Assembly (NCBI GenBank): GCA_965249835.1 | Contig: CBDFMY010000003.1 | Location: 358,286 to 422,285 of the forward strand | From: Candidatus Poriferihabitaceae bacterium | GTDB taxonomy: Bacteria > Pseudomonadota > Gammaproteobacteria > Arenicellales > Poriferihabitantaceae | Length of the DNA stretch: 64,000 bases | Direction: 5' to 3' | The notes under the pieces: generated by a model | Told to the model about the DNA's origin: nothing | Database searches by the model: none | Seen by the model: only the letters and a program-made list of their open reading frames with translations | Shown here: piece after piece, positions 1 through 64,000 of the stretch | Numbering within the stretch: position 1 is the first letter of the stretch | How the letters are laid out: each line of letters opens with the position of its first letter | Program-made: the position numbers and the translations under genes

Positions 1-989
1 TCACCGGCCTGTATATGAAAAACTGGGAAGAGGACGACCACCAGGAATACTGCGCCGCCGCCGAAGACCTGGCCGATGCCGAGGAAGTTTGCAAACAACT
101 AGGCATTGAACTTCGCACCATTAATTTTTCCCACGAATACTGGACGCGCGTGTTCCAGTTATTTCTGGAAGAATACCGCAACGGCCGCACACCGAATCCG
201 GATGTGGTGTGCAACAAGGAAATCAAGTTCAAAGAATTCCTTGACTGGGCGATGCGACTTGGCGCCGATTACATCGCCACCGGTCATTACGCGCAACTCG
301 AACGGCGCGAACGCCGTTGTTTTTTGCGCAAGGGGCTCGATGAAAACAAAGATCAAAGTTACTTCCTGCACACCCTGGGGCAGGATGCGTTGCGCTTGTC
401 GAGTTTTCCCATCGGCGGAATGCGCAAGACGCAGGTGCGAAAAATTGCGCGGCAACTTGGCTTACCGACCCACGACAAAAAAGACAGCACCGGCATTTGC
501 TTTATCGGCGAACGACGCTTCACCGATTTTCTTGGTCGCTTTCTGCCGGCGCGCAAGGGTCGGTTGAAAACGCCGGAAGGCGAAACCGTGGGCGAACATC
601 AAGGCGCGTTTTATTACACCATCGGCCAGCGGCGCGGGCTGGGTGTCGGTGGGCGCGGCGAAGCCTGGTATGTCGCCGACAAAGACATCGTGCGCAACAT
701 TGTTTATGTGGTGCAGGGACACGACCACCCAGCTTTGCTAAAGCGCGTGGTGCTTGCCGAAGATTTGCATTGGATCGCCGAGGTGCCGCCGTCGGTGCCG
801 ACTCGTTGCGTCGCCAAAACCCGCTATCGACAGGACGATCAAAAGTGCGTAATCACGAGCATCAAATCAAACTATTCGCGCATTGAATTCGAACAACCGC
901 AATGGGCGGTCACCCCGGGCCAGTCCGTGGTGTTTTATCAGGGAGATATTTGTATCGGTGGCGGCATCATCCGCTCGGCTTCTAATTAG
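1..989 (+). CDS. mnmA: tRNA 2-thiouridine(34) synthase MnmA, 5'-truncated by the window edge
   Basis: The frame of ORF 15..989 stays open back to nt 3 (TGLYMKNWEEDD...). The translation is colinear with MnmA/TrmU (FMKNWEEDD, RTPNPDVVCNKEIKF, KDQSYFL, KKDSTGICFIGE). Confidence 0.9.
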   Translation, partial: TGLYMKNWEEDDHQEYCAAAEDLADAEEVCKQLGIELRTINFSHEYWTRVFQLFLEEYRNGRTPNPDVVCNKEIKFKEFLDWAMRLGADYIATGHYAQLERRERRCFLRKGLDENKDQSYFLHTLGQDALRLSSFPIGGMRKTQVRKIARQLGLPTHDKKDSTGICFIGERRFTDFLGRFLPARKGRLKTPEGETVGEHQGAFYYTIGQRRGLGVGGRGEAWYVADKDIVRNIVYVVQGHDHPALLKRVVLAEDLHWIAEVPPSVPTRCVAKTRYRQDDQKCVITSIKSNYSRIEFEQPQWAVTPGQSVVFYQGDICIGGGIIRSASN

Positions 990-1035
990 CGACACTTGAG
1001 GCAACCCAATGCCCCAGGCAATGTTTGTGATATGA

Positions 1036-3200
<2,165 letters not shown>

Positions 3201-3202
3201 TA

Positions 3203-4279
3203 ATGTATTCCATCCTGCGCCGCATTTTATTCGCAGCCGAAGCCGAGCGTGCGCACGACCTCAGCATGGCCGCGCTGGCGATGACATCACGCAGCAAAGC
3301 ACTGTGCGCGTTGCTTGCCCAATGCAACCGCACCCAACTCGCGGTGCCGCACAAAGTCATGGGCATCGAGTTTCCCAATCCGGTGGGGCTTGCCGCCGGC
3401 TTTGATAAACACGCACGCGCCGGCAACGCCCTGCACGCGCTCGGCTTCGGCTGGCTCGAACTCGGCACGGTCACGCCGTTGCCGCAACCGGGCAACCCCA
3501 AACCTCGCTTGTTTCGCCTCAACCAACACGATGCCCTCATCAATCGCATGGGCTTCAACAGCGGCGGACTTGAGCGCTTTTTGCAAAACATCGCGCACGC
3601 CGACCGGCGCATCATCAAGGGCATCAATATCGGAAAGAACGCCGCCACCGGCATGCGGCAGGCACTGCACGATTATCTCGCCGCACTGACCGCGGTGCAT
3701 GCCCAGGCCGATTATGTTGCCATCAACCTCTCCTCGCCCAACACGCCGAAGTTGCGCGAATTGCAACAGGCCGATGCCCTTGAACCGCTTCTTCGCGGCA
3801 TCAACCGCAAGCGGATGGCATTGGCCGACGCATCCGGACGGCGCGTGCCGCTGGTGTTAAAAATCGCTCCGGATTTGAACGACGAAGAGGTCGGCCACAT
3901 CGCCGAACTGTCGCGCAAACATCAAATCGACGGCATCGCGGCAACCAACACCACGCTGGCACGAAGCGGAGTGGAACACCACGCTCTTGCCGATGAACCG
4001 GGCGGCTTGAGTGGGCCGCCGCTGGCACCGCTTTCCACCGAAACCATCCGCCGACTGTTTCGCAATTTGCAGGGGGAAATCCCGATCATCGGTGTCGGTG
4101 GTATCGACTCCGCCGAGTGCGCATTGGAAAAATTTCAGGCCGGCGCGGAACTGGTGCAGTTGTATACCGGACTCATTTATCACGGGCCCAAACTGATTCG
4201 TGACATCATCAAACTTTTGCGCACCGAAATGAAAAGCGGGCAAACCATGCGCGGTTATCTGGATGAAATACGCCCTTGA
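3203..4279 (+). CDS. pyrD: dihydroorotate dehydrogenase (quinone), class 2
   Basis: Start taken at ATG 3203 (MYSILRRILF...). The upstream part of ORF 3083.. overlaps rluF and is Arg-rich noise. Motifs seen: GLAAGFDK, GFNSGG, INLSSPNTP, GGLSG. Confidence 0.9.
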   Translation: MYSILRRILFAAEAERAHDLSMAALAMTSRSKALCALLAQCNRTQLAVPHKVMGIEFPNPVGLAAGFDKHARAGNALHALGFGWLELGTVTPLPQPGNPKPRLFRLNQHDALINRMGFNSGGLERFLQNIAHADRRIIKGINIGKNAATGMRQALHDYLAALTAVHAQADYVAINLSSPNTPKLRELQQADALEPLLRGINRKRMALADASGRRVPLVLKIAPDLNDEEVGHIAELSRKHQIDGIAATNTTLARSGVEHHALADEPGGLSGPPLAPLSTETIRRLFRNLQGEIPIIGVGGIDSAECALEKFQAGAELVQLYTGLIYHGPKLIRDIIKLLRTEMKSGQTMRGYLDEIRP

Positions 4280-4308
4280 AAGAACATGTGAAACAACGCG
4301 GCGGCACG

Positions 4309-5220
4309 ATGACTTCCATTTCTTTCAACCGCAAGTTTGAATTTCGCTACGGCGCAATGAAGCGGTTGACGCCGCTGGTGCGGCGCGTGGTGGCGCGCAA
4401 TCCCGGCCCGTTCACTTTTCACGGCACTTCGACCTTTATCGTAGGCAATCGCAAGGTGGCGGTGATTGATCCGGGCCCGGCATTGCCGGAACACATTGAT
4501 GCCATCGTCAAGGGACTGGAAGGCGAGATCGTCAGCCACATCATCGCCACCCACGCCGACCATTCGCCGGGGTGTCGTCCGTTGCAGGAAAAAACCGGCG
4601 CGCCGACCTACGGCTTCGGGCCCCACGCCCTCCCCGCCGGCGCACCGGAAAGCGGCATTGACGACGGCATTGACCGCGAATTCGTTCCCGACCATCGGCT
4701 CGGCGATGGCGATGTCATCTCCGGATTGGACTGGCACTTGCGCGCCGTTCACACCCCGGGCCACTGCGCCAATCATTTATGCCTCGCCCTGCCCGAAGAG
4801 AACACTTTGTTTTGCGGCGACCAATTGATGGCATGGTCGACCACGGCAATCCTGCCGCCGGACGGCAACGTCGGCGACTACATCGCCAGCCTTGAGGCGT
4901 TGAAGCGGCGACCGGAAACCATCTATCGGCCCACCCACGGTGCCGCCATCGCTCCGCCCATGTGGCCGCGCCCCTACATCGGGCAAATCATCGCCCATCG
5001 GCGGCGGCGGATCGAAGAAGTGTTTGAGGCTGTCACCTCGGGGCTTGCAGACATCCCGGCCATGCGCGTGCGCATCTATCAGGGCCTCGACCCGGCACTG
5101 CACGGCGGCGCCGAACTTTCCATTCTCGGGTCGCTGCAGTTTCTGCTGGAGCAGGGACGGATTATCGAGAGCCGGGCGGCTTCCGAGGCGGCCGGTTCGG
5201 CGTTTCGCCCAGCCACCTGA
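4309..5220 (+). CDS. MBL-fold metallo-hydrolase
   Basis: Degenerate metal motif IIATHADHSPG, a later VHTPGHCANH, and an overall beta-lactamase-fold-like layout. ATG at 4309 is preferred; TTG at 4276 overlaps the pyrD stop. Confidence 0.65.
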   Translation: MTSISFNRKFEFRYGAMKRLTPLVRRVVARNPGPFTFHGTSTFIVGNRKVAVIDPGPALPEHIDAIVKGLEGEIVSHIIATHADHSPGCRPLQEKTGAPTYGFGPHALPAGAPESGIDDGIDREFVPDHRLGDGDVISGLDWHLRAVHTPGHCANHLCLALPEENTLFCGDQLMAWSTTAILPPDGNVGDYIASLEALKRRPETIYRPTHGAAIAPPMWPRPYIGQIIAHRRRRIEEVFEAVTSGLADIPAMRVRIYQGLDPALHGGAELSILGSLQFLLEQGRIIESRAASEAAGSAFRPAT

Positions 5221-6376
5221 CTTGCGTGCGGTTGCGATGATGACGAAACACGAAAGCCTGTCGCTGTTGCGCACGGTGCAGGATTCGCTCGAAGCGATTC
5301 AAAAGATAAATAGTAATGTCCACCATCGGCAATGAGCGCCACTCCCGCGGCCGAATCCATCGCAAATCGCTTAGTTCATCGGTGTCGGCCGGCACGCCGT
5401 GCACCGCGGATTGCGGCGCGACAAAAAACCGCGCATTAAAACGCAACGGCATGGAAACCGGCGTCACCGCTCGACCGACATATATCAGGGAACGCAAGCA
5501 GGGTTGCAAGCCGGCGGCTTTGATGGTGCGCCAGCCGTGGTCGTGGACATCGCCGACATGGCCGGGCGTGCCCAGCATGAGCCCGGTCTCCTCGACGGTT
5601 TCGCGGATGGCGGTTTTGGCAAGAGCGGCGGCTCTGGCGGGATTCCCGCGCACCCCCATCAAGTTCGCGCAGGAGTCGTGCAACTGCCCGGCCGCCGATG
5701 CATGGAAATCTTCCGGCTGCAACACGCCGCCGGGAAAAACATACATCCCCGGCATAAAGCGATTGGAATAAGCGCGCCGCCCGAGCAGCACTCGCGGGTC
5801 GCCGTCCATATCCCGCACCAGAATCAAACTGGCGGCATCGCGGATGGAGTTGTGTTGCGTGTCGTGTTGCATGGATGTCGCAACCCCCTTAATCTTGCAC
5901 TCGAACACGTAATCATCCATGACATATCCGCCGCCGATGTCGGTGACCACTTGCCCGGTGCGGGTGAAGCCGGTGCGTTCATAAACGGCGATGGCGACGG
6001 TGTTGTGTCGGTTGACCGTGAGGCGGATGGTAGCCAGCCCGCGTGCGCCGGCGAATTGCAGGATAAACGCCACCGCGCGCCGCCCGAGACCCTTGCCGCG
6101 CACCGATTTATCGAGATACAACTTACTCAAAAACAGCGTCTCGCGCTGGCGTTGCAGGCCGATATAACCCACCGCACGGTTTTCATACCGGATTAAAAAA
6201 TACCAGTAATCCTGGTGCGCGATTTGCTCGGAAATCGCCTCCGGCGACTGGAATTTATCGAGCATATACGCCACCTGCCCGGCACCGATGATGGGCGCAT
6301 AGTGGTCGCTCCAAATCTCCCGCGCAAGGCGGGCGACCGTTGCCACATTCCGTTTGGATGAAACTTCGACGAACAA
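5162..6376 (-). CDS. bifunctional-looking GNAT N-acetyltransferase / NUDIX hydrolase fusion
   Basis: Residues 1-165 have a GNAT core (LYLDKSVRGKGLGRRAV, VAIAVYERTGF). Residues ~180-400 have a NUDIX box (FPGGVLQPEDF...AIRETVEETGL). It is one uninterrupted 404-aa ORF. Confidence 0.75.
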   Translation of the reverse strand: MFVEVSSKRNVATVARLAREIWSDHYAPIIGAGQVAYMLDKFQSPEAISEQIAHQDYWYFLIRYENRAVGYIGLQRQRETLFLSKLYLDKSVRGKGLGRRAVAFILQFAGARGLATIRLTVNRHNTVAIAVYERTGFTRTGQVVTDIGGGYVMDDYVFECKIKGVATSMQHDTQHNSIRDAASLILVRDMDGDPRVLLGRRAYSNRFMPGMYVFPGGVLQPEDFHASAAGQLHDSCANLMGVRGNPARAAALAKTAIRETVEETGLMLGTPGHVGDVHDHGWRTIKAAGLQPCLRSLIYVGRAVTPVSMPLRFNARFFVAPQSAVHGVPADTDELSDLRWIRPREWRSLPMVDITIYLLNRFERILHRAQQRQAFVFRHHRNRTQVRWLGETPNRPPRKPPGSR

Positions 6377-6569
6377 ATAAAATAACCCTGCAATGACCCG
6401 GTAATGACATTAGGAACCGCGGATGACGCACAAACGACCCGGCCCCCAAAGGAACTATACTGGATTCGGCGACGGCGCGGGGTAGCCCTGACGCCGCGCT
6501 CACGAGCACCAAAACACCGCCGCCAAGCGATCTTCCGGCGGGAACTGGTGGGCCTATCCGAGGTCGCCG

Positions 6570-6632
6570 AAAATGAACGCCCATTGTGAACGCTTCAACC
6601 GCACCATTCAGGAGCTTGGATTCAACTCTTAA
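6570..6632 (+). pseudogene. 3' relic of an rve (integrase-core) transposase gene
   Basis: Frame 6585..6632 reads CERFNRTIQELGFNS*. The ERFNRTIQE motif recurs in the rve fragment at 63371..63568. Confidence 0.5.
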
Positions 6633-6810
6633 GTGCAACTTCACCGATGAAGGAAAGATGAGATGCGGTAGCATCTTGATTTTCCAGAATCAATATAAGG
6701 AGTTGCCATATGAAACGCTACACGCACCTCACCAGTGAGCAACGATACCTGATTTCCAATGGGTTGAAAGAAGGCTATTCACAACAAGCCATCGCCGCGA
6801 TTGTCGGCGG
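6618..6810 (+). mobile_element. IS30-family 5' remnant (left inverted repeat plus the first ~33 codons of the transposase)
   Basis: GGATTCAACTCTTAAGTGCAAC (6618-6639) matches the inverted end seen at 60915-60945. The ORF from 6710 reads MKRYTHLTSEQRYLISNGLKEGYSQQAIAAIVG (IS30 HTH N-terminus) and then loses similarity. Confidence 0.6.
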
Positions 6811-6849
6811 AGTATTTGACACCGAAACGCGAGCCAAGCGATCGATGTT

Positions 6850-6990
6850 GGTTGAGCTGTCTCCATCACCGCCGGGGGAGTTGATTTTGGTGGAATTGGT
6901 TATGTTGCCGTAAACGGTTGTTTCCGCTTGCGCCGCCACCGACGCCACCACCGCGGCGGATACCGCGGCTGCGATTAGTTTCTTGTTCAT
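6850..6990 (-). pseudogene. 5' fragment of a porin-like outer-membrane protein gene
   Basis: MNKKLIAAAVSAAVVASVAAQA/ETTVYGNI: a Sec signal peptide with an AQA cleavage site and a porin-like first strand. The reading frame runs into the IS30 remnant after ~45 codons. Confidence 0.4.
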
Positions 6991-6999
6991 GATTTACCT

Positions 7000-7335
7000 C
7001 TCGGTAAGTTGAACCTACCGAGTAGTAAATCGCGGCTACGCCGCTGAGTTTTTTAACTGGATTGCCCGGAACAAGCCGGGCAATGACGAATGAAAGGTAA
7101 CGATGAATTGAAAAGACAAAGGCGCGTTGAGACGCCAAAGCACATTGAGAAAAAAGCCCGGTTTCACCGGGCTCATTAACTACGAATAAACATTGCGCGC
7201 CGTATTTTTGTTGTCAGGCAAGGCGCGCGAGGAGCGAGGGAGGGAGCATACATTAAGTATGTGACTGACCGAGTGACGAAGCGCAACACCGCATGGCGAC
7301 AAAAAGGCAAGCGCAATGACGAGTGATAGGTAACC
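7000..7335. repeat. mosaic intergenic repeat block 1
   Basis: Contains the hairpin ATTGCCCGG-aacaag-CCGGGCAAT, the module gaaaagacaaaggcgcgttgagacgccaaag, the terminator-like aaaaaagcccggtttcaccgggct, and a family-A unit (caggcaaggcgcgcgaggagcgagg...gcatacattaagtatgtga...ggcaagcgcaat). All recur elsewhere in the window. Confidence 0.85.
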
Positions 7336-7381
7336 TTGATTTATGTATAATGGCAAATGAGCGGCAAATGAGAAATCCATT

Positions 7382-8563
7382 ATGACATCAACCAAAAAAT
7401 TAAATCCGTTTCAGCCTGGCTTTGGGAAACAACCGCCTTATTTAGCCGGTCGGGAAAGCCAGAAAACCGAACTTAAAAAGGTTTTGGCCGACTTGGAAGG
7501 TGGACGGTCTCCCGCTGCTACAATGGTTATGTATGGGCCGCGGGGCATGGGAAAAACAGCCATGCTGAGTTGGTTTAAAGGGGAAGTTCAAAGTGTTAGC
7601 ACAAAGGATAAACCAATACGTACAGTTTCGACGGTTCCGTCTGATTTATCTTCTCCGGCGGAGTTGTGGGATTATTTGTTACCACAGAAAGTATGGCAGA
7701 AATTTATTCCAAAGGCGATTAGTGGAGGATTCGCCGGAGTATCTGGTTCTCTTACCTGGGGGTCGCGTAATCCGGCTAAACAAACATTGCAAAAGAATCT
7801 AATCAAAGAATGTAAAAAACGACCCACGATATTTTTGATGGATGAAGCGCACAGGATGGATGCGGGGTTGTGTGCGGATTTGTTAAACATTGATCAAATG
7901 ACGCGAAATAAATCTCCCTTTTTGTTAATCCTTACTGGCACCCCCGATCTTCGCGATATATTATCCACGGTGAACGCTACTTTTGCTGAGCGTTCCAACA
8001 AGATAGGCCTTGGTCGTTTGGATGATCAGTCAACTGCGGACGCTATTGTCAAACCGTTAGACGAACATGGCATGACTATAACCGATAAAGCCCTTGCGAA
8101 AGTTGTTGAAAGCAGTCAGCAATTTCCTTACTTTATACAACAATGGGGCAGTTTTCTTTGGGACGCTGCAACTAGCGCAAATTTGACATGTTTGACTGAT
8201 CAGCATGTTGATGCTGTAGAATCCTTTGTCAATAACAAAAAGATAGAGCTTTATCGTGATCGTCTGGTTGAACTGTCTAAGGATGAAGATGTGTTGTCTG
8301 CCGCGCAGGTAATTGCAAAAGAGTTTAAGGATAAGCATCAGCATAGAACGGCTTATATTATTTCGGTAATTAAAGAAGCGTTGCCTGATGCATCAGCAAC
8401 TAATTTAGATGCAATAGACCTATTAGGAAAATTAACGCGGCATAATTTAATTTGGTGTCCGCCTGGAGCTTTATATGAACCAGGTATCCCCAGTTTGATG
8501 ACATTTATATTGGACGAGCAACAAAAGAACGTTCGGACGGATGCATTAGAGACGCCAAAGTAA
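7382..8563 (+). CDS. AAA/STAND-type ATPase (Arch_ATPase / AAA_16-like)
   Basis: NPFQPGFGKQPPYLAGRESQ lead-in, Walker A YGPRGMGKTAM, Walker B IFLMDEAH. Visibly lower GC than the flanks. Confidence 0.7.
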   Translation: MTSTKKLNPFQPGFGKQPPYLAGRESQKTELKKVLADLEGGRSPAATMVMYGPRGMGKTAMLSWFKGEVQSVSTKDKPIRTVSTVPSDLSSPAELWDYLLPQKVWQKFIPKAISGGFAGVSGSLTWGSRNPAKQTLQKNLIKECKKRPTIFLMDEAHRMDAGLCADLLNIDQMTRNKSPFLLILTGTPDLRDILSTVNATFAERSNKIGLGRLDDQSTADAIVKPLDEHGMTITDKALAKVVESSQQFPYFIQQWGSFLWDAATSANLTCLTDQHVDAVESFVNNKKIELYRDRLVELSKDEDVLSAAQVIAKEFKDKHQHRTAYIISVIKEALPDASATNLDAIDLLGKLTRHNLIWCPPGALYEPGIPSLMTFILDEQQKNVRTDALETPK

Positions 8564-8625
8564 CCGAGCCGGCTAACGCCGCCGCTTTAGGATTCCCGCT
8601 TGCAGCAAGGATGACGAAATAAGAG
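8551..8625. repeat. mosaic repeat fragment
   Basis: gagacgccaaagtaaccgag...gccgccgctttaggattcccgc...gatgacgaaataagagtcgtgattgc. The same modules occur at 11225-11270 and 11640-11760. Confidence 0.75.
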
Positions 8626-8710
8626 TCGTGATTGCCCGGTGCCGCCAACTTGTTGCCCGGCTTGACCAACTAATCCAGTTAATTAAACCCAGCGTAGCCG
8701 CTGGCATTAT

Positions 8711-9100
8711 TCACTCAGGCTCAACCTCAAAAACCGGCAGGCCGCTCATCGCTCTGATGAACTTCAACAACTGTTTTCGCATGCGCTCAGGCAACCGACG
8801 AAAATGGTGTAGCAAGGCTTTTTCCTCACGGCTCATCTTGATTTTCGGCTGACTGCCCGGCGGCGGTGTGTTTTGCGTGCAGTGTCGCTGCGGGAAAACG
8901 GTGCCGGTGGCCAGCCACTGAGGGTCTTGCTGCAATACGCCGGCGAGCGCGAAAAAATACTCCAGTTTGATGTTTTTGCTCAATCCATTCTCCCACTGAT
9001 TGACCGCTGAAGCCGACACGCGCAGCGACTTAGCCAAATCCGCCTGCGACAAACCCGCCATTTTGCGGGATGTACGAATTCTCTCTGCCAGGGTAGTCAT
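8711..9100 (-). CDS. XRE-family helix-turn-helix transcriptional regulator
   Basis: LAERIRTSRKMAGLSQADLAKSLRVSASAVNQWENG is a canonical HTH_3 motif. Divergent from the adhesin gene across an AT-rich 256-bp spacer. Confidence 0.85.
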   Translation of the reverse strand: MTTLAERIRTSRKMAGLSQADLAKSLRVSASAVNQWENGLSKNIKLEYFFALAGVLQQDPQWLATGTVFPQRHCTQNTPPPGSQPKIKMSREEKALLHHFRRLPERMRKQLLKFIRAMSGLPVFEVEPE

Positions 9101-9356
9101 GACAAATATACTGAATTTTTTTCATAAAGTATGCTTGATTTTATAAATTCAATCTGCTATCTTTCTGCCCGATTGGGAAATTAGTCGGTCTGATGGCGGG
9201 TGAATCGTGGGAATTCATACTGAATTCCTTAGGCTTTTCCTCCATTTTTCAACCTTTCCCTTGACCGTAGCCCCCTTGGCAAAGCCGCGAAAGCGGGTTT
9301 TCAGTGGGGTAACTCGTTGTTTTTTATCAATGTTATGAACAAGAGGAAACAGACAA

Positions 9357-11114
9357 ATGAATATTAATAGACACAATCGTGCTCGGAATAATCTGGGCAA
9401 AGCATTGGCGGCTTTCTTCGGATGCGTCGCCCTCGCCGTCGGGCTGGCAGTGCCGGCTTACGGGCAGACCGACCCTGCAGTAACCAGTCCTGAAAATTGC
9501 GTCACCGGACTTACTGATGGTCTGGCGGCGGTAACGACAGGAAATACGGGGACTGGCGGCACACCCGGTGTGAGCATCACCCCTTCGGGAGATGACCAGT
9601 CTTCGCTCGCCGCCGGTTGTAACGCGGCCGCTCAAACCGATGGCAGTGTCGCCCTCGGCCATGGCGCAACGGTGGACAATGCTCCTCGTATAGTGGTTAT
9701 TGAGGCCGAGGCTCCGGTCGCCACTGTGCCTGGGGTATTTGATGTCACGTTTAAAGACGTACTTTATGAGGGTGTGACCGGCGTTATCACAATTGGGGAA
9801 GATTCTGAAGTTACGTTAAATAACGGTGATAAGCTTACGATTACTTTCGACCCTGCAGACCCGCCAGTCCAGATCGTTACTGTCACTGCGCCGGTACCTG
9901 GGCGTGCTGCGATAGCGGAGGCGGTCAAGGCGGGGGGGACAGAATCCACCGCTGTTGGCGCGGAATCATATGTTCAAGGTGAAAAAAGTGTTGCTATTGG
10001 AGCAGGTGCAAGCGTTGCCCTCGAAGTGCCCGCCGAGGGTCCGGCCGCCACTGTGCCTGGGGTATTTGATGTCACGTTTAAAGACGTACTTTATGAGGGT
10101 GTGACCGGCGTTATCACAATTGGGGCAGATTCTGAAGTTACGTTAAATAACGGTGATAAGCTTACGATTACTTTCGACCCTGCAGACCCGCCAGTCCAGA
10201 TCGTTACTGTCACCGCGCCGGTACCTGGGACTCCAGGGGTAATGGCATCAACTAACCCAGTAAACTTTGGTACAGCCATCGGTGCTGATTCATCCGTCAC
10301 AGGCGACGGTGGCGTCGCCATCGGTGTCGGTGCTGAAGCCGGGGAAAACCAAATCAGGATTGGAGCGGATCATGCAAACGTGCAGATAGGGGATTACAAC
10401 TTGGGCACTATTCGGGACGCTACTGCGACCAACGTCGTCGACATCGGCACCAACGCTGACGGCATTGCGACCAACGTCGCCGACATCGGCACCAACGCTG
10501 ACGGCATTGCGACCAACGTCGTCGACATCGGCACCAACGCTGACGGCATTGCGACCAACGTCGCCGACATCGGCACCAACGCTGACGGCATTGCGACCAA
10601 CGTCGTCGACATCGGCACCAACGCTGACGGCATTGCGACCAACGTCGCCGACATCGGCACCAACGCTGACGGCATTGCGACCAACGTCGTCGACATCGGC
10701 ACCAACGCTGACGGCATTGCGACCAACGTCGCCGACATCGGCACCAACGCTGACGGCATTGCGACCAACGTCGTCGACATCGGCACCAACGCTGACGGCA
10801 TTGCGACCAACGTCGCCGACATCGGCACCAACGCTGACGGCATTGCGACCAACGTCGCCGACATCGGCACCAACGCCGATGATATTGAGACCAACACCGC
10901 CGGCATCGCCACCGCAGTCGCTTTGGCCGGTCTGCCGGTTTTCAAAGGCGGCACCGGTGGCTGGGGAATTGCGCTCGGCTCTTTTGAGGGCGAAACCGCG
11001 GTTGCCATCGGAGCAAACTACAACCTCAATCAAGGCAGCAGCCTGATCAGGTTCGGCATCTCCACTTCCAGCGGCGGAACCAGCGGCACCATTGGTTTCG
11101 GAAAGGGGTTTTAG
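9357..11114 (+). CDS. trimeric autotransporter adhesin (YadA-like: signal peptide, repetitive passenger, stalk repeats, C-terminal beta-anchor)
   Basis: N-terminal signal ...LAVPAYGQ. There are 11 stalk-like 14-aa repeats (ATNV[VA]DIGTNADGI). The C-terminus IATAVALAGLP...GWGIALGSFEGETAVAIGANYN...GTIGFGKGF resembles a YadA anchor and ends in F. Confidence 0.8.
   Translation: MNINRHNRARNNLGKALAAFFGCVALAVGLAVPAYGQTDPAVTSPENCVTGLTDGLAAVTTGNTGTGGTPGVSITPSGDDQSSLAAGCNAAAQTDGSVALGHGATVDNAPRIVVIEAEAPVATVPGVFDVTFKDVLYEGVTGVITIGEDSEVTLNNGDKLTITFDPADPPVQIVTVTAPVPGRAAIAEAVKAGGTESTAVGAESYVQGEKSVAIGAGASVALEVPAEGPAATVPGVFDVTFKDVLYEGVTGVITIGADSEVTLNNGDKLTITFDPADPPVQIVTVTAPVPGTPGVMASTNPVNFGTAIGADSSVTGDGGVAIGVGAEAGENQIRIGADHANVQIGDYNLGTIRDATATNVVDIGTNADGIATNVADIGTNADGIATNVVDIGTNADGIATNVADIGTNADGIATNVVDIGTNADGIATNVADIGTNADGIATNVVDIGTNADGIATNVADIGTNADGIATNVVDIGTNADGIATNVADIGTNADGIATNVADIGTNADDIETNTAGIATAVALAGLPVFKGGTGGWGIALGSFEGETAVAIGANYNLNQGSSLIRFGISTSSGGTSGTIGFGKGF
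9720..10229 (+). repeat. two 183-bp near-identical direct repeats inside the adhesin gene (9720-9902 and 10047-10229)
   Basis: The copies are offset by 327 bp, so they stay in frame. I found only 2 differences (gaagat/gcagat, cactgcg/caccgcg). Each encodes ATVPGVFDVTFKDVLYEGVTGVITIG.DSEVTLNNGDKLTITFDPADPPVQIVTVTAPVPG. Confidence 0.9.
10425..10886 (+). repeat. 11 x 42-bp in-frame tandem repeat (alternating GTC/GCC variant gives an 84-bp super-unit)
   Basis: The unit gcgaccaacgtcg[t/c]cgacatcggcaccaacgctgacggcatt is repeated head to tail. The first 10 units are otherwise identical and the 11th is degenerate at its 3' end. Confidence 0.95.
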
Positions 11115-11137
11115 TCGGTTTTTGTTTCCTCTTGTGC

Positions 11138-11175
11138 CCGTGGCCCGGTAATCACACCGGGCCACGGTTACGTTT
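11138..11175 (+). terminator. stem-loop downstream of the adhesin gene (putative terminator)
   Basis: A 12-bp perfect stem ccgtggcccggt / accgggccacgg with a 6-nt loop, followed by ttacgttt (a weak U-tract). Confidence 0.5.
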
Positions 11176-11224
11176 GCGCGGATGCTTGTCACCGGTCAAC
11201 CCCTTTCGGTTGATCGAGCATCCG

Positions 11225-11800
11225 CGTTTTTCCTGTGGCGAGAATGATGAAATAAGAATCGTGATTGCTGTATAAGCTCGCTGTTTCGCTGACGGTTTTT
11301 CTCGGTTACTTTTGGCCTCGAAAAGACAGTCACACTTTGCGATTCACATTGTCTCCCCAACCCGTCATTCTCGCCGGCAGGCGGAAAAAATCGCCGGGAG
11401 CGATTTTTCGCGAGCGAAGCGAGCCCGAAGGGCGCGTATCAGGGATGATACGCGCAAATCCAGTCTGTTGTTCTCGCCAACGGTGAGAACCCAGAACTAA
11501 AAAACCATGAGAGTAACTAATACCGTCATAATCCAAACCATATCTCCAGACCGTAATTCCTTTTGAGAAGACAAAAGCACACGAAAAAAACTTGGTATGC
11601 CGAACTATTAGTATCATTACGCAAGCGTGACGCACCGGGCGGCTTGCGCCGCCGCTTTAGGATTCCCGCCTGCCGGCGAGAATGACGAATGAAGGGGCAA
11701 TAGTAAATTGAAAAGACAAAAGCGCGTTGAGAAGCCAAAGTAACCGAGGAAAAAAACCTGGTATGCCGAACTATTAGTATCATTACGCAAGCGTGACACT
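11225..11800. repeat. mosaic intergenic repeat block
   Basis: Contains dRS3-like hairpins (attctcgccggcaggcgg at 11367; attcccgcctgccggcgagaat at 11662-11683), the 24-nt hairpin gcgcgtatcagggatgatacgcgc (11432-11455), and two copies of ggtatgccgaactattagtatcattacgcaagcgtgac. Confidence 0.85.
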
Positions 11801-11829
11801 AAAACAGCGTTGCCGCTTTGATGCCGCCG

Positions 11830-13002
11830 CTAAAAAAACGCCTGCAGTCCGGTTTGCGCGCGTCCGAGGATGAGGGCGTGGATGTCGTGGGTGCCTTCGT
11901 AGGTGTTGACGGTTTCCAAATTGGCCATGTGGCGGATGACATGATATTCGTCTGAGATGCCGTTGGCGCCGTGCATATCGCGTGCCATACGGGCGATGTC
12001 CAGTGCCTTGCCGCAGTTGTTGCGCTTGACCAAAGAAATGTTTTCCACCGCACAGCGGTCTTGCTGCAGCAGCCTACCGATGCGCAAAGCGGCTTGCAAG
12101 CCGAGTGTGATTTCGGTTTGCATGTCTGCCAGTTTTTTCTGAATCAATTGGTTTTGCGCCAGCGGCCGCCCGAACTGCTTGCGCGTCAAGGTGTAATCGC
12201 GCGCGGCGTGCCAGCAGAACTCGGCGGCGCCCATTACTCCCCAGGCGATGCCGTAGCGCGCCTTGTTCAAGCACCCGAACGGTCCTTTTAATCCGGTTAC
12301 CTGCAGGCGGTTTTGTTCGGGCACGAATACTTCGTCCATGACGATCTGGCCAGTGCTTGATGCGCGCAAACTCATCTTGCCTTCGATTGCGGGGGTGCTG
12401 AATCCTTGCATGCCTCGCTCAAGGATGAAGCCATGGATGACTTGGTCGAGTTTGCCCCAGACGATGGCGATGTCGGCGATGGGGGCGTTGGTAATCCAGG
12501 TTTTATTGCCGGACAAGCGATAGCCGCCGTCTACTTTTTCGGCGCAAGTTTTCATGCCGCCGGCGTCGGAGCCGTAGTCCGGCTCGGTGAGGCCGAAGCA
12601 ACCAATCATCTCGCCGCGCGCCAGTTTCGGCAGGTAGTGTTTCTTTTGCGCATCTGATCCATAAACGTAAATCGGATGCATCACCAAAGACGACTGCACG
12701 CTCATGGCCGAGCGGTAGCCGCTGTCCACCCGCTCCACTTCCCGCGCCGCCAGACCGTAGCCGACATAACTCAATCCGGCGCCGCCGTATTGTTCGGGCA
12801 GCGTCGAGCCGAGCAAGCCGAGTTCGCCGAAACGTTGCATTAAATCTGCATCGAAGTGCTCGGTGCGGTTGGCTTGGATAATCCCCGGCATCAAATCGCG
12901 CTGACAAAACTCCCGCGCGCTGTCGCGCACCTGTTTTTCTTGTTCACTGAGTTGCGATTCCAGATCGAAAGGGTCATCCCATTGAAACGGAGGCGTGGAC
13001 AC
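11830..13002 (-). CDS. gcdH: glutaryl-CoA dehydrogenase (acyl-CoA dehydrogenase family)
   Basis: A GTG start at 13002 lies 8 nt after AGGAG and gives 390 aa. The part of the ORF upstream of it overlaps the ClC gene. [24 protein letters not shown] and [14 protein letters not shown] are typical of GcdH. Confidence 0.85.
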
Positions 13003-13057
13003 GGGTTGGCTCCTGGTTGTTCTTCGGGTTGGCTTTTGGGTGTTTGTTGTTTGCGTA

Positions 13058-14806
13058 TTACTGGGCGGCGTTTTCTTCGGCGCGCAAGGCGCGAACGGTT
13101 TGCAAGTATGCCTTGACCAGGGTGGATTCGTAAACCACTCCGAGCAGGCGGCCGGCTTCGTCGAGCACCGGTATGCTTTCGCCGACGAACTCTTCCATGG
13201 CTTCCATGGCATCCCACACCGACATCCCGGCATTGAAGCGCAGCGAATGGTGGTCGAGATAGTGTCGCGCTTTTTTAGGGGCACCGCCGTTGTTTGATGA
13301 CTCGTTTGCGACGATTTGGTTGAGCGTAATCATGCCAAGATATACCGACTGGTCGTCAACGATATACGCCTCGCTGCGATTGGCATCGATCAACGCCTGT
13401 TTCAGTCGGGACAAGTCGTGGTCGGGGTTGCCGCGCACGAAGTCGGTGGTGAGGTAATCGCCGATACCGGTGCGGGCAAGCATCACTTTGTCGCGGCCCA
13501 TGGATAAATCAAAACCGCGCATAGATAATTCACGGTCGAACAATGAACGCCCGAACAGGCGGTATGCCACCAAATTGGAGAACACCACACTGACCATCAC
13601 CGCCGTGGTCAACTCATAGTTGCGCGTCAGTTCGAAGACGATGAGGATGGTGGCGAGCGGCGCGCCGATTACCGGGCTGGTCACCGCCGCCATGCCGCAA
13701 ATCGCGTAAAACTCAATGCCGGCGTAGAAGTCGCTGTAAAGAAATTCCGCGCCATTACCGAGTAGTGCGCCGAATAAAATGCCAATCAGCAGCGCCGGGC
13801 TGAACACGCCGCCGGCGAAACCGAAGCCGATGCACAACGCGGTGGCGGCAATTTTTGCCACCAGAACAACACCGAGTTCGGCGCTGTTATATGCGTCCGG
13901 CGTGATGGCGAAGCGCAAAGTTTCATTGCCGACGCCGAGGATTTCCGGAATCCACTGCGCGGTGATGCCGACGCACAGCCCGGCGATGGCCGGCTTTATC
14001 CACACCGGTAACTTCAAGCAGTCGCTTGCCCGCCGCATGCGCAAAATCCCTTGCATATAAATCACCGCCACCAACGCACCGCCGGCGCCGATTACCACGA
14101 AAGCCAGAAACTCCGGCGCGAACACCGAGCGCGGTACGAATATTTCCAGCAGGGGCGGGCGGTGAAAAATTCGGTCGGCGATGAATAATCCGGTGGAGGA
14201 AGCCACGGTAATCGGCGCGAAGGCGCGCAACGAATAATGGCGCAATACCACTTCGTGGGCGAAGATGACGCCGGCGATGGGCGCGCTGAACACGGTCGAG
14301 ATGGCCGCCGCCACGCCGCAACCAATACCGAGACCGGGTTCGACTTTGCCGAGGCGGGAGACAATCGAGCCGAGCGTGGCACCGAGGTGAGTCAGCGGCC
14401 CATACTGACCCACCGATGCGCCGCTGCCGAGCCCGGCCAGCACCGCGCTGATAGTTACCAATCCGGTTTTGGCTGAGACGCTCTTGCCCGACTGTGCCGC
14501 TTCGATGACATCCGCCGGATTATGCGGACGCTGATCCGGAATCAGTAAAATCAATAGCCCGGCGATGAGTCCGCCGATAGCGGGCAGCACAAACAGAAAC
14601 CAAGACCAGTTGGACTGCGGCGGGATTCCCTGGCGACTTTGGGCGGTCACGAACAACGCGTGATTCAACCACTTGATGGCTTCGACAAAACCGATCGCGA
14701 GCAGCGACGTCACGGCGCCGACAACGATGCCGAAAACCAAAACTCGCACGATGCGGGACAACACATTCACGCCATGCGGACTCGCGGTGGGGGAAGATGA
14801 GGTCAT
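13058..14806 (-). CDS. ClC-family chloride channel with a C-terminal CBS-domain pair
   Basis: ATG at 14806 (MTSSSPT...), 7 nt after the ubiB stop. Multi-pass membrane core ([24 protein letters not shown]) followed by a CBS-like C-terminus. Confidence 0.8.
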
Positions 14807-14813
14807 GGGGTCG

Positions 14814-16463
14814 TTAGTGCCGACCAAACCATGACGACAACAACGCGCCGGCACCGGCCAGCAACAAAGCCGCGCTGAGCCACGATGCGGTGGCGGTCGC
14901 CGGCCCGCCGAGCAGGAGCAAAAGCCCGCCGAGGAACAAGGTGGCGGCGATGATGGCGCGCGCGGTTCGGCGTTGCGCATCGGCCATCTGATGCTGCAAA
15001 TCGGCCAGCAAGTCGGCATTTTGTCGGTCGCGAGTGCGCACGATCAACTCGTCGTTTTTCAGCCGGTGCAGGACTTGATGAACCAAGCCGGGCAACTGCG
15101 GCGCTAGGGTAAAAAGGTTCGGCAATTCCTGTTTCAAAATACGAATCGCCGCCTTTGGCCCGATTTGCTCGCTGGTCCATTTTTCGAGAAACGGCTTGGC
15201 GGTCGCCCACAGGTCGAGTTGCGGATACAACTGCCGCCCCAACCCTTCAATATTGAGTAGCGTTTTTTGCAACAGCACCAACTGCGGCTGCACCGGCATT
15301 TGAAAACGATGCGCCACGCGGAACAAGTCGATAAGAAAACCGCCGAATGAAATCTCGCTGATGGGGCGTGCGAAAATCGGCTCGCACACGGTGCGGATGG
15401 CGCCTTCGAATTCTTCCACTTTGGTTTCGGGCGGCACCCAGCCGGCGCGGACATGGGCATCGGCTACGCGATGATAATCGCGATCAAAAAACGCCAGCAA
15501 GTTCTCCGCCAGATATCGTTTGTCGGCGGCGCTCAAGGTGCCCATGATGCCGAAGTCCACCGCTCGATACTGGCCTTCCTTTGACACGAAGAGGTTGCCC
15601 GGATGCATGTCGGCGTGGAAGAAACCATCGCGAAATGCCTGGGTGAAAAAAATTTCCACGCCGTCATGCGCTAACTTTTTCATGTCAATGCCGGCGGCTT
15701 TTAGTCGCGACACATCGCGAATCGGAATGCCGTGAATGCGCTCCATCACCATGACATCGCGGCGCGTGTGCTCCCAATACACTTTCGGCACATAAATTAA
15801 ATCCGAGTCCGCAAAGTTCGCGCGCAACTGGCTGGCGTTGGCGGCTTCGCGCATCAAGTCAAGTTCGTAGTGGATGGTTTGGTCATAGTCGGAGACGATC
15901 TCGGCCGGCTTCAAGCGATGTGCGTCCGACCAATAACGCTCGGCCAGGTCGGCCAGGGCGCGTAGCAATTCAAGGTCGCGCTCAATGACTTTTTGCACAT
16001 CCGGGCGCAACACCTTGACCACCACTTCGGAGCCGTCCGCCAACTCGGCGTGATGCACTTGCGCGACCGATGCCGAGGCGGTGGCTTCGGCATCAAACGA
16101 TTTGAAATGATTCTCCAGCGAATCGCCGTAGGCGCGTTCAATGATCGCGCGCGCCTCGGCCGCCGGGAAAGGCGGCACTTCGTCTTGCAGGCGAACCAAC
16201 TCGCCGGAAATATCCGCCGGCAGAAGATCCGGGCGAGTGGAAAGCACCTGGCCGAATTTAACGAACACCGGCCCCAGTTCTTCCAGGGCTTCGCGCAAAC
16301 GCCGACCACGCGGGATGTCGTCTCGCCTGCGCCACCGACTCGGCACCGCCCGGAAAAGAAACGCAAATGGCCGGAACAGGTGCAGGGCACTGACAAACTC
16401 GTCGAGGTTGTGTTTGACCAGCACGCGGGCGATGCGCAACAGATGAAAAAAATTCTTGCCCAA
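14814..16463 (-). CDS. ubiB: ubiquinone biosynthesis regulatory kinase UbiB
   Basis: 549 aa. ALEELGPVFVKFGQVLSTRPDLLP, ASVAQVHHA and HADMHPGNLFV are ABC1/UbiB hallmarks. C-terminal TM segments are present. Confidence 0.92.
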   Translation of the reverse strand: MGKNFFHLLRIARVLVKHNLDEFVSALHLFRPFAFLFRAVPSRWRRRDDIPRGRRLREALEELGPVFVKFGQVLSTRPDLLPADISGELVRLQDEVPPFPAAEARAIIERAYGDSLENHFKSFDAEATASASVAQVHHAELADGSEVVVKVLRPDVQKVIERDLELLRALADLAERYWSDAHRLKPAEIVSDYDQTIHYELDLMREAANASQLRANFADSDLIYVPKVYWEHTRRDVMVMERIHGIPIRDVSRLKAAGIDMKKLAHDGVEIFFTQAFRDGFFHADMHPGNLFVSKEGQYRAVDFGIMGTLSAADKRYLAENLLAFFDRDYHRVADAHVRAGWVPPETKVEEFEGAIRTVCEPIFARPISEISFGGFLIDLFRVAHRFQMPVQPQLVLLQKTLLNIEGLGRQLYPQLDLWATAKPFLEKWTSEQIGPKAAIRILKQELPNLFTLAPQLPGLVHQVLHRLKNDELIVRTRDRQNADLLADLQHQMADAQRRTARAIIAATLFLGGLLLLLGGPATATASWLSAALLLAGAGALLSSWFGRH

Positions 16464-16481
16464 TGGAGTAATTCCGGCGGA

Positions 16482-17132
16482 TTAATTGCGCGAAGCGGGT
16501 TTGGTTTTTTGTTGCATGGTGTTCATCATGTCATCGAGTCGCGCGATTCGTTTGGTTAGCCGATCGACATCGGCGCGGGTTCGGTTGAGGGTTTTATCAA
16601 ACCGCGTCATGGCCGGGTTGGTAACCAGAATTCGTTTTTCTTCGCGCAGATAATCGGCCGTGTTCTCGCGGGTGAGGTCAAGAGATTTTTCGGCCCAGCC
16701 CGCCAGTCCGCGAGCCGCGTTTGCGAATTTGCGCGCCGGCGTGTCGCCGAAATAACGCGACAATAATTCTTCCCAATCCAAATCCAGTTGCCCCAGAATT
16801 TTTTGCAACGCTTGCGCGAGTTCAGCATCGCCGTCAATCGTCAAACGATTCAGTTTCAAATCGCCGCCACGACCAAACCGCGCAAACGCGGAGGCGGGTC
16901 CGCGTAGCGTAACATCCGGCGGCGCCGTGCTCTCGTCAACGTTGCGACAAAATTCCATGCCATGTTCGTTCGGCAGCAGATATAGTTTGATTGCCGGCGC
17001 GGTAACTTCCAGACAAAAAACCTTGCCGCGCAGTTGCGTCAGTTTTTGTTTGCCGTCGGGGTCAAGATCGATAAGCGCACTCGTCGCGGCGTTTAATAGG
17101 TCAAGCACGAGGTCGGCATCGGGGCGCAACAT
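16482..17132 (-). CDS. ubiJ: ubiquinone biosynthesis accessory factor UbiJ (SCP2 domain)
   Basis: 216 aa between ubiE and ubiB, the conserved position. The N-terminal half is SCP2-like. Confidence 0.75.
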   Translation of the reverse strand: MLRPDADLVLDLLNAATSALIDLDPDGKQKLTQLRGKVFCLEVTAPAIKLYLLPNEHGMEFCRNVDESTAPPDVTLRGPASAFARFGRGGDLKLNRLTIDGDAELAQALQKILGQLDLDWEELLSRYFGDTPARKFANAARGLAGWAEKSLDLTRENTADYLREEKRILVTNPAMTRFDKTLNRTRADVDRLTKRIARLDDMMNTMQQKTKPASRN

Positions 17133-17150
17133 AACTTTAATACTTCCCCT

Positions 17151-17930
17151 TTAATACTTGAGGCCAATGTGCAAAGCAACGATGCCAGCGCTGAGATTGT
17201 GTATGCGCACATCTTCAAATCCGGCGCGCATCATCATTGCCTTCAAGGTTTGCTGGTCGGGGTGTCGACGGATGGATTCGACCAGATAGCGGTAACTTGC
17301 CTCATCGCCGGCGACCAGTTTGCCCAGCGTTGGAATGACCGCGAACGAGTAGCAGTCATACATTTTTTCCAGTAGCGGGAGAATCGGTTTGGAAAACTCC
17401 AGCACCAGCAGTCGTCCACCGGGGCGCAACACGCGAAACATGGAAACGAGCGCGTCTTGTTTGCGCGTAACATTGCGTAACCCGAAGGCGACCGACACGC
17501 AATGAAAGTGATCGTCTTTGAAACAAAGTTTTTCGGCATCGGTTAAAACGTAAGTGATGTTGCCGACCAGGCCGGCGTCGATCAGGTTGCCCTTGCCTTC
17601 GGCAAGCATCGCCGCATTGATGTCGGACAATACCAGCGTGCCGTCGGCGCCGACCTGGCGAGCAAACCGCCGCGCCATATCGCCGCTGCCGCCGGCGACA
17701 TCGAGCACCGTGTCGCCGCGTCGAAGTGCGCTTTGCGATGCCGCAAAACGCTTCCACAATCGGTGCGCGCCAAACGAAATCAAGTCATTCATCAGATCAT
17801 AATTGCTCGCCACCGAACGAAAAACCTCGCCCACCATCCCGGATTTTGCGGAAGGGTCCACCGTCTGATAGCCAAAATCGGTGGCAGAATCGGCGGCTTG
17901 CTCCTGCTGGTGTTTGCTGCTTGCTGTCAT
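17151..17930 (-). CDS. ubiE: demethylmenaquinone/ubiquinone C-methyltransferase UbiE
   Basis: [37 protein letters not shown] and [15 protein letters not shown]. Confidence 0.93.
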
Positions 17931-17952
17931 GATGGCTGCGCGAGCGCCGCGC

Positions 17953-18318
17953 TCAGGAATTCATCTTGCGTTGATGTCCGGCATCTGTCAATTGCGCAAG
18001 ATAATTGCGCCAGTTTTCCGCTTGATTGACGCCCAGCGCGTAAAGCGTGTCCCACGAATAAATGCCGGTGGCGTGGCCATCGTCAAATATCGGCTTGATG
18101 GCGTAATTGCCGACCGGCTCGATGTTATCAATATTCACGCGCTCCTTGCCGACCTGCAACACGCCCTGCCCGGGGCCATGCCCCTGCACCTCGGCCGAGG
18201 GCGAATGAACCCGCAGGTATTCGCAACTCATCTCAAACTGCTCGCCGCCATCAAACGACACCGTCAGCATCCGCGTCTTGCGATTGAGATTAATTTCGGT
18301 GGGAGTGTGTTGGCTCAT
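17953..18318 (-). CDS. DUF971 (gamma-butyrobetaine hydroxylase-like N-terminal domain) protein
   Basis: 121 aa. [14 protein letters not shown]...[26 protein letters not shown] is the DUF971 signature. It commonly precedes ubiE. Confidence 0.8.
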
Positions 18319-19547
18319 ACCAGCATTTTTAGAATATCTTTTTGCGTCGTAGCAACATCCCTTTCGTTAATCGCAAAGATGCCGAAGTTGTTTTGCTTGG
18401 TTTCCGTTACCATTTTTCTAATAAGATCTTGGTCGGCTTGATTCACCTCATTGCCGTGAAAAAACTTAACAATTTCTTGATCTGCCATTTTGCTATGAAA
18501 AACGCCTCGCATTGTTTTTGATGTTAGCCCAACAACAGAAAAGCATGGCATTTTTTTGTTGTTGAATCTAAGTTCTTTTATATTGGAAAACAATGCTAAT
18601 TTTATGAAAGCGTCTTTGATGTCGTTGGTAGAAGGGAGCAATTTCTTCTCGCTATGTTTCTTTTCCACTAAAAATATTCGATCATCCAAAACAAAATGTT
18701 CATCTGCCGTGAGGTAATATACCCCGCCTAACAGGTTTTTTATAGTAACGGTGGCCTTTTCGCCGGTGACTTTTTCCTTAGGCTGGACTGTTAAAACTTC
18801 TCGACGTTGTGCTTTTATAGCCAATTCTCGTGACAATTCCTTAAATTGAGAAGTGTCTGTTGTTATGATTTGTAGTCTTTTCTCAATACCCTGTTTGCGG
18901 TGCATTTTGACTTTTAATTGATTGCTTATTTTTTGATATGAATCCAAAGTTAATTGAACAACTTTGGGCAGTTCTTCCATTTGCTTTAAATTCCAATGTA
19001 GCGCGCTGGAATGATATTGTTGCAACTCGATAAGTTTTTCATAAACATAACCATACTCTAAAACTTGTTTGGTGATTTTGTTTTTATTCTCTTGCCCAGG
19101 CCGCATATTCCTTTCGGCATCGGCGTAATAACAAACAATCACATAAACATTAAGTAAACTCATCAGTGAAACAGTGTCCCACTGGATAAAATCCCGGTCT
19201 CCATCTGCCCCTTCATCTTTGCAAAAAGGGATTAATGCAACCCGATTTTTTCTGCACAATGTGTCATACACACGCGCAAATGGAAATGTGCGTGTTCGTT
19301 TGGGAGAAACCCATTGACTTAAAGCGTATTCTTCGTTGTCAAGTCTGAGAATAAAACTGCTTTTCGCGGATAAACGACCTTGCAACAAACCATCTTTATC
19401 AAAAACTTCTAATGGGTTGGAAAGATTAGCCTGATATTCTACTTCCTTTAATTCTGCAAAAATGTCGGCGGGTGCACTCATCGAATTAGTAAATAGTAAG
19501 TGTATGGTTCGAAAAATATAATTAATGATTCGGTTCAACATAATCAT
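18315..19547 (-). CDS. putative restriction endonuclease (PD-(D/E)xK motif near the C-terminus), family not recognised
   Basis: AT-rich 410-aa ORF directly downstream of two methyltransferase genes. Candidate catalytic motif ...LTADEHFVLDDRIFLVEKKH... (D-x14-E-K-K). The start is uncertain (19547, 19541 or 19481). Its stop TGA overlaps the ATG of the DUF971 gene (ATGA). Confidence 0.55.
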   Translation of the reverse strand: MIMLNRIINYIFRTIHLLFTNSMSAPADIFAELKEVEYQANLSNPLEVFDKDGLLQGRLSAKSSFILRLDNEEYALSQWVSPKRTRTFPFARVYDTLCRKNRVALIPFCKDEGADGDRDFIQWDTVSLMSLLNVYVIVCYYADAERNMRPGQENKNKITKQVLEYGYVYEKLIELQQYHSSALHWNLKQMEELPKVVQLTLDSYQKISNQLKVKMHRKQGIEKRLQIITTDTSQFKELSRELAIKAQRREVLTVQPKEKVTGEKATVTIKNLLGGVYYLTADEHFVLDDRIFLVEKKHSEKKLLPSTNDIKDAFIKLALFSNIKELRFNNKKMPCFSVVGLTSKTMRGVFHSKMADQEIVKFFHGNEVNQADQDLIRKMVTETKQNNFGIFAINERDVATTQKDILKMLV

Positions 19548-20346
19548 GGCTCACAACAAATATTTCATTCGACTTTTTGCTCGCGTTCATCCCATATCTC
19601 CAGTGCGTTGATATAAAACGAAACTCGCTATAAAAATCGCGCACCTGTTCGCAATCATTATACGACAACAACCATCGGTCACGCCTGTGTAGCAACTTGG
19701 CAAGCCCTTCGTGGTCGAAGTTTTTGTGGTGGTCTCCTCTCTGCCCGTATAAATTGCTGGACACGAAGTAAGGCGGGTCTAAATACAAAAAATCTTCCGC
19801 ATGGCGAGGGATGGATTGTTTGAAATCAGCATGTTCTACATAAAAATTATTTACTTTAAAGTTTGCAAGTCTATTAATGGCAGATTTGGTGAACCTTGGA
19901 TGTCCGGGTGACATGCCACCAGACAGCGTTGTGCCGGAAAACGAACTTCGGTTAAGCACAAAAAACTCCGCCGCGGACTTCTCACTTTCGTCGGTGTAGA
20001 CATGTTTCTTCTGCAACGCATAGAACGCATCCTTGCTCAACGGATAATACTCATCCACCAAGTCAGCCAGGCCAGACGGGTCGCGCAATAGCACTTGCCA
20101 AAAATTCACAAGTGGCAAGAAAGCATCATATACCTGAACCTCTACCCCTCTTGTAGCCAACGCCAATTCTACCGACCCACCCCCGACAAACGGAGAGCAC
20201 AACTTTTTCAAGCCCGGCGACAACAACTCAAGTATTCGCTTGACCGCACGAGATTTGCCGCCAGGGTAACGAAGCGGTGACTTTATCGGCTCGATAAACG
20301 GCGAACAATCTTGCCATGTATCGTTAACCAGAGATGTTTGTTTCAT
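19522..20346 (-). CDS. Dam-class (D12, alpha-group) N6-adenine DNA methyltransferase
   Basis: RYPGGKSR, motif I PFVGGGSVEL and motif IV YLDPPYF occur in alpha order. Confidence 0.85.
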   Translation of the reverse strand: MKQTSLVNDTWQDCSPFIEPIKSPLRYPGGKSRAVKRILELLSPGLKKLCSPFVGGGSVELALATRGVEVQVYDAFLPLVNFWQVLLRDPSGLADLVDEYYPLSKDAFYALQKKHVYTDESEKSAAEFFVLNRSSFSGTTLSGGMSPGHPRFTKSAINRLANFKVNNFYVEHADFKQSIPRHAEDFLYLDPPYFVSSNLYGQRGDHHKNFDHEGLAKLLHRRDRWLLSYNDCEQVRDFYSEFRFISTHWRYGMNASKKSNEIFVVSHDYVEPNH

Positions 20347-20392
20347 TGTTCCTGCAATATTTTGATGTGTGGTGATTGTATATCCCCACGCA

Positions 20393-21499
20393 TCATAATT
20401 TGAGATGGTTAATTTTTTTCACGCCATACTCTATATACTGTTTCTCCGTTTCCATTCCGATATGTTTTCTTTTCAGTTTTTCCGCCACCAGATTGGTAAT
20501 GCCACTCCCTGAAAAAATATCGAGAACGGCGTCGTTTTCGTAGGAATAATATTGAATTACGCGGCGCGCCAACTCATCCGGGAATGGGCAGGGATGAATG
20601 TTTTCGCTCGGGGCAACCGGGCGGATATTCCAAATATTTTTGCTTTGCTCTTGATACCCCTCCAGATTAATTTTATTTGCCTTCTTTTCTTTCGCCGAAC
20701 GATTATGGTAAATGTTGTTTTCCAATTTTTTTGCGGCAGGTTTTTGAAATACAAAAACATACTCCACGGCCAGGCTCGGATAATAATATCCGGGATAAGG
20801 ATGTTGCATTAAAACACCACTTCTTTTATCCCTGACTACGCCCTTTTCCCAGATGATGTCCTCTTTGAATTGCCAGCCGATTTCTTCCATCCAGCAAACA
20901 AAATGAAAGGGCAATGCCACACGCTTCCCAGCCCATGCAACCGGTGAAATGTTAACTACATTGTGGCCGCCCGGCATTACTACTCGATATAGTTCCTTGA
21001 ATCTGTCTATCAGGAATGTTTTGTAATAATGATATGATTGCTCGGTTCTTTCCCAATGACGAATATCGCCTTTCAATTTCTTTATGTGATCTTCATAATT
21101 GATGGCGTTGTGATACGGCGGAGAGGTAAATGCCAATACAATACTGTCATCCATCAACGTCTTCATGCTATCCAGGCAATCACCGCAAATGAATTGTCCC
21201 AGGCCGGCCTTGTATACTTTGAGTTTCTCCCGGTTAATTCGAAAACGCCCACCCAACTCCAGTGCCGATATAATTTGCAGTGCTTTGGTTTTTCCCAACC
21301 CCTTGAAATTTAATAAATCTTCTACCTTGATTTTCGCAGTTAGACTAGAACGAAGATAATCAACTAATTCCTTGCTTAAAGAATTAATATCTTTTCCATT
21401 GTCGCCAGTGCCGAGAAGCACCGCTAACAACTCCTCTGTATTCAGTTTTGACGGTGGGTTGGAAAGGAGTTTTTCTCTAGACTGTTGGTCTGTTCTCAT
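20393..21499 (-). CDS. beta-class N6A/N4C DNA methyltransferase with an N-terminal RadC-type helix-hairpin-helix domain
   Basis: Motif IV FTSPPYHNAINY precedes motif I LDIFSGSGIT, which is beta order. The N-terminal ~95 aa (TEELLAVLLGTGDNGKDINSLSKELVDYL...FKGLGKTKALQIISALELGGR) resemble the RadC/UPF0758 N-terminal HhH region. Start taken at ATG 21497-21499, after GAGGAGG. Confidence 0.8.
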   Translation of the reverse strand: MRTDQQSREKLLSNPPSKLNTEELLAVLLGTGDNGKDINSLSKELVDYLRSSLTAKIKVEDLLNFKGLGKTKALQIISALELGGRFRINREKLKVYKAGLGQFICGDCLDSMKTLMDDSIVLAFTSPPYHNAINYEDHIKKLKGDIRHWERTEQSYHYYKTFLIDRFKELYRVVMPGGHNVVNISPVAWAGKRVALPFHFVCWMEEIGWQFKEDIIWEKGVVRDKRSGVLMQHPYPGYYYPSLAVEYVFVFQKPAAKKLENNIYHNRSAKEKKANKINLEGYQEQSKNIWNIRPVAPSENIHPCPFPDELARRVIQYYSYENDAVLDIFSGSGITNLVAEKLKRKHIGMETEKQYIEYGVKKINHLKL

Positions 21500-21500
21500 A

Positions 21501-21710
21501 TTAATTGGCCTCCTCGACCACTTCCGTTGCTTCATTTATGGCTAACTCAATGTCACTAATTGAGAAGTTATGCTTCTCTTGCTCCGCTTTACTCGATCCA
21601 TCCTTACCGGTATCGACATAAAACTCCGCAAGTTGCGCTGCACTAGTTCGGTCCTCTGCGGTGATGGAAACTAAATATGCGCGGCTTAAAGACACTATGT
21701 ATTGTTTCAT
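21501..21710 (-). CDS. small acidic hypothetical protein (69 aa), first gene of the R-M-like cassette
   Basis: Its TAA stop lies 1 nt from the ATG of the downstream methyltransferase (TAATATG). I recognised no HTH. Confidence 0.45.
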   Translation of the reverse strand: MKQYIVSLSRAYLVSITAEDRTSAAQLAEFYVDTGKDGSSKAEQEKHNFSISDIELAINEATEVVEEAN

Positions 21711-21733
21711 GTGAAATTCTCCGAATTAAAATT

Positions 21734-22474
21734 GGGTCATGACAACTTTAGCGGCTTTTTTCTAAAGTCATCAAGCAAGACTTTATACCAATCCTGCCCT
21801 CTATTATTGAATCTAAACTCACATTCTTTAAGGTGTAAATTGAACATGCTTTTGTTCATCCCCTTAAACTTGACCAGACGTATTTTAGCATAGCCCCAAA
21901 AAGATTCGATGCCATTGATATGACTATTGCCTCGCACAAATTCATTCCGACCATGATGCACTCTGAAATGTTTCTTATAGCCAAAATCAACCAGACCATT
22001 ATAGCCGCGCCAACCATCAGAATGAATGACGCTGCCTATCTCTGTTTTACCTAAGATAATCCGCTGTAGCGTATATGCAGAGCAATCTGGCACTATTTCT
22101 GTATAGACCTTCCCCGCTCTTTTGAGCAAGCCAAATACAATGATTTTGCCCCGAGCGCCTCGACCACGCTTCCCTTTAATGCGTCTAGCCCCAAAATAAC
22201 TTTCATCCACTTCGATCTGCCCGGCTAATGGCTGAGAGGCTTGTCGGCAATGACTGACCATTCGTAACCGAATAGCGGTCAAGTATTTGTTGATGGTTTG
22301 CCGACTTAAACCGGTTAATTCTGCTATTTGCGTCGCCGTTAAATCCACGGAAAAAATATTTGATTAAATCCCTGAATTTCCTCTCTGACACATGGGAACG
22401 AATGACATACCTGTTTTTTACTTTCATAACAACACCTTACCATGATATTGACCATGCTAAAGTTGTCATGACCC
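21734..22474 (-). mobile_element. IS1595-family insertion sequence (741 bp)
   Basis: 19-bp perfect terminal inverted repeats (gggtcatgacaactttagc at 21734-21752 and its reverse complement at 22456-22474). 8-bp direct target duplication ttaaaatt at 21726-21733 and 22475-22482. Confidence 0.9.
21737..22427 (-). pseudogene. IS1595-family (ISXO2-like DDE) transposase, split by a +1 frameshift
   Basis: ORFs 22203..22427 and 21737..22348 join if one T is removed from the T6 run at 22351-22356 (KYF-S-VDLTATQIAELTG). The DDE_Tnp_IS1595 body reads EVDESYFG...HSDGWRGY...INGIESFW. Confidence 0.8.
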
Positions 22475-22481
22475 TTAAAAT

Positions 22482-23501
<1,020 letters not shown>

Positions 23502-24587
23502 TCATTGCTTCTTTGTCTTTTTCGCAGGTTTCTTTTTTGCGACCTTCTTTTTCGCCGTTTTTCTTGCGGGGCTTTTTGCTGCGGATTTTTTGCCGACCTT
23601 GCGCACCGGTCGCTTTTTACTCGCCGCTTTTTTCGCGGCCGTTTTCTTTTTGCTCGCGAGTGGAGATTTGTTCGGTGTTGGCACTTTCTTGGACACTTTC
23701 TTTGCCGCTTTCTTTTTGGTTGCCGTTTTACTCACGGGCTTGCTCGCAGTTTTTTTGGCAACTCTTTTATCGGTGGCTTTGTTTTTCGCGGCAACTTGCA
23801 CAGTCGCGCGCATGCTTCTCGCCGGAGTTTCCGGCGCGTTCGTTATGCGACTGATCTGACCACCGACGATGACCGTGCTGATTTCTTCATCGTGGGTTTG
23901 CGCGGCGGTTTCCAGCGGCGTGATTTCCAGCGGGCGGATTTCCAGATCAACGATATCGCAAATTTTTTGCTCGATTTCCGCGACCTCGCCGGTCGCCACC
24001 ACCGTGCGTAATTTGTGCTGTGCCTTGTAGTAGGCGAGCAGCGGAGCGGTTTGCCGGTTATATTCCTTAATTTTTCGCAGCGCGGTTCTGGCATTGCTGC
24101 GAGATTCGGAAACCACTTTGCCACCGCAGTTATCGCACTTGCCGCGGATTTGCGGTGGGGAAAAGTGACGATTATAAGCGGCACCGCACTGGTCGCACCC
24201 CTGCCGGCCGGTGATGCGCCGCATCAGTGTGTCGTCATCCACCTTGAGGTGGGCAACGATTTGCAATGCCCCGCCGTGTATGCCCAGCAGGGCATCCAGC
24301 GCCTGAGCCTGGGGAATGTCGCCCGGAAAGTCGTCGATGATGAATCCGCGTTTGCTGTCGCGTGCGCGCAACCGCTCTTCCAGCAACGCCATCACCACAT
24401 CAAAGGCAACCGGCTGCCCGGCGGCCACCGCTTCTTTGGTTTTGTTATCGAGTTTGTTGTCGTCCGCCGCCGCTGCTGCGCGTAGCAGACCACCCACGGA
24501 TATGCGCGGCACTCGATACTGTTTCGCCAGTAATTTCGCTTGTGTCCCCTTGCCGGAACCCGACGCGCCGAGGATCGCAATTCGCAT
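23502..24587 (-). CDS. divergent adenylate-kinase-like protein with a Cys4 lid and a C-terminal Lys/Ala/Pro-rich histone-H1-like tail
   Basis: The N-terminal ~215 aa align to Adk (MRIAILGASGSGKGTQAKLLA, LID CDQCG...CDNCGG, TAPLLAYY). The last ~130 aa are KKxAAKK-type low complexity. Confidence 0.75.
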   Translation of the reverse strand: MRIAILGASGSGKGTQAKLLAKQYRVPRISVGGLLRAAAAADDNKLDNKTKEAVAAGQPVAFDVVMALLEERLRARDSKRGFIIDDFPGDIPQAQALDALLGIHGGALQIVAHLKVDDDTLMRRITGRQGCDQCGAAYNRHFSPPQIRGKCDNCGGKVVSESRSNARTALRKIKEYNRQTAPLLAYYKAQHKLRTVVATGEVAEIEQKICDIVDLEIRPLEITPLETAAQTHDEEISTVIVGGQISRITNAPETPARSMRATVQVAAKNKATDKRVAKKTASKPVSKTATKKKAAKKVSKKVPTPNKSPLASKKKTAAKKAASKKRPVRKVGKKSAAKSPARKTAKKKVAKKKPAKKTKKQ

Positions 24588-24733
24588 GAGAGTAGTGTTG
24601 AGGGTTGGTGTCGGCGAGGAAATTTCGGGGCGTAAGCCTACTCGTTGTCGGCAATCAGGTCAACCGCAAAACTTCCGCGCGCCATACCGATTGAGCAGAT
24701 TTGATTGGCTACGCAATGACTTTGGGCTCGCAA

Positions 24734-25663
24734 CTATCGGTTTTTGCGGCGATGCGGCGGCGGTTCAATGTCGCGGGCGAGTGCCGTCCAATCGAATGTG
24801 CGGTCGCCACCGGCCAGAAACCACGGGTTGCGGATGCTTTCCTTGTTGTATTGCAGGGGTTCGCCGGACAGGGTGGTGAGGCTGCCACCGGCGGCTTCCA
24901 GCACGCATTGTGCCGCCGCGGTGTCCCATTCCGAGGTCGGGCCGAGGCGCGGATAAATGTCCGCCCGCCCTTCCGCCACCAGGCAGATTTTCAGCGAACT
25001 GCCCATGCCGGTGACTTCCACTTGCTCGGCTTCGGTGGCGAGGCGTTCGCGGTAGGTTTCCACCTCTGCGCCGGAGTGCGAGCGGCTGGCCATCATGATG
25101 GCTTTTTTACGGTTGAATTTTTTCACTTGAATGGCGGTTGTTTTGCCGTCGGCATCAACGCGGAACGCGCCTGTGTTTGCATCGGTCGGCGCGGCGTAGT
25201 AACTGACCCCGCAAACCGGCGCATACACCACGCCCAGCACCGGGTGATTTCCCTCGATCAAAGCGATGTTGACGGTGAACTGATCGCTACGCTCGACGAA
25301 TTCCCTGGTGCCGTCCAGCGGGTCTACCAGCCAGAAACGCTTCCATTCGCGTCTCTTTGCAAATGCATCGGCATCGGATTCTTCGGACAACAATGGAATG
25401 TCCGGGTCAAGGTCGCGCAGCCGCCGGTGAATGAGGTCATGGGCGCGGCGGTCGGCCTCGGTCAGCGGCGAACCGTCTCCTTTCATCTCGACCGCGAACT
25501 CGCTTGCATACACATCCAAAATTTCCGCGCCCGCGTCTATGGCAATGGCGATCACTTGCTGTAGTTTTTTGTTCACGTTGTTCTCGTTATTCACATTATT
25601 CACGGAGGTTGATGAAAAGATTGAGGGGTGAGCGCGGCGACGAGTAGCCACGAATGACCTCAT
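24734..25663 (-). CDS. cysQ: 3'(2'),5'-bisphosphate nucleotidase CysQ (inositol monophosphatase family)
   Basis: LSEES, WLVDPLDGTREF, ATGMGSSLK and EWDTAAAQ. The start is uncertain (ATG 25663 or GTG near 25576). The N-terminal NNVNNENNVN stretch is low complexity. Confidence 0.85.
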   Translation of the reverse strand: MRSFVATRRRAHPSIFSSTSVNNVNNENNVNKKLQQVIAIAIDAGAEILDVYASEFAVEMKGDGSPLTEADRRAHDLIHRRLRDLDPDIPLLSEESDADAFAKRREWKRFWLVDPLDGTREFVERSDQFTVNIALIEGNHPVLGVVYAPVCGVSYYAAPTDANTGAFRVDADGKTTAIQVKKFNRKKAIMMASRSHSGAEVETYRERLATEAEQVEVTGMGSSLKICLVAEGRADIYPRLGPTSEWDTAAAQCVLEAAGGSLTTLSGEPLQYNKESIRNPWFLAGGDRTFDWTALARDIEPPPHRRKNR

Positions 25664-25732
25664 CGAGTGTGAAATAATTCTCGGCTTGCGTCATCTGCGC
25701 CGAATGATGCCTGTAAAATCGTTGTTCCGCAA

Positions 25733-26926
25733 ATGCGCTTGACTCGGGCGCATGCTTCACACACATCACCCTACCTCACAAGCCGCGCCGCCTTGTCCTC
25801 ATCGCCCGAACATTTCCCGGACTCTCCTTTGAAGCGCTACCAGCGCCGGGTTGCCGATGGCGAGTTGCGTGCCGACCACGCCCAACTGGCAGCCATCCGA
25901 CAACTGGATGCCCTGCACCGGGCGCTGGTTTCCGGCAAACAAAAACCCGGCTTAGTGGCGCGTCTGCTGGCGCGTTTGTCGCGGCGTCAATGGTCGGGGC
26001 AGCGCGGCATTTATTTGTGGGGCGGGGTCGGCACCGGCAAGACTTTGCTAATGGATTCGTTTTATCGCGCGCTTCCCGAAACCTCGCCCGAGCCATTCGG
26101 CAAGCGCATTCATTATCATCGCTTCATGCAGTGGCTGCATGATGAAAAAAATCGCATCCATGAACGACAGAATCCGTTGGCGATTATCGCCGCGCAACTA
26201 GCGGCGCGCCATCGCGTGTTGTGCGTGGATGAATTTTCGGTGACCGACATTACCGATGCGATGCTTTTGTCGGGACTGCTGCAACATTTGTTTGATAATA
26301 ATGTCACCCTGCTCACCACTTCCAACACGCATCCCGATGATCTGTATCGAGACGGTTTGCAGCGCCAGCGTTTTTTACCGGCGATTGAATTGTTGAAGAG
26401 ACAAATGCAAATCGTCAAGGTTGACGGCGGCAATGACTATCGCATGGCGTATCTGCAATCCGGGACCTTGTATCTTGTGCCGCACGACCAAGCGGCGCGG
26501 CGCAAGTTGCGCACCAGTTTCATCCATCTGGAAGGCAACCTCGGCGACCGCCGCGACACGATAATTTTGTGCGGACGTGAAATAGACATCATCGCCACCG
26601 GTCGTGGCACGGTGTGGTTTGGGTTTGCCGCGTTATGCAACAGCAATCGTTCCAAACTCGATTACATTGAATTGTCAAAACGATTTCACACGGTGATGAT
26701 TGAAGACATTCCGATGCTTGACGCCGAACACGATGACGCGGCGCGACGCTTGATTGAATTGATCGATGAGTTATACGACCGCGGTGTTAACCTGATCGTG
26801 TCGGCGGCATGCGCGCCGCAACAGTTATACACCGGCACGCGATTGCGCCAGCCGTTCGAGCGCACCGCCAGCCGCCTGCGGGAGATGAGTTCACGCGCAT
26901 ATTTGGCGCGACCGCATTTGTTGTAG
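25733..26926 (+). CDS. zapE: cell division protein ZapE (AFG1-family ATPase)
   Basis: RGIYLWGGVGTGKTLLMDSFY (Walker A) and VLCVDEFSVTDITDAM (Walker B). Confidence 0.88.
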   Translation: MRLTRAHASHTSPYLTSRAALSSSPEHFPDSPLKRYQRRVADGELRADHAQLAAIRQLDALHRALVSGKQKPGLVARLLARLSRRQWSGQRGIYLWGGVGTGKTLLMDSFYRALPETSPEPFGKRIHYHRFMQWLHDEKNRIHERQNPLAIIAAQLAARHRVLCVDEFSVTDITDAMLLSGLLQHLFDNNVTLLTTSNTHPDDLYRDGLQRQRFLPAIELLKRQMQIVKVDGGNDYRMAYLQSGTLYLVPHDQAARRKLRTSFIHLEGNLGDRRDTIILCGREIDIIATGRGTVWFGFAALCNSNRSKLDYIELSKRFHTVMIEDIPMLDAEHDDAARRLIELIDELYDRGVNLIVSAACAPQQLYTGTRLRQPFERTASRLREMSSRAYLARPHLL

Positions 26927-27146
26927 CGCGAGAATGGTTGTATTTCACGACCTGCTACAGCCCGTAGTACAAAATTAAAACGCGTTACTTGTGCGAAAAC
27001 TCACAGACCGCAACAAACCACCGGATTACAGTGCGCCAGCGATGCAGGAAGCAACTTTGATTTCATGCATCACCGGAGCCGGCGCGAGGCACCTTTTGAT
27101 TGCTTCGCAACGGCATTATTTTTGACACAGGAAAAGGAGTAATATC

Positions 27147-27545
27147 ATGAATAAAGTTAATACCGCGCCGGTTGTTGGGCGCAACTTCGTACGATTTTTT
27201 CAGTATGCGCTGACCGCTTTGATGCTGACCGCATTTTCCGGCGCGGCGCTCGCCGAAAAAATCAACCTCAACACCGCCGACGCCGAGGCGTTGCAGTATA
27301 TTCCCGGCATCGGCCCCGGCAAGTCCGCGGAAATCATCCGCGTGCGCGAGGAGACCGGCGGCTTCAACACTATCGAAGACCTGCTGGCGGTGCCCGGTAT
27401 CGGCGAGAAAATCTTGCTGGATATCCAGCAATTCGGTGCGCTGAACGATGGCGTATCCGCTCTCACCGAAGAGATGGAAGCCAACCCGCCGAAGAGCGTG
27501 TCGGCGAAACAAAAAACCGCCGATGGAACTGGTGCCAGCAGTTAA
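27147..27545 (+). CDS. comEA: ComEA-family helix-hairpin-helix DNA-binding protein (secreted)
   Basis: Signal peptide, then INLNTADAEALQYIPGIGPGKSAEII...LLAVPGIGEKIL. Confidence 0.85.
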   Translation: MNKVNTAPVVGRNFVRFFQYALTALMLTAFSGAALAEKINLNTADAEALQYIPGIGPGKSAEIIRVREETGGFNTIEDLLAVPGIGEKILLDIQQFGALNDGVSALTEEMEANPPKSVSAKQKTADGTGASS

Positions 27546-27569
27546 AAATACTTACTGCTGCACGTCATG

Positions 27570-27597
27570 GGGGACCGGCAACGGTCCCCTTTTTTTT
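27570..27597 (+). terminator. rho-independent terminator after comEA
   Basis: ggggaccg-gcaa-cggtcccc followed by T8. Confidence 0.85.
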
Positions 27598-27764
27598 ATG
27601 CAAGCGGTGTAGTGACGGCCATCAATGCCGTAAAACCGAAAGCGTTATTGTATAGGCACATTTATTATTGGCCGGGCAATCCAGTGGATTATGTCGTCCG
27701 GCGTAGCCGGACTCATTTGCGGCGAAGCCGCCAGCTTTGTGTCCGACTGTGTCGGGCTCTTCAT

Positions 27765-28826
27765 TCACAGCAATCCAAGCGGGTCATGCGGGTCGACGCC
27801 GTCCATGAAAACCTTGCCGCGGTCGCGGTGGGAAACCTGATAAACCAGTCCCAGCCAGTTGTTGATGATTGCCTTGCCGGTGTCGCTCCAGGTGTTGTCG
27901 ACCCACTTCAACACTTCCACTTCGGGAAACTCCGGCAGGTTGGCGTAGTCGCCGTTGGCCGCCAGCGCCTGCTGTTTGTATTCGTTCACCAATCGCTCGG
28001 CCTCGCCGTAAAAATAATTTTCCGGAAATGGCGGGTAATCGCGAATGCCTTCGATGAAACGCCCGACTTCGCGGCGATATTCTTTCAGCAGACTGATCGA
28101 ATCGTATTCCGGATGCCCTTGAAAAAACACGAAGCGCAAGCCGTCGGGGCTGACGCCAAGATGCAAGTCGGCTTGTTCGCCGGATGCCAGCACCAACAGA
28201 TTGGCTTGTTTGAATTGCTCGGCATTAACCTCATACACATGAGAATGTGGCGCATCAAAACGGGTGTTGATGTTGGCGACCAGCGGGTGTTGCGAAGTAA
28301 TCCGGTTTGAATACACCCCCCAGCGTTTTTGCGGCAACGGATACCGCTCGATATTCCAAAACAACTGCACGATGGCATGAGTCGCAAGGCACGAGCACAT
28401 CACCGAGCAAACATTGTCGCGCGCCCAGCGCACCGTTTTTTCCAGCGGCGACCAGAACGGCTCCTTTGAAAAGTCCGACTCGGCCGGATTGGCACCGGAG
28501 ATAATCAGTGCATCCAATCCCTCCCGCTTCAGTTGATCGAAATCGCGATAGTATTTTTCGATGTGCGCACGGGTTTTTTCATCCCGAGGAATTTCCGCGA
28601 AGGTGAACGGATACACATAAAACTGCGCGATGCGATTGCACGAACCAACCAGACGCAGGAACTGCCGCTCGGTTGCCTGCAACGCGGCATCGGGCATCAT
28701 GTTGAGAAAACCGATGTGCAGTTCGCGGATGTCCTGAGTGTGAGCACGTTGCGGCTGCAGAACTTCCTGCCCCTCTTCGCGCAGACGCCGGAAACTGGGC
28801 AGACCGGAATGGGCGACCAGCGGCAT
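27765..28826 (-). CDS. metA: homoserine O-acyltransferase MetA (MetA family)
   Basis: ATG at 28826 (MPLVAHSGLPSFRRLREEG) is colinear with the E. coli MetA N-terminus. HIGFLNMMP and GHPEYD are present. Confidence 0.88.
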   Translation of the reverse strand: MPLVAHSGLPSFRRLREEGQEVLQPQRAHTQDIRELHIGFLNMMPDAALQATERQFLRLVGSCNRIAQFYVYPFTFAEIPRDEKTRAHIEKYYRDFDQLKREGLDALIISGANPAESDFSKEPFWSPLEKTVRWARDNVCSVMCSCLATHAIVQLFWNIERYPLPQKRWGVYSNRITSQHPLVANINTRFDAPHSHVYEVNAEQFKQANLLVLASGEQADLHLGVSPDGLRFVFFQGHPEYDSISLLKEYRREVGRFIEGIRDYPPFPENYFYGEAERLVNEYKQQALAANGDYANLPEFPEVEVLKWVDNTWSDTGKAIINNWLGLVYQVSHRDRGKVFMDGVDPHDPLGLL

Positions 28827-28830
28827 GTCG

Positions 28831-29679
28831 TTAGCCTCCGGCGCCGTCGATGGCGTCGCATACCAGTTCGACGAAATCGGCCTCGTCGCGCAATTCAAAA
28901 ATTCGTTTTGCGTCTATGGTGTGCCCGTGGCGGTCGGCGAGTTTCTGATATTTTGGCCGGCGGTATTCAATTAATTTGGGAAGCAACCATTGCACGAGTT
29001 CGTCCGGGACGAGTTCGTCGACGGATTTCAATCGATTGCTTTCGATAAATTCGGGCAGGTGCAGTTCAAGAAATTTATCTTCGTAACACATCGGCTTGGG
29101 ATGCGCGCGCGCGCGTTCCACCAGCGTCTGCTCCATGTCTTCGCTCGCCTTGAAATACAACATCACGGTTTTTTGCGACAAAAAATTCCAACATTCGCGA
29201 TCGTTTAATTCGCAGATGCTACCACCGGCGTCGTTGAGAAAATTCGGATAGCCGTAAATGTTGCGCGCCTTTGCCATGAAGTGTCCGACATCGTGCATCG
29301 CGTTCACTTCGGCGGCGCGAAATAATTTTTGTCGGCGTTTGAATTCGGCAACGCTCAAGCCGCCCAGTTGCGGGTTGCCAATCTTGCCGAGAAAATGCGA
29401 GATTATTCTCAGGTTGTTAATCGAGATGTTGGTGCGGATGTAAATGAGATCACGCCGAAACAAATCGCATAAAAATTCCTGCTCCATGGCTTTGCTCTTG
29501 ATGAAATCTCGAATCGGCTCGTTCAAGTAGCGCGTACCGATGCGATAGTCGCCGGAATAATGAAACCATTTGTCCCTCGGCAACACATGGGCGAGCGTGG
29601 TTTTGCCGATGCCGGACATGCCGAGCAAAGTTACGGCTTTGTTTTGCCATCGGCGAAATTCAGCACTGGTTTTTTTCAT
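28831..29679 (-). CDS. P-loop NTPase / kinase-like hypothetical protein
   Basis: Walker A LLGMSGIGKTTL. The stop lies 4 nt before the metA ATG. I could not name a family. Confidence 0.55.
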   Translation of the reverse strand: MKKTSAEFRRWQNKAVTLLGMSGIGKTTLAHVLPRDKWFHYSGDYRIGTRYLNEPIRDFIKSKAMEQEFLCDLFRRDLIYIRTNISINNLRIISHFLGKIGNPQLGGLSVAEFKRRQKLFRAAEVNAMHDVGHFMAKARNIYGYPNFLNDAGGSICELNDRECWNFLSQKTVMLYFKASEDMEQTLVERARAHPKPMCYEDKFLELHLPEFIESNRLKSVDELVPDELVQWLLPKLIEYRRPKYQKLADRHGHTIDAKRIFELRDEADFVELVCDAIDGAGG

Positions 29680-29722
29680 GGCGATTGAAACGCACGCAAA
29701 AGAAGCAAGCAAGCGGGTGATT

Positions 29723-30535
29723 TTACCCGAAGATCAGTAGCAAAATCACACCGAGAACCACGCGATAAATCACGAACGGCAACAGGCTGTGACGCCGAAG
29801 AAAAAATAAAAACCAGTGGATGCAACCGAGCGCCACCGTGGCCGAGACCAGGGTGGCGAAAATCAGAAGGTCCCAGCGCACCGGCGTGTCGTCGGCAATC
29901 AGGCCGCGGCTCTGCCAAAGTCCGGCAAGCACGATTACCGGTATCGCCATCAAAAACGAAAGACGTGCGGCGGCTTCGCGGCCAAGCCCCAGAAGCAGAC
30001 CGGCGGAGATGGTAACGCCCGAACGCGAGGTGCCGGGAATCAGCGCCAGTGCCTGAGCGCAACCGAGCACCACGGCGTCCTTCCATCTCACATCCTCAAG
30101 GCTTCGCCGCTTTGGCCCCAGCCAATCCGCCAGCCCCAGCAAAATACCAAACACCAAAGTGGCAACCGCCACCGGAAGCGGCGCACGCAACACGCTATTG
30201 ATGACCTCTTCGAATAACAACGCGGCGATGCCGGTGATGGCGGTGGCGATAACGATCGACCACGCCAGTCGACTGTGATGCGTGACCGGACCGCCGCGCA
30301 GAGAACCAAACCAATCGGCCAGAATTTTGCGCACATCCGAATGAAAATAGATGAGCACCGCCAGCAGCGTGCCGATGTGCGCCGCCACATCAAAGTCGAG
30401 TCCCTGATCGTGCCAACCCGCCAGTCGCGGCAATAGCACCAGATGACCGGAACTGGAAACCGGCAGGAACTCGGTAAGCCCCTGAAGCAGCGCGAGATAA
30501 AAAGATTGCAGGTATTCGTTCATTGCATCGTCCAT
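29723..30535 (-). CDS. uppP: undecaprenyl-diphosphate phosphatase
   Basis: GLTEFLPVSSSGH, PGTSRSG and eight hydrophobic segments. Confidence 0.92.
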   Translation of the reverse strand: MDDAMNEYLQSFYLALLQGLTEFLPVSSSGHLVLLPRLAGWHDQGLDFDVAAHIGTLLAVLIYFHSDVRKILADWFGSLRGGPVTHHSRLAWSIVIATAITGIAALLFEEVINSVLRAPLPVAVATLVFGILLGLADWLGPKRRSLEDVRWKDAVVLGCAQALALIPGTSRSGVTISAGLLLGLGREAAARLSFLMAIPVIVLAGLWQSRGLIADDTPVRWDLLIFATLVSATVALGCIHWFLFFLRRHSLLPFVIYRVVLGVILLLIFG

Positions 30536-30548
30536 TACTTTTATGAAT

Positions 30549-31745
30549 TCATAATCGCCCGCGGCGGTCTTTCATGGAAAATCCGCTCAGGGCGCGTGAA
30601 TAATTTCGGCTAAGCGCGAGCACCTTGAAGAGTTCGCCCATTTCATGGGGCATGGTTAGTTTTTGAATTTCCTGCGACATCGTCAGCGATGTTTTAATGT
30701 CGTTGTCATTGTCGTAATGCGCCTGAATAAAATCCAATGCGCCGAGCGATAACAAAAACGCACCTTGCGAAGTGAAACCGGCGACCGCCATCTCCACCTC
30801 CTGCGCGGCACCGGCAATCGCGGTGAAGTCTATATGCACCGAAATGTCCTGCAACCCGGGATAGAAAAACGGATCATCGTGGGCGACATGGCGATAATGA
30901 CACATCAAAGTTCCCTCGCGGCGTTCGCGATGATAAAACTCGCGGCGCGGGAAACCATAATCAATCAGCAACAGGACGCCGGTGTTTATTTTCTCGCCCA
31001 CGGAGCGAACCCACGATTCAGCGCGCAAATCGATTTCACTTTGATAGCCTTCGGTCAAATCGTATTCTGCCAGGCGTTCCTGCAAATTTTCCGGCAACGC
31101 TTCGGATTTCGCCCAATGAAATTGGTCGCCCTCAACACCAACGCCGAGGGCGCACGCCACACCTGCGGCATCCACTTCAAAGCGCATCGCCGGCATCGCA
31201 TCGAGCACTTCGTTGGCGAGCACCACGCCGTCAAACCGGTCTGGTGGCAATTGCTCAAGCCAGCGAACGCGCGCGCCCAGCGGACCGCAACGCGTGGCGA
31301 TGGTTTCCCGCTGTCGGGCGCGCAGTGCCGCACTGGTCTCAAGGATGAAGTAATGATCGGGCACCCGTCCATGCGCATCCATGGCGCGCAACAAATCGGC
31401 GGCCAGATGGCCGGTGCCGGCGCCGAACTCCAACACATCGCCGTGGCCGATTTCCGACAACACTTCACCGCATTGCCGGGCAAGGCAACGCGCCAGCACA
31501 TCGCCCAGAAGTGGCGCGGTCGTAAAATCGCCGGCGCGGGTGCCGGACAAATCGCCGGCCAAGTCATCGGCATGGGCGAACTTGGGCAGGTCGTTGTTAT
31601 AGTAGCCGAGCCCCGGCGCATACAACGCCTGCTGCATGAATTGATCGAAACCAATCCAGCCGTGATGGCGCGTGATGTTCTCGCGAATGCGGTCGCAGAG
31701 TTGCGCCGAATGTCGCCGCCCTTGCGCCCCGGGTTCGGTCAGCAT
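30549..31745 (-). CDS. class I SAM-dependent methyltransferase, MidA/NDUFAF7 (DUF185) family
   Basis: YYNN...DFTTAP, VLEFGAGTGHLA and VVLANEVLDAMP. Confidence 0.8.
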   Translation of the reverse strand: MLTEPGAQGRRHSAQLCDRIRENITRHHGWIGFDQFMQQALYAPGLGYYNNDLPKFAHADDLAGDLSGTRAGDFTTAPLLGDVLARCLARQCGEVLSEIGHGDVLEFGAGTGHLAADLLRAMDAHGRVPDHYFILETSAALRARQRETIATRCGPLGARVRWLEQLPPDRFDGVVLANEVLDAMPAMRFEVDAAGVACALGVGVEGDQFHWAKSEALPENLQERLAEYDLTEGYQSEIDLRAESWVRSVGEKINTGVLLLIDYGFPRREFYHRERREGTLMCHYRHVAHDDPFFYPGLQDISVHIDFTAIAGAAQEVEMAVAGFTSQGAFLLSLGALDFIQAHYDNDNDIKTSLTMSQEIQKLTMPHEMGELFKVLALSRNYSRALSGFSMKDRRGRL

Positions 31746-31868
31746 CAGCGGAGTCGGGTCGGGATAATTACCCGGGCGATGCTACAATGGTCGCCGCTTG
31801 GTATCATGTTTTTTGGCATTGCGGATTATGGGTCGCACTCAATCCAAGCAGATGAATACGAGTAGATT

Positions 31869-32612
31869 ATGACCAGTTTACAGGACAAAGTCGCGCTTAT
31901 CACCGGCGGTTCCCGACGAATCGGCGCCAGCACCGCGCGCGTGTTGCATCAATGTGGAATGAAGTTGGTGATTCACTATCGCCGCAGCGCCGACCAAGCG
32001 GAAGAGTTGCGCGCCGAGTTGTGCGACAAGCGACCCGACTCGGTGATGTTGATTCGTGGCGACCTTACCGAAATCGCCAAGGTGAAGAATCTGATACGCC
32101 AGTGCGTCGGCAAACTGGGTCGGCTGGATGCGCTGATTAACAACGCTTCGGTTTTTTTTCCAACGCCGATTCGCAAGGCGGTTGAAGATCAATGGCAACT
32201 GATTATGGAAACCAATCTCAAGGCGCCGTTTTTTCTGAGTCAAGCGGCGGCACCCTATCTCAAAAAAACCCACGGCGCGATTGTCAATATTACCGACATT
32301 TATGTCCACCGACCGCTTGCCGAACATGCCATTTATTGCGCATCCAAAGCCGGGTTGTGGTCGCTGACTCAATCACTGGCGCACGAACTCAGTCCGGAAG
32401 TTCGCGTCAATGCCATCGCGCCCGGTGCGATCATGTGGCCGGAGAACGACACCGATGAGATCTCCCACCAGCGGCTGGTATCGCGCACCCCTTTGCGCCG
32501 CGTCGGCGATGCCGACGACATCGCTCGTGCGGTCAAGTTTCTGCTGACCGACGCGGATTTCATCACCGGCCAGATGATCAACGTCGACGGCGGACGCACT
32601 GTGGTGCCTTGA
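31869..32612 (+). CDS. short-chain dehydrogenase/reductase, pteridine-reductase-like
   Basis: ALITGGSRRIG, NNAS and YCASKAGL are the SDR triad context. Confidence 0.75.
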   Translation: MTSLQDKVALITGGSRRIGASTARVLHQCGMKLVIHYRRSADQAEELRAELCDKRPDSVMLIRGDLTEIAKVKNLIRQCVGKLGRLDALINNASVFFPTPIRKAVEDQWQLIMETNLKAPFFLSQAAAPYLKKTHGAIVNITDIYVHRPLAEHAIYCASKAGLWSLTQSLAHELSPEVRVNAIAPGAIMWPENDTDEISHQRLVSRTPLRRVGDADDIARAVKFLLTDADFITGQMINVDGGRTVVP

Positions 32613-32639
32613 GCGCGTGACGAATTGTTCGGCACATAA

Positions 32640-33538
32640 TAAACATGCGGCGGGCGAAAAATTGCGCGCGGCATATTTTCCGTCAGGCAAGGCGCACGAG
32701 GAGCGAGGGAGTGAGCATACATTAGTATGTGATTAACCGAGCGACGATGTGCAACAAAGCATGGCGGAAAATAGGCAAGCGCAATGCGTCATTCTCGCCG
32801 CAGGCGGGCGTATATGTTCACTATTTCGCTGCCAGTTTTTCTCGGTTACTTTTGGCGTCTCAACGCGCCTTTGTCCTCTCGATTCACCATCACCTATCAT
32901 TCGTCATTCTCGCCGGTAGGCGGGAATCCAGACGCGGCGTAGCCGCGGGCGGCGGCGTTAGCCGCCGGCGTTTTGAGCCAGAACGACGAGACGAAAAGCA
33001 TGTTGTTCGGCTACGCCGAACGGTTTAATAATAGATTATCGCCTGCCGGCGAGAATGACGAGTTGGGGGACAATGGTAAATCGGGCGAGAATGAGTCCTT
33101 TTGAGAAGACAATGATAAACGAAAAAAACCCGGTTTGACCGGACTCATTAATTACGAACAAACATTGTGCGCCGCATATTTTGTGTTGGGCAAGGCGCAC
33201 GAGGAGCGAGGGAATGAGCATACATTAGTATGTGATTGACCGAGCGACGATGTGCAACAAAGCATGGCGGAAAATAGGCAAGCGAAAAATTGCGCGCCGC
33301 ATTTTCGTTGTCAGGCAAGGCGCACGAGGAGCGAGGGAGTGAGCATACATTAGTATGTGATTGACCGAGCGACGATGTGCAACAAAGCATGGCGGAAAAT
33401 AGGCAAGTGAAAAATTGCGCGCCGCATTTTTGTTGTCAGGCAAGGCGCACGAGGAGCGGTGGAGCGCGCTTACATTAAGTAAGTAAGCGACAACGCGACG
33501 CAGCGCAACACAGCATGGCGACGAAAAGGCAAGCGCAA
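32640..33538. repeat. mosaic intergenic repeat block including three tandem ~125-bp family-A units (about 33160-33538)
   Basis: Family-A cores start near 32684, 33191, 33316 and 33441. A dRS3-like hairpin attctcgccggtaggcgggaat lies at 32906-32927, with further modules at 32830-33150. Confidence 0.9.
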
Positions 33539-35035
33539 TTACAAAAACACGATGATACAAACCAACCCCACCCCACCCAGCACGATGGTATACGGCAACG
33601 CCATCCACACCATTGTGCCGTAGGACAAGCGGATGAGCGGCGCCAGTGCGGAAGTCAGCAGGAACAAGAACGCGGCTTGGCCGTTGGGCGTGGCAACGCT
33701 CGGCAGGTTGGTGCCGGTGTTGATGGCGATGGCGAGTTTGTCGAGGTGTTCGCGGGAGATGGCGCCGGCGTCGAATGCCTCTCTGACTTCGTTGATGTAA
33801 ATCGTGGCGACGAAAACATTGTCGCTGATCATCGACAAGATGCCGTTGGCGATGAAGAAAACCGCCGGCTGGGATTGCTCGGACATGGCAAGCGCGCCTT
33901 CAATGATCGGGCTGAACAAGTGCGCGTCGTGAATCATGGCGACGATTACGAAAAACACCACCAGCAATCCGGTGAAAGGCAATGCTTCTTCGAACGCCCG
34001 ACCAATTCGGTGTTCTTCAACGATGCCGGTGAGCGCGGTTTGTAGCACGATAATCGCCAAGCCAATCAAGCCCACCGGCGCGAGGTGAAATGCCAGCGCG
34101 ATGATCAGGAAAATGCCAGCCGCCGCCTGCACTTTGATGTCATATAGTTGGGCGGCGGTGCGCGTGTCGTCCTGTTCCGCAGAATACTGCTCAAGGATGA
34201 CGCGCACATCGGCTGGCAAAGTGGTGCCGAAACCAAACCATTTTAGTTTTTCCAGCGACCAGCAAGTCGCCAGCCCGCACACCAGCACCGGCAAAGTAAT
34301 CGGCGCCATCTTCCAAAAAAACTCCATGAACTCCCAGTCCATCTTTGCCGCAATCAGTAGGTTTTGCGGCTCGCCCACCAGCGTGCATACCCCACCCAAC
34401 GCGGTGCCGACCGCGCCGTGCATGACTAGGCTGCGCAAAAACTCTCGGAACTGGCCGAGCGGTTCTTTCAACTCTTCGCGGTCGAAAGTGCCGGAGTGGT
34501 CGTAATCGGTATCGGTGGATTCGATGCGGTGATAGACCCCGTAAAACCCCGCGGTCACACTGATTAGCACCGCGGTTACCGTCAACGCGTCAAGAAAAGC
34601 CGACAGGAACGCCGCCAAAAAACAAAACAATAAAGACAACACCGACTTGGAGCGAATCTTCACGAACGCCTTGCTGAAAATAAACATCAACAATGGCTTC
34701 ATAAAATAAATGCCGGCTACCATGAACACCAGCAACAAAATCACTTCCAGATTGGATTGGACTTCGTGATAGACCGCGCCCGGGCTGGTCATGCCCATGA
34801 GCACGACTTCCAGCGCGATGATGCCGCCCGATTGCAACGGATAGCATTTCAACGCCATCGCCAGAGCGAAGACGAACTCGCCGATGATTATCCAGCCGGT
34901 GATGAACGGACCGGCGACCAACAGCAACACCGGATTGAGCAGCAAAAAGGCGAGGATGATTTTCTTATACCAGCCCGGGCTGGGACCGAGAAAGCGATGA
35001 TAGGGAATCGGCCGCGGCACCGATGGCGTGTCCAT
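33539..35035 (-). CDS. nhaB: Na+/H+ antiporter NhaB
   Basis: 498 aa. The N-terminus [21 protein letters not shown] and the overall polytopic layout match NhaB. Confidence 0.88.
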
Positions 35036-35041
35036 TTTGGT

Positions 35042-36259
35042 TTATGCTCGGATGATGTTGTGCGCCGCGCCGTAGGGAAACCCTGTGATGTTGCGGCTGC
35101 CATCTTCGGTCACCACCAGCACATCATGCTCGCGATACCCGCCGGCACCGGCCGTGCCTTCGGGAATGAGAATCATCGGCTCCATGGACAACACCATATT
35201 CGGCTCCAGCACCGTTTCAACATCCTCGCGCAATTCCAGCCCGGCTTCGCGTCCATAGTAATGACACACCACGCCGAACGAATGACCATAGCCGAAGGTT
35301 CGATAGCGTAGCAAATCGTGTTGCTCATAAATTTTATTGAGTTGGTGCGCGATGTCGCAACAACGTGCGCCGGGTTTAATCAACGCCTTGCCAGCGTCGT
35401 GCACCTGGCAGTTGATTGCCCACAGTCGCAAGTTTTCATCGGTGGCGGATTCGCAAAACAAGGTTCGCTCCAACGCCGTGTAATAACCCGACACCATGGG
35501 AAAGCAATTCAAAAGGAGAATATCGCCGCTCTCCAGACGGCGCGAAGTCACCGGATTATGCGCGCCGTCGGTGTTGATGCCCGATTGCAGCCAGGTCCAG
35601 GTGTCCCGCAGTTCGGCGTGGGGCCAGGTGGTGGCGATTTCGCGCACCATGGTTTGGGTTGAATGTAGCGCGATCTCGTGTTCGCCAACGCCCGGCGCAA
35701 TCGCTTCGACGCAGGCCGCGCCACCGAGGTCGGCGATGGCCGACATTTTGGTCAAGAGTTCCACTTCCGCATCCGACTTGACCATGCGTAAAGTCATTGC
35801 CGCCGGCGCGATGTCTTTGAATTGACTGTTCGGCAACGCCGCTTTGAGTTTGTTCAGGTTCTGCGCGTTGATGTGATCGAATTCAACGCCCACCACTTGC
35901 CGGTCCTTGATCAGTTTTTGCACCGCACGAAAGTAATTGTCGTGCTGCCAGTCGGTATAGACCAGATTGTCGCCGTGCACACGCCGCCACGGCTGCCCGC
36001 CGTCCACGCGCGCCGAAATCGTGGTCTGCGAATTGCCGTCCACCACCAGACCGTAGAGGCGCCCGAACGAGCAATACATAAAGTCGGCGTAGTAATTGAT
36101 GCTGTGATAAGAAGTGAACAACGTGACATCAATGCCTTGCCGCTCCATCAACTGACGCAATTTTGTCAGTCGGCTCTCCATCTCATCGGCGGAAAAAGTC
36201 GGTGGCGGCTTTTCGCCGTTGGGAAAATCGAGCAGGTCGGGCAATGTGGTCGTGGTCAT
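35042..36259 (-). CDS. creatinase (creatine amidinohydrolase; M24 fold)
   Basis: Long colinear identity to remembered Pseudomonas creatinase (YHSINYYADFMYCSFGR, DGGQPWRR, WTWLQSGINTDGAHNPVT, FGYGHSFG, AGGYREHD). Confidence 0.8.
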   Translation of the reverse strand: MTTTTLPDLLDFPNGEKPPPTFSADEMESRLTKLRQLMERQGIDVTLFTSYHSINYYADFMYCSFGRLYGLVVDGNSQTTISARVDGGQPWRRVHGDNLVYTDWQHDNYFRAVQKLIKDRQVVGVEFDHINAQNLNKLKAALPNSQFKDIAPAAMTLRMVKSDAEVELLTKMSAIADLGGAACVEAIAPGVGEHEIALHSTQTMVREIATTWPHAELRDTWTWLQSGINTDGAHNPVTSRRLESGDILLLNCFPMVSGYYTALERTLFCESATDENLRLWAINCQVHDAGKALIKPGARCCDIAHQLNKIYEQHDLLRYRTFGYGHSFGVVCHYYGREAGLELREDVETVLEPNMVLSMEPMILIPEGTAGAGGYREHDVLVVTEDGSRNITGFPYGAAHNIIRA

Positions 36260-36414
36260 AATTGTGCTGGTTGGTGGTTATGGATGGTTGTGAATGACGA
36301 TGAAAGGTATCTTAGGTTGTTATATCCCGAATCACGCTCGGATACAATTAGCCCGGCGGCTTGCTGGTATTATACCGACACACTCCGGCAACCGTGACCA
36401 CCGAAACCACAATC

Positions 36415-37464
36415 ATGATCGATCTTCGCAGCGACACCGTCACTGCTCCCTGCGACCACATGCGCCAGGCGATGGCAACCGCCGAAGTGGGCGATGATGT
36501 CTACGACGAAGACCCGACGGTCAAACGACTCGAGCAAAAACTGGCGGCGATGGTGAGCCACGAAGCCGGGCTGTTTTTCCCGTCCGGAACCCAGAGCAAC
36601 CTGGTCGCATTGCTCAGCCACTGCCAACGCGGCGATGAATATATAGTCGCGCAAAACGCGCACACCTATCGCTTTGAAGCCGGCGGCGGCGCGGTGCTCG
36701 GCAGCATCCAACCGCAACCGCTGGAGGGCGAGCGCGACGGCACCCTTGACCTCAATAAAGTCGCGGCGACCATCAAGGCGGATGATTTTCATTTTGCAAA
36801 AACGCGATTGTTGGTGTTGGAGAACACCACTGGCGGCAGGGCGCTTGAGTTGGAATACCTGCGACGCGCCGCTGCTTTGGCGCGGCAAAACCACCTCGCC
36901 TTCCACCTGGACGGTGCGCGAGTATTTAATGCCGCCATCGCGCTCGGCGTGGAGGTGGCGGAGATTACCAATCACTTCGATTCGGTCTCCATTTGTTTGT
37001 CCAAAGGACTCGGCGCGCCGGTCGGCTCGGTGTTGTGTGCCAGCGCAGAGTTCATCCACCGTGCGCGAAGATGGCGCAAAATGGTGGGCGGCGGAATGCG
37101 CCAAGTGGGCATGCTCGCCGCCGCCGGAATATACGCGCTTGAGCACAACATCACGCGCCTGCAACAAGACCACGACCGGGCGCAACAACTTGCCGATGAG
37201 TTGATGCGCATCAACGCGCTGGCAGTGTCCGGCGACAAGGCACACACCAACATGGTGTTTATCTCGCTACGCAACGGCCATGGCAACGGCGACGACAACG
37301 ACTCGGGAAATACTTTTGACGCGTTGCGCCCATTTGCCAAAAGCCGCGGGTTATTGCTCGGCGAGCGCGCCGGCGCCGACACGCTTCGATTGGTAACGCA
37401 TAAACACATCAGCGAGCAGGACATCACCTCAGCAGCGCAGATTATCGCTGAGTTTTTTTGCTGA
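36415..37464 (+). CDS. ltaE: low-specificity L-threonine aldolase
   Basis: ATG at 36415 gives MIDLRSDTVTAP...VGDDVYDEDPT. The PLP-lysine context SICLSKGLGAPVG is present. Confidence 0.88.
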   Translation: MIDLRSDTVTAPCDHMRQAMATAEVGDDVYDEDPTVKRLEQKLAAMVSHEAGLFFPSGTQSNLVALLSHCQRGDEYIVAQNAHTYRFEAGGGAVLGSIQPQPLEGERDGTLDLNKVAATIKADDFHFAKTRLLVLENTTGGRALELEYLRRAAALARQNHLAFHLDGARVFNAAIALGVEVAEITNHFDSVSICLSKGLGAPVGSVLCASAEFIHRARRWRKMVGGGMRQVGMLAAAGIYALEHNITRLQQDHDRAQQLADELMRINALAVSGDKAHTNMVFISLRNGHGNGDDNDSGNTFDALRPFAKSRGLLLGERAGADTLRLVTHKHISEQDITSAAQIIAEFFC

Positions 37465-37489
37465 CATAAATGTGGCAAGCCGCGACATT

Positions 37490-38512
37490 TTAATACGCCA
37501 CCGGCAAAATCCTTCCGGTAACGCGTCCCAGAGAGTTGACGATAGTCGGTTGAAAGTGCGGTTGTAGTTTTTTCTCGGTGGCGGCATCCAGCGCATCCAG
37601 TTTTTTCAACAATGCACCGAGTGCGACTTCGGCGGCGCGGCTGGCACCGTCGTCGATTTTCAGCGCGAAGCCAACACCGAGATGCGCAATGATGCCGCCG
37701 TATACGCCTTCGGCACCGGTTTTGATCAACACGCGGCCGGCGGATTCCCGTATCACATCGGTGCAACACCGCCCGGTGCCGGCGAGCATGTGCGGGTGGG
37801 CGCGCAACGCATCAAGGATTTGCGTCATTGCTGCCGCTCGTGGTTTGGAATGTTTCACGCCGATTTTGTCGGTGTCGGCATAGCAAGCGAAAGCCCGCGC
37901 CACAAGACTAAGCGGCATGCAAATCGCCGGTAGCCCGCAACCGTCTCGTTCCCACGGCAACGCAAACACATCCAGCTCAATCAACTCGGATAAAGTTTGC
38001 ATCCACGCCCGCTGGGTCGGGTGATGATACGCGCTGTAACCGTGCGTGTCGGCGTTGATAAACTTCGCCAAAGTCAACATTCCCGCGTGCTTGCCGGAGC
38101 AGTTGTGATGCACGCGGGTCGGCTGCTCGCCGCCGGCGATGAGTTCGTGGGCGGTGCGCTGCAGTAATGGTAATTGCGCACCACATTCGAGATCGTCGGC
38201 GTTCAAGTCAAGGCGATGCAGCCAGCGTAGCACCGCATCGGTGTGGAATTGCTCGGCGTTGTGGGAAGCGCAAGCCAACGCAATTTCCGCCGCATCCAAA
38301 CCAAACCGCTTCGCGGCACCGCTTTCCACCAGCGGAATCGCCTGGAAAATTTTCAACGCCGACCTCGGATACACCGACTGCGAAACATTGCCCACGGATA
38401 ACACCGTCCGCCGGTTGGTATCCACCACCGCCACGCTGCCGCGGTGGCTCGATTCCACCTGCTCGCCGCGATGCACCTCGACCAGCACCGGGTTGTTATT
38501 TGTTTTCGTCAT
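37490..38512 (-). CDS. asparaginase-II family protein (PF06089-like)
   Basis: VLVEVHRGEQVESSHRGSVAVVD, CSGKHAGML and GAEGV. Start taken at ATG 38512. Confidence 0.75.
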   Translation of the reverse strand: MTKTNNNPVLVEVHRGEQVESSHRGSVAVVDTNRRTVLSVGNVSQSVYPRSALKIFQAIPLVESGAAKRFGLDAAEIALACASHNAEQFHTDAVLRWLHRLDLNADDLECGAQLPLLQRTAHELIAGGEQPTRVHHNCSGKHAGMLTLAKFINADTHGYSAYHHPTQRAWMQTLSELIELDVFALPWERDGCGLPAICMPLSLVARAFACYADTDKIGVKHSKPRAAAMTQILDALRAHPHMLAGTGRCCTDVIRESAGRVLIKTGAEGVYGGIIAHLGVGFALKIDDGASRAAEVALGALLKKLDALDAATEKKLQPHFQPTIVNSLGRVTGRILPVAY

Positions 38513-38589
38513 CGTGTTTGCGCTTGTCTTTTCATCGCCATGGTTTATTACGCCGTATAGTGTTGCGCGCAATGTTTGTCTGGATTATA

Positions 38590-39010
38590 AGGAGTTATCT
38601 ACGCCGCGTCTGGTCCCCGCCTGCCGCGAGGATGACGGTCTGGAGATGTGGTTTGGATTATGACGGTATTAGTTACTCTCATCGTTTTTTAGTTCTGGGT
38701 TCTCGCCTTTGGCGAGAACAACAGACTGGATTCCCGCCTGCCGGCGAGAATGACGAATGAAAGGGCAATAGTGAATTGAAAAGACAAAGGCGCGTTGAGA
38801 AGCCAAAAGTAACCGAGAAAAACTGCCAGCGAAATAGTGAACGTATACACCGCCTGCGGCATGAGGGTTCATCGGCCAACGATGCCCTATTTTGGCGACG
38901 CGGTAAAACCCTCTTATTTGGTAGCCAATATGCTGGATTTGCATGGCATCTCCTCTTGGGTTGAGGAGTGCCATATGTATCTGAGCTTATGCAGTATGTG
39001 GTGGCACATA
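38590..39010. repeat. mosaic intergenic repeat block plus a solo ~75-bp IS-end-like repeat
   Basis: attcccgcctgccggcgagaat (38730-38751), gaaaagacaaaggcgcgttgagaagccaaaag, and 38925-39000, which is ~95% identical to the reverse complement of 59680-59755. Confidence 0.85.
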
Positions 39011-39078
39011 CAAATATAAGTAGAGGAGTATAAAACAAGGTAGACTCGCGCATTGATTTTTCGCCGCAGATAGCACCC

Positions 39079-40800
39079 ATGCATACTTCCCAACGTCTTC
39101 TTGGCACGCTCAAGGAAATCCCCGCCGACGCCGAAATTGTCAGCCACCAACTCATGTTGCGCGCCGGTCTGATTCGCCGCGTCGCCGCGGGAATCTACAA
39201 CTGGCTACCCACCGGAATCAATGTGCTACGCAAGGTCGAGCGCATCATCCGCGAAGAGATGAACCGCTCCGGCGCGCAGGAGATGCTGATGCCGGCGGTG
39301 CAACCCGCCGAGTTGTGGCAGGCCTCCGGACGGTGGGAGGAATACGGTCCCGAACTGTTGCGTTTTGACGACCGCCATCAGCGGGATTTCTGCTTTGGCC
39401 CGACCCACGAGGAAGTGATTACCACGCTGGTGAAAAACGAGATTCGAAGTTACCGCCAGTTGCCCGCCAATTTCTATCAGATTCAAACCAAGTTTCGCGA
39501 CGAGATCAGGCCGCGCTTCGGCGTTATGCGCGGGCGGGAGTTCATTATGAAGGACGCGTATTCGTTCGATGTAGATCGCGCATCGTTGCGCAAGTCATAT
39601 GACTTGATGCATCAAACCTATTGCACCATCTTCGACCGCATGGGGCTGGGTTATCGAGCGGTGGTGGCCGATTCCGGCAGCATTGGCGGCGACACCTCCC
39701 ACGAGTTTCATGTGCTTGCCGATTCCGGCGAAGATGCTATCGCGTTTTCCACCACCGGCGATTATGCCACCAATCTGGAAATGGCCGAAGCGCTGGCACC
39801 GAGCCAGCCGCGACCGGCTGCGGCCGAAGAAATGCGCCTGGTGGACACCCCCGACACCAAAACCATTCAGGCGTTGGTAGACCACTTTAACCTGCCGGTT
39901 GAAAAAACCATCAAGACGCTGGTGGTGGATGCATCAAAGGAATCGGGGCATCAATTGATCGCTTTGTTGGTGCGCGGCGACCACGAATTGAATGCAATCA
40001 AGGCGGCGCGATTGCCCGAGGTGGCGAGCCCGTTGCGCATGGCTGAGCAAGCCGAAATCCGCGATGCCATCGGTGCCGGAGCCGGCTCTTTGGGCCCGGT
40101 CAACCTGCCCATTGCGTTTGTCGCCGACCACAGCGTTGCGGCGATGGCCGACTTCGGTGCCGGTGCCAACATCGAAGACAAACATTATTTCGGCATCAAC
40201 TGGGAACGCGATCTGCCGGCGCCGGCAGTTGCCGACCTGCGCAACATCGTTGAAGGCGACCCCAGCCCCGACGGCAAGGGCACGCTGACCATCGCCCGCG
40301 GCATTGAGGTCGGACACATTTTTCAACTCGGCACCAAATACAGCAAGGCGTTGGGTGCCACCGTGCTGGACGAAGACGGGCGGGCGGTGGCGGTGGAAAT
40401 GGGCTGCTACGGCATCGGCGTGACCCGAGTGATCGCCGCCGCCATCGAACAGCATCACGATGAAAAAGGCATCATCTGGCCCGACGCCATCGCGCCCTAC
40501 GACATTGCCATCGTGCCGATCGGATTTGCGCGCACGGAAAAAGTAAAAAAATCCGCGCTGGATTTACACGAGCAATTGCAACGCGCCGGCTTCGATGTGT
40601 TGCTTGATGATCGCGATGAACGACCCGGCGTGATGTTCGCCGACATGGAACTCATCGGCATCCCTCATCGTCTGGTGGTGGCCGAGCGCGGTCTGGCAAA
40701 AGGCATCGTCGAATATCGTCATCGCGCCACCGGCACCGAGCGGGAAATCGAAATCGATTCGCTGTTGCAGACGCTGCTGGAACTGAAAAACACCCGATAA
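39079..40800 (+). CDS. proS: proline--tRNA ligase
   Basis: 573 aa. [33 protein letters not shown], and the bacterial-type INS editing-domain length. Confidence 0.93.
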
Positions 40801-40846
40801 TTGCCGTAAATACTCGCGCAACCACGCAAAAATCATTGCGAAATAA

Positions 40847-40875
40847 TTGACATTTGACTGTCATTTTTGTATTTA
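40847..40875 (+). promoter_or_regulatory. sigma70-like promoter upstream of the csp gene
   Basis: TTGACA (40847-40852), a 17-nt spacer, then TATTTA (40870-40875). Confidence 0.5.
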
Positions 40876-40994
40876 CAAGGCGCTAACAGTGATACACTCG
40901 CGCCGATGCCAGCCGGTGCGGGGGTATTAAACACGCAGCACAGCCTCGTAGTGAGGCTGACTTTTTTTTGTAAATTTTGAAACACGAGGTAAGT

Positions 40995-41207
40995 ATGTCA
41001 GGCGAACAAGTAACCGGAACCGTAAAGTGGTTTAACGACACCAAAGGTTTTGGTTTCATTGAAAGAGAAGGGGGGGCCGACGTTTTTGTGCATTACCGCG
41101 CAATCAACGGAGAAGGCCGAAGAACACTCCACGATGGTCAACAGGTTACATTTCAAGTTGTAGATGGCGCCAAAGGACCACAAGCAGAGAACGTAACTCC
41201 CGTCTAA
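40995..41207 (+). CDS. cspA: cold-shock protein (CspA family)
   Basis: [15 protein letters not shown] (RNP1) and VFVHY (RNP2). ATG at 40995 follows GAGG. Confidence 0.9.
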
Positions 41208-41329
41208 GTTTTCGACAGACATCATCCCACGGAACGGGATGATCACTTCATGCGGCGCAACCAAGGACAGCGCGGGTGCCATTTCAATTTTGCGTAAAAC
41301 GCGGAGCGGATTCGTGCGTCCGGGAATGC

Positions 41330-41418
41330 GTGCGCGAGAATGACGGCAGGGAGAGCGATTTTTCGCAAGCGAAGCGAGCCCGAAGGGCGCGTATCAGGGA
41401 TGATACGCGCAAATCCAG
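41330..41418. repeat. mosaic repeat fragment containing the 24-nt hairpin module
   Basis: gcgagaatgacgg...cgatttttcgcaagcgaagcgagcccgaagggcgcgtatcagggatgatacgcgcaaatccag, close to 11395-11465. Confidence 0.85.
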
Positions 41419-43530
41419 TTAAAAAGGTTCCACCTCAACGCGCTCGCCAGCGTTCACATGCGCGCAATCGGTGGGCAGGATGATGAAGCAATTGGCTTCG
41501 CCCATGGAGCGCAAAATCCCCGAACCTTGTACGCCGGTGGATCTGACCACGGTTTCGCCACTCTCGTCCCGGCACAAAACCCCGCGTTGATATTCCGTGC
41601 GTCCGCGTCTTTTTTTCAGCGCGCCCACACTCTTGACCATGAGTCGCAACGGCGTTGTCGGTTGCGCGACTTCGCCGGCCAGCAGTCGCAACGCCGGCGC
41701 GACAAAAATTTGGAAGGTGACCATCACCGACACCGGGTTGCCGGGCAATCCAAAAAACAAACTCTTGCCGTCGCTATTTTTGCGTACCTTGCCGAAGATC
41801 AACGGTCGCCCCGGTTTGATTGCGACTTTATGGAACACCACTTGGCCGCGCCGCGCCACGATGTCGCGAATGTAATCGGCATCACCGACCGATGCGCCGG
41901 CGGAAGTGATTACCAGATCGGCGCACTCGGCGGCATGCGCGATGGCCGCGTCGAGCGCGGCGGCATCGTCCGGCACGATGCCGAGGTCCACCATTTCCAC
42001 GCCGAGTTGCGACAACATGCCGTGCAGCGTGTAGCGGTTGGAGTCGTATAGTTCGCCGATGTTCAGCGCGGTGCCGAGCGGGCGCAATTCGTCTCCGTTG
42101 GAAAAAAACGCAACGCGTGGTCGGCGCAACACCGGCAACTCGGCAAACCCGAGCGATGCCGCCAACCCGATGTGCGATGGTGCCAACCGACAACCGGCGG
42201 CGATGGCGATGTCGCCGACCTCAATATCTTCACCGGCATAACGCACATTGGCACCGACTTGCGCGCCGCCTTCTTGCACCACGATGCGCTCGCCGTCTCG
42301 TGTCACCTGCTCTTGCGCGACCACGCTGTCGGTGCCGTTCGGCATCACCGCGCCGGTCATGATGCGCACGCATTGGCCGGCGCGCACCTTGCCGTGAAAT
42401 GGCTTGCCCGCCATTGAGGTGCCAATCACACGCAGTGTTGTCGCGTGTTTGTCACGCGATGCATCAGACAAATCCGCGCCGCGAAATGCGTAACCATCCA
42501 TCGCCGAATTGGTGTGGTTCGGCACTTGCACGCGGCTGGCAATGTCCACCGCAGCCACTCGTCCCAACGCCGTGCGCACCGCCACCGTCTCAACTGGTTT
42601 GAGTGGCGCAGTGGCACGTGCGATCAACTCATGCGCACGCTCGGCGCTGACCGAATTCGGGTCGGTGTCGCAATCAATACGGTCGGGTGGTTCCATGGTG
42701 GAATGGTTACCGGAAAATCGCGAATGCAAGCATACTTCGACGTTGAGTATTTTAGTCAACTCTTTGGCGTAGTCATGCAATCGGTCGTGCAATGCTTTGG
42801 CATTCGCTTCTTTCAAGCGCGGCGAGACGAGCAACACTTCCAAATGATAGGTTGATTCGCCGCGCACGCCGGTGTTTTTTTCCAATGGTGGGCAAGACAA
42901 AACCCATGCATCGCGCAAATGTTCTTCTTTCAGTTGCTGGTATTTTTTGCCAACGCAATTTTCAGGATCTTTGTTCAGCACAAACAAAACAATCGTTGCG
43001 TTTTTTTGTTTGGACTCGCGGGCGATCTTCCGAATGATTTGTTTCTCGGAATCGGCTTTCACTTCACGAGGAAGAAAATCGCCAAACGGATCAATCAAAA
43101 CCATTTCGTTTTTGCGCACACAATCCAAAACAGAATAGCCGTCTTGCGCGTCAAATCCTTCGCGCTTTAGTTCACATATGCCGTAATCCGCCAACTCTTT
43201 GCGAGTATTCTGGTCTTTGTCGGAAGCAAAAACCTGCGCCGTTTTGCCGGCATTTTCAGCGGCACGGCAAACGAGAAAACTGCTGCCGTAATAACGACCC
43301 TCGGCAATTTCCGCTTGTGCATCAAGCAACGCGAAACCATCCAGTTTTTTCACGCGTTCAACAACAGCCGGCACCGCACGGTGGTCCGGCTTCCCGCCGA
43401 ACGGGTCGAGGAAGGTGATGGTGTCGTCGCCATCGCCATCACCATACCAATGCACCAACTCGGCGAGCAGGCCGTGCTTCAACAAATCCCCGGCGTTGCC
43501 GGCATCGTATAGAAATTTATTCGTAGTCAT
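41419..43530 (-). CDS. moeA: fusion protein: N-terminal RlmJ-like (DUF519-fold) methyltransferase-like domain plus C-terminal molybdopterin molybdenumtransferase MoeA
   Basis: The C-terminal ~425 aa are MoeA ([38 protein letters not shown]). The N-terminal ~280 aa carry RlmJ-like motifs ([27 protein letters not shown]). The start ATG at 43530 overlaps the moaC stop (ATGA). Confidence 0.75.
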
Positions 43531-44036
43531 TTTTCCACATCCGCCCGATTCCATTCGCCGGATTTGCCGCCGGATTTATGCACCAGGCGGACTTGGTTGA
43601 TTTCCATCCCGCGGTCGACCGACTTGCACATATCGTAGATGGTCAGCAACGCGGTTTGTACCGCGGTCAATGCTTCCATTTCAACGCCGGTGCGCTCGGT
43701 GGTGGCGGCTGTGGCAGTGCAATGTATGGCGTGGCTTTCGTGGTCGGGTGCCGATTTCATCGAAAACTCCACGGAAATATACGTCAGCATGATCGGATGA
43801 CACAGCGGCACCAACTCGGCGGTTCGCTTGGCACCCATGATGCCGGCCACGCGGGCGACGGCAAGCACATCGCCTTTTTTATGTGCGCCGGATTCCAGCA
43901 TCACCAGCGTATCGACATTCATGCTAATCCGGCCCTCGGCCACCGCCTTGCGTTCGGTGGCGCGCTTGCGCCCGACATCCACCATGTGCGCTTCGCCACG
44001 TTGGTTGAGGTGCGTGAGTTTGCCTTTCTTTGTCAT
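43527..44036 (-). CDS. moaC: cyclic pyranopterin monophosphate synthase MoaC
   Basis: [30 protein letters not shown] and TGVEMEALT. Confidence 0.92.
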
Positions 44037-44175
44037 GTGGTCATTCGTGGTTTAATCGTCACGAGGTCGCGATTAAAGTTCATTGCTATCGATACGACTG
44101 CCGATAATAATGGTATCGTAATGCGTGTGCAAATCGCCGGCAACTCTCGTGCATAGCGACTCAATTCTATTTTCC

Positions 44176-45318
44176 ATGTTTTTGATCTTCGGCGGTGCCG
44201 CGCTGCTGGCGACGGTCGCGTTGTATCTGCGGCAAGCGATGTTGGTGGCGTATCTGGTCATCGGCGCGATGCTGGGACCGTGGGGGTTTGCCCTGGTCAC
44301 CGACGCGCAGTTAATCCAGGACATCGCACGCATCGGCATCATCTTTTTGTTGTTCCTGCTTGGGTTAAATCTGGCGCCGCAAAAATTATTTCGACTCATC
44401 CGCGAGACCACCTGGGTAACTTTGTTCGGCACCCTGGCGTTCGGTGGCGTGGCCGGCATCACGGCATGGGCGTTCGGCTTTGCCGCGCCCGATGTCATCG
44501 TCATCGGCATCGCCGCTTCTTTTTCCAGCACCATCATCGGACTGAAATTGTTGCCGACCACGGTGTTGCATCATCGTCACACCGGCGAAGTAATCATCAG
44601 CATATTGTTGTTGCAGGATTTAATCGCCATCATCGCCATGCTTGGGATTCAAGCAGTTGGACACGGCGACTTGCCGCTTGCCGGCATCGCGAGTTTGTTT
44701 CTGGCGTTACCCGCGTTGGTGGCGATCGCGTGGCTCGGGCATCGCTATATCGCGCTTAATTTATTTCTCAAGTTCGACCGCATTCAGGAATATGTTTTTT
44801 TGCTGACCATCGGCTGGTGTCTCGGCATCGCCCAACTTGCCGAGAGCATGGGCTTGTCCTACGAAATTGGCGCGTTTGTCGCCGGCGTCGCCATCGCCAC
44901 CAGCCCGATCGCGTTGCACATCGCAAGCAGTTTCAAACCGCTGCGCGATTTCTTTTTGGTTATGTTTTTCTTTGGTCTCGGTGCCGGCTTCGATTTTTAT
45001 GCCGCCGCCGCGGTGGCGTTGCCGGCTGTGGTTATCGCGATTTTATTGCTTGTCATCAAACCGGTTGTGTTTCGGTTTTTGCTGGTCAAGCAAGCGGAAA
45101 CCGATCAATTGGCGTGGGAGATTGGCGTTCGCCTCGGACAATTGAGCGAGTTCTCGTTGCTGGTTGTTTTCGTTGCGCAACAAAACCGACTGATTGCGTT
45201 GGACACTTTGTATATGGTGCAACTTGCGACCATGATCACTTTTATTGTTTCCGCTTATTGGATCGTCGCCAAATATCCAACTCCGATTGCCATTGATGAT
45301 GCGTTGCGCCGCGATTGA
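44176..45318 (+). CDS. cation:proton antiporter (CPA2/Kef-like membrane domain, no RCK domain)
   Basis: Polytopic protein. GPWGF, FLLFLLGLNL and EIGAFVAGVAIA. An alternative upstream start lies at 44125. Confidence 0.75.
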   Translation: MFLIFGGAALLATVALYLRQAMLVAYLVIGAMLGPWGFALVTDAQLIQDIARIGIIFLLFLLGLNLAPQKLFRLIRETTWVTLFGTLAFGGVAGITAWAFGFAAPDVIVIGIAASFSSTIIGLKLLPTTVLHHRHTGEVIISILLLQDLIAIIAMLGIQAVGHGDLPLAGIASLFLALPALVAIAWLGHRYIALNLFLKFDRIQEYVFLLTIGWCLGIAQLAESMGLSYEIGAFVAGVAIATSPIALHIASSFKPLRDFFLVMFFFGLGAGFDFYAAAAVALPAVVIAILLLVIKPVVFRFLLVKQAETDQLAWEIGVRLGQLSEFSLLVVFVAQQNRLIALDTLYMVQLATMITFIVSAYWIVAKYPTPIAIDDALRRD

Positions 45319-45336
45319 TGTCGCGACAAAAAAAAA

Positions 45337-46149
45337 TTAAATAGCGAACAGTGATGACAAGGATGTGTTGAGCGACTGCACGGTTTGGCCGCTGTCGCGG
45401 TCGAGCACCAACACCGCCATGCCGAGGTTTGCGCGTTGCCAATCGGCCGGCAGGTCGAGCGTGATGTCGGCGTGGTTGGTGCCGCGATGGATCGCAACCG
45501 GCGAACTAAAGTGACGCACTACGAAATCATGCCGCAGCGTCTTGCCGCGGTTTTCGCCGCGACCGATTTGCCGCGTGATGCCGCTTTCATAAATCACAAA
45601 ATACGCTTGCGTGGAATTATCGTGCGCACCGTGCGCACGACTTTCAACTTCTATGCGCGCCATGAGATTGCCCGTGTCGCCATTGGTGTCGTGGCGAATG
45701 TGCAACGCGATGGTCGCTTGCGCCGTGCGCGCGTTGGCTTCGCGAATGGCGCGAGTGATGTTCGCGCCGCCGTGCGTATCGCGTCCGTCCACGGCGAATT
45801 GCGGCGTGTAAATTGTGCGCATGCGATTGTTGGCGGCGACTTCACGCTGGCGTGCGGTGAACGCCTTCTGCGAATACGGGTCGGGCCAGCCGAGGCTGTT
45901 CCAGTAATCCACATGAAACGCCAACGGCACGGCGTGGAAATCCTGCCCCAACGATGCACCGAGTTGGCGCAACCAGGCATCCGCCGGCGGGCAACTGCTG
46001 CAACCTTCGGAGGTATACAGTTCAATCAGCGGGCTAACGGTGGCGTGACTGGTCGCGGATAAGGTTGCAGTTTCTTCAGCACTTGCCAACGCTGTGGTGG
46101 AAAGTATAAGCGCGAAAAAAATCGGTGTGAACAATTGGCGAGGTCGCAT
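45337..46149 (-). CDS. DUF1223 secreted protein
   Basis: Signal peptide, then ELYTSEGCSSCPPADAWL, the DUF1223 signature. Start at ATG 46149 avoids overlap with msrB. Confidence 0.75.
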   Translation of the reverse strand: MRPRQLFTPIFFALILSTTALASAEETATLSATSHATVSPLIELYTSEGCSSCPPADAWLRQLGASLGQDFHAVPLAFHVDYWNSLGWPDPYSQKAFTARQREVAANNRMRTIYTPQFAVDGRDTHGGANITRAIREANARTAQATIALHIRHDTNGDTGNLMARIEVESRAHGAHDNSTQAYFVIYESGITRQIGRGENRGKTLRHDFVVRHFSSPVAIHRGTNHADITLDLPADWQRANLGMAVLVLDRDSGQTVQSLNTSLSSLFAI

Positions 46150-46156
46150 CACTTGT

Positions 46157-46777
46157 TCACTTAAACAAGGCGATGTATTGTTCATAACCGGCTTCGGCAA
46201 GTTGCTCCTTCGGGATGAACTTCATTGCCGCGGAGTTCATGCAATAACGCAATCCGTTCGGTGCCGGACCATCCTTGAACAAGTGTCCCAAATGTGAATC
46301 GGCGTGGCGGCTTCTGACCTCGGTTCGCGGAAAAAGAAGTTTGTAATCTACGCGTTCCACGATGTTCTCCGACGCAAGCGGTTGCGAAAAACTTGGCCAG
46401 CCGGTGCCCGAATCGTATTTATCGCGAGACGAAAACAACGGCTCGCCGCTGACAATGTCGACATAAATGCCGTCTCGTTTTTCGTCATTATACGGATTGC
46501 TGAATGGCCGCTCGGTGGCGTCTTTCTGCGTGACTTGAAACTGCAGGTCGGTCAATTGCGCTTTGATTTCATCGACAGAAGGCTTGGCGTAAGTCATCGC
46601 GGTTTTTTCTGGTGTTGATTGAATGGAGTTTGACATGGTTTGGTCATCGGTGATGGTCGGCTTTTCTGCTTGCGGTTGATTGAGCATCGCGCCAAACGCA
46701 ACACCCGCAAGCACGAGGGTGCCGACCAATAAAGTGGTGGTTTTCGGAGTGGTAATTTTAGGAATGATAATCTTCAT
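46157..46777 (-). CDS. msrB: peptide-methionine (R)-S-oxide reductase MsrB with an N-terminal signal/anchor
   Basis: [22 protein letters not shown] and [17 protein letters not shown]. Confidence 0.88.
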
Positions 46778-46844
46778 AATGGGGAACCGTTAATGGATGC
46801 GAAAAAGGATGATAGCAATTATGACACGCATGGTCGCGCGAAGT

Positions 46845-47570
46845 TCAACTCGCGTCAAAAAATCGCGTCAATTCGGAGATGTTGTTCAGCACATAATCGC
46901 CGTGCGCGACCAATTCGGCGTGGCCATGCGCACCGCTCAGCACGCCGATCGAGCAAGCGACGCCGGCGTTTTTACCCATGTGCAAATCCCGCGGGCTGTC
47001 GCCGACCATCATCACCTGCTGCGGTAACAGTGCGCAGGATTCGCAAAATGCATGCACCATGCCGGGCTCTGGTTTCACGCCGTGTCCGCTGTCGGCACCG
47101 CAGACAAAATCAAACAATGCGTCAATACGATGCGTGCGCAACATGCGACGCGCGTTTTGTTCGTTGTCCATGGTGGCGACACCGAGAGCAAGTCCGTGCG
47201 CACGCAACTTTTTGAATAACGATGGTAGATCCTCCACCGCCGCCTTGCCGCCCGCATCGGGCAAGTTGAAGATCGCTTCAATGGCGCGTTGCTCATCACC
47301 TTCAATCGGCGCGCCGATGACCTGCGACCAAAAATCCAGAATCTCGCGATTGCAACCCGAAGCCAACTTTGAGTCGGCGCGCCAGGTGCGCGTCTCGGCG
47401 ATAAATCCGCCGCGTTCCAACAACATCTGCGCCTCCGCCACGCTGCCAAATCTGCTTTGCAAATACGCCGCCGCACGCTGATACGGCTCCAACCAGGTGG
47501 CGTTGAAATCCAACAACGTGCCGTCTTTGTCGAACAGGATTCCTTTTATGTCGGTTAATTTTTTTGTCAT
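46845..47570 (-). CDS. HAD-superfamily hydrolase (subfamily IA-like)
   Basis: ILFDKDGTLLD (motif I) and MVGDSPRDLHMGKNAG (motif IV). Confidence 0.75.
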   Translation of the reverse strand: MTKKLTDIKGILFDKDGTLLDFNATWLEPYQRAAAYLQSRFGSVAEAQMLLERGGFIAETRTWRADSKLASGCNREILDFWSQVIGAPIEGDEQRAIEAIFNLPDAGGKAAVEDLPSLFKKLRAHGLALGVATMDNEQNARRMLRTHRIDALFDFVCGADSGHGVKPEPGMVHAFCESCALLPQQVMMVGDSPRDLHMGKNAGVACSIGVLSGAHGHAELVAHGDYVLNNISELTRFFDAS

Positions 47571-47576
47571 GCGCGA

Positions 47577-47999
47577 TCAAATTTTAACCGACGGCACCCA
47601 GCAATAACCGTCCGGGTCGAGCAAAAAACATTCACGCAAACCGTGGGGTTTGTCGGTGCTCGTTTGCAGAACTTCATAACCACCACTGCGCGCGCGCTGT
47701 TCGGCGCGGTCGGGGTGCACTTGATACAACCGCAACTCGACCCCGGCACCGCGTAACCCGGCTTCGGGCAAGTGCGCGGGCAACGGGTGAGCGGTGTAAG
47801 TGGAATCGGCGTGCAACTGATACCACTGGTCGCGGTGAATCAGCACCGCGTAGTCCGCGGACGCGCGCGCGGCAGTGAAGTCAAACACCGTTTGCAAAAA
47901 TTTAACCGCCGCAAACACATCCGACACCAGCAAGTTAATGCCGAAGCCGTCTAATGCGTGGCCCATTTCCACGGCGCTGAGTTCGCTTAAATCTTTCAT
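47577..47999 (-). CDS. VOC (glyoxalase/bleomycin-resistance) family protein
   Basis: 140 aa. The call rests on a beta-alpha-beta-beta-beta-type pattern and length only, so the family assignment is weak. Confidence 0.5.
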   Translation of the reverse strand: MKDLSELSAVEMGHALDGFGINLLVSDVFAAVKFLQTVFDFTAARASADYAVLIHRDQWYQLHADSTYTAHPLPAHLPEAGLRGAGVELRLYQVHPDRAEQRARSGGYEVLQTSTDKPHGLRECFLLDPDGYCWVPSVKI

Positions 48000-48009
48000 T
48001 GCCCCTTGT

Positions 48010-49284
48010 TTACTTGCGCACTTGCGTAATCGCGCTCAGTCGTTCGCGATGAATCGCTTTTTTGATTTGCGCGCCGCTTTCGCAAGTGGCGGCGATGGCC
48101 GCTTCATCCACCGACATCGCGGCGTGATGATAACCATGCAGCAACGCCGACTGCGGGCAATCTACGTCGTGCATGCCGGTGCGCCCGCGCAAGTCGGCGA
48201 CGCAACATAAACTAAACAGCCGCACCTGGTTGGGCTGACGAAAACCATCCAGTCGCTGCAACAAATCCAACACGGTTGCCGGTTTTAATTCCGCCATGCG
48301 ATGATGATGCAAATGATATTCGCACACCCGCAACGCCAGTTGGCGATATTTTTCCGGCACGCGCAACCTCGTGCACAACGCATCCAGCGGCGCGAGTCCG
48401 GATTTTTCGTGACCATGATGAGACGGTAACTTTGCTTTCGGCGTCAACGCTTTACCGAGGTCGTGCATCAACACCGCAAAAATTACCATCGCCTGGTCGG
48501 CCGGTTCGTCGGCCAATTCGTCGGCAAGCAGATGCGCCGCGTCCAACGCCATCAACACATGCACGCCGGTATCAACTTCGGGATGATGTTCGGGCGGTTG
48601 CGGTATGCCGAACAATGCATCTACTTCCGGCATGATTTTTTTCAGCGCGCCGCAACTTCGCAACACTTCAATAAAACGCGAAGTGCCTGTTTCGCATAAC
48701 GCGCCGTGTAACTCCTGCCACACGCGCTCCGGTTGCAACGCGTCTACTTCGCCGTTGTCCGCCATGTGTTTCATTAATTCTTGCGTGTGCGGATGCACGG
48801 CAAAACCGAGTTTGTCAAAGCGTGCGACAAAACGCGCCACGCGCAACACGCGCACCGGGTCTTCGCTGAACGCCGGCGAGATGTGCTTCAAGGTGCGCCG
48901 CGTGATGTCATCGGCGCCGCCGAACGGGTCGATGATATTGCCCGCGGCATCCATGGCGATGGCGTTGATGGTCAGGTCGCGGCGTTGCAAATCCTGCTCC
49001 AGCGTGATGGTCGGGTCGCTGATGATGGCGAAGCCCTTGTAGCCGCGCGCGGTTTTGCGTTCGCGTCGTGCCAACGCGTATTGCTCGCCGGTGCGCGGAT
49101 GCAGGAACACCGGAAAATCCGCGCCGGCCGCTTTGAAACCAAGTTCGAGCATGCGCTCCGGCGTGGCACCGACCACCACCCAGTCGCGGTCGTGCACTTC
49201 CAGACCGAGCAAGCGATCGCGCACTGCGCCGCCGACTAAATACACTTGAAGTTTGTCGGTAAGATTATCGGTTGAGTTTTTCAT
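48010..49284 (-). CDS. cca: multifunctional CCA-adding tRNA nucleotidyltransferase with an HD domain
   Basis: VYLVGGAVRDRLLG, DLQRRDLTINA and HDLGK. Confidence 0.9.
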   Translation of the reverse strand: MKNSTDNLTDKLQVYLVGGAVRDRLLGLEVHDRDWVVVGATPERMLELGFKAAGADFPVFLHPRTGEQYALARRERKTARGYKGFAIISDPTITLEQDLQRRDLTINAIAMDAAGNIIDPFGGADDITRRTLKHISPAFSEDPVRVLRVARFVARFDKLGFAVHPHTQELMKHMADNGEVDALQPERVWQELHGALCETGTSRFIEVLRSCGALKKIMPEVDALFGIPQPPEHHPEVDTGVHVLMALDAAHLLADELADEPADQAMVIFAVLMHDLGKALTPKAKLPSHHGHEKSGLAPLDALCTRLRVPEKYRQLALRVCEYHLHHHRMAELKPATVLDLLQRLDGFRQPNQVRLFSLCCVADLRGRTGMHDVDCPQSALLHGYHHAAMSVDEAAIAATCESGAQIKKAIHRERLSAITQVRK

Positions 49285-50219
49285 TGGTTTTGGTCATTGG
49301 TTTTCGTCATCGCTTCCGGCCCGAAGTGAACACGGCCGCGTTCGTGCGCCAGGGCAACTTGCTTTTCGCGCTGTAAAAAACGCGTCTTGTCATGCGTTGA
49401 TACTTTGTCGTGGCAGTGCGGACAACTGGCACCGGGGATGTATTGCTCGCTACGCTTGTCGGCTTCGGAAATCGGCGAGCGGCAAGCGTGACATTGATCG
49501 TAACCGCCTTTGTTCAATTGATGATCGACGGCGACACGATCGTCAAACACAAAACATTCCCCGCGCCATCGCGATTCGGCTCCGGGTGTGCACTCCAAAT
49601 ATTTCAGGATTCCGCCGTGCAAGTGGAACACCTGCTCAAACCCGCGTTGCTTCAAATACGCCGTGGACTTTTCACAACGGATGCCTCCGGTGCAATACAT
49701 CGCAATTTTTTTGTGCTTGCGCGAATCCAACTGCGCATCGGCGAACGCCGGAAACTCGCGAAAATTTGTGGTGTGCGGATTCAACGCGCCGGCGAACGAG
49801 CCGATTTTCACTTCATATGTATTGCGAACATCGACCACGAGCACATCGTCATCATCCATCAACGCATTCCAATCTTCCGGCTCAACGCGCTCACCGGATT
49901 GGTTGGGGTCGAGGTCGTCCACGCCCATGCTAACGATTTCCCGCTTGAGTTTGACTTTGGTTCGCTTGAATGGCCGGGCATCGGCCAACGATTGTTTAAT
50001 CTCGATGCCGTGCAACCCCGGCTGGCGTTCCAGCCACGACAACACCGCATCAACTCCGCCACGCGCGCCGGCAATGGTGCCGTTGATGCCCTCGTGCGCA
50101 AGCAACACCGTCCCGCACACGCCGTTGCCCCTCATCGCCGCCAACAACCGCGGGCGCAACGCCTTGAGGTTGTCAAGCGCGGTGAATTTATACAGGGCGC
50201 AAACGATGATGGGAGTCAT
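49281..50219 (-). CDS. trhO: rhodanese-domain tRNA U34 hydroxylase TrhO (UPF0176/YceA)
   Basis: ALYKF, GTVLLAHEGINGTIAG and MYCTGGIRCEK. Its stop overlaps the cca start (ATGA). Confidence 0.85.
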   Translation of the reverse strand: MTPIIVCALYKFTALDNLKALRPRLLAAMRGNGVCGTVLLAHEGINGTIAGARGGVDAVLSWLERQPGLHGIEIKQSLADARPFKRTKVKLKREIVSMGVDDLDPNQSGERVEPEDWNALMDDDDVLVVDVRNTYEVKIGSFAGALNPHTTNFREFPAFADAQLDSRKHKKIAMYCTGGIRCEKSTAYLKQRGFEQVFHLHGGILKYLECTPGAESRWRGECFVFDDRVAVDHQLNKGGYDQCHACRSPISEADKRSEQYIPGASCPHCHDKVSTHDKTRFLQREKQVALAHERGRVHFGPEAMTKTNDQNQ

Positions 50220-50299
50220 AATGAACCGGGCATGTTACCGAAACCCTGCGGATTATAGACAATCTCGACGCCTATTTATCGCAACTCCGCCGCCGAAAT

Positions 50300-50700
50300 A
50301 AGGAGTTCGGCTACGCCAGAGCAACGTCGTTTTAGTGTCACGCTTCGCGTGACACTTATTTACCATTGTCTTCTCAAAAGGACTCATCGCCGCCCGATTT
50401 ACCGTTGTCCTCCCAGTCCGTCATTGCGCGCCGTATTTTGCGCGTATCATCCCTGATACGCGCCCTTCGGGCTCGCTTCGCTCGCGCCCAGTCGATTCAT
50501 GGCGCTCCCGGCGATTTTTTCGTTGTCAGGCAAGGCGCGCGAGGAGCGAGGAAGGGAGCATACATTAAGTATGTGAACGATCGAGTGACGATGCGCAACA
50601 CTACACTGCACTGCACAGCACAACGACCACAACGACCACAACGACCATGGCGACGAAAAGGCAAGCGCAATGGGGCAAGCGAAACGGCTATACTGCGCAC
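50300..50700. repeat. mosaic intergenic repeat block
   Basis: Contains the palindrome gtgtcacgcttcgcgtgacac, the 24-nt hairpin (50440-50463, opposite orientation), and a family-A unit with an internal 3 x cacaacgac microrepeat. Confidence 0.85.
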
Positions 50701-50725
50701 TTGTCTATTCTATTTCTTTTTCACC

Positions 50726-51400
50726 ATGACCACCGACCCACACACTTCCATTGAGGCCACTTTTGATGCGCCGGAGATCGATTGGTATTTTGATTTCCTC
50801 TCGCCGTTTGCGTATTTGCAACACGAATTATTGTTGCGTAATCAACCGGATTTGCGGCGAAATTATCGGCCGGTGTTACTGGCCGGGCTGTTGAAACATT
50901 GGGGCAGCAGGGGCCCGGCGGAAATTCCGGCGAAGCGCGTTGTTGCCTATCACTACTGCCAGTGGCTGGCGGACAAGCACGGCATCCCGATGAAATTTCC
51001 ACCGGCGCATCCGTTCAATCCGCTATCAACGTTGCGTCTGGCGGTCGCGCATACTTGCGCGCAAGACAGCGTGACGCAAATTTTTCGCGCATGGTATGCA
51101 GACGGCACCGACCTGAATCACGCGCCGAACTGGAATGCGCTTTGTCAGCGACTGGAAATCGCCGACGGCGATCAACTCATCGACCAGCAATGGGTGAAGG
51201 ATCAACTTCGCGCCAACACCGAACAAGCCGCGGCGCGCGATGTGTTCGGCGTGCCGACGCTGGTAATCGGCGACCGACAATTCTGGGGCTTGGACATGAC
51301 CGACATGGCGCTTGAATATTTGGAAAACCCGGCCCGCTTTGCGGGCGGCGAATACCGCAAACTCGCCGCGTTGCCTGTGGGTCAGGCGCGGAAAATATAA
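50726..51400 (+). CDS. 2-hydroxychromene-2-carboxylate isomerase / DsbA-like thioredoxin-fold protein
   Basis: ATG at 50726. IDWYFDFLSPFAY, and FGVPTLVIGDRQFWG near the C-terminus. The ORF extension upstream lies in repeat DNA. Confidence 0.75.
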   Translation: MTTDPHTSIEATFDAPEIDWYFDFLSPFAYLQHELLLRNQPDLRRNYRPVLLAGLLKHWGSRGPAEIPAKRVVAYHYCQWLADKHGIPMKFPPAHPFNPLSTLRLAVAHTCAQDSVTQIFRAWYADGTDLNHAPNWNALCQRLEIADGDQLIDQQWVKDQLRANTEQAAARDVFGVPTLVIGDRQFWGLDMTDMALEYLENPARFAGGEYRKLAALPVGQARKI

Positions 51401-51415
51401 TCGCGTCGGCGCCGC

Positions 51416-52399
51416 TCAATCGATTTCAATCACCACGCAGCCGCCTTCGCCAAGTTCAATCGCCCGATGCGCGGCGGCGGTTTGTTCGAGGGAGCCGGGC
51501 GTGGTGACGCGATGGATGAGTTGGTCGTGCGCCAGACAATCGGCAATGTCGGCGATGGCTTCGCGCTTGGCGAATTCGGGCATGTTGTAAACCAGCACCA
51601 GCCGAATCAGCGTGTTGTTGAACATCATCGGATAAAACGGAATCGCCGGTTGCGGCTCGTGGCTTGATGCGTAACTCACGATGACGCCGTTGGTTTTCAG
51701 GAGTTGCGAATTGGTCGCGACATTCGCGCCAAACTCAACTTCGATGATTCGCTGCACGCCATCGCCGCCGGTGAATTTTTTTATCGATTCAATCAAGTCG
51801 TCTTCGCGATAATTCAGCACCAAGTCGCAACCGGTTTGTTCGGCGATGCGGCAACGTTGCGCGCTACCGGCGGTGCCGATGACCCGCGCACCTTTAATCT
51901 TCGCCAACTGCGCCGCGTAAAACCCAACCCGCCCGGATGCGCCGCTGACGAGGATGGTCTGCCCGGCGACATCGCCATCGGCAAATACGCAACGATGGGC
52001 GGTCATCAGCGGAATACCAACACATGCGCCGATGGTGAATGTTACTTGCGCGGGCAACGGCGCGGCGCGCTCCGACGGCACCGCGACATACTGCGCGGCA
52101 GTGCCGAGGTGGCGTTGATACTGTGCTTGATAAACCCAAACACGCTCGCTCACTCGCGATGATGAAACACCGCCGCCGACCGATTCAATCACGCCGGCAC
52201 CATCGCTGTGCGGAATGATAAATCCATTTTCCAGCCCGGGCGGTTGCAACCCGGCGCGCTTTTTTACATCGGAAGGATTGACCGCCGAGGCATACAACCG
52301 AACCAGCACTTCGCCATCGCCCGGAATCGGTTGCTCGCGCTCGCCGTAAATCAGAACCTCATCGGCATCGCCGGTTCGTTCAAACCAGATTGCTTTCAT
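51416..52399 (-). CDS. NADPH:quinone oxidoreductase-like medium-chain dehydrogenase
   Basis: VLVRLYASAVNPSD and VSGASGRVGFYAAQLAK, a Rossmann motif. Confidence 0.8.
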   Translation of the reverse strand: MKAIWFERTGDADEVLIYGEREQPIPGDGEVLVRLYASAVNPSDVKKRAGLQPPGLENGFIIPHSDGAGVIESVGGGVSSSRVSERVWVYQAQYQRHLGTAAQYVAVPSERAAPLPAQVTFTIGACVGIPLMTAHRCVFADGDVAGQTILVSGASGRVGFYAAQLAKIKGARVIGTAGSAQRCRIAEQTGCDLVLNYREDDLIESIKKFTGGDGVQRIIEVEFGANVATNSQLLKTNGVIVSYASSHEPQPAIPFYPMMFNNTLIRLVLVYNMPEFAKREAIADIADCLAHDQLIHRVTTPGSLEQTAAAHRAIELGEGGCVVIEID

Positions 52400-52447
52400 A
52401 CTCGTTGTTATCGTTTATGCGCAAGTAAGCGTATTGCGCGTGGCCAG

Positions 52448-52807
52448 TCACACCTCAAGCAACGTCAAAATATTGCCATCCGGGTCCTTGAAATTCGCCA
52501 GCGTGCCGCCCCAGGGTTGGCGCGTTGGCGGTTCGGTGAACTCCACGCCTTTTTCCACCAGTTGCGAATAGGTCAGATGGATGTCTTCGACGGCGAAGGA
52601 GACACCGACGAATCGCCCAACTAACTCGTCCGCCTGATCTGCATCGGCATCCATCCCTTCAATTCCCAAACGGGCACCGCCGAGATCGAACTCGGCCCAG
52701 GCAAACGCCTGGTCGACAAAAGTTAGGGGAAGGCCGATGGTCTCCCGATAAAAATCCACCGAACGGTCCCAATCGGTGGTAAAAATTCGGATGGCGTAGA
52801 TTTTCAT
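52448..52807 (-). CDS. VOC (glyoxalase) family protein
   Basis: The start at ATG 52807 (MKIYAIRIFTTDWDRSVDFY) fits the usual VOC N-terminus. DPDGNIL lies near the C-terminus. Confidence 0.7.
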   Translation of the reverse strand: MKIYAIRIFTTDWDRSVDFYRETIGLPLTFVDQAFAWAEFDLGGARLGIEGMDADADQADELVGRFVGVSFAVEDIHLTYSQLVEKGVEFTEPPTRQPWGGTLANFKDPDGNILTLLEV

Positions 52808-52873
52808 GTTGGATGCGTTGGTCGGCGGTAGTGTATCATGCGTTGATGCGCTTTCAACCACAGCGTAACCGCG

Positions 52874-53479
52874 ATGCACTCAACCAAAATTATTTACCAA
52901 CGCGGACTGCCCGAACGCTTTCGAGAAAGTGCGGCGGCTTTGTATGACGAAGCCTTCGGTGAAAAATTCGCCGTCGCGGTTCGCTCTGCCGAAAGTCGGC
53001 GACTGCTTTTGCAAAAGTGTCTGATGCTCGATTACGCCATCGTCGCTCTCGGCGAAGACCGGCTGCTTGGCATCGCCGGTTTTCACACCGCCGACGGCTC
53101 ATTGACCGGCGGGATTACCTACGCCGAACTGCTGTCGCTATTGGGTTTCATCAAGGGCAATTGCGCGGCTTTGTTGTTCAGTTTGTATGAAAGAGAACCC
53201 GCGCCCGGCGAATTGGTGATGGACGGCATTGCGGTTCAATCCGACCTGCGCGGATGCGGCATCGGTAGCCGTTTGCTGGACGAGATTACCGACTACGCGG
53301 CGGCGAACCACTTCAGCCGCGTTCGCCTGGATGTCATTGACCGCAACCCGAAGGCGCAAAAACTGTATGCACGCAAAGGCTTTCGAGCGGTGAAGACCGA
53401 GCACTTCCGGTGGTTGCGATGGCTGCTTTCGTTCGGCGCAAGCACCACCATGGAATTGCGCTTGGACGAAAAAATCTGA
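52874..53479 (+). CDS. GNAT-family N-acetyltransferase
   Basis: GIAVQSDLRGCGIGSRLL and KAQKLYARKGF. Confidence 0.8.
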   Translation: MHSTKIIYQRGLPERFRESAAALYDEAFGEKFAVAVRSAESRRLLLQKCLMLDYAIVALGEDRLLGIAGFHTADGSLTGGITYAELLSLLGFIKGNCAALLFSLYEREPAPGELVMDGIAVQSDLRGCGIGSRLLDEITDYAAANHFSRVRLDVIDRNPKAQKLYARKGFRAVKTEHFRWLRWLLSFGASTTMELRLDEKI

Positions 53480-53508
53480 ACGACTTCTCGCCGCACTTCC
53501 CGCCACAC

Positions 53509-54588
53509 TTAGTGCTTCGCTTGCTCTTGTCCGAATTCCACCATGCGGCGAATCGAGCGTTCGGCGCGCCGGCGGATGGATTCGTCTATACGAATTTCGT
53601 TGCCACCCAAAGTCAGGATATTGTCGAGGCGTTGCAAGTCATTCATTTTCATCCACGGACACATGGCGCAACTCTCGCAGGTGGCGCCTTGGCCGGCGGT
53701 GGGCGCTTCGAAAAACTTTTTCCCCGGCGCGGCTTCCTTCATTTTGTGGAAGATGCCGGACTCGGTGGCGACGATAAACTCGGTGGCATCCAATTCTTTT
53801 GCCGCACGGATAATCTGGCTGGTTGAGCCGACCACATCGGCCAGCGCGATCACACCCCGTGGCGATTCGGGATGCACCAGCACCGCGGCATCGGGATGTT
53901 GTTTCATCAATCCGCGCAACGCTTCGGCTTTGAATTGTTCGTGCACTACGCAAGATGCCTGCCACAACAACATGTCGGCGCCGGACATGCGTTGCACATA
54001 ATCGCCGAGGTATTTGTCCGGCGCCCAGATGATTTTCTCGCCCGCCGCGGATAGATGCTCGACCACATTCAAGGCGATCGAAGAAGTAACCACCCAATCC
54101 GCGCGCGCCTTGACCGCGGCACTGGTGTTGGCATACACCACCACCGTGCGCTGCGGATGCTGGTCGCAAAATTGCGCGAACTCATCCGCCGGGCAAGCCA
54201 GATCAAGCGAACATTCGGCTTCATGCTCCACCATCAAAATGCGTTTTTTCGGGCTCAGAATTTTTGCGGTCTCGCCCATGAAGCGCACACCGGCGACGAT
54301 GACGGTGTCGGCTTCGTGTTGATAACTGAACCGCGCCATCTCCAGCGAGTCGGACACGCAACCGCCGGTCTCATCGGCGAGATCTTGAAGCGCGCCATCG
54401 ACATAATAGTGCGCCACCAGCACGGCGTTTTGCTGTTTGAGTTTGCGTTTGATGGAGGCCTTGAGCGCGGCGCTCTCGGCATCGGAAAGTTCGCGATGCT
54501 CAACTTGCCAGGCACGCGCCACCAATTTCTCAATGTGGGCGCGTTTGGATTGCGGGACCGATTGCGAGAACATCGATTCGTGGTTCAT
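53509..54588 (-). CDS. nadA: quinolinate synthase
   Basis: VAHYY, ADxxGDS-like [22 protein letters not shown], ESPxxV, and the Cys ligand context CxxCPWM. Confidence 0.9.
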
Positions 54589-54753
54589 GCGTTTGTGTTG
54601 CCCTTGCGGTTGATGGATCGATCGGTTGATGGATTGACCTTCGCAGAAACCTTATGATACCAGTTAATTTGCGCCCGCATGCGGCAAATTCAAGTTGCGA
54701 ATTGGTCGCCAACCGGCTATGGTTTCTCCATTCAATTCACCGGATTCGTATCA

Positions 54754-55236
54754 ATGCAATGGCTTTTGCTCGGCGTTGTAGTCATCGCCTTGTTGTATAT
54801 GTCAACCCGTTATCCGAAAGCCGCGTTCGGTATTCTCGGAGTGCTGGGTCTCGCTGCTGCCGTCATCGTGTTTAGCACGCAGGACGATGCGGTGCGCATA
54901 CGCGGGCGTTTGCCGGTGGATGACATCCAAATCGAAAACGCGGTGATGACGCCGGCCTACGGTGGCAGTTACCAATTCAACGCACGCCTGGTCAACGCTC
55001 ACGCATCCATCCTGCTCAAAGAATTGGTGGTCAGCATCACCATGCTCGATTGTCGGGCCAAAGGCGATGACCTGCCCGACGACACCTGCACGGTGATTGG
55101 CCAGACCGATGAGCGCTTTGACGCAAAAATTCCGCCCGGCCAGGCACGGGATATTTCGCGCAATTTGTTTTTCAGCGCAGCCAACCCGACCGGCGCGGTT
55201 CGCTGGCAATACCAAATTACTGCTACCCGGAGTTAA
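54754..55236 (+). CDS. hypothetical membrane-anchored protein
   Basis: Two N-terminal hydrophobic segments, then a ~110-aa soluble domain. No motif recognised. Confidence 0.4.
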   Translation: MQWLLLGVVVIALLYMSTRYPKAAFGILGVLGLAAAVIVFSTQDDAVRIRGRLPVDDIQIENAVMTPAYGGSYQFNARLVNAHASILLKELVVSITMLDCRAKGDDLPDDTCTVIGQTDERFDAKIPPGQARDISRNLFFSAANPTGAVRWQYQITATRS

Positions 55237-55290
55237 CTTCCCGTTTCGTGTTCGTTGTTCCTGCGAATTTCCCTGCTATAGTGGTCGGCG

Positions 55291-55959
55291 ATGCACGTCC
55301 ACGATAATCTGTGCGGCCTTTTCGGCGGCACCTTCGACCCCATTCATTACGGCCACATTGCCCCGCTTCGGCAGGTGTTCCGGCGCGTTGCCCTGACATC
55401 GCTCGCTTACCTTCCGGCCGCCGTCCCGCCCCATCGCCCGCAACCCGACACCGATGCCGCGCATCGCCTTGCGATGGTGCGCATCGCTTTGGCAAACCAG
55501 GCTAACGAGGCCGATGCATCGCAAGAACCATCCTTTGAGGTGGACGACATCGAACTGAAACGACTGGGACCCTCCTATACCATCGATACGATACAATCAT
55601 TGCAGCGACGACATCCGGGTCGGCGTTTCGCCCTGATTATCGGGCTGGACGCGTTGCTTGAATTCGAAACCTGGCACCGCTGGCAGGCATTGCAACAAAG
55701 CGTGCACATCATCGCCTTCGGGCGGTGCGGATGGGAACTGCCGCGGTCGTTGCCACACTGGTGGCAAGCGGCGCGGGTCGAATCCAGTGCCGAGTTGCGG
55801 CGCACGGCGGCGGGTAACCTGCTTTTGGTCGAGACCACGCCGCTTGCCATCTCGTCCACGCTGATACGCGAACGGCTGAAAGCCGGCGAAGACGCAAGCG
55901 ACCTGATGCCGGTCGGCGTGTGCAACTACATTCGTGAACACAATCTTTATGGCGGATAA
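55291..55959 (+). CDS. nadD: nicotinate-nucleotide adenylyltransferase
   Basis: GLFGGTFDPIHYGH, and ISSTLIR near the C-terminus. Confidence 0.9.
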   Translation: MHVHDNLCGLFGGTFDPIHYGHIAPLRQVFRRVALTSLAYLPAAVPPHRPQPDTDAAHRLAMVRIALANQANEADASQEPSFEVDDIELKRLGPSYTIDTIQSLQRRHPGRRFALIIGLDALLEFETWHRWQALQQSVHIIAFGRCGWELPRSLPHWWQAARVESSAELRRTAAGNLLLVETTPLAISSTLIRERLKAGEDASDLMPVGVCNYIREHNLYGG

Positions 55960-56380
55960 AACTAAAACGGCGCAACAAAAATCCCGAGCAACACCTCGGA
56001 CAACACCCGAATCCGGGCAAATGTGCGAAGTCGTGCTGGCCGCACTGGCAGACGCCAAGGGTGAGCGGGTCAAGTTGCTCGATGTGCGCAAACTCACCGA
56101 CATCACCGATTACATGATCGTCGTCACCGGCACTTCGGAGCGTCATGTCAAAACGCTTGCCGAGCGTGTGCTGTCGATGATGCGCGAAGCCGGTTGGAAA
56201 CATCTGGGAATAGAGGGCGAGCAAGACCGCGACTGGCTGCTGGTGGATTTTGTCGATGTGGTGGTTCACATCATGCGCGCGCACACCCGCGAGCATTACG
56301 ATTTGGAAAGCCTGTGGGATGAAACTTTTGGCGAACTGTTGCAACCCCGGGAACATTCCGAAACCGCCGCGCAACGCTGA
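55949..56380 (+). CDS. rsfS: ribosome silencing factor RsfS
   Basis: DYMIVVTGTSERHV, DWLLVDFVDVVVHIM and YDLESLW. The start is ambiguous (GTG 55934, ATG 55949 or ATG 56021). Confidence 0.85.
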   Translation: MADKTKTAQQKSRATPRTTPESGQMCEVVLAALADAKGERVKLLDVRKLTDITDYMIVVTGTSERHVKTLAERVLSMMREAGWKHLGIEGEQDRDWLLVDFVDVVVHIMRAHTREHYDLESLWDETFGELLQPREHSETAAQR

Positions 56381-56393
56381 TTCAAAGCCGCCC

Positions 56394-56873
56394 ATGCTCA
56401 CCATCCACCTCATCGTCGTCGGCGAGAAAATGCCGAACTGGGTGCGCCAGGGCTATCACGAATACGCCAAACGAATTCACGGAAGGTGCGCGCTGCATCT
56501 CATTGAAGTGGCGGCCGAGCGGCGCGGCAAACATGCCAACGCCGCCGACCTCGAAAAAATCGCCGCGCGCGAAGCGGCACGAATCGAACGGGCGATACCG
56601 AAAGGAAGCCGCGTCATCGCCCTCGATCGCAACGGCGAGTCGCACTCAACGCGGCAAGTGTCGCGCCGCATGGAAGCGTGGATGCGAGACGGCGAACAAG
56701 TGTCGCTGCTGGTGGGTGGCGCGGAAGGTTTGTCCGGGCAACTGTTGCGGGATGCCGATGAAACCTGGTCGCTGTCGGCCCTGACTTTCGCTCACCCGCT
56801 GGTGCGCGTGATTGTCGCCGAGCAGATGTATCGCTGCTATTCGCTACTCGAAAATCTGCCGTATCATCGCTAG
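56394..56873 (+). CDS. rlmH: 23S rRNA (pseudouridine1915-N3)-methyltransferase
   Basis: ATG at 56394 (MLTIHLIVVGEKMP). LLVGGAEGL and TFAHPLVRVIVAEQMYR. Confidence 0.9.
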   Translation: MLTIHLIVVGEKMPNWVRQGYHEYAKRIHGRCALHLIEVAAERRGKHANAADLEKIAAREAARIERAIPKGSRVIALDRNGESHSTRQVSRRMEAWMRDGEQVSLLVGGAEGLSGQLLRDADETWSLSALTFAHPLVRVIVAEQMYRCYSLLENLPYHR

Positions 56874-56884
56874 GCATCGTCCGC

Positions 56885-57502
56885 ATGCTCGTCCTCGCCT
56901 CCACATCTCCCAGGCGTCGGGAAATGCTGGCGCAACTCGGTGTCACATTCCGCATGGAGAGTGCCGATGTCGACGAGCGTCGCTTGCGCGGTGAGTCGCC
57001 CGACGACATGACCGTGCGGCTGGCTCTGCTCAAAGCGCAAACCGTGTTTGAGCGTGTAGTCACCGAGCGCGCCGCCGGCAAACGCGGCAAGACCGATGAA
57101 CCCGCAACCGTGCTCGGCGGCGACACCGTGGTGGCCATCGGCGATGAAGTTTTCGGCAAACCGAACGGCCGCGAGCATGCACTGGCAATGTTGCAACGTC
57201 TGTCGGGGAATACCCACACGGTTTTTTCCGCGGTGGCACTGGTTGCCGAAGGATGCCGGTGCGCCGACCCGCGAACGCTCTATCGCCTGAGCGAAACCGA
57301 AGTTACTTTCGGTCGCCTTGAGCGGCGGCAACTGGAACGCTATTGCGACAGCACCGAGCCGTTTGACAAAGCCGGCGCCTACGCAATACAAGGTGCCGGC
57401 GGCGCGTTTGTCAAACACATCCAGGGCAGTTACAGCGGCGTGGTCGGGCTACCGCTGTGGGAAACCGCGCAACTGCTGCGCGAACTGAATCATCATGAGT
57501 GA
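56885..57502 (+). CDS. maf: Maf-family nucleoside triphosphate pyrophosphatase
   Basis: LVLASTSPRRREML, DTVV and KAGAYAIQG. Confidence 0.9.
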   Translation: MLVLASTSPRRREMLAQLGVTFRMESADVDERRLRGESPDDMTVRLALLKAQTVFERVVTERAAGKRGKTDEPATVLGGDTVVAIGDEVFGKPNGREHALAMLQRLSGNTHTVFSAVALVAEGCRCADPRTLYRLSETEVTFGRLERRQLERYCDSTEPFDKAGAYAIQGAGGAFVKHIQGSYSGVVGLPLWETAQLLRELNHHE

Positions 57503-57992
57503 ACAAATGCTGATTAACGAAATTCGCAAATGCACCACGAGAATTTCGATGGGATTCGCGAATAATTTTCGGCGTGTGAGCGTGGCGATGAGATTTACGA
57601 AGAGTTTTCGGCGCGTGCATCCGGGCAATCCCTCAACCCGAGTCGGGTTGCTGTCCGTTGGATTGCTACTCATCGGTTTGCTACTGGCCGGCGCGCCAGC
57701 CAGCGGCGGCGACATCCATGATTACATTGTGACGCGCGCCGAGTGGCCGCAACACGCCAACGGACAAAACATATCGGCACTTCCGGTGGTCAACGAAACA
57801 TTGCGGAGTTTCGAAGAAAACGGCAAGGTAACCATCGTCATCCGCTATCCCGGCGGCGACCCCGGCCACCAATGGGCAAACGAACTCTATGGCTGGCTGG
57901 TCAGCCTCGGCATACCAACCCGCTACATTGAATTGCAACCCGGCTCCGGCGCAACCGACCGACTGGTGGTAAGTGTGATTGATCGAGGGTGA
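57495..57992 (+). CDS. hypothetical protein with one TM/signal segment
   Basis: The ATG overlaps the maf stop (ATGAGTGA). Hydrophobic segment VGLLSVGLLLIGLLLAGAPA. No family recognised. Confidence 0.4.
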   Translation: MSEQMLINEIRKCTTRISMGFANNFRRVSVAMRFTKSFRRVHPGNPSTRVGLLSVGLLLIGLLLAGAPASGGDIHDYIVTRAEWPQHANGQNISALPVVNETLRSFEENGKVTIVIRYPGGDPGHQWANELYGWLVSLGIPTRYIELQPGSGATDRLVVSVIDRG

Positions 57993-57994
57993 TG

Positions 57995-58258
57995 AATCGT
58001 GCTTGTCTTTTCGTCGCCATGGTCGTTTTGGTCGTTGTGCTGTGTAGTGTAGTGTTGCGCATCGTCACTCGGTCGGTCACATACTTAATGTATGCTCCCT
58101 CCCTCACTCCTTGCGCGCCTTGCCTGACAACGAAAATACTGCGCGCAATGTTTTTTATAATCTCGGAAGGCGATGATTTCTTTTGAGACGCCAAAAGTAA
58201 CCGAGAAAAAAGCCCGGTTGCGTCGGACTCTTGATGTCGTCACGCGAAGCGCGACTCA
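57995..58258. repeat. mosaic intergenic repeat block (family-A unit in reverse orientation plus terminator-like module)
   Basis: ...cacatacttaatgtatgctccctccctcactccttgcgcgccttgcctgacaacg... is the reverse complement of family A. Also gagacgccaaaagtaaccgagaaaaaagcccgg. Confidence 0.85.
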
Positions 58259-59587
58259 TCAAAACGGCCACTCCGGCATCTCATAAAATCCTTTTAGTGC
58301 CGCCAGCAAGGTGTGCTGGTCGGCAACGCCGGCGAGTTCGCGGATGGAGTGCATGCCGAGTTGCGGCACGCCGATGTCTACCGTGCGCACGCCGAGGCGG
58401 GTGGCGGTGATGGGCCCGATGGTGCTGCCGCAGGCCATGTCCGAGCGCACCACGATGGTCTGATGCGGCAATCGGTTGCGCTCGCACACTTGCCGGAACA
58501 AGGCGGCGGTTTCCGAGTTGGTGGCGTAACGCTGATTGCTGTTGACCTTGATTACCGGGCCGTCATTCAACAGCGGTTGATGCCCCGGTTCGTGCTTGTG
58601 CGCGTAGTTGGGATGCACGCCGTGGGCGTTGTCCGCCGACACCAGCATTGAGCGACCAAGCGCTCGGGCGAGTGCCGCTTCGTCGCCGCACAGGCGCATC
58701 AATACGGAGTGCAAAAACGTCCCTTCGGCACCGCTTGCCGATGCGCTACCGACTTCTTCGTGGTCGTTCAGCACCAGCAACTGGTTGGTTTTTCCCCGCG
58801 CCGCCACCAGCGCTTCCATGCCGGCATAGCAACTCAACAAATTGTCGAGACGAGCGGAGGCGATAAATTCATTTTCCAGTCCGACCACCTCGGCACCTTG
58901 ACAATCATACAAACACAATTCAAACGCCAGAATTTTATCCACCGCCAATCGCGGGTATTGCCGCTTGAGTTGCGCTTTTAGAAACTGAGTGAAGTCCGGC
59001 GTGGTCGCCGCCGATTTTTTTGTCGTTGATTGTTCATCGGTCACGCGGCACAACACCGCGGGCAATTCTTTTTGTTTGTTGATGCTGCGATTGTCGTTGA
59101 CCTCGCGGTCGAGATGAATCGCCAGGCTGGGGATGAATCCGATCGGGCGGTTGATGTCGACCAGACGGCTTTGGAGTTTGCCGGCGGCGGTCAGAGAGAC
59201 CCTTCCGGCCAACCCGAGACCGCGGTCAAACCACGGCGCGAGCAACGCGCCGCCATACACTTCCACCGCGAGTTTGGCGTAGCCGCTGTTGCGGGTAATA
59301 GCGTTGGGCTTGACCTTGAGACAGGGGCTGTCGGTATGTGCGCCGACCAGGCGAAAGCCGTGCTCGTCCGGCGGGCAATTGAAATTCACCGCCACCAGCG
59401 AGGAGCCGTTGCGGGTGAAATAATACCGACCCGGCAACATCAAATCCCACCGCGCAACCTCGTCCACTGCGACATAACCAGCCTGGTGCAGACGCGCTGA
59501 CACGTTTGCCACGGCATGAAACGGAGTCGGCGAATCGTCTAAAAAGCGCAACAGCGCGTTGAGGTTGCGGGTTTGGTTTTTTGCCAT
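58259..59587 (-). CDS. apeB: M18-family aminopeptidase
   Basis: FLDDSPTPFHAV, GAHTDSP, NDHEEVGS and DMACGSTIGP. Confidence 0.88.
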   Translation of the reverse strand: MAKNQTRNLNALLRFLDDSPTPFHAVANVSARLHQAGYVAVDEVARWDLMLPGRYYFTRNGSSLVAVNFNCPPDEHGFRLVGAHTDSPCLKVKPNAITRNSGYAKLAVEVYGGALLAPWFDRGLGLAGRVSLTAAGKLQSRLVDINRPIGFIPSLAIHLDREVNDNRSINKQKELPAVLCRVTDEQSTTKKSAATTPDFTQFLKAQLKRQYPRLAVDKILAFELCLYDCQGAEVVGLENEFIASARLDNLLSCYAGMEALVAARGKTNQLLVLNDHEEVGSASASGAEGTFLHSVLMRLCGDEAALARALGRSMLVSADNAHGVHPNYAHKHEPGHQPLLNDGPVIKVNSNQRYATNSETAALFRQVCERNRLPHQTIVVRSDMACGSTIGPITATRLGVRTVDIGVPQLGMHSIRELAGVADQHTLLAALKGFYEMPEWPF

Positions 59588-59764
59588 CGGTCAGGTGTGT
59601 GGAATGTGCAAAAGTGAGGTGGATAGTAACGCAATCGCACGCATTGCACTTGCCCATTTTATTATGGCATTGCCATGGTGCATAAGCTCAGATACATATG
59701 GCACTCCTCAACTCAAGAGGAAATGCCATGCAAGTCCAGCATATTGGCTACCACTGCTGTCCCA

Positions 59765-60650
59765 TTAACTTTCACAGCAACGAGGATTGATTGCGATTGA
59801 AGCCGGGTCTGGGGGCGGGATGCCACGCAAGAGTCCCATCAAGTCGCGCTTGTCGAACAAGTTAAGATGCAACAGGCGGAGCATTTGTTGCATGCTTTTG
59901 CCCAGCTTCGACTGGAATTTGATGAACGCCAAGCGTAAATACACGCACAGCGCGACCCAGATTTGCGTCATCACCGCGTTATTGCTGGTGCCGATGAAGG
60001 ACTTTATCTTCAGGTTTTGCTTGATCCACTTAAACAACAATTCCACCTGCCAACGCGCTTTATAAAGGTCGGCGACCGTCTTGGCCGCCAGTTTCAAATG
60101 ATTGGTCAAGAAAACGTAATGCTTGCCGGTCTCGGCATCGCGGTAGCCGATGCGACGCAGGGGGATGGGGCATTGTCTGGATGCCTTGACGCCGCGTCTT
60201 TTTTGATACGAGTGACAAAGAATATGTTTTTGTCATTCAACTGTTTATACCAGCCATAGTTGTTATATCCGCGGTCGATGGCGACTAGGCTGCCTTTGGG
60301 GAAACGCAGCGTGCGCCCGATAGCGAGGTCGCTGGTTTTGCCGTCGGTGATGGTTACAAACTCGGGCAGGCAACCGCTGTGGTTCAGCCCGACATGTAGC
60401 TTGACCGCCCCCTTGGTCGTTCGGAAATCGGCCCACGGGAAGGCCGAGAGGCACAACTTGATGGTGCTGGCATCAAGCGAATACTGAAACGAAACTTATG
60501 GCCGGGCGCGACCCCTTGGCAACGTCGCAACAGTTTCTTGAACAGTGCCTCGCACAACGTATAAGGCTTGTCCCGGTTGATGCGCGCCAGGCTGGAGCGG
60601 GACAGGCCGACGCCGCCCAAGTGATAAAGTCGATGCGCCTTTTATATTTC
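59765..60650 (-). pseudogene. IS4/IS5-superfamily (DDE_Tnp_1) transposase, 5'-truncated with at least two frameshifts
   Basis: The pieces RLYHLGGVGLSRSSLARINRDKPYTLCEALFKKLL, ...KLHVGLNHSGCLPEFVTITDGKTSD...VAIDRGY... and ...YKARWQVELLFKWIKQNLKIKSF... lie in three different frames. Confidence 0.8.
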
Positions 60651-60914
60651 AGTGGTGCACAACGGTGGAGTTGACCTGCCGCGTTAGCGGTCGGCTGGAA
60701 TGAATTGTTGGGTGTTTTTAAATAATTAATGTTGGGAATGACATACATAAATCCACATTCGGTTTATTTTTTAGCCGATTTTACCCACCGAACAGGTGCG
60801 TTCATTTGCGCCGCTGTTGGTTTTCGATTGACCAGTTTTTCTGTGCATATCGGTTGAATGTGGATTGTTCTACCCTGAAAATCGATCATTGTAAAGGCTT
60901 TGTACGATGCCCTT

Positions 60915-61525
60915 GGATTCAACCCCGAAGTGCAACAGGTGGGTTGATGCCGAATAATGCCTGATTCGGTGTTTTCATGCCAAGGCATTTGCGCGGCCGG
61001 TTATTGATCTGGTTGGCCACATGCGCCAGTTGCGAAGTTGTGATGGTCGAAAGATCATAGCCTTGGGGGAAATACTGCCCGTATCAGCCGGTTGGTATTC
61101 TCATTGGTTCCTCGCTCCCAGGACGCATATGGATGGGCGAAGTAGAAGTCGGCTTGCCGTGCATCGCGGACCGCTTCATGACCGGCGAATTCGCTGCCGT
61201 TATCCGCGGTCAAGGTGAGCACCCGGTGTTTGATCGTAGCCAGGTTTCTAATCAGCGCCGCGCCCACCACCGGCGCCTTCCGGTTGGGCAGGATGTCAAT
61301 GTACACGAAGCGCGTGGCACGCTCGACCATGGTCAGCATGACGGCGGTATTGTTTTTCCCATGCACCATATCCAACTCCCAATCACCGATGCGGTCTCTT
61401 TTCTCCACCAACGCCGGGCGCCGCTCAATCGACACCCGATTGGGTATCAAGCCCGGCCGCACCTTGCTACCGTAGCGTTTCTTCCCCTTTTTCCGGCAGC
61501 GTAAGTACTGATGCAGATTGACCAC
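60915..61525 (-). pseudogene. IS30-family transposase 3' remnant (catalytic half plus right inverted repeat), frameshifted
   Basis: IPNRVSIERRPALVEKRDRIGDWELDMV...TADNGSEFAGH...PYASWERGTNENTNRLIR. An extra G near 61075 shifts the frame; translation then continues QYFPQGYDLS...NRPRKCLGMKTP to about 60915. Confidence 0.8.
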
Positions 61526-61984
61526 ATGAGCGTAGGACTACCAGCGAGCTTTAGCATCAAGGAGTTCAAGGCGGCCTGTCCGATCACCGGGTTTGTTGCC
61601 TTAAAAGCCTATAGCCGTGCGACCAGCAGGAACGCCAAAGACTTCTTGCACTACCTTATCGAACAAGCACCGTTCAAAATCCACTCGATACAGGTTGATG
61701 GCGGCAGTGAGTTTCGGGATGAGTTTGAGCAAGCCTGCGAGGCCTTGGGCATACCGCTATTTATATTGCCGCCTAAAAAACCGAAATGGAATGGTTGCGT
61801 TGAGCGAGCCAATGGCACCAGCCGTTATGAGTTTTACCCGCTGTATGAAGGGCCGTTGACGGTGGCCGCAATCAACCAGGAACTGGTTCATTACCAATGG
61901 ACCTATAATCATTACCGGCCACACGATAGTTTGGATTTAATGACACCGATGGCGTACTATCAGCAACTCACCATGGCTGCCTGA
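61511..61984 (+). pseudogene. rve (integrase-core) transposase C-terminal fragment
   Basis: IQVDGGSEFRDEF...KPKWNGCVERANGTSRYEFY...YNHYRPHDSL. The N-terminal half is missing. It abuts the IS30 remnant. Confidence 0.75.
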
Positions 61985-62019
61985 TTTTGTCTCATATGTG
62001 GTGAACCCGGACATAGGCT

Positions 62020-63382
62020 GTTAGCAACAAATAGAAATGTCCGGTTTTAGAACACGTGAGTTGTCCGCTTTTGGCGATGTCGGGAAGCCTGGCTGAGGCC
62101 CCCGTTATTGATGGCGCAGCGGACATCAAGCAGCCACCGGTAAGTCAGTCTGGATGAGTTGGCCGGCCGCGTCATAACCGGCCAGTTTTCGGGGGCCGTG
62201 CCACAAAGACAAGGCGCCATCGGTGTGCCGTAACACCTTCACTTTAGCTTTGATGTAGTGGTAACGGTGGCGGTCTGCCGGTATCTGCAGGGTCCGGCCC
62301 TCGAACTCAATGCAGTTGTCCTTGCGTACCCGGCGCTCGTAGTGTTCGCAGAAAATGTTGTCCAACTGCGCTCCCTCCGGCACCGGCACAAAGGCTGAGC
62401 CAACTTCCCGCGGCGGTTGCTCAAACTCTTCGTTGAAGGCGGGCAAATACACCTGCTGGAGATACTCATTGGCGGCAGCCATATCGGTGATGCCAGCGGC
62501 GGCCAGTTCTTTGACCAAGCGGTTCTGGTGGGTGCTAAAGGCCCGCTCGGAGCGCCCTCGGGCTTGCGGCGAGTAGGCCGCGATCATCTCCACGCCCAGT
62601 TGCTGCAAGGCGCGCCGGAACTGCGTCGAGTTGCCCTTGTCCACCTTGCCGCCAGCCGTCGGCGTGTGCCAGTAATGGCTGCCCCGGTCGGTATACAGCG
62701 AGCAAAACAAGCCCTCGGCCTCAACCACCTCACGTACCCCCCGAAAACTGCTCCGGGTGCCTTCCTGGTCACAGAAGAACATGGAGTAATGCCGGCTGGT
62801 GGCATCATCCATGGTGACTATCAAATCCCAGGTCTGTCCCGGCACCCAGGCATGGGTGCTACCATCCTGGTGCAGCAATACGCCCGGCACCGGTGCTCGT
62901 TCACGCCGCTTGCGATGTTGCCCGCGGCCCGCGGCCTTCGTCACCGCTCCGGCAGCCTGCAAGGACTTGCGCACCCAGTTGTAGCTACGCCCACCGCCGC
63001 CGCGCCGATACCAGGCGTAGTAGTGCTTGACACTCCAGCCATCATGCCGGCTCCGGTACCGATCCACCATGCGCATAACCTCATCGACCGGGGCCCGCCG
63101 GTGCGATACCTGAGACAGCCGCTTGTCGATCAACCCATCCAGGCCTTCTTCCTCGTAACGATCAATGTAACGACGAAAGGTGCGCTCACACACACCCAGC
63201 AACTGCGCCGCTTCCTCTTGGCTCAAACGACCCTCCGTCCAGCTCCCGTATGCCTCTTCAAATCTCATCCGTCGTATCTCCTGTAACACTTCTGTCCGCC
63301 TCATAAATCACCTCCCTCAAGAGCTGGCATAAACCGGACAGATTATGTGTTTTAACAGCGGACAGTTTATGTGTTCCTAACA
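62020..63382 (-). mobile_element. intact ~1.36-kb IS with an rve-type transposase (ISNCY/IS1202-like by architecture)
   Basis: Imperfect ~50-bp terminal inverted repeats (gttagcaacaaatagaaatgtccgg... versus the reverse complement gttaggaacacataaactgtccgc...). Flanked by an exact 17-bp direct repeat gaacccggacataggct (62003-62019 and 63383-63399). Confidence 0.8.
62126..63304 (-). CDS. transposase (N-terminal HTH plus integrase-core DDE domain)
   Basis: 392-aa uninterrupted ORF. LSQEEAAQLLGVCERTFRRYIDRY (HTH), HQDGSTH...TMDDATS...YTDRGSHY...SPQARGRSER. Confidence 0.85.
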   Translation of the reverse strand: MRRTEVLQEIRRMRFEEAYGSWTEGRLSQEEAAQLLGVCERTFRRYIDRYEEEGLDGLIDKRLSQVSHRRAPVDEVMRMVDRYRSRHDGWSVKHYYAWYRRGGGGRSYNWVRKSLQAAGAVTKAAGRGQHRKRRERAPVPGVLLHQDGSTHAWVPGQTWDLIVTMDDATSRHYSMFFCDQEGTRSSFRGVREVVEAEGLFCSLYTDRGSHYWHTPTAGGKVDKGNSTQFRRALQQLGVEMIAAYSPQARGRSERAFSTHQNRLVKELAAAGITDMAAANEYLQQVYLPAFNEEFEQPPREVGSAFVPVPEGAQLDNIFCEHYERRVRKDNCIEFEGRTLQIPADRHRYHYIKAKVKVLRHTDGALSLWHGPRKLAGYDAAGQLIQTDLPVAA

Positions 63383-63568
63383 GAACCCGGACATAGGCTT
63401 GATTTATGCAAAGGTCTCGCGTATAATGAACGATTCAATCGCACCATTCAGGAGGAGTTTGTGGACTACCGAGAAGACCTGTTGCTCGACGACCTGCCGG
63501 GCTTCAACGACCATCTACTGGGATATTTACAACGCTATAACGGCGAACGTCCGCACTACGGACTGTGA
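63371..63568 (+). pseudogene. rve transposase 3' fragment (the target into which the 62020-63382 IS inserted)
   Basis: NERFNRTIQEEFVDY...YNGERPHYGL, followed by an IS-end-like tttgtccagtatgtggtggca. Confidence 0.7.
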
Positions 63569-63715
63569 ACTACCTGACCCCCTGTCAATCCATTGCCAAA
63601 CTTTTGCCCGATTTGTCCAGTATGTGGTGGCATCATACACAATCTGGACAATTTTTCTGATATGATGACGACAAGTTACGTGGGGATGTGACCAAAACCA
63701 ATCAAACGAGGGCAA

Positions 63716-64000
63716 ATGAAAAACACATTGAAAATTTTAAGCGCGGTCGTTTTTGCGGTAGCGATAAGTAACACGGCCATTTTGTCTTTAAGCCCTACGA
63801 TTGTGTTTGGGCACATGCTTAACGATTCTCATGGTAATGAACAATATCATGGTGAAGTAGTAAACGCAGATGAAGGTCCGCATTTTCACAAGCACAGAGA
63901 TGATAAATGGCATACAGTCGACCCTAATGATCCAACTCTAGATAGTTGTGTTTACAGGAGTATGGGCGATAATCTTAGGGAACTTAGAGAATATCTTATT
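63716..64000 (+). CDS. hypothetical secreted protein, 3'-truncated by the window edge
   Basis: My own translation from ATG 63716 gives MKNTLKILSAVVFAVAISNTAILSLSPTIVFGHMLNDSHGNEQYHGEVVNADEGPHFHKHRDDKWHTVDPNDP..., with no stop through nt 64000. AT-rich. Not in the ORF track because it is open-ended. Confidence 0.5.
   Translation, partial: MKNTLKILSAVVFAVAISNTAILSLSPTIVFGHMLNDSHGNEQYHGEVVNADEGPHFHKHRDDKWHTVDPNDPTLDSCVYRSMGDNLRELREYLI

Follow-up and report, generated by a model that had tools for sequence, protein, structure and literature searches.

The intergenic regions of the 64,000-nt stretch of DNA analysed here (the window) contain mosaics of short repeats. We think it probable that these mosaics are made of non-autonomous hairpin elements of the REP/REPIN, MITE and PATE type that inserted into one another and were reshuffled by recombination into BIME- or NIME-like arrays. 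The source organism is not Neisseria but a sponge symbiont of the Arenicellales (Gammaproteobacteria) close to Candidatus Spongiihabitans. We regard the mosaics not as a new system but as a new instance of junk or mobile DNA of a type already familiar from bacteria.

The initial annotation described eight blocks built from six modules (a to f), and all of these are present where it placed them, including exactly seven copies of its unit d (here called the A-unit). A ninth block, at 27546-27764, had been overlooked. Together the nine blocks occupy 3934 bp, or 6.1% of the window. In a self-BLAST of the window, all repeat HSPs fall within blocks with two exceptions, an internal tandem repeat in the adhesin and a 75-nt IS end (38920-38994, matching 59679-59752). 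Module e is a perfect hairpin of 9-10 bp, module f occurs twice, and module c occurs three times, with its terminator reading on the opposite strand. Other families include a 72-nt three-hairpin element (g), a 90-nt unit (h) and terminator-like hairpins. The small hairpin CGGCGTAGCCG is enriched (11 matches versus 2.2 expected, a count reached in 0 of 100 shuffles). The proposed NIME-like architecture is borne out: hairpins of 62-68% GC alternate with 66-100-nt units of 39-45% GC, producing a wave of GC content. The blocks, which have no strand of their own, and their parts are as follows.

6993-7381: block 1, divergent intergenic region
7031-7046: small hairpin
7057-7088, minus: REPa2 (a CGTC-REP variant), CGTC-ATTGCCCGGC-TTGT-TCCGGGCAAT-CCAG
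7089-7149: module b
7150-7192: module c, resembling a terminator on the minus strand
7192-7321: A-unit copy A1
8549-8710: block 2, convergent intergenic region
8549-8568: module b tail, overlapping the stop codon of ORF 7382-8563
8570-8588: GC hairpin
8588-8616, minus: degenerate CGTC-REP
8690-8700: CAGCGTAGCCG hairpin
11115-11829: block 3, convergent intergenic region
11269-11295: solo IS481-like terminal repeat
11296-11320: module b tail
11363-11384 and 11457-11464: REPa, split by the 72-nt element g (11385-11456)
11462-11550: module h, holding hairpin GTTCTCGCC-AAA-GGCGAGAAC with a CCAG tail
11594-11631 and 11760-11797: two copies of module f
11658-11687, minus: second REPa
11688-11753: module b
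27546-27764: block 9, 3' of a ComEA-like gene and its terminator
27662-27684: half REPa2 (GGCCGGGCAATCCAG), then three small GC hairpins including GTCCGGCGTAGCCGGAC
32613-33539: block 4, convergent intergenic region, pteridine reductase/nhaB
32661-32786: A-unit copy A2
32787-32809: REPa truncated by an IS end
32810-32835: solo IS481-like repeat
32836-32901, minus: module b
32902-32931, plus: REPa
32932-33032: hairpin spacer
33034-33060, minus: REPa
33061-33127: module b2
33122-33164: module c
33164-33288, 33289-33413 and 33414-33539: A-unit copies A3, A4 and A5 in tandem
38510-39078: block 5, divergent intergenic region, asparaginase/proS
38510-38585, minus: A-unit remnant, including the likely asparaginase ATG at 38542
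38610-38637, minus: REP variant
38638-38727: module h
38726-38755, minus: REPa
38756-38822: module b
38823-38848: solo IS481-like repeat
38849-38860: REP fragment
38920-38994: IS4-like end (module i)
41209-41418: block 6, convergent intergenic region, cspA/moeA
41320-41347: degenerate REP
41353-41410, minus: element g, then REP tail AAATCCAG
50220-50726: block 7, divergent intergenic region, trhO/DsbA-like gene
50296-50325: small hairpin
50328-50356: perfect hairpin e
50359-50410, minus: module b2
50419-50674: A-unit copy A6, starting CGTCATTGCGCGCC, with element g nested at 50440-50520
50591-50645: (CACAACGAC)n microsatellite
57993-58258: block 8, convergent intergenic region
57995-58152, minus: A-unit copy A7
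58183-58210: module b tail
58204-58232: c-like terminator hairpin
58236-58258: e-like hairpin
59679-59752, minus: second copy of the 75-nt repeat i, adjoining a frameshifted IS4-like transposase (59765-60456)

The repeats are genome-wide, high-copy hairpin families, with hundreds of copies scattered along the chromosome. That they extend beyond the window, on which the initial annotation depended, is clear: two loci in a Candidatus Spongiihabitans MAG are likewise packed with the modules (BLAST E-values for the A-unit against related loci are as low as 1e-54), and further module-bearing loci occur in three other related assemblies. In Logan contigs from two public runs, module positions have 50-1500x single-copy depth, corresponding to about 50 to 1500 copies per genome equivalent, values that come from metagenomes with several strains and are possibly inflated. 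REPa and module b are at 400-1500x, module i is at about 110-180x, and the A-unit has about 50-300 copies. By direct count, the number of REPs per 64 kb is about 8 here, and it rises to about 20 in the closest relative.

The core family consists of CGTC, a 9-bp stem starting with ATT, a 4-nt loop, the second arm of the stem and a CCAG tail. A census of the family recovered CGTC-ATTCTCGCC-GGCA-GGCGGGAAT-CCAG many times, along with head variants TGTC and CATC and, in 29 cases, the tail CCA. Stem variants are compensatory (ATCCTCGCC/GGCGGGGAT and ATTTTCGCT/AGCGAAAAT), and a T·G wobble in the stem is conserved on the CGTC strand. In about half of the copies, the AT-richer module b of about 66 nt is joined to the REP head. 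Module a had been likened to the Neisseria repeat dRS3. The likeness holds at the level of the super-family but not for the strict consensus: ATTCCCN8GGGAAT has no match in the window, even with one mismatch allowed. CGTC-tagged REPs were defined by Di Nocera et al. 2013, and dRS3 is their CGTC-1 family (PMC3733652). The repeats described here have every defining character of that group: an unpaired CGTC head with the same TGTC and CATC variants, a CCA(G) tail, a stem opening with A·T pairs, a 4-nt loop, high copy number, extragenic location, inverted pairs, and occurrence in clusters alongside repeats of other families, which is also seen in Neisseria and Wolbachia. However, the published families have an 8-bp stem with a 4-nt (family 1) or 5-nt (family 2) loop, or a 9-bp stem with a 5-nt loop (PMC3733652), whereas the combination here of a 9-bp stem, T·G wobble (ATTCTCGCC/GGCGGGAAT) and 4-nt loop corresponds to none of the four. 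The 8+4 geometry of dRS3 is found in a relative (CGTC-ATTCTCGC-GAAA-GCGGGAAT-CCAG). The repeats here also differ in their host, a gammaproteobacterial sponge symbiont, and in the frequency of long-loop and nested variants.

The A-unit is a 126-nt, strand-asymmetric long hairpin bounded by CGTCATTGCGC...GCGCAATGACG. In the alignment of its copies, 95% of cells are paired and double changes occur at 16 of 36 pairs; these values were matched by 0 of 500 shuffles, and slid controls pair at 22-48%. Folding of the modelled strand is favored by 15-20 kcal/mol over that of its complement, and the stem contains a ladder of three to four tandem GA/GA internal loops. The A-unit resembles ERIC/IRU and Correia-type elements, which are MITE-like imperfect palindromes of about 125-155 nt, in having short terminal inverted repeats, a copy number of about 50-300 and an intergenic location in either orientation. 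It also resembles them in sometimes being internally deleted (as in a related locus, L021, at 11201-11284) and sometimes abutting or overlapping gene starts. In contrast to those elements, its termini carry the CGTC-REP head, it forms tandem arrays, and it has the ladder of tandem G·A mismatches.

Such a structure raises the possibility, which we consider unlikely, that transcripts of the A-unit, and perhaps of the REPs, function as RNA, with the spread of the elements being secondary. Roles could include 3'-end stabilization, termination or attenuation, or membership in a repeated small RNA family. The strong covariation, strand-specific folding, G·U pairs and tandem G·A motifs of the A-unit, its position at some gene starts, and the resemblance of module c and several hairpins to intrinsic terminators are all in keeping with this idea, and it has been argued that many REPs act as RNA (PMC3733652). 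However, A-units face either way with respect to the nearest genes, and they occupy divergent as well as convergent spacers and also form tandem arrays; neither they nor the other modules have a match in Rfam; and at a given site, genomes that are 98% identical may have an A-unit, lack it or carry another subfamily in its place. The strand asymmetry of the A-unit and the REP fits action on one single strand, and single-strand DNA transposition predicts it equally well.

The blocks change far faster than the adjoining genes. Relative to a genome of about 98% identity, whole modules amounting to 118-880 nt distinguish four of the five blocks that can be compared (118 nt for block 4, about 300 nt for block 5, about 880 nt for block 6 and about 470 nt for block 7). 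Presence or absence of one A-unit also distinguishes co-resident strains, and in a more distant relative the same sites are short spacers without repeats. These comparisons show that the mosaics are reshuffled by recombination between repeat copies, through changes in unit number, block replacement and a REP-flanked 118-nt indel of module h plus a REP. They also show that blocks coincide with sites of gene loss, gain and reordering. At blocks 2 and 3, the adhesin and HTH genes are replaced in relatives by a 7-kb creatinase-ABC-LysR segment and the adhesin is relocated; at the position of block 4, relatives carry a 6-kb LysR-ADH-ABC segment. The suggestion that the blocks flank variable segments is thus correct in that they coincide with differences in gene content and order. 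It is not correct for the nhaB-creatinase-ltaE-asparaginase segment itself, which is syntenic in most of the relatives compared, with all of it present in L016-L019, L023 and L026; there, the variable part is the content at block positions. Some large indels relative to the closest relative have ends without repeats. The nhaB-SDR junction is variable also in relatives lacking the repeats, and therefore variability does not require them.

We doubt that the arrays persist because they help flanking genes such as the adhesin to be exchanged, a role proposed for NIMEs (Bentley 2007, PMC1797815), or because they serve as integration sites. The arrays here do share with NIMEs the alternation of GC-rich inverted-repeat hairpins with lower-GC units (50-150 nt in NIMEs), the GC wave, strain-variable length and content, and proximity to variable genes including an adhesin (PMC1797815). 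Membership in the dRS3 super-family, the REPs on both sides of the 118-nt indel, and shifts of the adhesin and nearby cassettes exactly at blocks between close relatives also favor such a function. However, homologous recombination between copies of any high-copy repeat should give the same pattern, and the nhaB-SDR junction varies without repeats. The initial annotation's proposed link to phage or to an IS110/Piv-like recombinase found no support: neither an IS110/Piv-type recombinase nor a filamentous prophage was found in the window or related loci, and searches of phage, plasmid and viral collections with the modules gave no match. The arrays here differ further from NIMEs in having no Neisseria uptake sequence (DUS) in the window, no known competence, far fewer spacer families (about ten), a host from a lineage differing at the phylum level, and additional contents (the tandem 126-nt hairpin, the nested 72-nt element and IS ends).

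Nesting indicates how non-autonomous elements could have built the mosaics. Our results show that elements preferentially land in or beside existing hairpins, at precise junctions for g, and therefore clusters grow into mosaics. The REPa of block 3 is interrupted by g, and the intact, g-free REP is seen at high depth as a joint of 11384 to 11457. The placement of g within A6 recurs in a related locus (L001), and REPs are nested within the loops of other REPs. In locus L021 of a relative, an IS481-like element lies inside a REP stem, flanked by CGTCATTCT...ATTCTCGCC, a 5-bp duplication of ATTCT. The 26-nt end of this element is also present as solo copies abutting REPs. Module i is likewise an IS end, because its second copy adjoins the frameshifted IS4-like transposase; an IS graveyard occupies 59.7-63.5 kb of the window. 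It is very improbable that the blocks are mere IS debris, as these two modules and the graveyard might suggest, or an assembly artefact, given that REPa, b, g, h, c, f and the A-unit do not resemble any of the available IS elements, that the 26-nt module is among the rarest (about 57x), and that the same modules recur across independent assemblies and runs under three host labels. Of the initial annotation's own refutation, fragments of one known IS, only that minor module answers to the description.

If the blocks are non-autonomous mobile DNA, as we favor, their elements would be copied as single-stranded hairpins by an enzyme acting in trans. The most likely candidate would be a REP-associated tyrosine (HUH) transposase (RAYT), as proposed for dRS3 REPINs in Neisseria. 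There, Bertels et al. report, REPINs formed by the dRS3 sequence ATTCCCGCGCAGGCGGGAATC are linked with a Group 2 RAYT (bioRxiv 10.1101/2021.07.10.451892). Neither a cognate RAYT nor another Y1 transposase was found in about 270 kb comprising the window and related loci (by tblastn, and by Pfam on ORFs of the densest loci). Nor did Di Nocera et al. find CGTC REPs to be associated with a transposase (PMC3733652). Neither the REP nor the A-unit showed a target-site duplication (TA or other) or a fixed target.

In their inverted pairs of short palindromes, mosaic clusters, strand-asymmetric hairpins and targeting of palindromes by IS elements, the blocks resemble REPIN-RAYT systems and the BIMEs of E. 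coli. For example, REP loops are insertion sites of the IS3-family element IS1397. The blocks differ in that the head is CGTC and not GTAG and in the 66-nt unit on about half of the REPs. Recombination between existing copies would suffice to account for most of the observed polymorphisms, without new transposition. Recurring identical junctions (REP with the 26-nt IS repeat, and g with AAATCCAG) could be composites copied as units and not repeated site-specific insertions. Judging from sequence, it is plausible that the elements affect neighboring genes as putative terminators, as 5' or 3' UTR hairpins, or by donating start and stop codons.

The repeats of the window belong to a known kind, the group of CGTC-tagged REPs, BIME/NIME-like mosaics, MITEs and IS ends, in a lineage in which they had not previously been described. 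Direct reading confirmed all eight intergenic blocks and six modules of the initial annotation, whose description we judge to be good, and there is also a ninth block.

6993-7381, block 1
8549-8710, block 2
11115-11829, block 3
32613-33539, block 4
38510-39078, block 5
41209-41418, block 6
50220-50726, block 7
57993-58258, block 8
27546-27764, block 9

The summed block size is 3934 bp (6.1% of the window), and a whole-window self-comparison places essentially all repeated DNA inside the blocks. The only repeats outside them are one 75-nt IS end and the 21/42-bp internal tandem repeat of a YadA-like adhesin gene. This gene (9357-11114), for a YadA-type trimeric autotransporter, carries about 20 in-frame copies of the tandem repeat (10273-11028). 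Five blocks lie between convergent gene pairs, three between divergent pairs, and the ninth is downstream of a ComEA-like gene. Housekeeping genes surround the blocks (pteridine reductase/nhaB, asparaginase/proS, cspA/moeA, trhO/DsbA-like and M18 aminopeptidase). Several ORFs called within blocks are spurious, and some true genes begin or finish inside a repeat. At 8549-8568, the ORF for an AAA_22 ATPase (7382-8563) enters the tail of a b module, and its stop codon (8561-8563) is inside the repeat (GAGACGCCAAAGTAACCGAG).

Di Nocera et al. 2013 (PMC3733652) define a CGTC-tagged REP as a stem of 8-9 bp, opening with A·T pairs and closed by a loop of 4-5 nt, that is preceded by unpaired CGTC (in some cases TGTC or CCTC) and followed by a CCA tail. 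Module (a) of the mosaics reads CGTC / ATTCTCGCC / GGCA / GGCGGGAAT / CCAG. In a census of the window and related loci, CGTC, TGTC or CATC stands right before the stem in every canonical copy, the stem (ATTCTCGCC/GGCGGGAAT) has 9 bp with a loop of GGCA, GGTA or GCA, and 29 hairpins have the CCA(G) tail. A REP in the related locus L023 has 8+4 geometry, that of dRS3 itself. Stem variants in the census are compensatory, and a T·G wobble is conserved on the CGTC strand. The motif CGTCATT occurs 10 times in the 3.9 kb of blocks versus 7 times in the remaining 60 kb.

The dRS3 repeat of Neisseria is the CGTC-1 family, and CGTC REPs in Neisseria and Wolbachia are clustered and interleaved with other repeats (PMC3733652). 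The description of module (a) as dRS3-like holds at the level of the CGTC-REP super-family and not at that of the family: strict dRS3 (ATTCCCN8GGGAAT) has no match with one mismatch or fewer, and the local hairpin is 22 nt long with ATTCTC. The proposed parallel with Neisseria NIMEs survives for the arrays of hairpins and units. Hairpins bound units of 50-150 bp, as in block 4, REP-b(66)-REP-spacer(101)-REP-b2(67), and block 5, REP-h(90)-REP-b(67), and the GC wave is shared, with REPs at 62-68% GC versus 39-45% for units. The parallel does not extend to strict dRS3, to DUS or to the enzyme or phage. Unlike in Neisseria, the host is an Arenicellales symbiont (GC 55%), the window contains no Neisseria uptake sequence (DUS) of any dialect, and about 270 kb examined showed no Piv/IS110-type recombinase or phage for hairpin integration. 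The absence of DUS dialects and of strict dRS3 rules out a Neisseria origin. There is also a likeness to REPINs, in that some inverted REPs lie within about 130 bp of each other (32902(+)/33060(-) in the window, with a 101-nt spacer; 415/528, 621/734 and 7583/7708 in related locus L001); many other copies are singletons. In relatives, REPs are nested within the loops of other REPs. A dRS3/NIME-like architecture, long considered specific to Neisseria, is also present in an uncultured gammaproteobacterial sponge symbiont.

Module (a) is extragenic, all window copies being intergenic, and it is high in copy number. Copy number was taken from the depth of Logan contigs from two public runs at block positions versus genes, where depth is even (about 1300-2400); the resulting figures may be inflated because the source metagenomes contain several strains.

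Depth of modules in multiples of single copy (possibly inflated by strain mixture)
REPa hairpin, module (a): about 600-1560
b (66-67 nt): 400-780
g (72 nt): 380-460
h (90 nt): 250-310
i (75-nt IS4-like end): 110-180
f: about 90
IR piece (26-nt IS481-like end): about 57
A-unit, module (d) (126 nt): 55-330

Direct counts per 64 kb are about 8 REPs for the window and about 20 for the closest relative, consistent with 10^2-10^3 REPs per genome. Since the modules have a depth in public runs far above single copy, and the direct REP counts agree, they are neither confined to the window nor an assembly artefact, one of the outcomes that the initial annotation had named as refuting it. Repeats amount to several percent of a small symbiont genome.

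The A-unit is indeed present seven times in the window, with three copies in tandem at 33164-33539. The best-preserved copies start CGTCATTGCGCGCC and end GCGCAATGACG, with terminal inverted repeats (CGTC)ATTGCGC...GCGCAAT(GACG); there is no consistent target-site duplication around the 10 copies. A covariance model from 10 copies gave 19 matches, a divergent subfamily included. In the alignment 95% of cells are paired and 16 of 36 pairs have changes on both sides, values reached by 0 of 500 shuffles and compared with 22-48% pairing in slid controls, in an alignment fitted to the model, which favours its pairing score. Folding is 15-20 kcal/mol more favourable for the modelled strand than for its complement. 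In the middle stem, two Watson-Crick pairs alternate with GA/GA internal loops (tandem G·A mismatches), with three or four such loops in succession, and this G·A-ladder hairpin is the sole feature that could not be placed in any described family. Elements folded in this way, the A-unit and REPs alike, could be functional RNAs, which we consider unlikely: Rfam gave no gathering-level match anywhere in the window and, for block 4, not even one at E<=1, and a search for RNA runs containing the locus found none.

Several A-units bear on genes or vary in form. The likely start of the asparaginase gene, ATG at 38542 (minus), is inside an A-unit remnant (38510-38585, minus), in the conserved CATGGCG motif. 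In related locus L016 the asparaginase ATG comes from the CAATG that ends a full A-unit (5958-6094), and locus L017 is without that unit. With the start codon supplied inside the A-unit, the repeat rewrites the 5' end of the gene. A (CACAACGAC)n / (CACTG)n microsatellite (50591-50645 and 58020-58060) lies in the 3' arm of the sixth and seventh A-units (50419-50674; 57995-58152, minus) and differs in length between them, and block 6 of a relative has a similar tract. In two A-units of related loci (L021 11201-11284; L026, reverse complement, 18362-18434) precisely the apex of the hairpin is missing (model positions about 41-78), a recurrent internal deletion that resembles the short forms of Correia elements.

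The modules also sit inside one another. Module g, 72 nt with three hairpins, interrupts a REP at a precise point (GGCGG/g/AATCCAG, 11385-11456), and the uninterrupted joint of the REP without g is present at high depth. It also occurs inside an A-unit (50440-50520), an arrangement repeated in L001. The IR module comes from an IS481-like element, of which it forms the terminal repeat; the inverted repeats of this element open with TGTAT. An intact copy in L021 (6860-7925), encoding a 324-aa transposase, interrupts the 5' stem of a CGTC-REP and is accompanied by a duplication of 5 bp (ATTCT); the transposase (6868-7842) scores best against IS481, at 193 bits with a curated cut-off of 224. That copy has the DDE (rve) transposase, terminal inverted repeats and short target duplication of the IS481 family, and the window has solo ends only. 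The solo ends adjoin REPs (32810-32835, 38823-38848 and 11269-11295), and their one common junction with REPs, GGCGGGC/GTATA, suggests REP-targeted insertion. Module i is the end of an IS4-like element, and module c is an intrinsic terminator as read on the opposite strand. Module b is not an internally deleted IS481-like copy, since the DNA internal to the IS end shows no relationship with b, and a promoter search in b gave one weak consensus match only. No tRNA was found. An IS graveyard lies at 59679-63500 and 6255-6674:

59765-60456, IS4-like transposase, frameshifted
61055-61984, IS30-like and IS481-like fragments
62126-63304, ISNCY transposase, intact
6255-6674, transposase fragment, adjoining an apparent truncated porin-like ORF that starts at 6992 (minus)

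We observed hairpins with covariation, high copy number, precise nesting, a duplication at an IS within a REP, fast turnover and coincidence with changes in gene content. These fit non-autonomous hairpin families that spread through the genome, land in or beside one another and are reshuffled by recombination into BIME/NIME-like mosaics. We infer that a RAYT-type HUH transposase acting on one strand probably mobilises the elements; the strand asymmetry of the hairpins is consistent with such single-strand action. The dRS3 sequence has been tied to REPINs of Group 2 RAYT in Neisseria (Bertels et al., bioRxiv 10.1101/2021.07.10.451892), and Di Nocera et al. (PMC3733652) found no transposase linked to CGTC REPs. 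E. coli RayT, searched by tblastn against the roughly 270 kb of window and related loci, returned only noise, and Pfam found no transposase in ORFs of the densest loci and strain-specific inserts. A phage, plasmid or viral origin of the modules was rejected, with no match in such collections. Several complete close relatives differ in repeat load, and the lineage is therefore a good case for finding the CGTC-REP mobiliser. A bolder proposal is that the A-unit is a new class of structured single-strand element (DNA substrate or RNA), in a lineage where the enzyme mobilising CGTC-REPs (dRS3-like) can be identified, and that its turnover contributes to the loss of genes from a symbiont genome that is becoming smaller (1.9 Mb vs 2.8 Mb in a 98%-identical relative); we regard this as a long shot.

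Comparison with relatives shows how fast the blocks change. Distant relatives have short repeat-free spacers at the matching gene junctions (59 bp at nhaB/LysR and 104 bp at proS/asparaginase in L019). The closest relative is a circular contig of 2,796,376 bp, about 98% identical in flanking genes. In it, block 4 differs by a 118-nt [h+REP] unit with REPs at its bounds, blocks 5, 6 and 7 measure 136, 945 and 708 nt (438, 66 and 241 nt in the window), and block 8 is conserved. Block 7 also has, at its right end, one site that is occupied by different A-unit subfamilies in the two genomes. Among co-resident strains of a single sample, one A-unit immediately upstream of the asparaginase start is either present or absent, a difference explained by unequal crossover between A-unit 3' ends.

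Gene content changes at the blocks too. Between ubiB and clc, a junction that is empty in the window, the closest relative has a 1.8-kb stretch of modules plus the IS481-like element, and its adhesin is on the opposite side of the AAA-ATPase gene. Four relatives have a 6-kb LysR-ADH-phosphonate-ABC segment, absent from the window, between nhaB and the reductase, and in the closest relative a repeat-flanked 7-kb creatinase-creatininase-ABC-LysR segment takes the place of the adhesin and HTH genes. A move of the DsbA gene between blocks 6 and 7 was rejected: the L023 DsbA beside moeA has no homologue in the window. The initial annotation's interpretation, that the blocks mark recombination or integration hot spots, is right in part, since they coincide with gene-content changes. 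That they function as recombination sites in the manner of NIMEs nevertheless seems improbable to us: no recombinase or phage evidence was found in the roughly 270 kb examined, and not all indels lie at repeats. A 3.3-kb insert with a 108-bp duplication and a 1.16-kb two-gene indel both have module-free ends, and the nhaB/reductase junction is variable in repeat-free relatives too. The 3.3-kb insert, between ltaE and asparaginase in a 98%-identical relative (L026, reverse complement, 13832-17319) and in contigs of public runs X1 and X2, contains four ORFs of unknown function and is flanked by a direct duplication of the ltaE 3' end (window 37368-37475). The insert resembles a small integrated element and has no relation to the repeat modules.

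The window's contig is 1,911,894 bp, versus 2.80 Mb in the relative about 98% identical over the compared genes, and over the 57 kb compared about 15 kb of this relative is missing from the window, which suggests recent genome reduction. Between 98%-identical genomes no part of the chromosome changes faster than the blocks, and they coincide with cassette swaps (adhesin included) and gene loss; they therefore matter for the shrinkage, diversification, assembly and binning of symbiont genomes.

Among 185,579 species genomes, a 23-nt A-unit pattern was found in two places only, both in one Candidatus Spongiihabitans MAG (Gammaproteobacteria, Arenicellales), and both 8-kb loci are crammed with the window's modules. 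The nearest homologues of NhaB, acyl-CoA dehydrogenase and TrhO are on complete 1.9-2.8-Mb contigs (ENA metagenome assemblies) and in 'Arenicellales bacterium'. Scanning metagenomes for a 20-nt A-unit pattern gave 13 loci whose only similarity is the 20-mer; these were set aside as chance. In public run X5, which has a third host label (organism C), an A-unit contig differs from window 33295-33407 at 1 position in 113 nt, and the run matches the flanking genes only sparsely and with greater divergence. Possible explanations are stronger conservation of the repeat than of the genes, or exchange of the repeat between lineages.

What the first reader, a model, noticed from the sequence alone, without database searches (positions are those of the whole stretch)
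18315..21710. AT-rich four-gene restriction-modification-like cassette with atypical parts, inserted upstream of the ubi operon
Between hemB and the DUF971-ubiE-ubiJ-ubiB operon lies a ~3.4-kb segment that is visibly much AT-richer than its flanks. All four genes run on the minus strand:
1. A 69-aa acidic ORF.
2. A beta-class (motif IV before motif I) N6A/N4C methyltransferase with a RadC-type HhH N-terminus.
3. A Dam-class (D12) methyltransferase.
4. A 410-aa protein whose only recognisable feature is a C-terminal D-x14-E-K-K (PD-(D/E)xK-like) motif.

Two methyltransferases of different classes plus a nuclease built as an N-terminal body with a C-terminal cleavage motif is the layout of Type IIS or DpnII-like systems. 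However, the nuclease does not resemble the DpnII/MboI enzyme as I remember it. The small ORF is not an HTH controller protein. The cassette could therefore be an uncharacterised R-M variant or a different defence system built on R-M parts.
Basis: partly seen in the sequence, partly recalled or inferred. Interest (0 to 1): 0.72.

Follow-up and report, generated by a model that had tools for sequence, protein, structure and literature searches.

The report
Ordinary Type II restriction-modification cassette
The AT-rich segment is a horizontally acquired, conventional Type II restriction-modification operon whose nuclease belongs to a large, already catalogued (but poorly annotated) restriction-enzyme family, so it is a routine defence cassette and not a new kind of system.

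Summary
The four minus-strand ORFs and the low-GC tract are real. The "unrecognisable" 410-aa protein (probably 388 aa) hits PADLOC's REBASE-derived Type II REase model PDLC03572 at E=1.8e-78. Its family has more than 3,000 members and occurs in 417 species-representative genomes. In 73 of 80 loci a beta-class MTase sits immediately upstream on the same strand, which is a classic M->R pair. The D12 MTase is an add-on found in only 8 of 80 loci. Its closest characterised relative is M.CbeI, an alpha-class N4-cytosine MTase for GGCC, not Dam or DpnM. The beta MTase has the m4C-type TSPPY motif. The recognition site is probably GGCC (about 50% confidence), because orthologues of M.CbeI (77% identical) partner this REase family elsewhere. 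Two isospecific MTases of different classes have precedent in DpnII and BcnI. The 69-aa ORF belongs to an uncharacterised small-protein family and is only inconsistently linked to R-M systems. The tract also holds a complete 741-bp IS1595-family element that inserted later. Related strains carry arrays of different defence cassettes at the same hemB/DUF971 site. Verdict: new member of a known kind, low interest.

The parts
18315..19481 (-). Type II restriction endonuclease, 388 aa (the ORF could extend to 19547, giving 410 aa). It has an N-terminal domain of unknown fold plus a C-terminal PD-(D/E)xK-like domain (D260...E273-K-K275).
   Evidence: PADLOC REase_II PDLC03572 E=1.8e-78. 3,140 homologues. 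Invariant motif columns. AF2 model pLDDT 91.2. Best, weak, fold matches are McrC, Exo5 and R2 nucleases. The stop codon overlaps the DUF971 start (ATGA).
19522..20346 (-). Second, accessory DNA MTase, alpha-class (Pfam D12), M.CbeI-like, motif IV DPPY. Intact in three strains.
   Evidence: Pfam PF02086 2.4e-28. PDB best hit is 7M6B, which is M.CbeI (E=1.9e-38), against DpnM at 6e-8. It scores below the Dam TIGR00571 cut-off. Present in only 8 of 80 family loci. pN/pS 0.21.
20393..21499 (-). Core cognate DNA MTase, beta-class (motif IV TSPPY before motif I DIFSGSG), with an N-terminal RadC-type helix-hairpin-helix domain. Likely 368 aa.
   Evidence: Pfam N6_N4_Mtase 2.3e-40 and UPF0758_N 1.6e-13. 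Motifs. A beta MTase lies immediately upstream of the REase in 73 of 80 loci; the HhH extension occurs in 11 of 80. pN/pS 0.09.
21501..21710 (-). 69-aa acidic leader ORF, translationally coupled to the beta MTase. Member of an uncharacterised small-protein family.
   Evidence: 76 representative clusters, full-length colinear. Conserved in L081 and L087 ahead of the same cassette. Also leads an unrelated beta-MTase + RE_EcoO109I pair in L089. Absent from 80 of 80 other REase loci. AF2 pLDDT 96.4 with no fold neighbour.
21734..22474 (-). Complete IS1595-family insertion sequence (741 bp; transposase ORF 21737-22348). It inserted later between the hemB stop and the leader ORF and is not part of the R-M system.
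   Evidence: NCBIfam transpos_IS1595 1.9e-46 and Pfam DDE_Tnp_IS1595 1.1e-25. Perfect 19-bp terminal inverted repeats. 8-bp target duplication TTAAAATT. Absent at this point in L081.

Best explanation
This is a horizontally acquired Type II (orthodox, probably IIP) restriction-modification operon. It is transcribed on the minus strand and sits between hemB and DUF971-ubiE.

Shown:
- The nuclease belongs to a large, catalogued Type II REase family.
- That family's standard partner is a beta-class MTase encoded immediately upstream.
- The beta MTase here has the N4-cytosine-type TSPPY catalytic motif.
- The second MTase is an alpha-class enzyme of the M.CbeI (m4C, GGCC) lineage, and only a sub-clade of these systems carries one.

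Inferred:
- Both MTases methylate the same short palindromic site, most likely GGCC to give m4C (about 0.5 confidence). The REase, acting as a homodimer through its C-terminal PD-(D/E)xK site, cuts that site when it is unmethylated.
- The second MTase plays a DpnA/BcnIA-like back-up role, for example faster or single-strand methylation that protects the host or incoming DNA.
- The RadC-type HhH adds non-specific DNA affinity to the core MTase.
- The 69-aa leader is co-translated with the MTase and may modulate establishment, but it is not a conserved component of the system.
For: REase classification: PADLOC REase_II PDLC03572 E=1.8e-78 for the window protein, and 1e-73 to 1e-102 for eight family members from different clades.

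Gene neighbourhood: a beta MTase lies directly upstream on the same strand in 73 of 80 loci drawn from 417 positive genomes.

Nuclease domain: D260, E273 and K275 are invariant. The model is confident. The only fold signals are PD-(D/E)xK nucleases: McrC at prob 0.77, Exo5 and R2.

MTases: Pfam and motif evidence. The D12 enzyme is much closer to M.CbeI (1.9e-38) than to DpnM (6e-8), and M.CbeI is an alpha-class m4C GGCC enzyme.

Specificity: in L080 the family REase overlaps an MTase 77% identical to M.CbeI, and four further loci have partners 50-53% identical. The window's beta-MTase domain is 86% identical to that of L001, whose flanks hold 2 GGCC against 20 expected but 48 GATC against 56 expected. 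In the window host GGCC is 215/419 while CCGG is 524/485.

Functionality: all ORFs are intact and free of indels in three strains, with purifying selection on both MTases.

Precedent for two isospecific MTases: DpnII and BcnI (PMC3573125).
Against: The characterised REBASE enzyme behind PDLC03572 could not be named with the tools at hand.

The GGCC assignment is indirect:
- The window's D12 MTase is only 37% identical to M.CbeI.
- The REase is only 42-44% identical to the M.CbeI-partnered members.
- GGCC depletion also appears in a small set of non-carrier loci (29/67), so that statistic does not discriminate.
- In the three-gene sub-clade's own cassettes GATC is at least as depleted as GGCC, and the L003 genome lacks GATC but not GGCC.

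The REase pN/pS of 0.50 between strains is rather relaxed. No activity data exist.
Confidence: 0.85

Rival explanations
1. A DpnII/MboI-type GATC system: the D12 enzyme methylates double-stranded GATC, the beta enzyme acts as a DpnA-like single-strand adenine methylase, and a non-homologous nuclease cuts unmethylated GATC.
For: The layout is the same as DpnII: an alpha-class MTase, a beta-class MTase and an REase. GATC is depleted in the cassettes of the three-gene sub-clade (about 22 observed against 72 expected, pooled). It is entirely absent from 15 kb of L003 (0/57), and it is 0.43 in the window host.
Against: The D12 MTase scores below the Dam-family cut-off (78 against 114.85 bits) and is far closer to the m4C enzyme M.CbeI than to DpnM. 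The beta MTase has the cytosine-type TSPPY motif, not DPPY or NPPY. L001, whose beta MTase is 86% identical, sits in a genome with normal GATC (48/56) but almost no GGCC (2/20). GATC avoidance is common in prokaryotes irrespective of this system (established knowledge). There is no DpnII Pfam hit.
Confidence: 0.1
2. A Type IIS system or a novel composite defence system, in which two different MTases are needed for an asymmetric site, or R-M parts are re-used for another mechanism.
For: There are two MTases of different classes. The nuclease has a large N-terminal body and a C-terminal cleavage domain. The N-terminal domain has no fold neighbour.
Against: In 73 of 80 loci a single MTase accompanies the REase, and in three others a single M.CbeI-type MTase does. 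That implies a symmetric site protected by one enzyme. No further conserved partner genes exist. M.CbeI's site, GGCC, is palindromic.
Confidence: 0.03
3. A decaying cassette: the MTases are maintained, but the nuclease is inactive or on its way out.
For: REase pN/pS is 0.50, against 0.09 and 0.21 for the MTases. There is no clear Shine-Dalgarno sequence before the homologue-type start codon in this clade. An IS sits at the operon's 5' end.
Against: The REase ORF is full length with no indels in three strains. All 57 invariant family columns are, by construction of the alignment, present in the window protein. The comparison rests on only 35 nucleotide differences, so the pN/pS estimate is imprecise.
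Confidence: 0.07

Closest known systems
PADLOC/DefenseFinder Type II REase family PDLC03572 (profile built from REBASE enzymes)
   Same: The window REase matches over residues 30-329 at E=1.8e-78. All sampled clades match at 1e-73 to 1e-102.
   Different: The C-terminal ~80 residues of the window clade lie outside the profile match. The named enzyme(s) behind the profile could not be identified here.
CbeI / M.CbeI of Caldicellulosiruptor bescii (GGCC, m4C)
   Same: The window's D12 MTase is a homologue of M.CbeI (37% identity over 251 aa, E~1e-38) with the same DPPY motif. M.CbeI orthologues (77% identical) partner this REase family in Hydrogenobacter.
   Different: R.CbeI itself is a Pfam RE_HaeIII protein (PADLOC PDLC03430) with no detectable relation to this REase (hhalign probability 0.05%). 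CbeI has one MTase.
SuaI / M.SuaI of Sulfolobus acidocaldarius (GG(m4C)C)
   Same: Published primers show a TSPPYYN-encoding motif IV about 800 bp upstream of suaI. That indicates a beta-class m4C MTase directly upstream of the REase, the geometry of this family. Sulfolobales members of the family exist (P0216).
   Different: The suaI sequence could not be retrieved, so homology is untested.
DpnII (DpnM, DpnA, DpnB) and BcnI (M.BcnIA, M.BcnIB, R.BcnI)
   Same: Each is a Type II system with two isospecific MTases, one of them dispensable or acting on single-stranded DNA (PMC3573125). That the two BcnI MTases are circularly permuted classes is from my own recollection of the BcnI literature and was not read here.
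   Different: The REases are unrelated. DpnII targets adenine in GATC, whereas here both MTases look cytosine-N4-type. There is no competence-regulated promoter evidence and no C protein.

Membership tests
Type II restriction-modification system (orthodox) | Separate REase and MTase genes, adjacent and co-oriented | tested here: met
   The gene order beta MTase, D12 MTase, REase lies on one strand with gaps of 46 and 40 nt. An M->R pair is present in 73 of 80 family loci.
Type II restriction-modification system (orthodox) | REase belongs to a family with experimentally characterised members | tested here: met
   PADLOC REase_II PDLC03572 E=1.8e-78. That the profile derives from REBASE reference enzymes is established knowledge about the library; the individual enzyme was not identified.
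Type II restriction-modification system (orthodox) | Site-specific cleavage blocked by cognate methylation | not testable with these tools
   Needs enzyme assays or methylome data.
PD-(D/E)xK nuclease superfamily (REase catalytic domain) | Conserved D...(D/E)xK on adjacent beta strands of an alpha/beta core | tested here: met
   D260, E273 and K275 are invariant in 48 sequences. They lie on the hairpin strands 254-265 and 268-277 of a pLDDT-91 model. Fold matches to McrC and Exo5 are only weak.
Beta-class N4-cytosine/N6-adenine DNA MTases (Pfam N6_N4_Mtase) | Motif IV (S/D/N)PP(Y/F) precedes motif I FxGxG; Pfam match above cut-off | tested here: met
   TSPPY at residue 138, DIFSGSG at 339; 139 bits against a cut-off of 26.7. 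The base modified (m4C or m6A) is inferred from the SPPY motif and was not tested.
Dam family (GATC adenine MTases, TIGR00571) | Score above the NCBIfam curated cut-off | tested here: not met
   78.2 bits against a cut-off of 114.85. E. coli Dam equivalog: 22 bits against 441.
M.CbeI-type alpha-class N4-cytosine MTases (GGCC) | Close sequence relationship to M.CbeI over the full length, including the target-recognition region | tested here: inconclusive
   37% identity, E~1e-38, best PDB relative. This is too distant to transfer specificity safely. Partners in L080 (77%) and in L033, L040, L042 and L072 (50-53%) qualify better.
DpnII/MboI REase family (Pfam DpnII) | Pfam DpnII domain in the nuclease | tested here: not met
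   No Pfam hit other than a sub-threshold PSD2 match.
HaeIII/CbeI REase family (Pfam RE_HaeIII) | Homology to R.CbeI or R.HaeIII | tested here: not met
   hhalign of the family alignment against R.CbeI gives probability 0.05%. The two hit different PADLOC models.
Controller (C) protein-regulated R-M systems | Small HTH (Xre-type) protein encoded with the R-M genes | tested here: not met
   The 69-aa ORF has no Pfam, NCBIfam, PADLOC or PHROG hit. Its predicted fold is beta-alpha-alpha-beta, not HTH.

The most novel reading that the evidence does not exclude
The 69-aa acidic leader protein is a new, non-HTH accessory of R-M operons, for example an establishment regulator or a transient inhibitor of the nuclease. 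It has a confident novel fold, belongs to a family of 76 clusters, and is translationally coupled to the MTase here. A 45%-identical homologue leads an unrelated beta-MTase/EcoO109I-type pair. Alongside this, the hemB/DUF971 site may be a cassette-exchange hotspot where defence modules are concatenated through duplicated flank fragments.
Probability: 0.12. Interest if true: 0.55.

Novelty: new member of a known kind. Interest (0 to 1): 0.22.

Why it matters
There is little new biology here: it is one more Type II R-M cassette in a variable defence locus.

The practical value is in annotation. A REase family with thousands of members in bacteria and archaea is labelled "hypothetical protein" by every source. 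It has no Pfam or NCBIfam model and no solved structure. Its frequent partner MTases are auto-annotated "DNA adenine methylase" even though the characterised relative makes m4C.

If the GGCC prediction holds, this family and the HaeIII family would be non-homologous nucleases that recruit the same MTase lineage. That would be a tidy example of isoschizomer convergence. It would also help anyone trying to transform these organisms, many of them uncultured symbionts or thermophiles.

Tried and rejected
- **REase against PDB sequences:** nothing.
- **REase against phage and plasmid records (tblastn):** no match.
- **PHROGs:** nothing.
- **Foldseek of the REase model against PDB:** no hit at E<=1e-3.
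- **Hypothesis that the REase is an R.CbeI homologue:** rejected. R.CbeI is RE_HaeIII and hhalign probability is 0.05%.
- **A second protein search from the Hydrogenobacter member to find a named enzyme:** all hits hypothetical.
- **Recovering the suaI locus with primer-derived probes from the metagenome collection:** the first probe found nothing. The second found three unrelated m4C-MTase contigs without the REase.
- **Palindrome-avoidance test for specificity:** GGCC is the most depleted tetramer in carrier loci. A small non-carrier control shows the same pooled depletion, so I do not count it as discriminating.
- **CbeI discovery paper (PMC4269323):** not held.
- **Small ORF:** no Pfam hit, only weak unnamed PHROG hits. 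No viral-contig relatives. No PDB or BFVD fold neighbours.
Full report
**Observation.** The window holds four co-oriented minus-strand ORFs at 18315-21710, exactly as described. They lie in DNA of 0.38-0.46 GC, between DUF971 (0.555) and hemB (0.570), in a window averaging 0.551. Pfam confirms a D12-class MTase (2.4e-28). It also confirms a beta-class N6_N4 MTase (2.3e-40) carrying an N-terminal RadC-type UPF0758_N helix-hairpin-helix domain (1.6e-13).

Three corrections are needed.
- Homologues of the nuclease begin at its second Met (window 19481), giving 388 aa. The upstream 22 codons are open only in this clade, so the start is not settled.
- The beta MTase most likely starts at 21499, one base after the stop of the 69-aa ORF (TAA-T-ATG).
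- The low-GC tract continues to 22474 because it contains a complete 741-bp IS1595-family element. This element has a transposase ORF at 21737-22348, perfect 19-bp terminal inverted repeats, and an 8-bp target duplication TTAAAATT.

**What the 410-aa protein is.** It has no Pfam, NCBIfam, PHROG or PDB-sequence match. It does match PADLOC's Type II REase model PDLC03572 at E=1.8e-78. Eight family members from different clades also match, at 1e-73 to 1e-102.

The family is large. A protein search found 3,140 relatives, and relatives occur in 417 of the species-representative genomes, across many bacterial and archaeal phyla. Every source calls them hypothetical.

An alignment of 48 members shows 57 invariant columns. 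These include D260...E273-K-K275 and N-terminal blocks (SPKRTR; KDEGxDGDRDFxQWD). AlphaFold gives a confident model (pLDDT 91.2, pTM 0.88). In it, D260 and E273/K275 lie on adjacent hairpin strands. Foldseek finds no significant PDB neighbour. The best weak matches are PD-(D/E)xK nucleases: McrC at prob 0.77, Exo5 and the R2 endonuclease.

**Gene neighbourhood.** I examined 80 fetched loci.
- 73 have a beta-class MTase immediately upstream of the REase on the same strand.
- Only 8 have a D12 MTase. Three (L002, L003, L008; sponge-associated Gammaproteobacteria) have the window's order, beta-D12-R, with 64-66% identity. Five have a more distant D12 gene downstream of the REase.
- The RadC-type extension occurs in 11 of 80.
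- The 69-aa ORF occurs in none.

So the core system is an ordinary M->R pair, and the other parts are clade-specific additions.

**The methyltransferases.** The D12 enzyme's best solved relative is 7M6B (E=1.9e-38), far ahead of DpnM (6e-8). 7M6B is M.CbeI, the alpha-class N4-cytosine MTase of the GGCC-specific CbeI system. It also has a DPPY motif. The window enzyme falls below the Dam-family cut-off.

The beta MTase has TSPPY as motif IV, which is the form typical of N4-cytosine enzymes (the motif-to-base link is established knowledge and was not tested here). Its best solved relatives are TTHA0409 and N4-cytosine MTases.

**Specificity.** In L080 (Hydrogenobacter) a 344-aa member of the REase family overlaps by 4 bp an MTase that is 77% identical to M.CbeI. 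Four other loci have partners 50-53% identical. R.CbeI itself, read from the C. bescii genome, is a Pfam RE_HaeIII protein unrelated to this family (hhalign probability 0.05%). One MTase lineage therefore serves two non-homologous nuclease families, which points to GGCC for at least that clade.

SuaI (GG(m4C)C) may be a characterised member. Published primers place a TSPPYYN-encoding motif about 800 bp upstream of suaI. I could not retrieve the gene to test this.

I also tested palindrome avoidance.
- GGCC is the most depleted of all 256 tetramers in the 80 carrier loci (O/E 0.39). Its O/E is below 0.6 in 85% of loci, while CCGG and GCGC are normal.
- A small set of loci not selected for the REase shows the same pooled value (0.43).
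- In the three-gene sub-clade, GATC is at least as depleted as GGCC.

I therefore treat avoidance as compatible with GGCC but not discriminating, and I put GGCC at about 50% for this cassette. The best specific argument is that the window's beta-MTase domain is 86% identical to that of L001. L001's flanks hold 2 GGCC against 20 expected, but a normal 48 GATC against 56 expected.

**Mechanism.** The shown and inferred steps are listed under the best explanation. In short, two MTases protect one short palindromic site and a PD-(D/E)xK homodimer cuts it when unmethylated. The two-MTase design has precedent in DpnII (DpnM plus the single-strand methylase DpnA) and in BcnI (PMC3573125).

All four ORFs are intact and free of indels in three strains. 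pN/pS is 0.09 for the beta MTase, 0.21 for D12, 0.50 for the REase and 0.46 for the leader, the last resting on only 11 differences. No terminator-like site was found on the coding strand. The REase stop codon overlaps the DUF971 start (ATGA), so the cassette is embedded in the hemB-to-ubi transcription direction.

**The 69-aa ORF.** It is a real gene family: 76 representative clusters, all about 65-75 aa and colinear. The predicted beta-alpha-alpha-beta fold is very confident (pLDDT 96.4) and has no PDB or viral neighbour.

It leads this cassette in the window, L081 and L087. A 45%-identical homologue leads an unrelated beta-MTase + RE_EcoO109I pair in L089. Other homologues are not next to R-M genes (L086, L090-L095). 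Its role is unknown and it is not an HTH controller.

**Locus context.** Two related strains carry the cassette at the same site, at 97% (L081) and 92% (L087) nucleotide identity, together with other modules. These modules include an HNH nuclease, a four-gene unit with a PADLOC PDC-M33A-like protein, and another MTase.

The modules are separated by fused junctions of about 80-104 bp of the DUF971 5' end and 35-281 bp of the hemB 3' end. The breakpoints differ between strains. This looks like repeated recombination-driven stacking of alternative cassettes at a hotspot. The window's IS inserted afterwards, into the 25-nt spacer between hemB and the leader ORF.

**Verdict.** This is a conventional Type II R-M cassette and a new member of a known REase family, with a DpnII/BcnI-like second MTase. 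Interest is low. The residual curiosities are the unannotated REase family, the small leader protein and the cassette hotspot.

Noticed in passing
window 21734-22474: A complete 741-bp IS1595-family insertion sequence with perfect 19-bp inverted repeats and an 8-bp TTAAAATT target duplication. It sits in the 25-nt spacer between the hemB stop and the leader ORF. It is absent from the same spot in L081.
   Followed up: yes
L081 4601-16375; L087 2726-7634 (window equivalents 18196-18318 and 22475-22755): In related strains the hemB/DUF971 site holds arrays of different defence modules. The modules are separated by fused DUF971-5'/hemB-3' fragments, for example a 246-bp repeat at L087 2726-2970 and 7389-7634. 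Breakpoints differ between strains, which suggests repeated recombination-mediated stacking of alternative cassettes.
   Followed up: partly
L081 5217-5780 and 11407-16233: Extra modules at the same site in the 97%-identical strain: a 187-aa HNH nuclease (PADLOC PDLC04132, 1.8e-63), and a four-gene unit whose 621-aa protein matches the PADLOC candidate system PDC-M33A (1.7e-24). The other three proteins have no hits.
   Followed up: partly
L089 1535-3598: A 45%-identical homologue of the 69-aa ORF sits directly upstream of an unrelated R-M pair (beta N6_N4 MTase plus an RE_EcoO109I-family nuclease). This hints that the small-protein family may be a recurrent R-M leader gene, although other members are not R-M linked.
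   Followed up: partly
L080 6995-8853 versus L082 3974-5840: M.CbeI-lineage MTases (77% identical to each other) are paired with two unrelated nucleases: the RE_HaeIII-type R.CbeI in C. bescii, and this REase family in Hydrogenobacter.
   Followed up: yes
window, whole 64 kb excluding 18315-22480: The host DNA strongly avoids AGCT (19 observed, 106 expected) and GTAC (22/97), more than it avoids GGCC (215/419) or GATC (135/317). This suggests other R-M pressures in this lineage.
   Followed up: no
L003, whole 15 kb: This sponge-associated gammaproteobacterial contig has no GATC at all (0 observed, 57 expected) and no CTAG (0/5), while GGCC is at expectation (151/153), even though it carries the same three-gene cassette.
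   Followed up: no
window 23502-24587 (minus strand): The adenylate kinase ORF is 361 aa. It carries a long Lys/Ala/Pro-rich, histone-H1-like C-terminal tail (...KKKAAKKVSKK...KKKPAKKTKKQ). The tail is conserved in L081, where the gene is also called at 361 aa.
   Followed up: no
REase family: Every source labels the thousands of REase homologues 'hypothetical protein'. The M.CbeI-type partner MTases are auto-annotated 'DNA adenine methylase', although the characterised member makes N4-methylcytosine. This is a systematic annotation gap.
   Followed up: partly

Follow-up and report, generated by a model that had tools for sequence, protein, structure and literature searches.

[quoted passage not shown]

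What does the N-terminal helix-hairpin-helix (HhH) domain of RadC do when it is found at the head of a DNA methyltransferase? The question is raised by a gene located in the stretch of 64,000 nucleotides of bacterial DNA analysed here (the window), and concerns a protein which is near-universal in bacteria and whose role in repair is disputed in 'RadC, a misleading name?', as cited in PMC3239186 and PMC5512222. [quoted passage not shown]

Start site and domain composition

The fusion gene is located at 20393..21499 on the minus strand and encodes a protein of 368 aa, as defined by its open reading frame (ORF) and by Pfam matches to PF20582 and PF01555. The longest version of the frame extends over 20393..21535 of the minus strand, for 380 aa. 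The ATG at 21499 was favoured over the start at 21535 because of three features: a Shine-Dalgarno sequence GAGGAGG, read from the sequence, is located 9 nt 5' of it (21509..21515, minus strand); the TAA of an upstream ORF of 69 aa (21501..21710, minus strand) ends 1 nt ahead of it; and about 58 full-length homologues have an equivalent start, with a methionine and 3-10 residues preceding PREKLL. These features therefore place the HhH region within the translated protein. A true start downstream of this region, which would have removed it from the product, is contradicted by the strong ribosome-binding site and by the homologue starts. The small upstream ORF has no match in Pfam, NCBIfam, PADLOC or PHROG, and was not found in the locus tables upstream of the fused genes at L001, L002, L004, L014 and L015.

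The N-terminal HhH domain (aa 1-90; 21230..21499, minus strand) is predicted to consist of five helices with two Gly-rich hairpins, LGTGDNG and KGLGKTKA. Its first 75 residues or so match UPF0758_N (PF20582), the RadC N-terminal HhH model of Pfam, with an E-value of 1.6e-13 and 50.9 bits against a cut-off of 27.1, the alignment spanning profile positions 4-76 of 77. The NCBIfam RadC models are also matched (E 5e-14), over their N-terminal 85-90 positions only, with scores below the respective cut-offs, i.e. 52.4 vs 180 for PRK00024 and 51.7 vs 133.85 for TIGR00608. No match to the JAB/RadC domain PF04002 was detected by Pfam in the fusion protein. By these profile matches, the protein is a borrower of the RadC N-terminal domain and not a member of the RadC family. 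In an alignment of 80 sequences the fused domain aligns end to end with 64 RadC N-terminal domains; its RadC relatives also match the Pfam models HHH, HHH_2 and HHH_5. A protein-atlas look-up of residues 1-95 gave scores of 0.81-0.83 and leads consistent with UPF0758_N/HhH, adding nothing new.

The source genome contains one canonical radC, separate from the fusion gene and adjoining coaBC, whose product shares 32% identity with the fused domain over about 100 residues (E 6e-11). At such a low identity, a recent copy of the host radC was ruled out as the donor of the domain, and the fusion is therefore not a recent local copy.

After a linker of only about 5-10 residues, the remainder of the protein is a beta-class amino-methyltransferase domain (aa 98-368; 20396..21208, minus strand), identified by sequence and fold matches to PDB entries and by a match to N6_N4_Mtase (PF01555; E 2.3e-40, 139.3 bits against a cut-off of 26.7). 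The motif IV sequence TSPPY, a signature of N4-cytosine type, is located at aa 125-129 (21113..21127, minus strand) and the S-adenosylmethionine-binding motif I, DIFSGSG, at aa 327-333 (20501..20521, minus strand), as read from the translation; motif IV precedes motif I, and the order is therefore that of the beta class. Both halves of the preliminary domain assignment are thus sustained: a profile match above the cut-off covers the RadC-like N-terminal region, and, with PF01555 present and PF04002 absent, a complete methyltransferase, TSPPY followed by DIFSGSG, stands where RadC would carry its JAB domain.

A type II restriction-modification cassette

The fusion gene lies within an island of low GC content (0.40-0.45 between 18.3 and 22.5 kb, vs 0.55-0.60 in both flanks), where the small ORF, the HhH-methylase, a D12 methylase and an endonuclease follow each other in this order, all on the minus strand. 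The D12 methylase (19522..20346, minus strand) is a Dam-like, alpha-class enzyme of N6-adenine type, which matches PF02086 with an E-value of 2.4e-28 and the Dam TIGR model below its cut-off. The endonuclease (18315..19481, minus strand; ATG at 19481, 388 aa) is of type II and carries a D-x12-E-K-K motif region. Its placement is due to PADLOC alone (REase_II, PDLC03572, E 1.5e-78), with no useful match in Pfam, NCBIfam, PHROG or among PDB sequences. The upstream end of the cassette is abutted by an IS1595-family element (21734..22474), delimited by perfect 19-bp inverted repeats and identified by Pfam and NCBIfam matches of its transposase.

The endonuclease is 47-58% identical to the products of the genes found downstream of the fused methylases at L001, L002 and L004; in all the long contigs that were examined the fused methylase is followed by a homologue of it, and the methylase-endonuclease pair recurs at L001, L002, L004, L007, L010, L014, L015 and L017. 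Adjacent, co-oriented methyltransferase and endonuclease genes, co-occurring across unrelated genomes, are what defines a type II restriction-modification system, and this is the arrangement found here. The D12 methylase is instead inserted between the two genes in the window and at L001, L015 and L017, and is absent from L002, L004 and L014; being optional across loci, it leaves the fused enzyme as the constant partner of the endonuclease. The fusion gene therefore belongs to a small type II restriction-modification cassette, of which it encodes the main modification methylase.

Among the species of the same genus that were searched, only one other (G006) carries the fused gene, at 76% identity. 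In other genomes the cassette is found amid unrelated housekeeping genes, usually with a GC content below that of its flanks. Low GC, the IS1595 element at the edge and the sporadic presence within the genus are best explained by horizontal acquisition of the cassette.

The N-terminal domain might be an autoregulatory operator-binding domain which, in the manner of M.SsoII, would time the expression of the endonuclease once the cassette has entered a new host. Methylases with a regulatory extension at the N-terminus are well established, examples being M.SsoII and M.EcoRII, with a helix-turn-helix in the M.SsoII type, and the fused systems at L002, L004 and L014 have no gene for a controller protein. 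When the 150 nt preceding each of seven fused genes were searched, neither a shared 7-9-mer nor a conserved palindrome was revealed, and the upstream spacers are only 34-124 nt long and unrelated to one another. In addition, HhH motifs bind DNA without sequence specificity, and, with the methylase and the endonuclease encoded in the same direction, repression would silence both. The autoregulatory role is disfavoured because a conserved operator is missing upstream of the seven genes, and is considered very improbable.

Catalytic domain and likely product

The residues T125, S126, P127, P128 and Y129 of motif IV are invariant in an alignment of 66 family members, and so are D327, F329, G331, S332 and G333 of motif I. 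N4-cytosine enzymes, N4CMT among them, have SPPY as their active-site motif, while N6-adenine enzymes, e.g. CcrM, feature DPPY (PMC10406627). In sequence and fold, the catalytic domain is best matched by TTHA0409 of T. thermophilus (2ZIE, E 2.4e-23), the rotifer N4CMT (8S9N, E 1e-14) and CcrM (6PBD, E 3e-13), together with M.PvuII (1BOO), whereas the PDB chains deposited as 'DpnA' (M1.HpyAVI) are matched at the motif I region only (E 5e-8). Because motif IV is SPPY, a strong, although not absolute, predictor of N4-cytosine specificity, the fused enzyme is probably an N4-cytosine methylase, yielding N4-methylcytosine (m4C). Some family members are labelled 'adenine-specific' by the automatic annotations of their sources.

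Distribution and evolution of the fusion

A search of 5.8 billion proteins revealed about 60 protein clusters carrying both UPF0758_N and N6_N4_Mtase, at 60-98% identity and about 58 of them full-length, from sponge symbionts, Cloacimonadota and many metagenomes. By its sequence distribution, the fusion is a recurrent architecture and not a unique or singular event.

Orthologues lacking the N-terminal domain were also found, about 285-295 aa in length and 62-75% identical in the catalytic part. At the two loci that were checked (L007 and L010), the partner of the unfused methylase is an endonuclease of the same family, matching the same PADLOC model. Mis-called start codons were ruled out as the origin of these two shorter proteins, as the preceding gene and the methylase start are separated by 44-126 nt, too little to accommodate the domain.

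In a tree of the catalytic domain, fused and unfused proteins are interleaved; parsimony requires 10-11 changes between the two states, at least four of which are forced by well-supported branches. With two more distant SPPY methylases as outgroup, parsimony places the fused state at the root, whose position is weakly supported, in a sample chosen by similarity to a fused query. When N-terminal domains are placed on a tree of their own, those of the family form a group, also with weak support. The simplest reading of these trees would be one old capture of the domain, followed by repeated loss.

The domain is retained under constraint, as judged from sequence conservation among 49 fused proteins. 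Pairwise identity averages 0.59 in the N-terminal domain vs 0.74 in the catalytic one, and PREKLL, the hairpin residues G30/G32 and G67/G69, K72-A73 and ALELGxRF are conserved in at least 88% of the proteins, most of them in 94-100%. The copy in the window has a Ser in PREKLL, where 98% of the family has Pro.

Predicted structure and dimerisation of the N-terminal domain

When the N-terminal domain was modelled alone with AF2, starting from a deep alignment, a five-helix bundle was obtained with a pLDDT of 91.7. In the full-length AF2 model the domain has a low confidence (pLDDT 45-77), and so has its placement relative to the catalytic domain and the DNA cleft. A Foldseek comparison of the domain model against the PDB gave no match at E<=0.001. 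The matches found by VIA-align all have Z<6, which the tool considers non-diagnostic for helical domains, and are to be read as a trend only: the best one is DisA (Z 5.4, rmsd 2.7 A over 60 residues), and (HhH)2 DNA-binding domains predominate, including those of DisA, Hef, XPF-ERCC1, UvrC, LigA, Endo III/MutY and NusA. SAM protein-interaction domains are also present among these weak matches.

The domain was further predicted to form a symmetric homodimer, with an ipSAE of 0.69 vs 0.00 for the best control, a mark attained, in the calibration of the tool, by 20 of the 30 solved homodimers and one of the 23 solved single chains. At least 87% of the contacts are in common between runs, and the pLDDT of the partners is at least 74. 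The predicted interface is formed by the most conserved helix (residues 74-91) together with residues 8-30, and leaves the Gly hairpins outside. Solved structures include dimers formed by the HhH domains of XPF-family proteins, and part of the score may reflect likeness to such HhH dimers. No DNA-binding or oligomerisation experiments on any RadC N-terminal domain were found in the literature searched.

The predicted dimer opens the way to an explanation in which the domain is chiefly a protein-protein module, which strengthens or regulates dimerisation of the methylase, or docks it to another factor, and makes no contact with DNA. The dimer score, well separated from the controls, the coincidence of the interface with the most conserved helix and the SAM-like interaction domains among the weak fold matches are all consistent with such a module, as is the need for dimerisation of beta-class methylases (PMC7544214). 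The Gly-rich hairpins, through which HhH motifs touch DNA, are nevertheless conserved in spite of their location outside the predicted interface, and neither the unfused orthologues nor the solved beta-class enzymes need more than their catalytic domains to dimerise; the dimer score, moreover, may derive from a resemblance to known HhH dimer structures. A role limited to protein contacts is therefore regarded as rather unlikely.

RadC modules on other methylases

In order to define which proteins carry the domain, residues 1-95 were compared by phmmer with 1.84 billion representative proteins at E<=0.001. The 1486 proteins detected are mostly RadC proteins or fragments: the top matches and those of unusual length that were checked carry PF20582, most of them with the RadC JAB domain, and most of the other matches listed have the length of RadC or are shorter fragments. 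The closest match outside the family, at 51% identity and with the same HhH subtype, is P0122, a protein of 471 aa in which the HhH domain is followed by a differently permuted SPPY methylase, whose motif I precedes TSPPY by about 200 residues. The gene of a PLD-like nuclease adjoins that of P0122, whose family is made up of about 50 fused clusters and of unfused relatives.

A third arrangement is found in proteins of about 602 aa, in which a whole RadC, i.e. HhH and JAB, is fused to a D12 methylase. One such fusion is encoded in a genome congeneric with that of the window (L020), and the best 120 database matches all feature the three domains, at 68-76% identity. In the P0280 operon, examined on three contigs, the P0280 gene comes first; an AlwI-family endonuclease and another methylase, of the beta class, are also encoded. 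At least three different fusion architectures thus combine RadC modules with methylases. The partners of the RadC JAB domain listed by Iyer and colleagues are HhH, ArdC-N, primase and helicase (PMC3239186, PMC5512222), and literature searches found no paper describing either a fusion of the HhH/RadC N-terminal domain to a methyltransferase or one of the whole RadC.

The occurrence of RadC modules on methylases in three or more architectures suggests a common DNA substrate, and this bears on the proposal of a targeting role, in which the HhH domain would bring the methylase to DNA that is single-stranded or enters by transformation or conjugation, and such DNA would be methylated, as by DpnA, before the complementary strand is made. 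RadC is a competence-regulon gene in Gram-positives, and RadC-type domains are found on conjugative elements, which enter as ssDNA (PMC5512222, PMC3239186); in addition, some beta-class enzymes, such as CcrM, methylate ssDNA (PMC7544214). The analogy with DpnA, from which the preliminary description had started, turns out to be weak on several counts. Within the cassette the fused enzyme is not a supplementary methylase but the constant one, its motif IV is SPPY and not DPPY, the endonuclease is unrelated to that of DpnII, and the chains named DpnA resemble the methylase in sequence at motif I only. The nearest structural analogues of the N-terminal domain are, moreover, mostly binders of duplex or branched DNA, in line with the behaviour of HhH modules, which mostly bind the backbones of such DNA. 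Targeting to single strands by the fused domain is accordingly judged decidedly unlikely.

A broader version of the idea applies to the RadC domain as a whole. The N-terminal domain would be a dedicated dimeric module, which targets whichever enzyme is attached to it, be it the JAB domain, an N4-cytosine or an N6-adenine methylase, to one particular DNA state, e.g. newly entered ssDNA, ss/ds junctions or replication intermediates. This is also held to be unlikely. Should it be true, the methylase fusions would give direct access to the substrate of RadC and to its function, and would define a class of restriction-modification systems which modify DNA at entry or at the fork.

A proposed role for the HhH domain

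The preferred reading, to which a probability of about 0.55 is assigned, is that the N-terminal domain is a dimeric, sequence-independent DNA-gripping and dimer-stabilising accessory, carried by the main modification methylase of an acquired cassette. Its accessory nature is indicated by two observations: unfused orthologues pair with the same endonuclease, and the same HhH subtype is found on a permuted methylase.

Beta-class methylases are dimers with a division of labour between subunits (PMC7544214), and in CcrM a C-terminal domain binds DNA non-specifically and holds the non-target strand (PMC6787082, PMC7544214, PMC10406627). For the HhH domain we infer DNA binding, dimerisation and a kinetic benefit, along similar lines. 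As beta-class enzymes are obligate dimers, two copies of the HhH domain would be present, and each would pair with its twin from the second methylase subunit. The paired domains would offer two Gly-hairpins, able to grip the DNA backbone with no sequence preference. The grip would stabilise the dimer on DNA and hold either flanking DNA or DNA of the non-target strand during recognition and methylation of the site by the catalytic domain, a role analogous to that of the non-specific C-terminal domain of CcrM. Many orthologues function without the HhH domain, and any benefit is therefore conditional.

The RadC N-terminal domain, and elsewhere the whole RadC, is repeatedly joined to methylases of restriction-modification operons, which ties the domain to the DNA being modified. 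The fusion is of value mainly as a way into the function of this domain, and the natural pairs of orthologues with and without it, sharing the same endonuclease partner, are ready-made controls. If the preferred reading is true, this would be the second beta-class enzyme, after CcrM, with an appended non-specific DNA-binding module; if the domain is only a generic DNA tether, the fusion would represent a modest addition to the catalogue of restriction-modification architectures.

Comparison with known systems

The gene corresponds to an ordinary restriction-modification methylase, provided with an uncharacterised but widespread accessory domain, and does not define a new system. Its relation to RadC/YicR (UPF0758; PF20582 and PF04002) is confined to the first 90 residues or so, with the motifs PRExL, LLAxLLGxG, GIGxxKA and ALELGxR, while the JAB/MPN catalytic domain is absent from the fusion protein.

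DpnA is also a beta-class enzyme encoded in a three-gene cassette, together with a Dam-like D12 methylase and an endonuclease. The roles are however reversed with respect to the DpnM/DpnA pair, since the D12 enzyme is the optional one here, and DpnA has no HhH domain. A DpnII-type system is characterised by a PF04556 endonuclease and by a DPPY beta-class second methylase, a combination which is not found in the cassette.

Among the SPPY/SPPF beta-class enzymes, TTHA0409, the rotifer N4CMT and M.PvuII share the SPPY motif with the fused enzyme and provide the best matches to its catalytic domain, but none of them has an N-terminal HhH domain; N4CMT is reported to have acquired a eukaryotic chromodomain. 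An N-terminal DNA-binding domain on a beta-class methylase is instead found in the ParB-methyltransferase fusions of plasmids and phages, where a ParB/Srx domain precedes N6_N4_Mtase. The fold of the N-terminal domain is a different one, and these proteins are usually orphan anti-restriction methylases, in contrast to the endonuclease-paired enzyme described here.

A functional parallel to the proposed role is provided by CcrM (6PBD), which shares the beta-class catalytic domain and the dimeric state, and has a sequence-independent DNA-binding module appended to it (PMC6787082, PMC7544214). The module of CcrM is however C-terminal and unrelated in sequence, the active-site motif is DPPY, and the enzyme is an orphan of the cell cycle with no endonuclease partner, whereas the HhH-methylase modifies DNA as part of a restriction-modification cassette.

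Organization and surroundings of the restriction-modification cassette

The M-R cassette, i.e. the gene for the RadC-N/methyltransferase fusion (20393-21499, minus strand) taken together with that for the 388-aa endonuclease (18315-19481), seems to insert into host transcription units, and perhaps rides on them. In several unrelated genomes (loci L002, L004, L014 and L015) only 34-57 nt separate its start from a preceding co-oriented housekeeping gene. In the window the end of the endonuclease ORF, at 18315, overlaps by 4 nt the next downstream ORF of the same strand, which starts at 18318. The gene for a D12 (Dam-like) methylase, located between the two (19522-20346), is a facultative insert, present in four of the loci compared and absent from three, and varying even between close relatives at 80% identity.

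The cassette opens with a 69-aa ORF (21501-21710), translationally coupled to the fused methylase through the sequence TAATATG. It is found where the gene for a controller protein usually stands; no helix-turn-helix was detected in it, it matched no entry of Pfam, NCBIfam, PADLOC or PHROGs, and five other loci lack it upstream of the fused gene. The cassette is immediately preceded by a 741-bp element of the IS1595 family (21734-22474), bounded by perfect 19-bp inverted repeats, whose transposase ORF is only 203 aa long and matches the family model starting from position 23. A promoter-like site (21745-21716, minus strand) is located at the inner end of this element and is directed into the cassette.

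Other methylases and RadC-type domains

The methylase complement of the 2.77-Mb genome G000 is unusually rich: eight separate loci resemble N6/N4 methylases of the beta class, and one of the eight has an internal TAA. Among the database proteins matched by the HhH domain of the fused methylase, the large protein P0123 (1781 aa, 'atypical Rib' domain) aligns with residues 3-35 of this HhH domain in ten separate stretches, with an E value of 2e-14, probably as a repeat or compositional effect.

A complete RadC, i.e. UPF0758_N followed by JAB, is joined to a D12 adenine methylase in proteins of 602-604 aa, encoded at L020:1959-3767, immediately 3' of ubiB in a genome of the same genus as the window (G007), and at L021:4001-9815. 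The three domains recur in 120 of the 120 best database matches to this protein, at 68-76% identity. In loci L021-L023 its gene is the first of an operon, together with those for a RE_AlwI-family endonuclease and a 260-aa beta-class methylase, and with a weak DpnI-like ORF.

A second family of HhH-methylases, represented by the database protein P0122, comprises about 50 clusters. Its members are 460-474 aa long, as at L013:380-3289, where the gene that follows matches PLD-type nuclease models (DrmC); relatives of 365-400 aa, devoid of the fused HhH, also exist. The N-domain is of the same RadC-N subtype as that of the window, at 51% identity, and is followed by a permuted SPPY methylase, in which motif I stands ahead of motif IV.

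Follow-up and report, generated by a model that had tools for sequence, protein, structure and literature searches.

The window analysed here, a 64,000-nucleotide stretch of DNA, contains on its reverse strand a single open reading frame in which an RlmJ-like methyltransferase-fold module (hereafter X) is joined to MoeA, overlapping the end of moaC. We consider it likely that this is a retained gene fusion of a clade of sponge-associated gammaproteobacteria near Candidatus Poriferihabitaceae (Arenicellales), in which a foreign, GC-poor X was inserted at the coupled moaC/moeA junction and then fused, with the two modules remaining independent of each other. Natural genomes display each of the steps (the empty site, the foreign insertion at the coupled junction and the in-frame fusion), making this a clean case for studying gene fusion and how acquired genes become entrenched in the reduced genomes of symbionts.

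The fusion gene and its recurrence in other genomes

The ORF is 703 aa long when read from the ATG at 43530, and an alternative upstream ATG at 43554 would extend it to 711 aa. Direct reading of the sequence showed that the ATG (43530-43528) overlaps the moaC stop codon TGA (43529-43527) as ATGA. In the C-terminal part, the Pfam domains MoeA_N, MoCF_biosynth and MoeA_C span residues 295-703 (143.4, 106 and 66.8 bits, all above threshold), and the NCBIfam MoeA equivalog NF007960 scored 526.6 bits against a cut-off of 440, covering model positions 2-401 of 401. By these profiles the MoeA module is a complete MoeA, with predicted activity. The ORF, Pfam and NCBIfam evidence agrees with the preliminary description, which had reported an ORF with an ATGA overlap on the moaC stop and a normal MoeA as its C-terminal part. 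The lower GC content that it had remarked on for the N-terminal part was also borne out by calculation, at 49.4% (GC3 54%) for the X part against 61.3% (GC3 70%) for moeA, with moaC at 58.0% (GC3 71%).

Table 1. Coordinates of the fusion gene, its parts and neighbouring features in the window.
Feature	Coordinates	Strand	Details
Fusion ORF (RlmJ-like module, linker and MoeA)	41419..43530	-	703 aa, ~77 kDa; exact product on record
moaC, 169 aa	43527..44036	-	Pfam MoaC, E 5e-56
Module X, residues 1-271, class I SAM-methyltransferase fold of RlmJ type	42718..43530	-	profile, AF2/Foldseek; GC 49%
Linker, residues 272-288	42667..42717	-	predicted disordered; junction alignments
MoeA module (molybdopterin molybdotransferase), residues 289-703	41422..42666	-	Pfam and NCBIfam; stop codon 41419-41421
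Sigma-70-like hexamer pair upstream of moaC, candidate operon promoter	44104..44133	-	9/12 consensus matches
Weak sigma-70-like match in the 3′ end of X	42749..42776	-	9/12 matches; ~50 nt before ATG 42696

The linker holds a TTTT run (42714-42717) and an out-of-frame TAA (42707-42709), and junction alignments match this TAA to the in-frame stop codon of X in two relatives, L004 and L063. One extra T would place the TAA in frame, 10 nt before the ATG at 42696, so that a single-base insertion in the four-T homopolymer would recreate the two-gene arrangement of L004 and L063. The genes could then be separate, with an indel error in the TTTT run concealing the stop codon, and the assemblies are indeed metagenomic, all seemingly from similar long-read metagenome pipelines. 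We regard this reading as barely credible. A record with exactly this 703-aa product exists, and a second, independent assembly encodes a 98%-identical one; this assembly comes from another sample (L058, a circular contig at 1173x) and has a junction identical to that of the window despite 39 nucleotide differences elsewhere in the gene. Three further genomes are fused in frame through a different junction, a 4-nt TACC duplication that involves no homopolymer, and a 4-nt homopolymer is in any case a short context with a low risk of such errors. The full-length fusions P0126, P0127 and P0128 are 79-80% identical, lie on separate megabase contigs and have a junction that reads HELPT-MTT. The fused state is thus found in five of the eight clade genomes that carry X, through two junction types, which contradicts the hidden-stop error that the preliminary description had named as the danger to its reading. 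The fusion is a genuine gene fusion rather than a sequencing error.

Insertion history, junction and expression

Both fused and separate arrangements of X and moeA were found among the relatives, together with the uninterrupted operon. The empty site is represented by L062, in which moaC and moeA are directly coupled by an ATGA overlap and X is absent from that position. X is a separate, translationally coupled gene in three genomes: in L004 and L063 its TAA is followed by 10 nt and then the moeA ATG, and in L001 it shares an ATGA overlap with moeA, a single TACC copy being the sole difference from the fusions of L059-L061. In all five genomes measured, X was GC-poor, at 49-51% compared with 55-63% for its neighbours. 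The empty site, the separate copies and this GC deficit support the earlier suggestion of an acquired module that lost its stop codon.

The sequence of events would be as follows. Ancestral moaC and moeA would have been translationally coupled by an ATGA overlap, and a foreign gene, poor in GC and encoding a SAM-dependent methyltransferase of RlmJ type, would have been inserted exactly at their junction. X would have taken over the ATGA overlap with moaC, and moeA would have become coupled to the stop codon of X, because moeA has no Shine-Dalgarno (SD) sequence of its own. Small indels at the coupled junction would then have put the X stop codon out of frame to create a single ORF, by tandem duplication of the 4-nt TACC in one lineage and by other indels in the lineage of the window, where the old TAA was left out of frame.

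We infer that the ~77-kDa product would comprise an intact X, a disordered linker of ~17 residues and a complete MoeA, the last inserting molybdenum into molybdopterin as usual. In the full-length model both modules fold confidently, linker residues 272-288 have pLDDT values below 50, whole-chain pTM is 0.46 and no confident inter-domain packing is predicted. From this model, and from the lack of moaC or moeA near X at loci outside the clade (see below), it is most likely that the X and MoeA modules act independently. The occurrence of the fused state in five of the eight X-carrying genomes could nevertheless reflect selection rather than neutrality, a point that independent modules leave unexplained.

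The in-frame ATG at 42694-42696 (Met279) lies inside the linker and corresponds by homology to the start codon of moeA in relatives that have it as a separate gene, in keeping with its earlier description as an in-frame ATG placed where MoeA begins. Reading the 25 nt 5′ of this ATG (GCGATTTTCCGGTAACCATTCCACC) for an SD-like purine run returned none, as the preliminary description had also found, and moeA was without an SD sequence in every clade genome whose junction was read (the window, L001 and L004). Internal initiation at this ATG, or an internal promoter, could yield free MoeA alongside the fusion protein, a possibility that is compatible with the main explanation and that we judge fairly unlikely. 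It would fit with the ancestral start codon having been kept in frame in both junction types, and with the weak promoter-like match at 42776-42749, which might, very uncertainly, permit separate transcription of moeA. Against it, the ATG has no SD sequence, and the promoter match reaches only 9 of 12 positions, a score that is not rare in this region (five sigma-70-like sites found versus 1.7 expected). Programmed frameshifting at the TTTT run was examined on the sequence and rejected, since CGA-TTT-TCC does not fit the X-XXY-YYZ pattern of a slippery heptamer, no stop codon lies nearby in the +1 frame, and a -1 shift would depend on tRNA-Phe re-pairing with AUU.

Relationship of module X to RlmJ

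RlmJ of E. coli, also known as YhiR, is the 23S rRNA m6A2030 methyltransferase, and its target A2030 lies in helix 72. The protein family is Pfam PF04378, formerly DUF519, with structures under PDB entries 4BLU, 4BLV, 4BLW, 6QDX and 7P8Q, and with Legionella LPL1258 as 2OO3. A profile of family X matched the RlmJ chains in the PDB at E 2e-6 (HMMER). Foldseek comparison of the AF2 model of X (pLDDT 93.5) placed RlmJ or the DUF519 structure 2OO3 in all of the top 14 positions (E 2e-10 to 5e-9, TM 0.58-0.67), the best of these at E 2e-10 to 5e-10 and TM ~0.65, and the first non-RlmJ fold followed at E 2e-5 and TM 0.48. The predicted structure has the hallmarks of the RlmJ-type fold, namely a methyltransferase domain interrupted by a subdomain and an N-terminal motif X. 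Against a viral structure library, the model matched generic methyltransferases only, with TM at most 0.41.

The kinship with RlmJ/DUF519 that the preliminary description had proposed for the N-terminal part is therefore supported by fold and by family profile, and the four motif pairs that it had listed reappear in the HMMER alignment, which sets HAGNHADVLKH, YLDTHAG, RYYPGSPLI and LILIDPPYE of RlmJ opposite the X motifs, the last of which is LIDPFGDF. The kinship does not extend to membership of Pfam PF04378: the window module gave no match to this model at E up to 10, and among 42 relatives only three matched, all below the gathering score, the best at E 8.6e-4. When the X module alone was searched against Pfam, NCBIfam, PADLOC and PDB sequences, nothing significant was found, and RlmJ was reached by the family profile alone. 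X is a rare, hitherto unannotated sister family of RlmJ, which is now defined.

In X, the first motif lies at residues 11-20, followed by LDPFGG (41-46), RYYGSS (79-84), SD (103-104), DGY (130-132) and DPFGDF (147-152). Across 42 family members K18, H19, D104 and D147-P148 were invariant and S83 nearly so, and the window copy has all 22 of the 22 family-invariant residues. The catalytic pair of E. coli RlmJ is Lys18 (motif X) and Asp164 (motif IV), its SAM contacts are H19, S100, E118 and D143-G-F, and its Y4 and H6 are essential (PMC3814359). The HMMER alignment showed that the equivalents of the catalytic pair and of these SAM contacts are kept in X; opposite H6 the family has Leu or Phe, and position 4 has no conserved Tyr. 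Motif IV, DPPY in RlmJ, is DPF(G/A/S)(D/E)F in X. The preliminary description had taken this change as a sign that the domain may be inactive or re-purposed. The change is present, but it is weak evidence for inactivity because in RlmJ the target base is stacked by W195 and not by Y167 of DPPY (PMC3814359), and because the Lys18/D147 pair and the SAM residues are invariant in X. The residues retained make it probable that X continues to bind SAM and to methylate an amine of a nucleic acid (or another amine), and DPF(G/A) in place of DPPY may mean that its chemistry or substrate differs or that activity has been lost.

Alternatively, X could be a decayed, catalytically dead passenger that persists only because translation of moeA needs ribosomes traversing X, and that serves MoeA in effect as a long leader or an extension of its N-terminus. 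This would account for a moeA that is without an SD sequence (in the window, L001 and L004) and in each case coupled or fused to X, for the absence from X of RlmJ Y4, H6 and the full DPPY, and for dN/dS values of X that are 2-3 times those of moeA. We nonetheless find it improbable, as these dN/dS values, at 0.22-0.61 in every pair with enough differences, are well below 1, the eight X copies contain neither frameshifts nor stop codons, all family-invariant residues are kept, including the K18/D147 pair and the SAM contacts, and the fold predicted with high confidence is intact. By these substitution rates X is under purifying selection.

Family X elsewhere and comparison with known systems

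Family X comprises ~390 clusters among 1.84 billion representatives. Scanning species-representative genomes with the single protein returned nothing, and scanning them with an alignment returned 54 X loci. NERD-plus-SF1-helicase genes immediately precede X in other lineages, frequently overlapping it by 4 nt, and X also occurs fused to a PglW-like NERD-kinase, a Swt1-type HEPN domain and a PIF1 helicase. Neighbours of X in these genomes matched PADLOC models (RTasNERD-Hel at 1e-55, PglW at 1046 bits), and X itself is hypervariable and mosaic between co-occurring strains. Because its partners are NERD-helicases, a PglW-like kinase, HEPN and PIF1, X is suggested to be a conflict-system methyltransferase and not a molybdenum-cofactor enzyme. 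These partners point to a role in nucleic-acid conflict, and kinetic-aware long reads of sponge-symbiont MAGs could show the methylation target.

A more specific proposal, which we judge rather unlikely, is that X is the modification or sensing part of an undescribed class of conflict system that pairs an RlmJ-like methyltransferase with a NERD-helicase, HEPN RNase, PIF1 helicase or PglW-type kinase, and that the solitary symbiont copy became entrenched by capturing the translation of moeA, an important housekeeping gene. A host deleting X would then lose MoeA, amounting to genetic addiction through translational coupling and fusion, and conflict still under way, with phages or between strains for instance, would be mirrored in the hypervariable, mosaic nature of X at the strain level. 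Against PADLOC-DB v2, the window X gave only a 13-bit match at E 0.01, with no defence-system model matched, and the 42 X members gave one match, at E 0.0099. Next to the fusion in the window there is neither a nuclease nor a helicase partner. We considered the PglW-like fusion in L045 as part of a full BREX type 2/Pgl locus and rejected this, as its neighbours match none of PglX, PglY and PglZ. Literature searches for RlmJ with NERD and for DUF519 returned nothing relevant.

A functional tie of X to the biosynthesis or regulation of the molybdenum cofactor, with X modifying an intermediate, a molybdoenzyme or an operon-controlling RNA and the fusion selected for co-localisation, appears highly improbable to us. 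X has remained between moaC and moeA in lineages in which MoeA is only ~70% identical, it is fused in five of eight carriers through two junction types, and it is under purifying selection, all of which speak for such a tie. However, none of 50 genome loci of X outside the clade had moaC or moeA within 6 kb, which led us to reject a general association of X with molybdenum-cofactor genes, and the close relative L062 has moaC and moeA alone. A homologue with 63% identity sits elsewhere in another genome, L002, X is otherwise associated with nucleases, helicases and kinases, and the predicted structure has no confident inter-domain packing. As the preliminary description had stated, no described link between this fold and molybdenum cofactor biosynthesis is known, and a literature search on methyltransferase fusions of MoeA found nothing relevant. 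Nothing in these results points to new molybdenum-cofactor chemistry or to a new pathway, and we return to the fusion of independent modules as the preferred reading.

X and RlmJ are both ~270-280 aa long, share a Rossmann methyltransferase fold in which an insertion follows motif I, and have in common an N-terminal motif X (G-N-x-x-D-x-L-K-H) with Lys18 and His19, motif I LDxxxG, the RYYxGS serine, an acidic motif II, a D-G-aromatic motif III and D-P in motif IV, yet their identity is just 14-16%. RlmJ is a single-copy housekeeping gene, whereas X is patchy, GC-poor and often present in several copies and pseudogenes per genome. With the modification modules of defence or conflict systems (restriction-modification methyltransferases, PglX of BREX/Pgl with its PglW kinase, and the NERD-helicase candidates in PADLOC), X shares the association with NERD-helicases and a PglW-like kinase; it differs from them in matching no PADLOC model and in having a PglW-like locus without PglX, PglY and PglZ.

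MoeA is known from other fusions, namely MobB-MoeA (NF011060/PRK14491), MoeA with a domain of unknown function (NF011067/PRK14497), and the eukaryotic proteins gephyrin and Cnx1, which each combine a MogA-type G domain with a MoeA-type E domain. The window protein is not a MobB-MoeA: it scored 451.9 bits against NF011060, below the cut-off of 532, it aligned only to the MoeA part (model positions 191-594), and no N-terminal MobB module was matched. Whereas the partners in known MoeA fusions are proteins of the molybdenum-cofactor pathway and the partner here is a methyltransferase-fold module without a known role in it, the window fusion resembles them in that MoeA tolerates extra domains, including at its N-terminus, and in that the partner comes from the same operon.

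The fused reading frame and its junction

The ATG of the fusion ORF (43530-43528) overlaps the moaC stop codon. An alternative in-frame ATG at 43554, 24 nt upstream, would give 711 aa and overlap moaC by 28 nt; public gene calls have the 703-aa form, and relatives begin at the ATGA overlap. Residues 295-703 comprise MoeA_N, MoCF_biosynth and MoeA_C (Pfam), and the NCBIfam MoeA equivalog NF007960 was matched over the whole model length (526.6 bits, cut-off 440). The N-terminal part is lower in GC (49.4%, GC3 54%) than moeA (61.3%, GC3 70%). Met279 is the in-frame ATG at 42696, and the 25 nt before it contain no Shine-Dalgarno-like run. The preliminary description was correct in all these sequence-level statements (ORF, ATGA overlap with moaC, MoeA part, ATG 42696, lower GC, no Shine-Dalgarno sequence). 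In the full-length structure model, two confidently folded modules flank residues 272-288 (pLDDT <50); at a whole-chain pTM of 0.46, the modules are not predicted to pack against each other in a fixed way. We propose that a single 77-kDa polypeptide would be produced, with the C-terminal MoeA acting as the usual molybdenum insertase and the two modules working independently. Extra free MoeA from internal initiation would be compatible with this reading; the in-frame ATG speaks for it and the missing Shine-Dalgarno sequence against it, and we consider it unlikely.

The identical 703-aa protein is recorded from a 1.91-Mb contig. A different sample yielded a 2.80-Mb circular contig (1173x) that encodes a 98%-identical 703-aa protein (locus L058). 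Between these two genes there are 39 nucleotide differences, yet the junction is the same in both, including the TTTT run. A full-length protein search found three further full-length fusions (691-694 aa, 79-80% identity), each with the same surrounding genes and on its own megabase contig, all from a single sponge metagenome; the best 120 of 7,597 MoeA relatives included no others. Their junction reads ...CAC GAA TTA CCT ACC ATG ACC... (HELPT-MTT), that of the window ...CGA TTT TCC GGT AAC CAT TCC ACC ATG GAA.... Because these differ, a stop codon hidden by homopolymer error is very unlikely. A sequencing error of this kind had been raised as a possible refutation, but with one junction recurring in a second sample and three genomes fused through another, that scenario is contradicted and an artefactual fusion is scarcely credible. 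The proposed survey for RlmJ-like-MoeA architectures yielded further fusions, and also relatives with the N-terminal module as a separate gene.

Table. Features of the window, of related moaC/moeA loci (L001, L004, L058-L063) and of other loci or proteins carrying the N-terminal module (X).
Feature	Locus or protein	Position	Strand	Details
Fusion ORF	window	43530-41419	minus	703 aa from ATG 43530; ORF reading
moaC	window	43527-44036	minus	169 aa, stop TGA 43529-43527; ORF + Pfam
Empty site	L062			MoeA 68% identical; moaC/moeA overlap ATGA; no trace of X
X inserted, separate	L004 (Candidatus Poriferihabitaceae MAG), L063			moaC-ATGA-X (270 aa), TAA, 10 nt, moeA ATG
X inserted, separate	L001			X stop/moeA start overlap ATGA
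X fused	L059, L060, L061			One extra TACC relative to L001 junction (TACC to TACCTACC), moeA in frame
X fused	window, L058	42707-42709 (window)		TAA homologous to L004/L063 stop persists out of frame
NERD-helicase + X	L008, L015, L017, L028, L035, L037, L038, L051	about 4200-6850 in each		Vicinamibacterales MAGs
PglW-like NERD + double-kinase protein	L045	2734-6846		1,370 aa, X at C-terminus
X fused to DUF429	L023	5992-7668
Fusion-bearing or extended X cluster representatives	P0247, P0271, P0280, P0256
Truncated/interrupted or multiple X copies	L020, L021, L036, L043, L046-L051			Sponge-symbiont MAGs
Convergent ~255-aa neighbour of X	L012, L013, L014, L018, L024, L025, L034, L043, L044

Identity of the N-terminal module

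Searched alone, the 278-aa N-terminal stretch had no significant match in Pfam, NCBIfam, PADLOC or PDB sequences. A homology search found 167 relatives, for which we use the name family X (in the window, residues 1-271). Nearly all those listed are stand-alone proteins of 254-361 aa that lack Pfam domains; P0066 is one that carries PF04255. Family X is rare: when 1.84 billion cluster representatives were searched exhaustively by profile, just 388 clusters were matched (E up to 1e-3). A profile from 42 members matched the chains of the E. coli 23S rRNA methyltransferase RlmJ in the PDB (E about 2e-6), and this alignment reproduced the four motif pairs that the preliminary description had given. 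The structure search recommended there pointed the same way: with the AlphaFold2 model of X (pLDDT 93.5, pTM 0.91), the top 14 PDB hits in Foldseek were without exception RlmJ or the DUF519 structure 2OO3 (E 2e-10 to 5e-9, TM 0.58-0.67), the best match outside these reaching E 2e-5 and TM 0.48. PF04378 was matched by three of the 42 members, each below threshold. The relationship to RlmJ thus holds by profile and structure but not as Pfam membership; X lies outside the RlmJ family by Pfam's own criterion, and we regard it as a new, unannotated sister family.

We mapped onto X the residues shown to matter in the RlmJ structure (PMC3814359). X retains the motif X residues D15, K18 and H19; an aromatic residue, F44, occupies the position of RlmJ H42, and S83, D104, D-G-Y and D147-P148 correspond to S100, E118, D143-G-F and D164-P165. 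Most retained residues are invariant or nearly so across the family. Y4 and H6, essential in RlmJ (PMC3814359), have no equivalents. Motif IV is DPF(G/A/S)(D/E)F in X versus DPPY in RlmJ; the change had been rightly noted, but as a sign of inactivity it is weak evidence because W195, not Y167 of DPPY, stacks on the RlmJ target base (PMC3814359). X would be read, from its retained residues, as a SAM-dependent N-methyltransferase, probably still competent, whose likeliest substrate would be nucleic acid.

dN/dS was 0.22-0.61 for X in all informative pairs and 0.08-0.22 for moeA; X is under purifying selection, more relaxed than that on moeA, and the clade holds no disrupted copies. A dead passenger domain, with which the missing Y4 and H6 and the relaxation would agree, is improbable given this selection and intactness. 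Window 42697-43530 was compared with L059, L060, L061 and L001, and X is hypervariable and mosaic within this clade. Between four co-occurring genomes, nucleotide distances were 8.5-15% in X versus 1.6-2.1% in adjacent moeA, and similarity switched block-wise, a pattern that indicates recombination. The window and L058 show the opposite order (X 0.8%, moeA 2.6%).

Stepwise origin at the moaC/moeA junction

Relatives of the window supply a stepwise series from empty site through separate X to fused X. The out-of-frame TAA in the window and L058, versus the extra TACC in L059-L061, means that the window lineage fused via different indels. X has 49-51% GC against 55-63% in its neighbours in all genomes measured, which fits acquisition before these lineages split. 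The earlier suggestion of an acquired module that lost its stop codon is borne out by the empty site, the three separate copies and this low GC. A moeA Shine-Dalgarno sequence is absent from all three junction arrangements read (window, L001, L004), and moeA translation is, on this reading, dependent throughout on ribosomes arriving from the upstream gene. Given coupling, fusion takes just a tiny indel; it happened or was kept in five of eight genomes with X. We propose that the fusion would be a by-product of X insertion at a translationally coupled junction, and that X would be hard to lose because moeA expression depends on it.

L058 carries a ~945-bp insertion (8142-9087) between moeA and a cold-shock gene, absent from the window; parts resemble window 38638-38755 and 50297-50425, so that the insertion may be a small element that is repeated or mobile. 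In L062, which lacks X, an N6_Mtase/Eco57I/MmeI-like restriction-modification gene (8454-9275) sits inside the NADH dehydrogenase cluster, its start overlapping the end of the Complex1_49kDa (nuoD-like) gene by 4 nt; here too, a methyltransferase-type gene may have entered a housekeeping operon at a coupled junction.

Family X in other genomes

Outside the clade, X occurs at 50 loci from species-representative genomes, nearly all MAGs, many apparently sponge-symbiont, with Vicinamibacterales and Alphaproteobacteria dominating; neither moaC nor moeA lies within 6 kb of X at any of them. At eight, X lies directly downstream of a NERD-nuclease and SF1 (UvrD-like) helicase gene, frequently with a 4-nt overlap, and this gene matches PADLOC RTasNERD-Hel (E down to 1e-55). 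Together with the PglW-like and DUF429 arrangements, these may represent an undescribed defence-type module. Two further fusion partners of X appear among cluster representatives: a PIF1-type helicase and an N-terminal Swt1-type HEPN RNase domain (E 1.6e-36). In many ~400-aa proteins, X follows an unannotated N-terminal extension of ~120 aa. Nine loci share a conserved neighbour just downstream on the opposite strand, with no Pfam or PADLOC match. Several genomes hold two or three X paralogues, and many copies are truncated or stop-interrupted, which would agree with a mobile or conflict gene undergoing turnover.

These contexts and the mosaicism, as associations and not demonstrations, agree more closely with a mobile or conflict-system methyltransferase than with an enzyme of cofactor synthesis. 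A real link between X and the molybdenum cofactor, which the moaC-moeA setting might suggest, is very doubtful. In the literature searched, no paper connects RlmJ-like domains with either MoeA or NERD systems, in keeping with the preliminary statement that no described RlmJ-fold/molybdenum-cofactor link was known. The MoeA fusions known to NCBIfam are MobB-MoeA and MoeA/unknown-domain, and the window protein fits neither; new here are the RlmJ-like/MoeA architecture and the sister family of RlmJ, and their main value lies in a series showing the birth of a fusion and in family X as a conflict-system lead.
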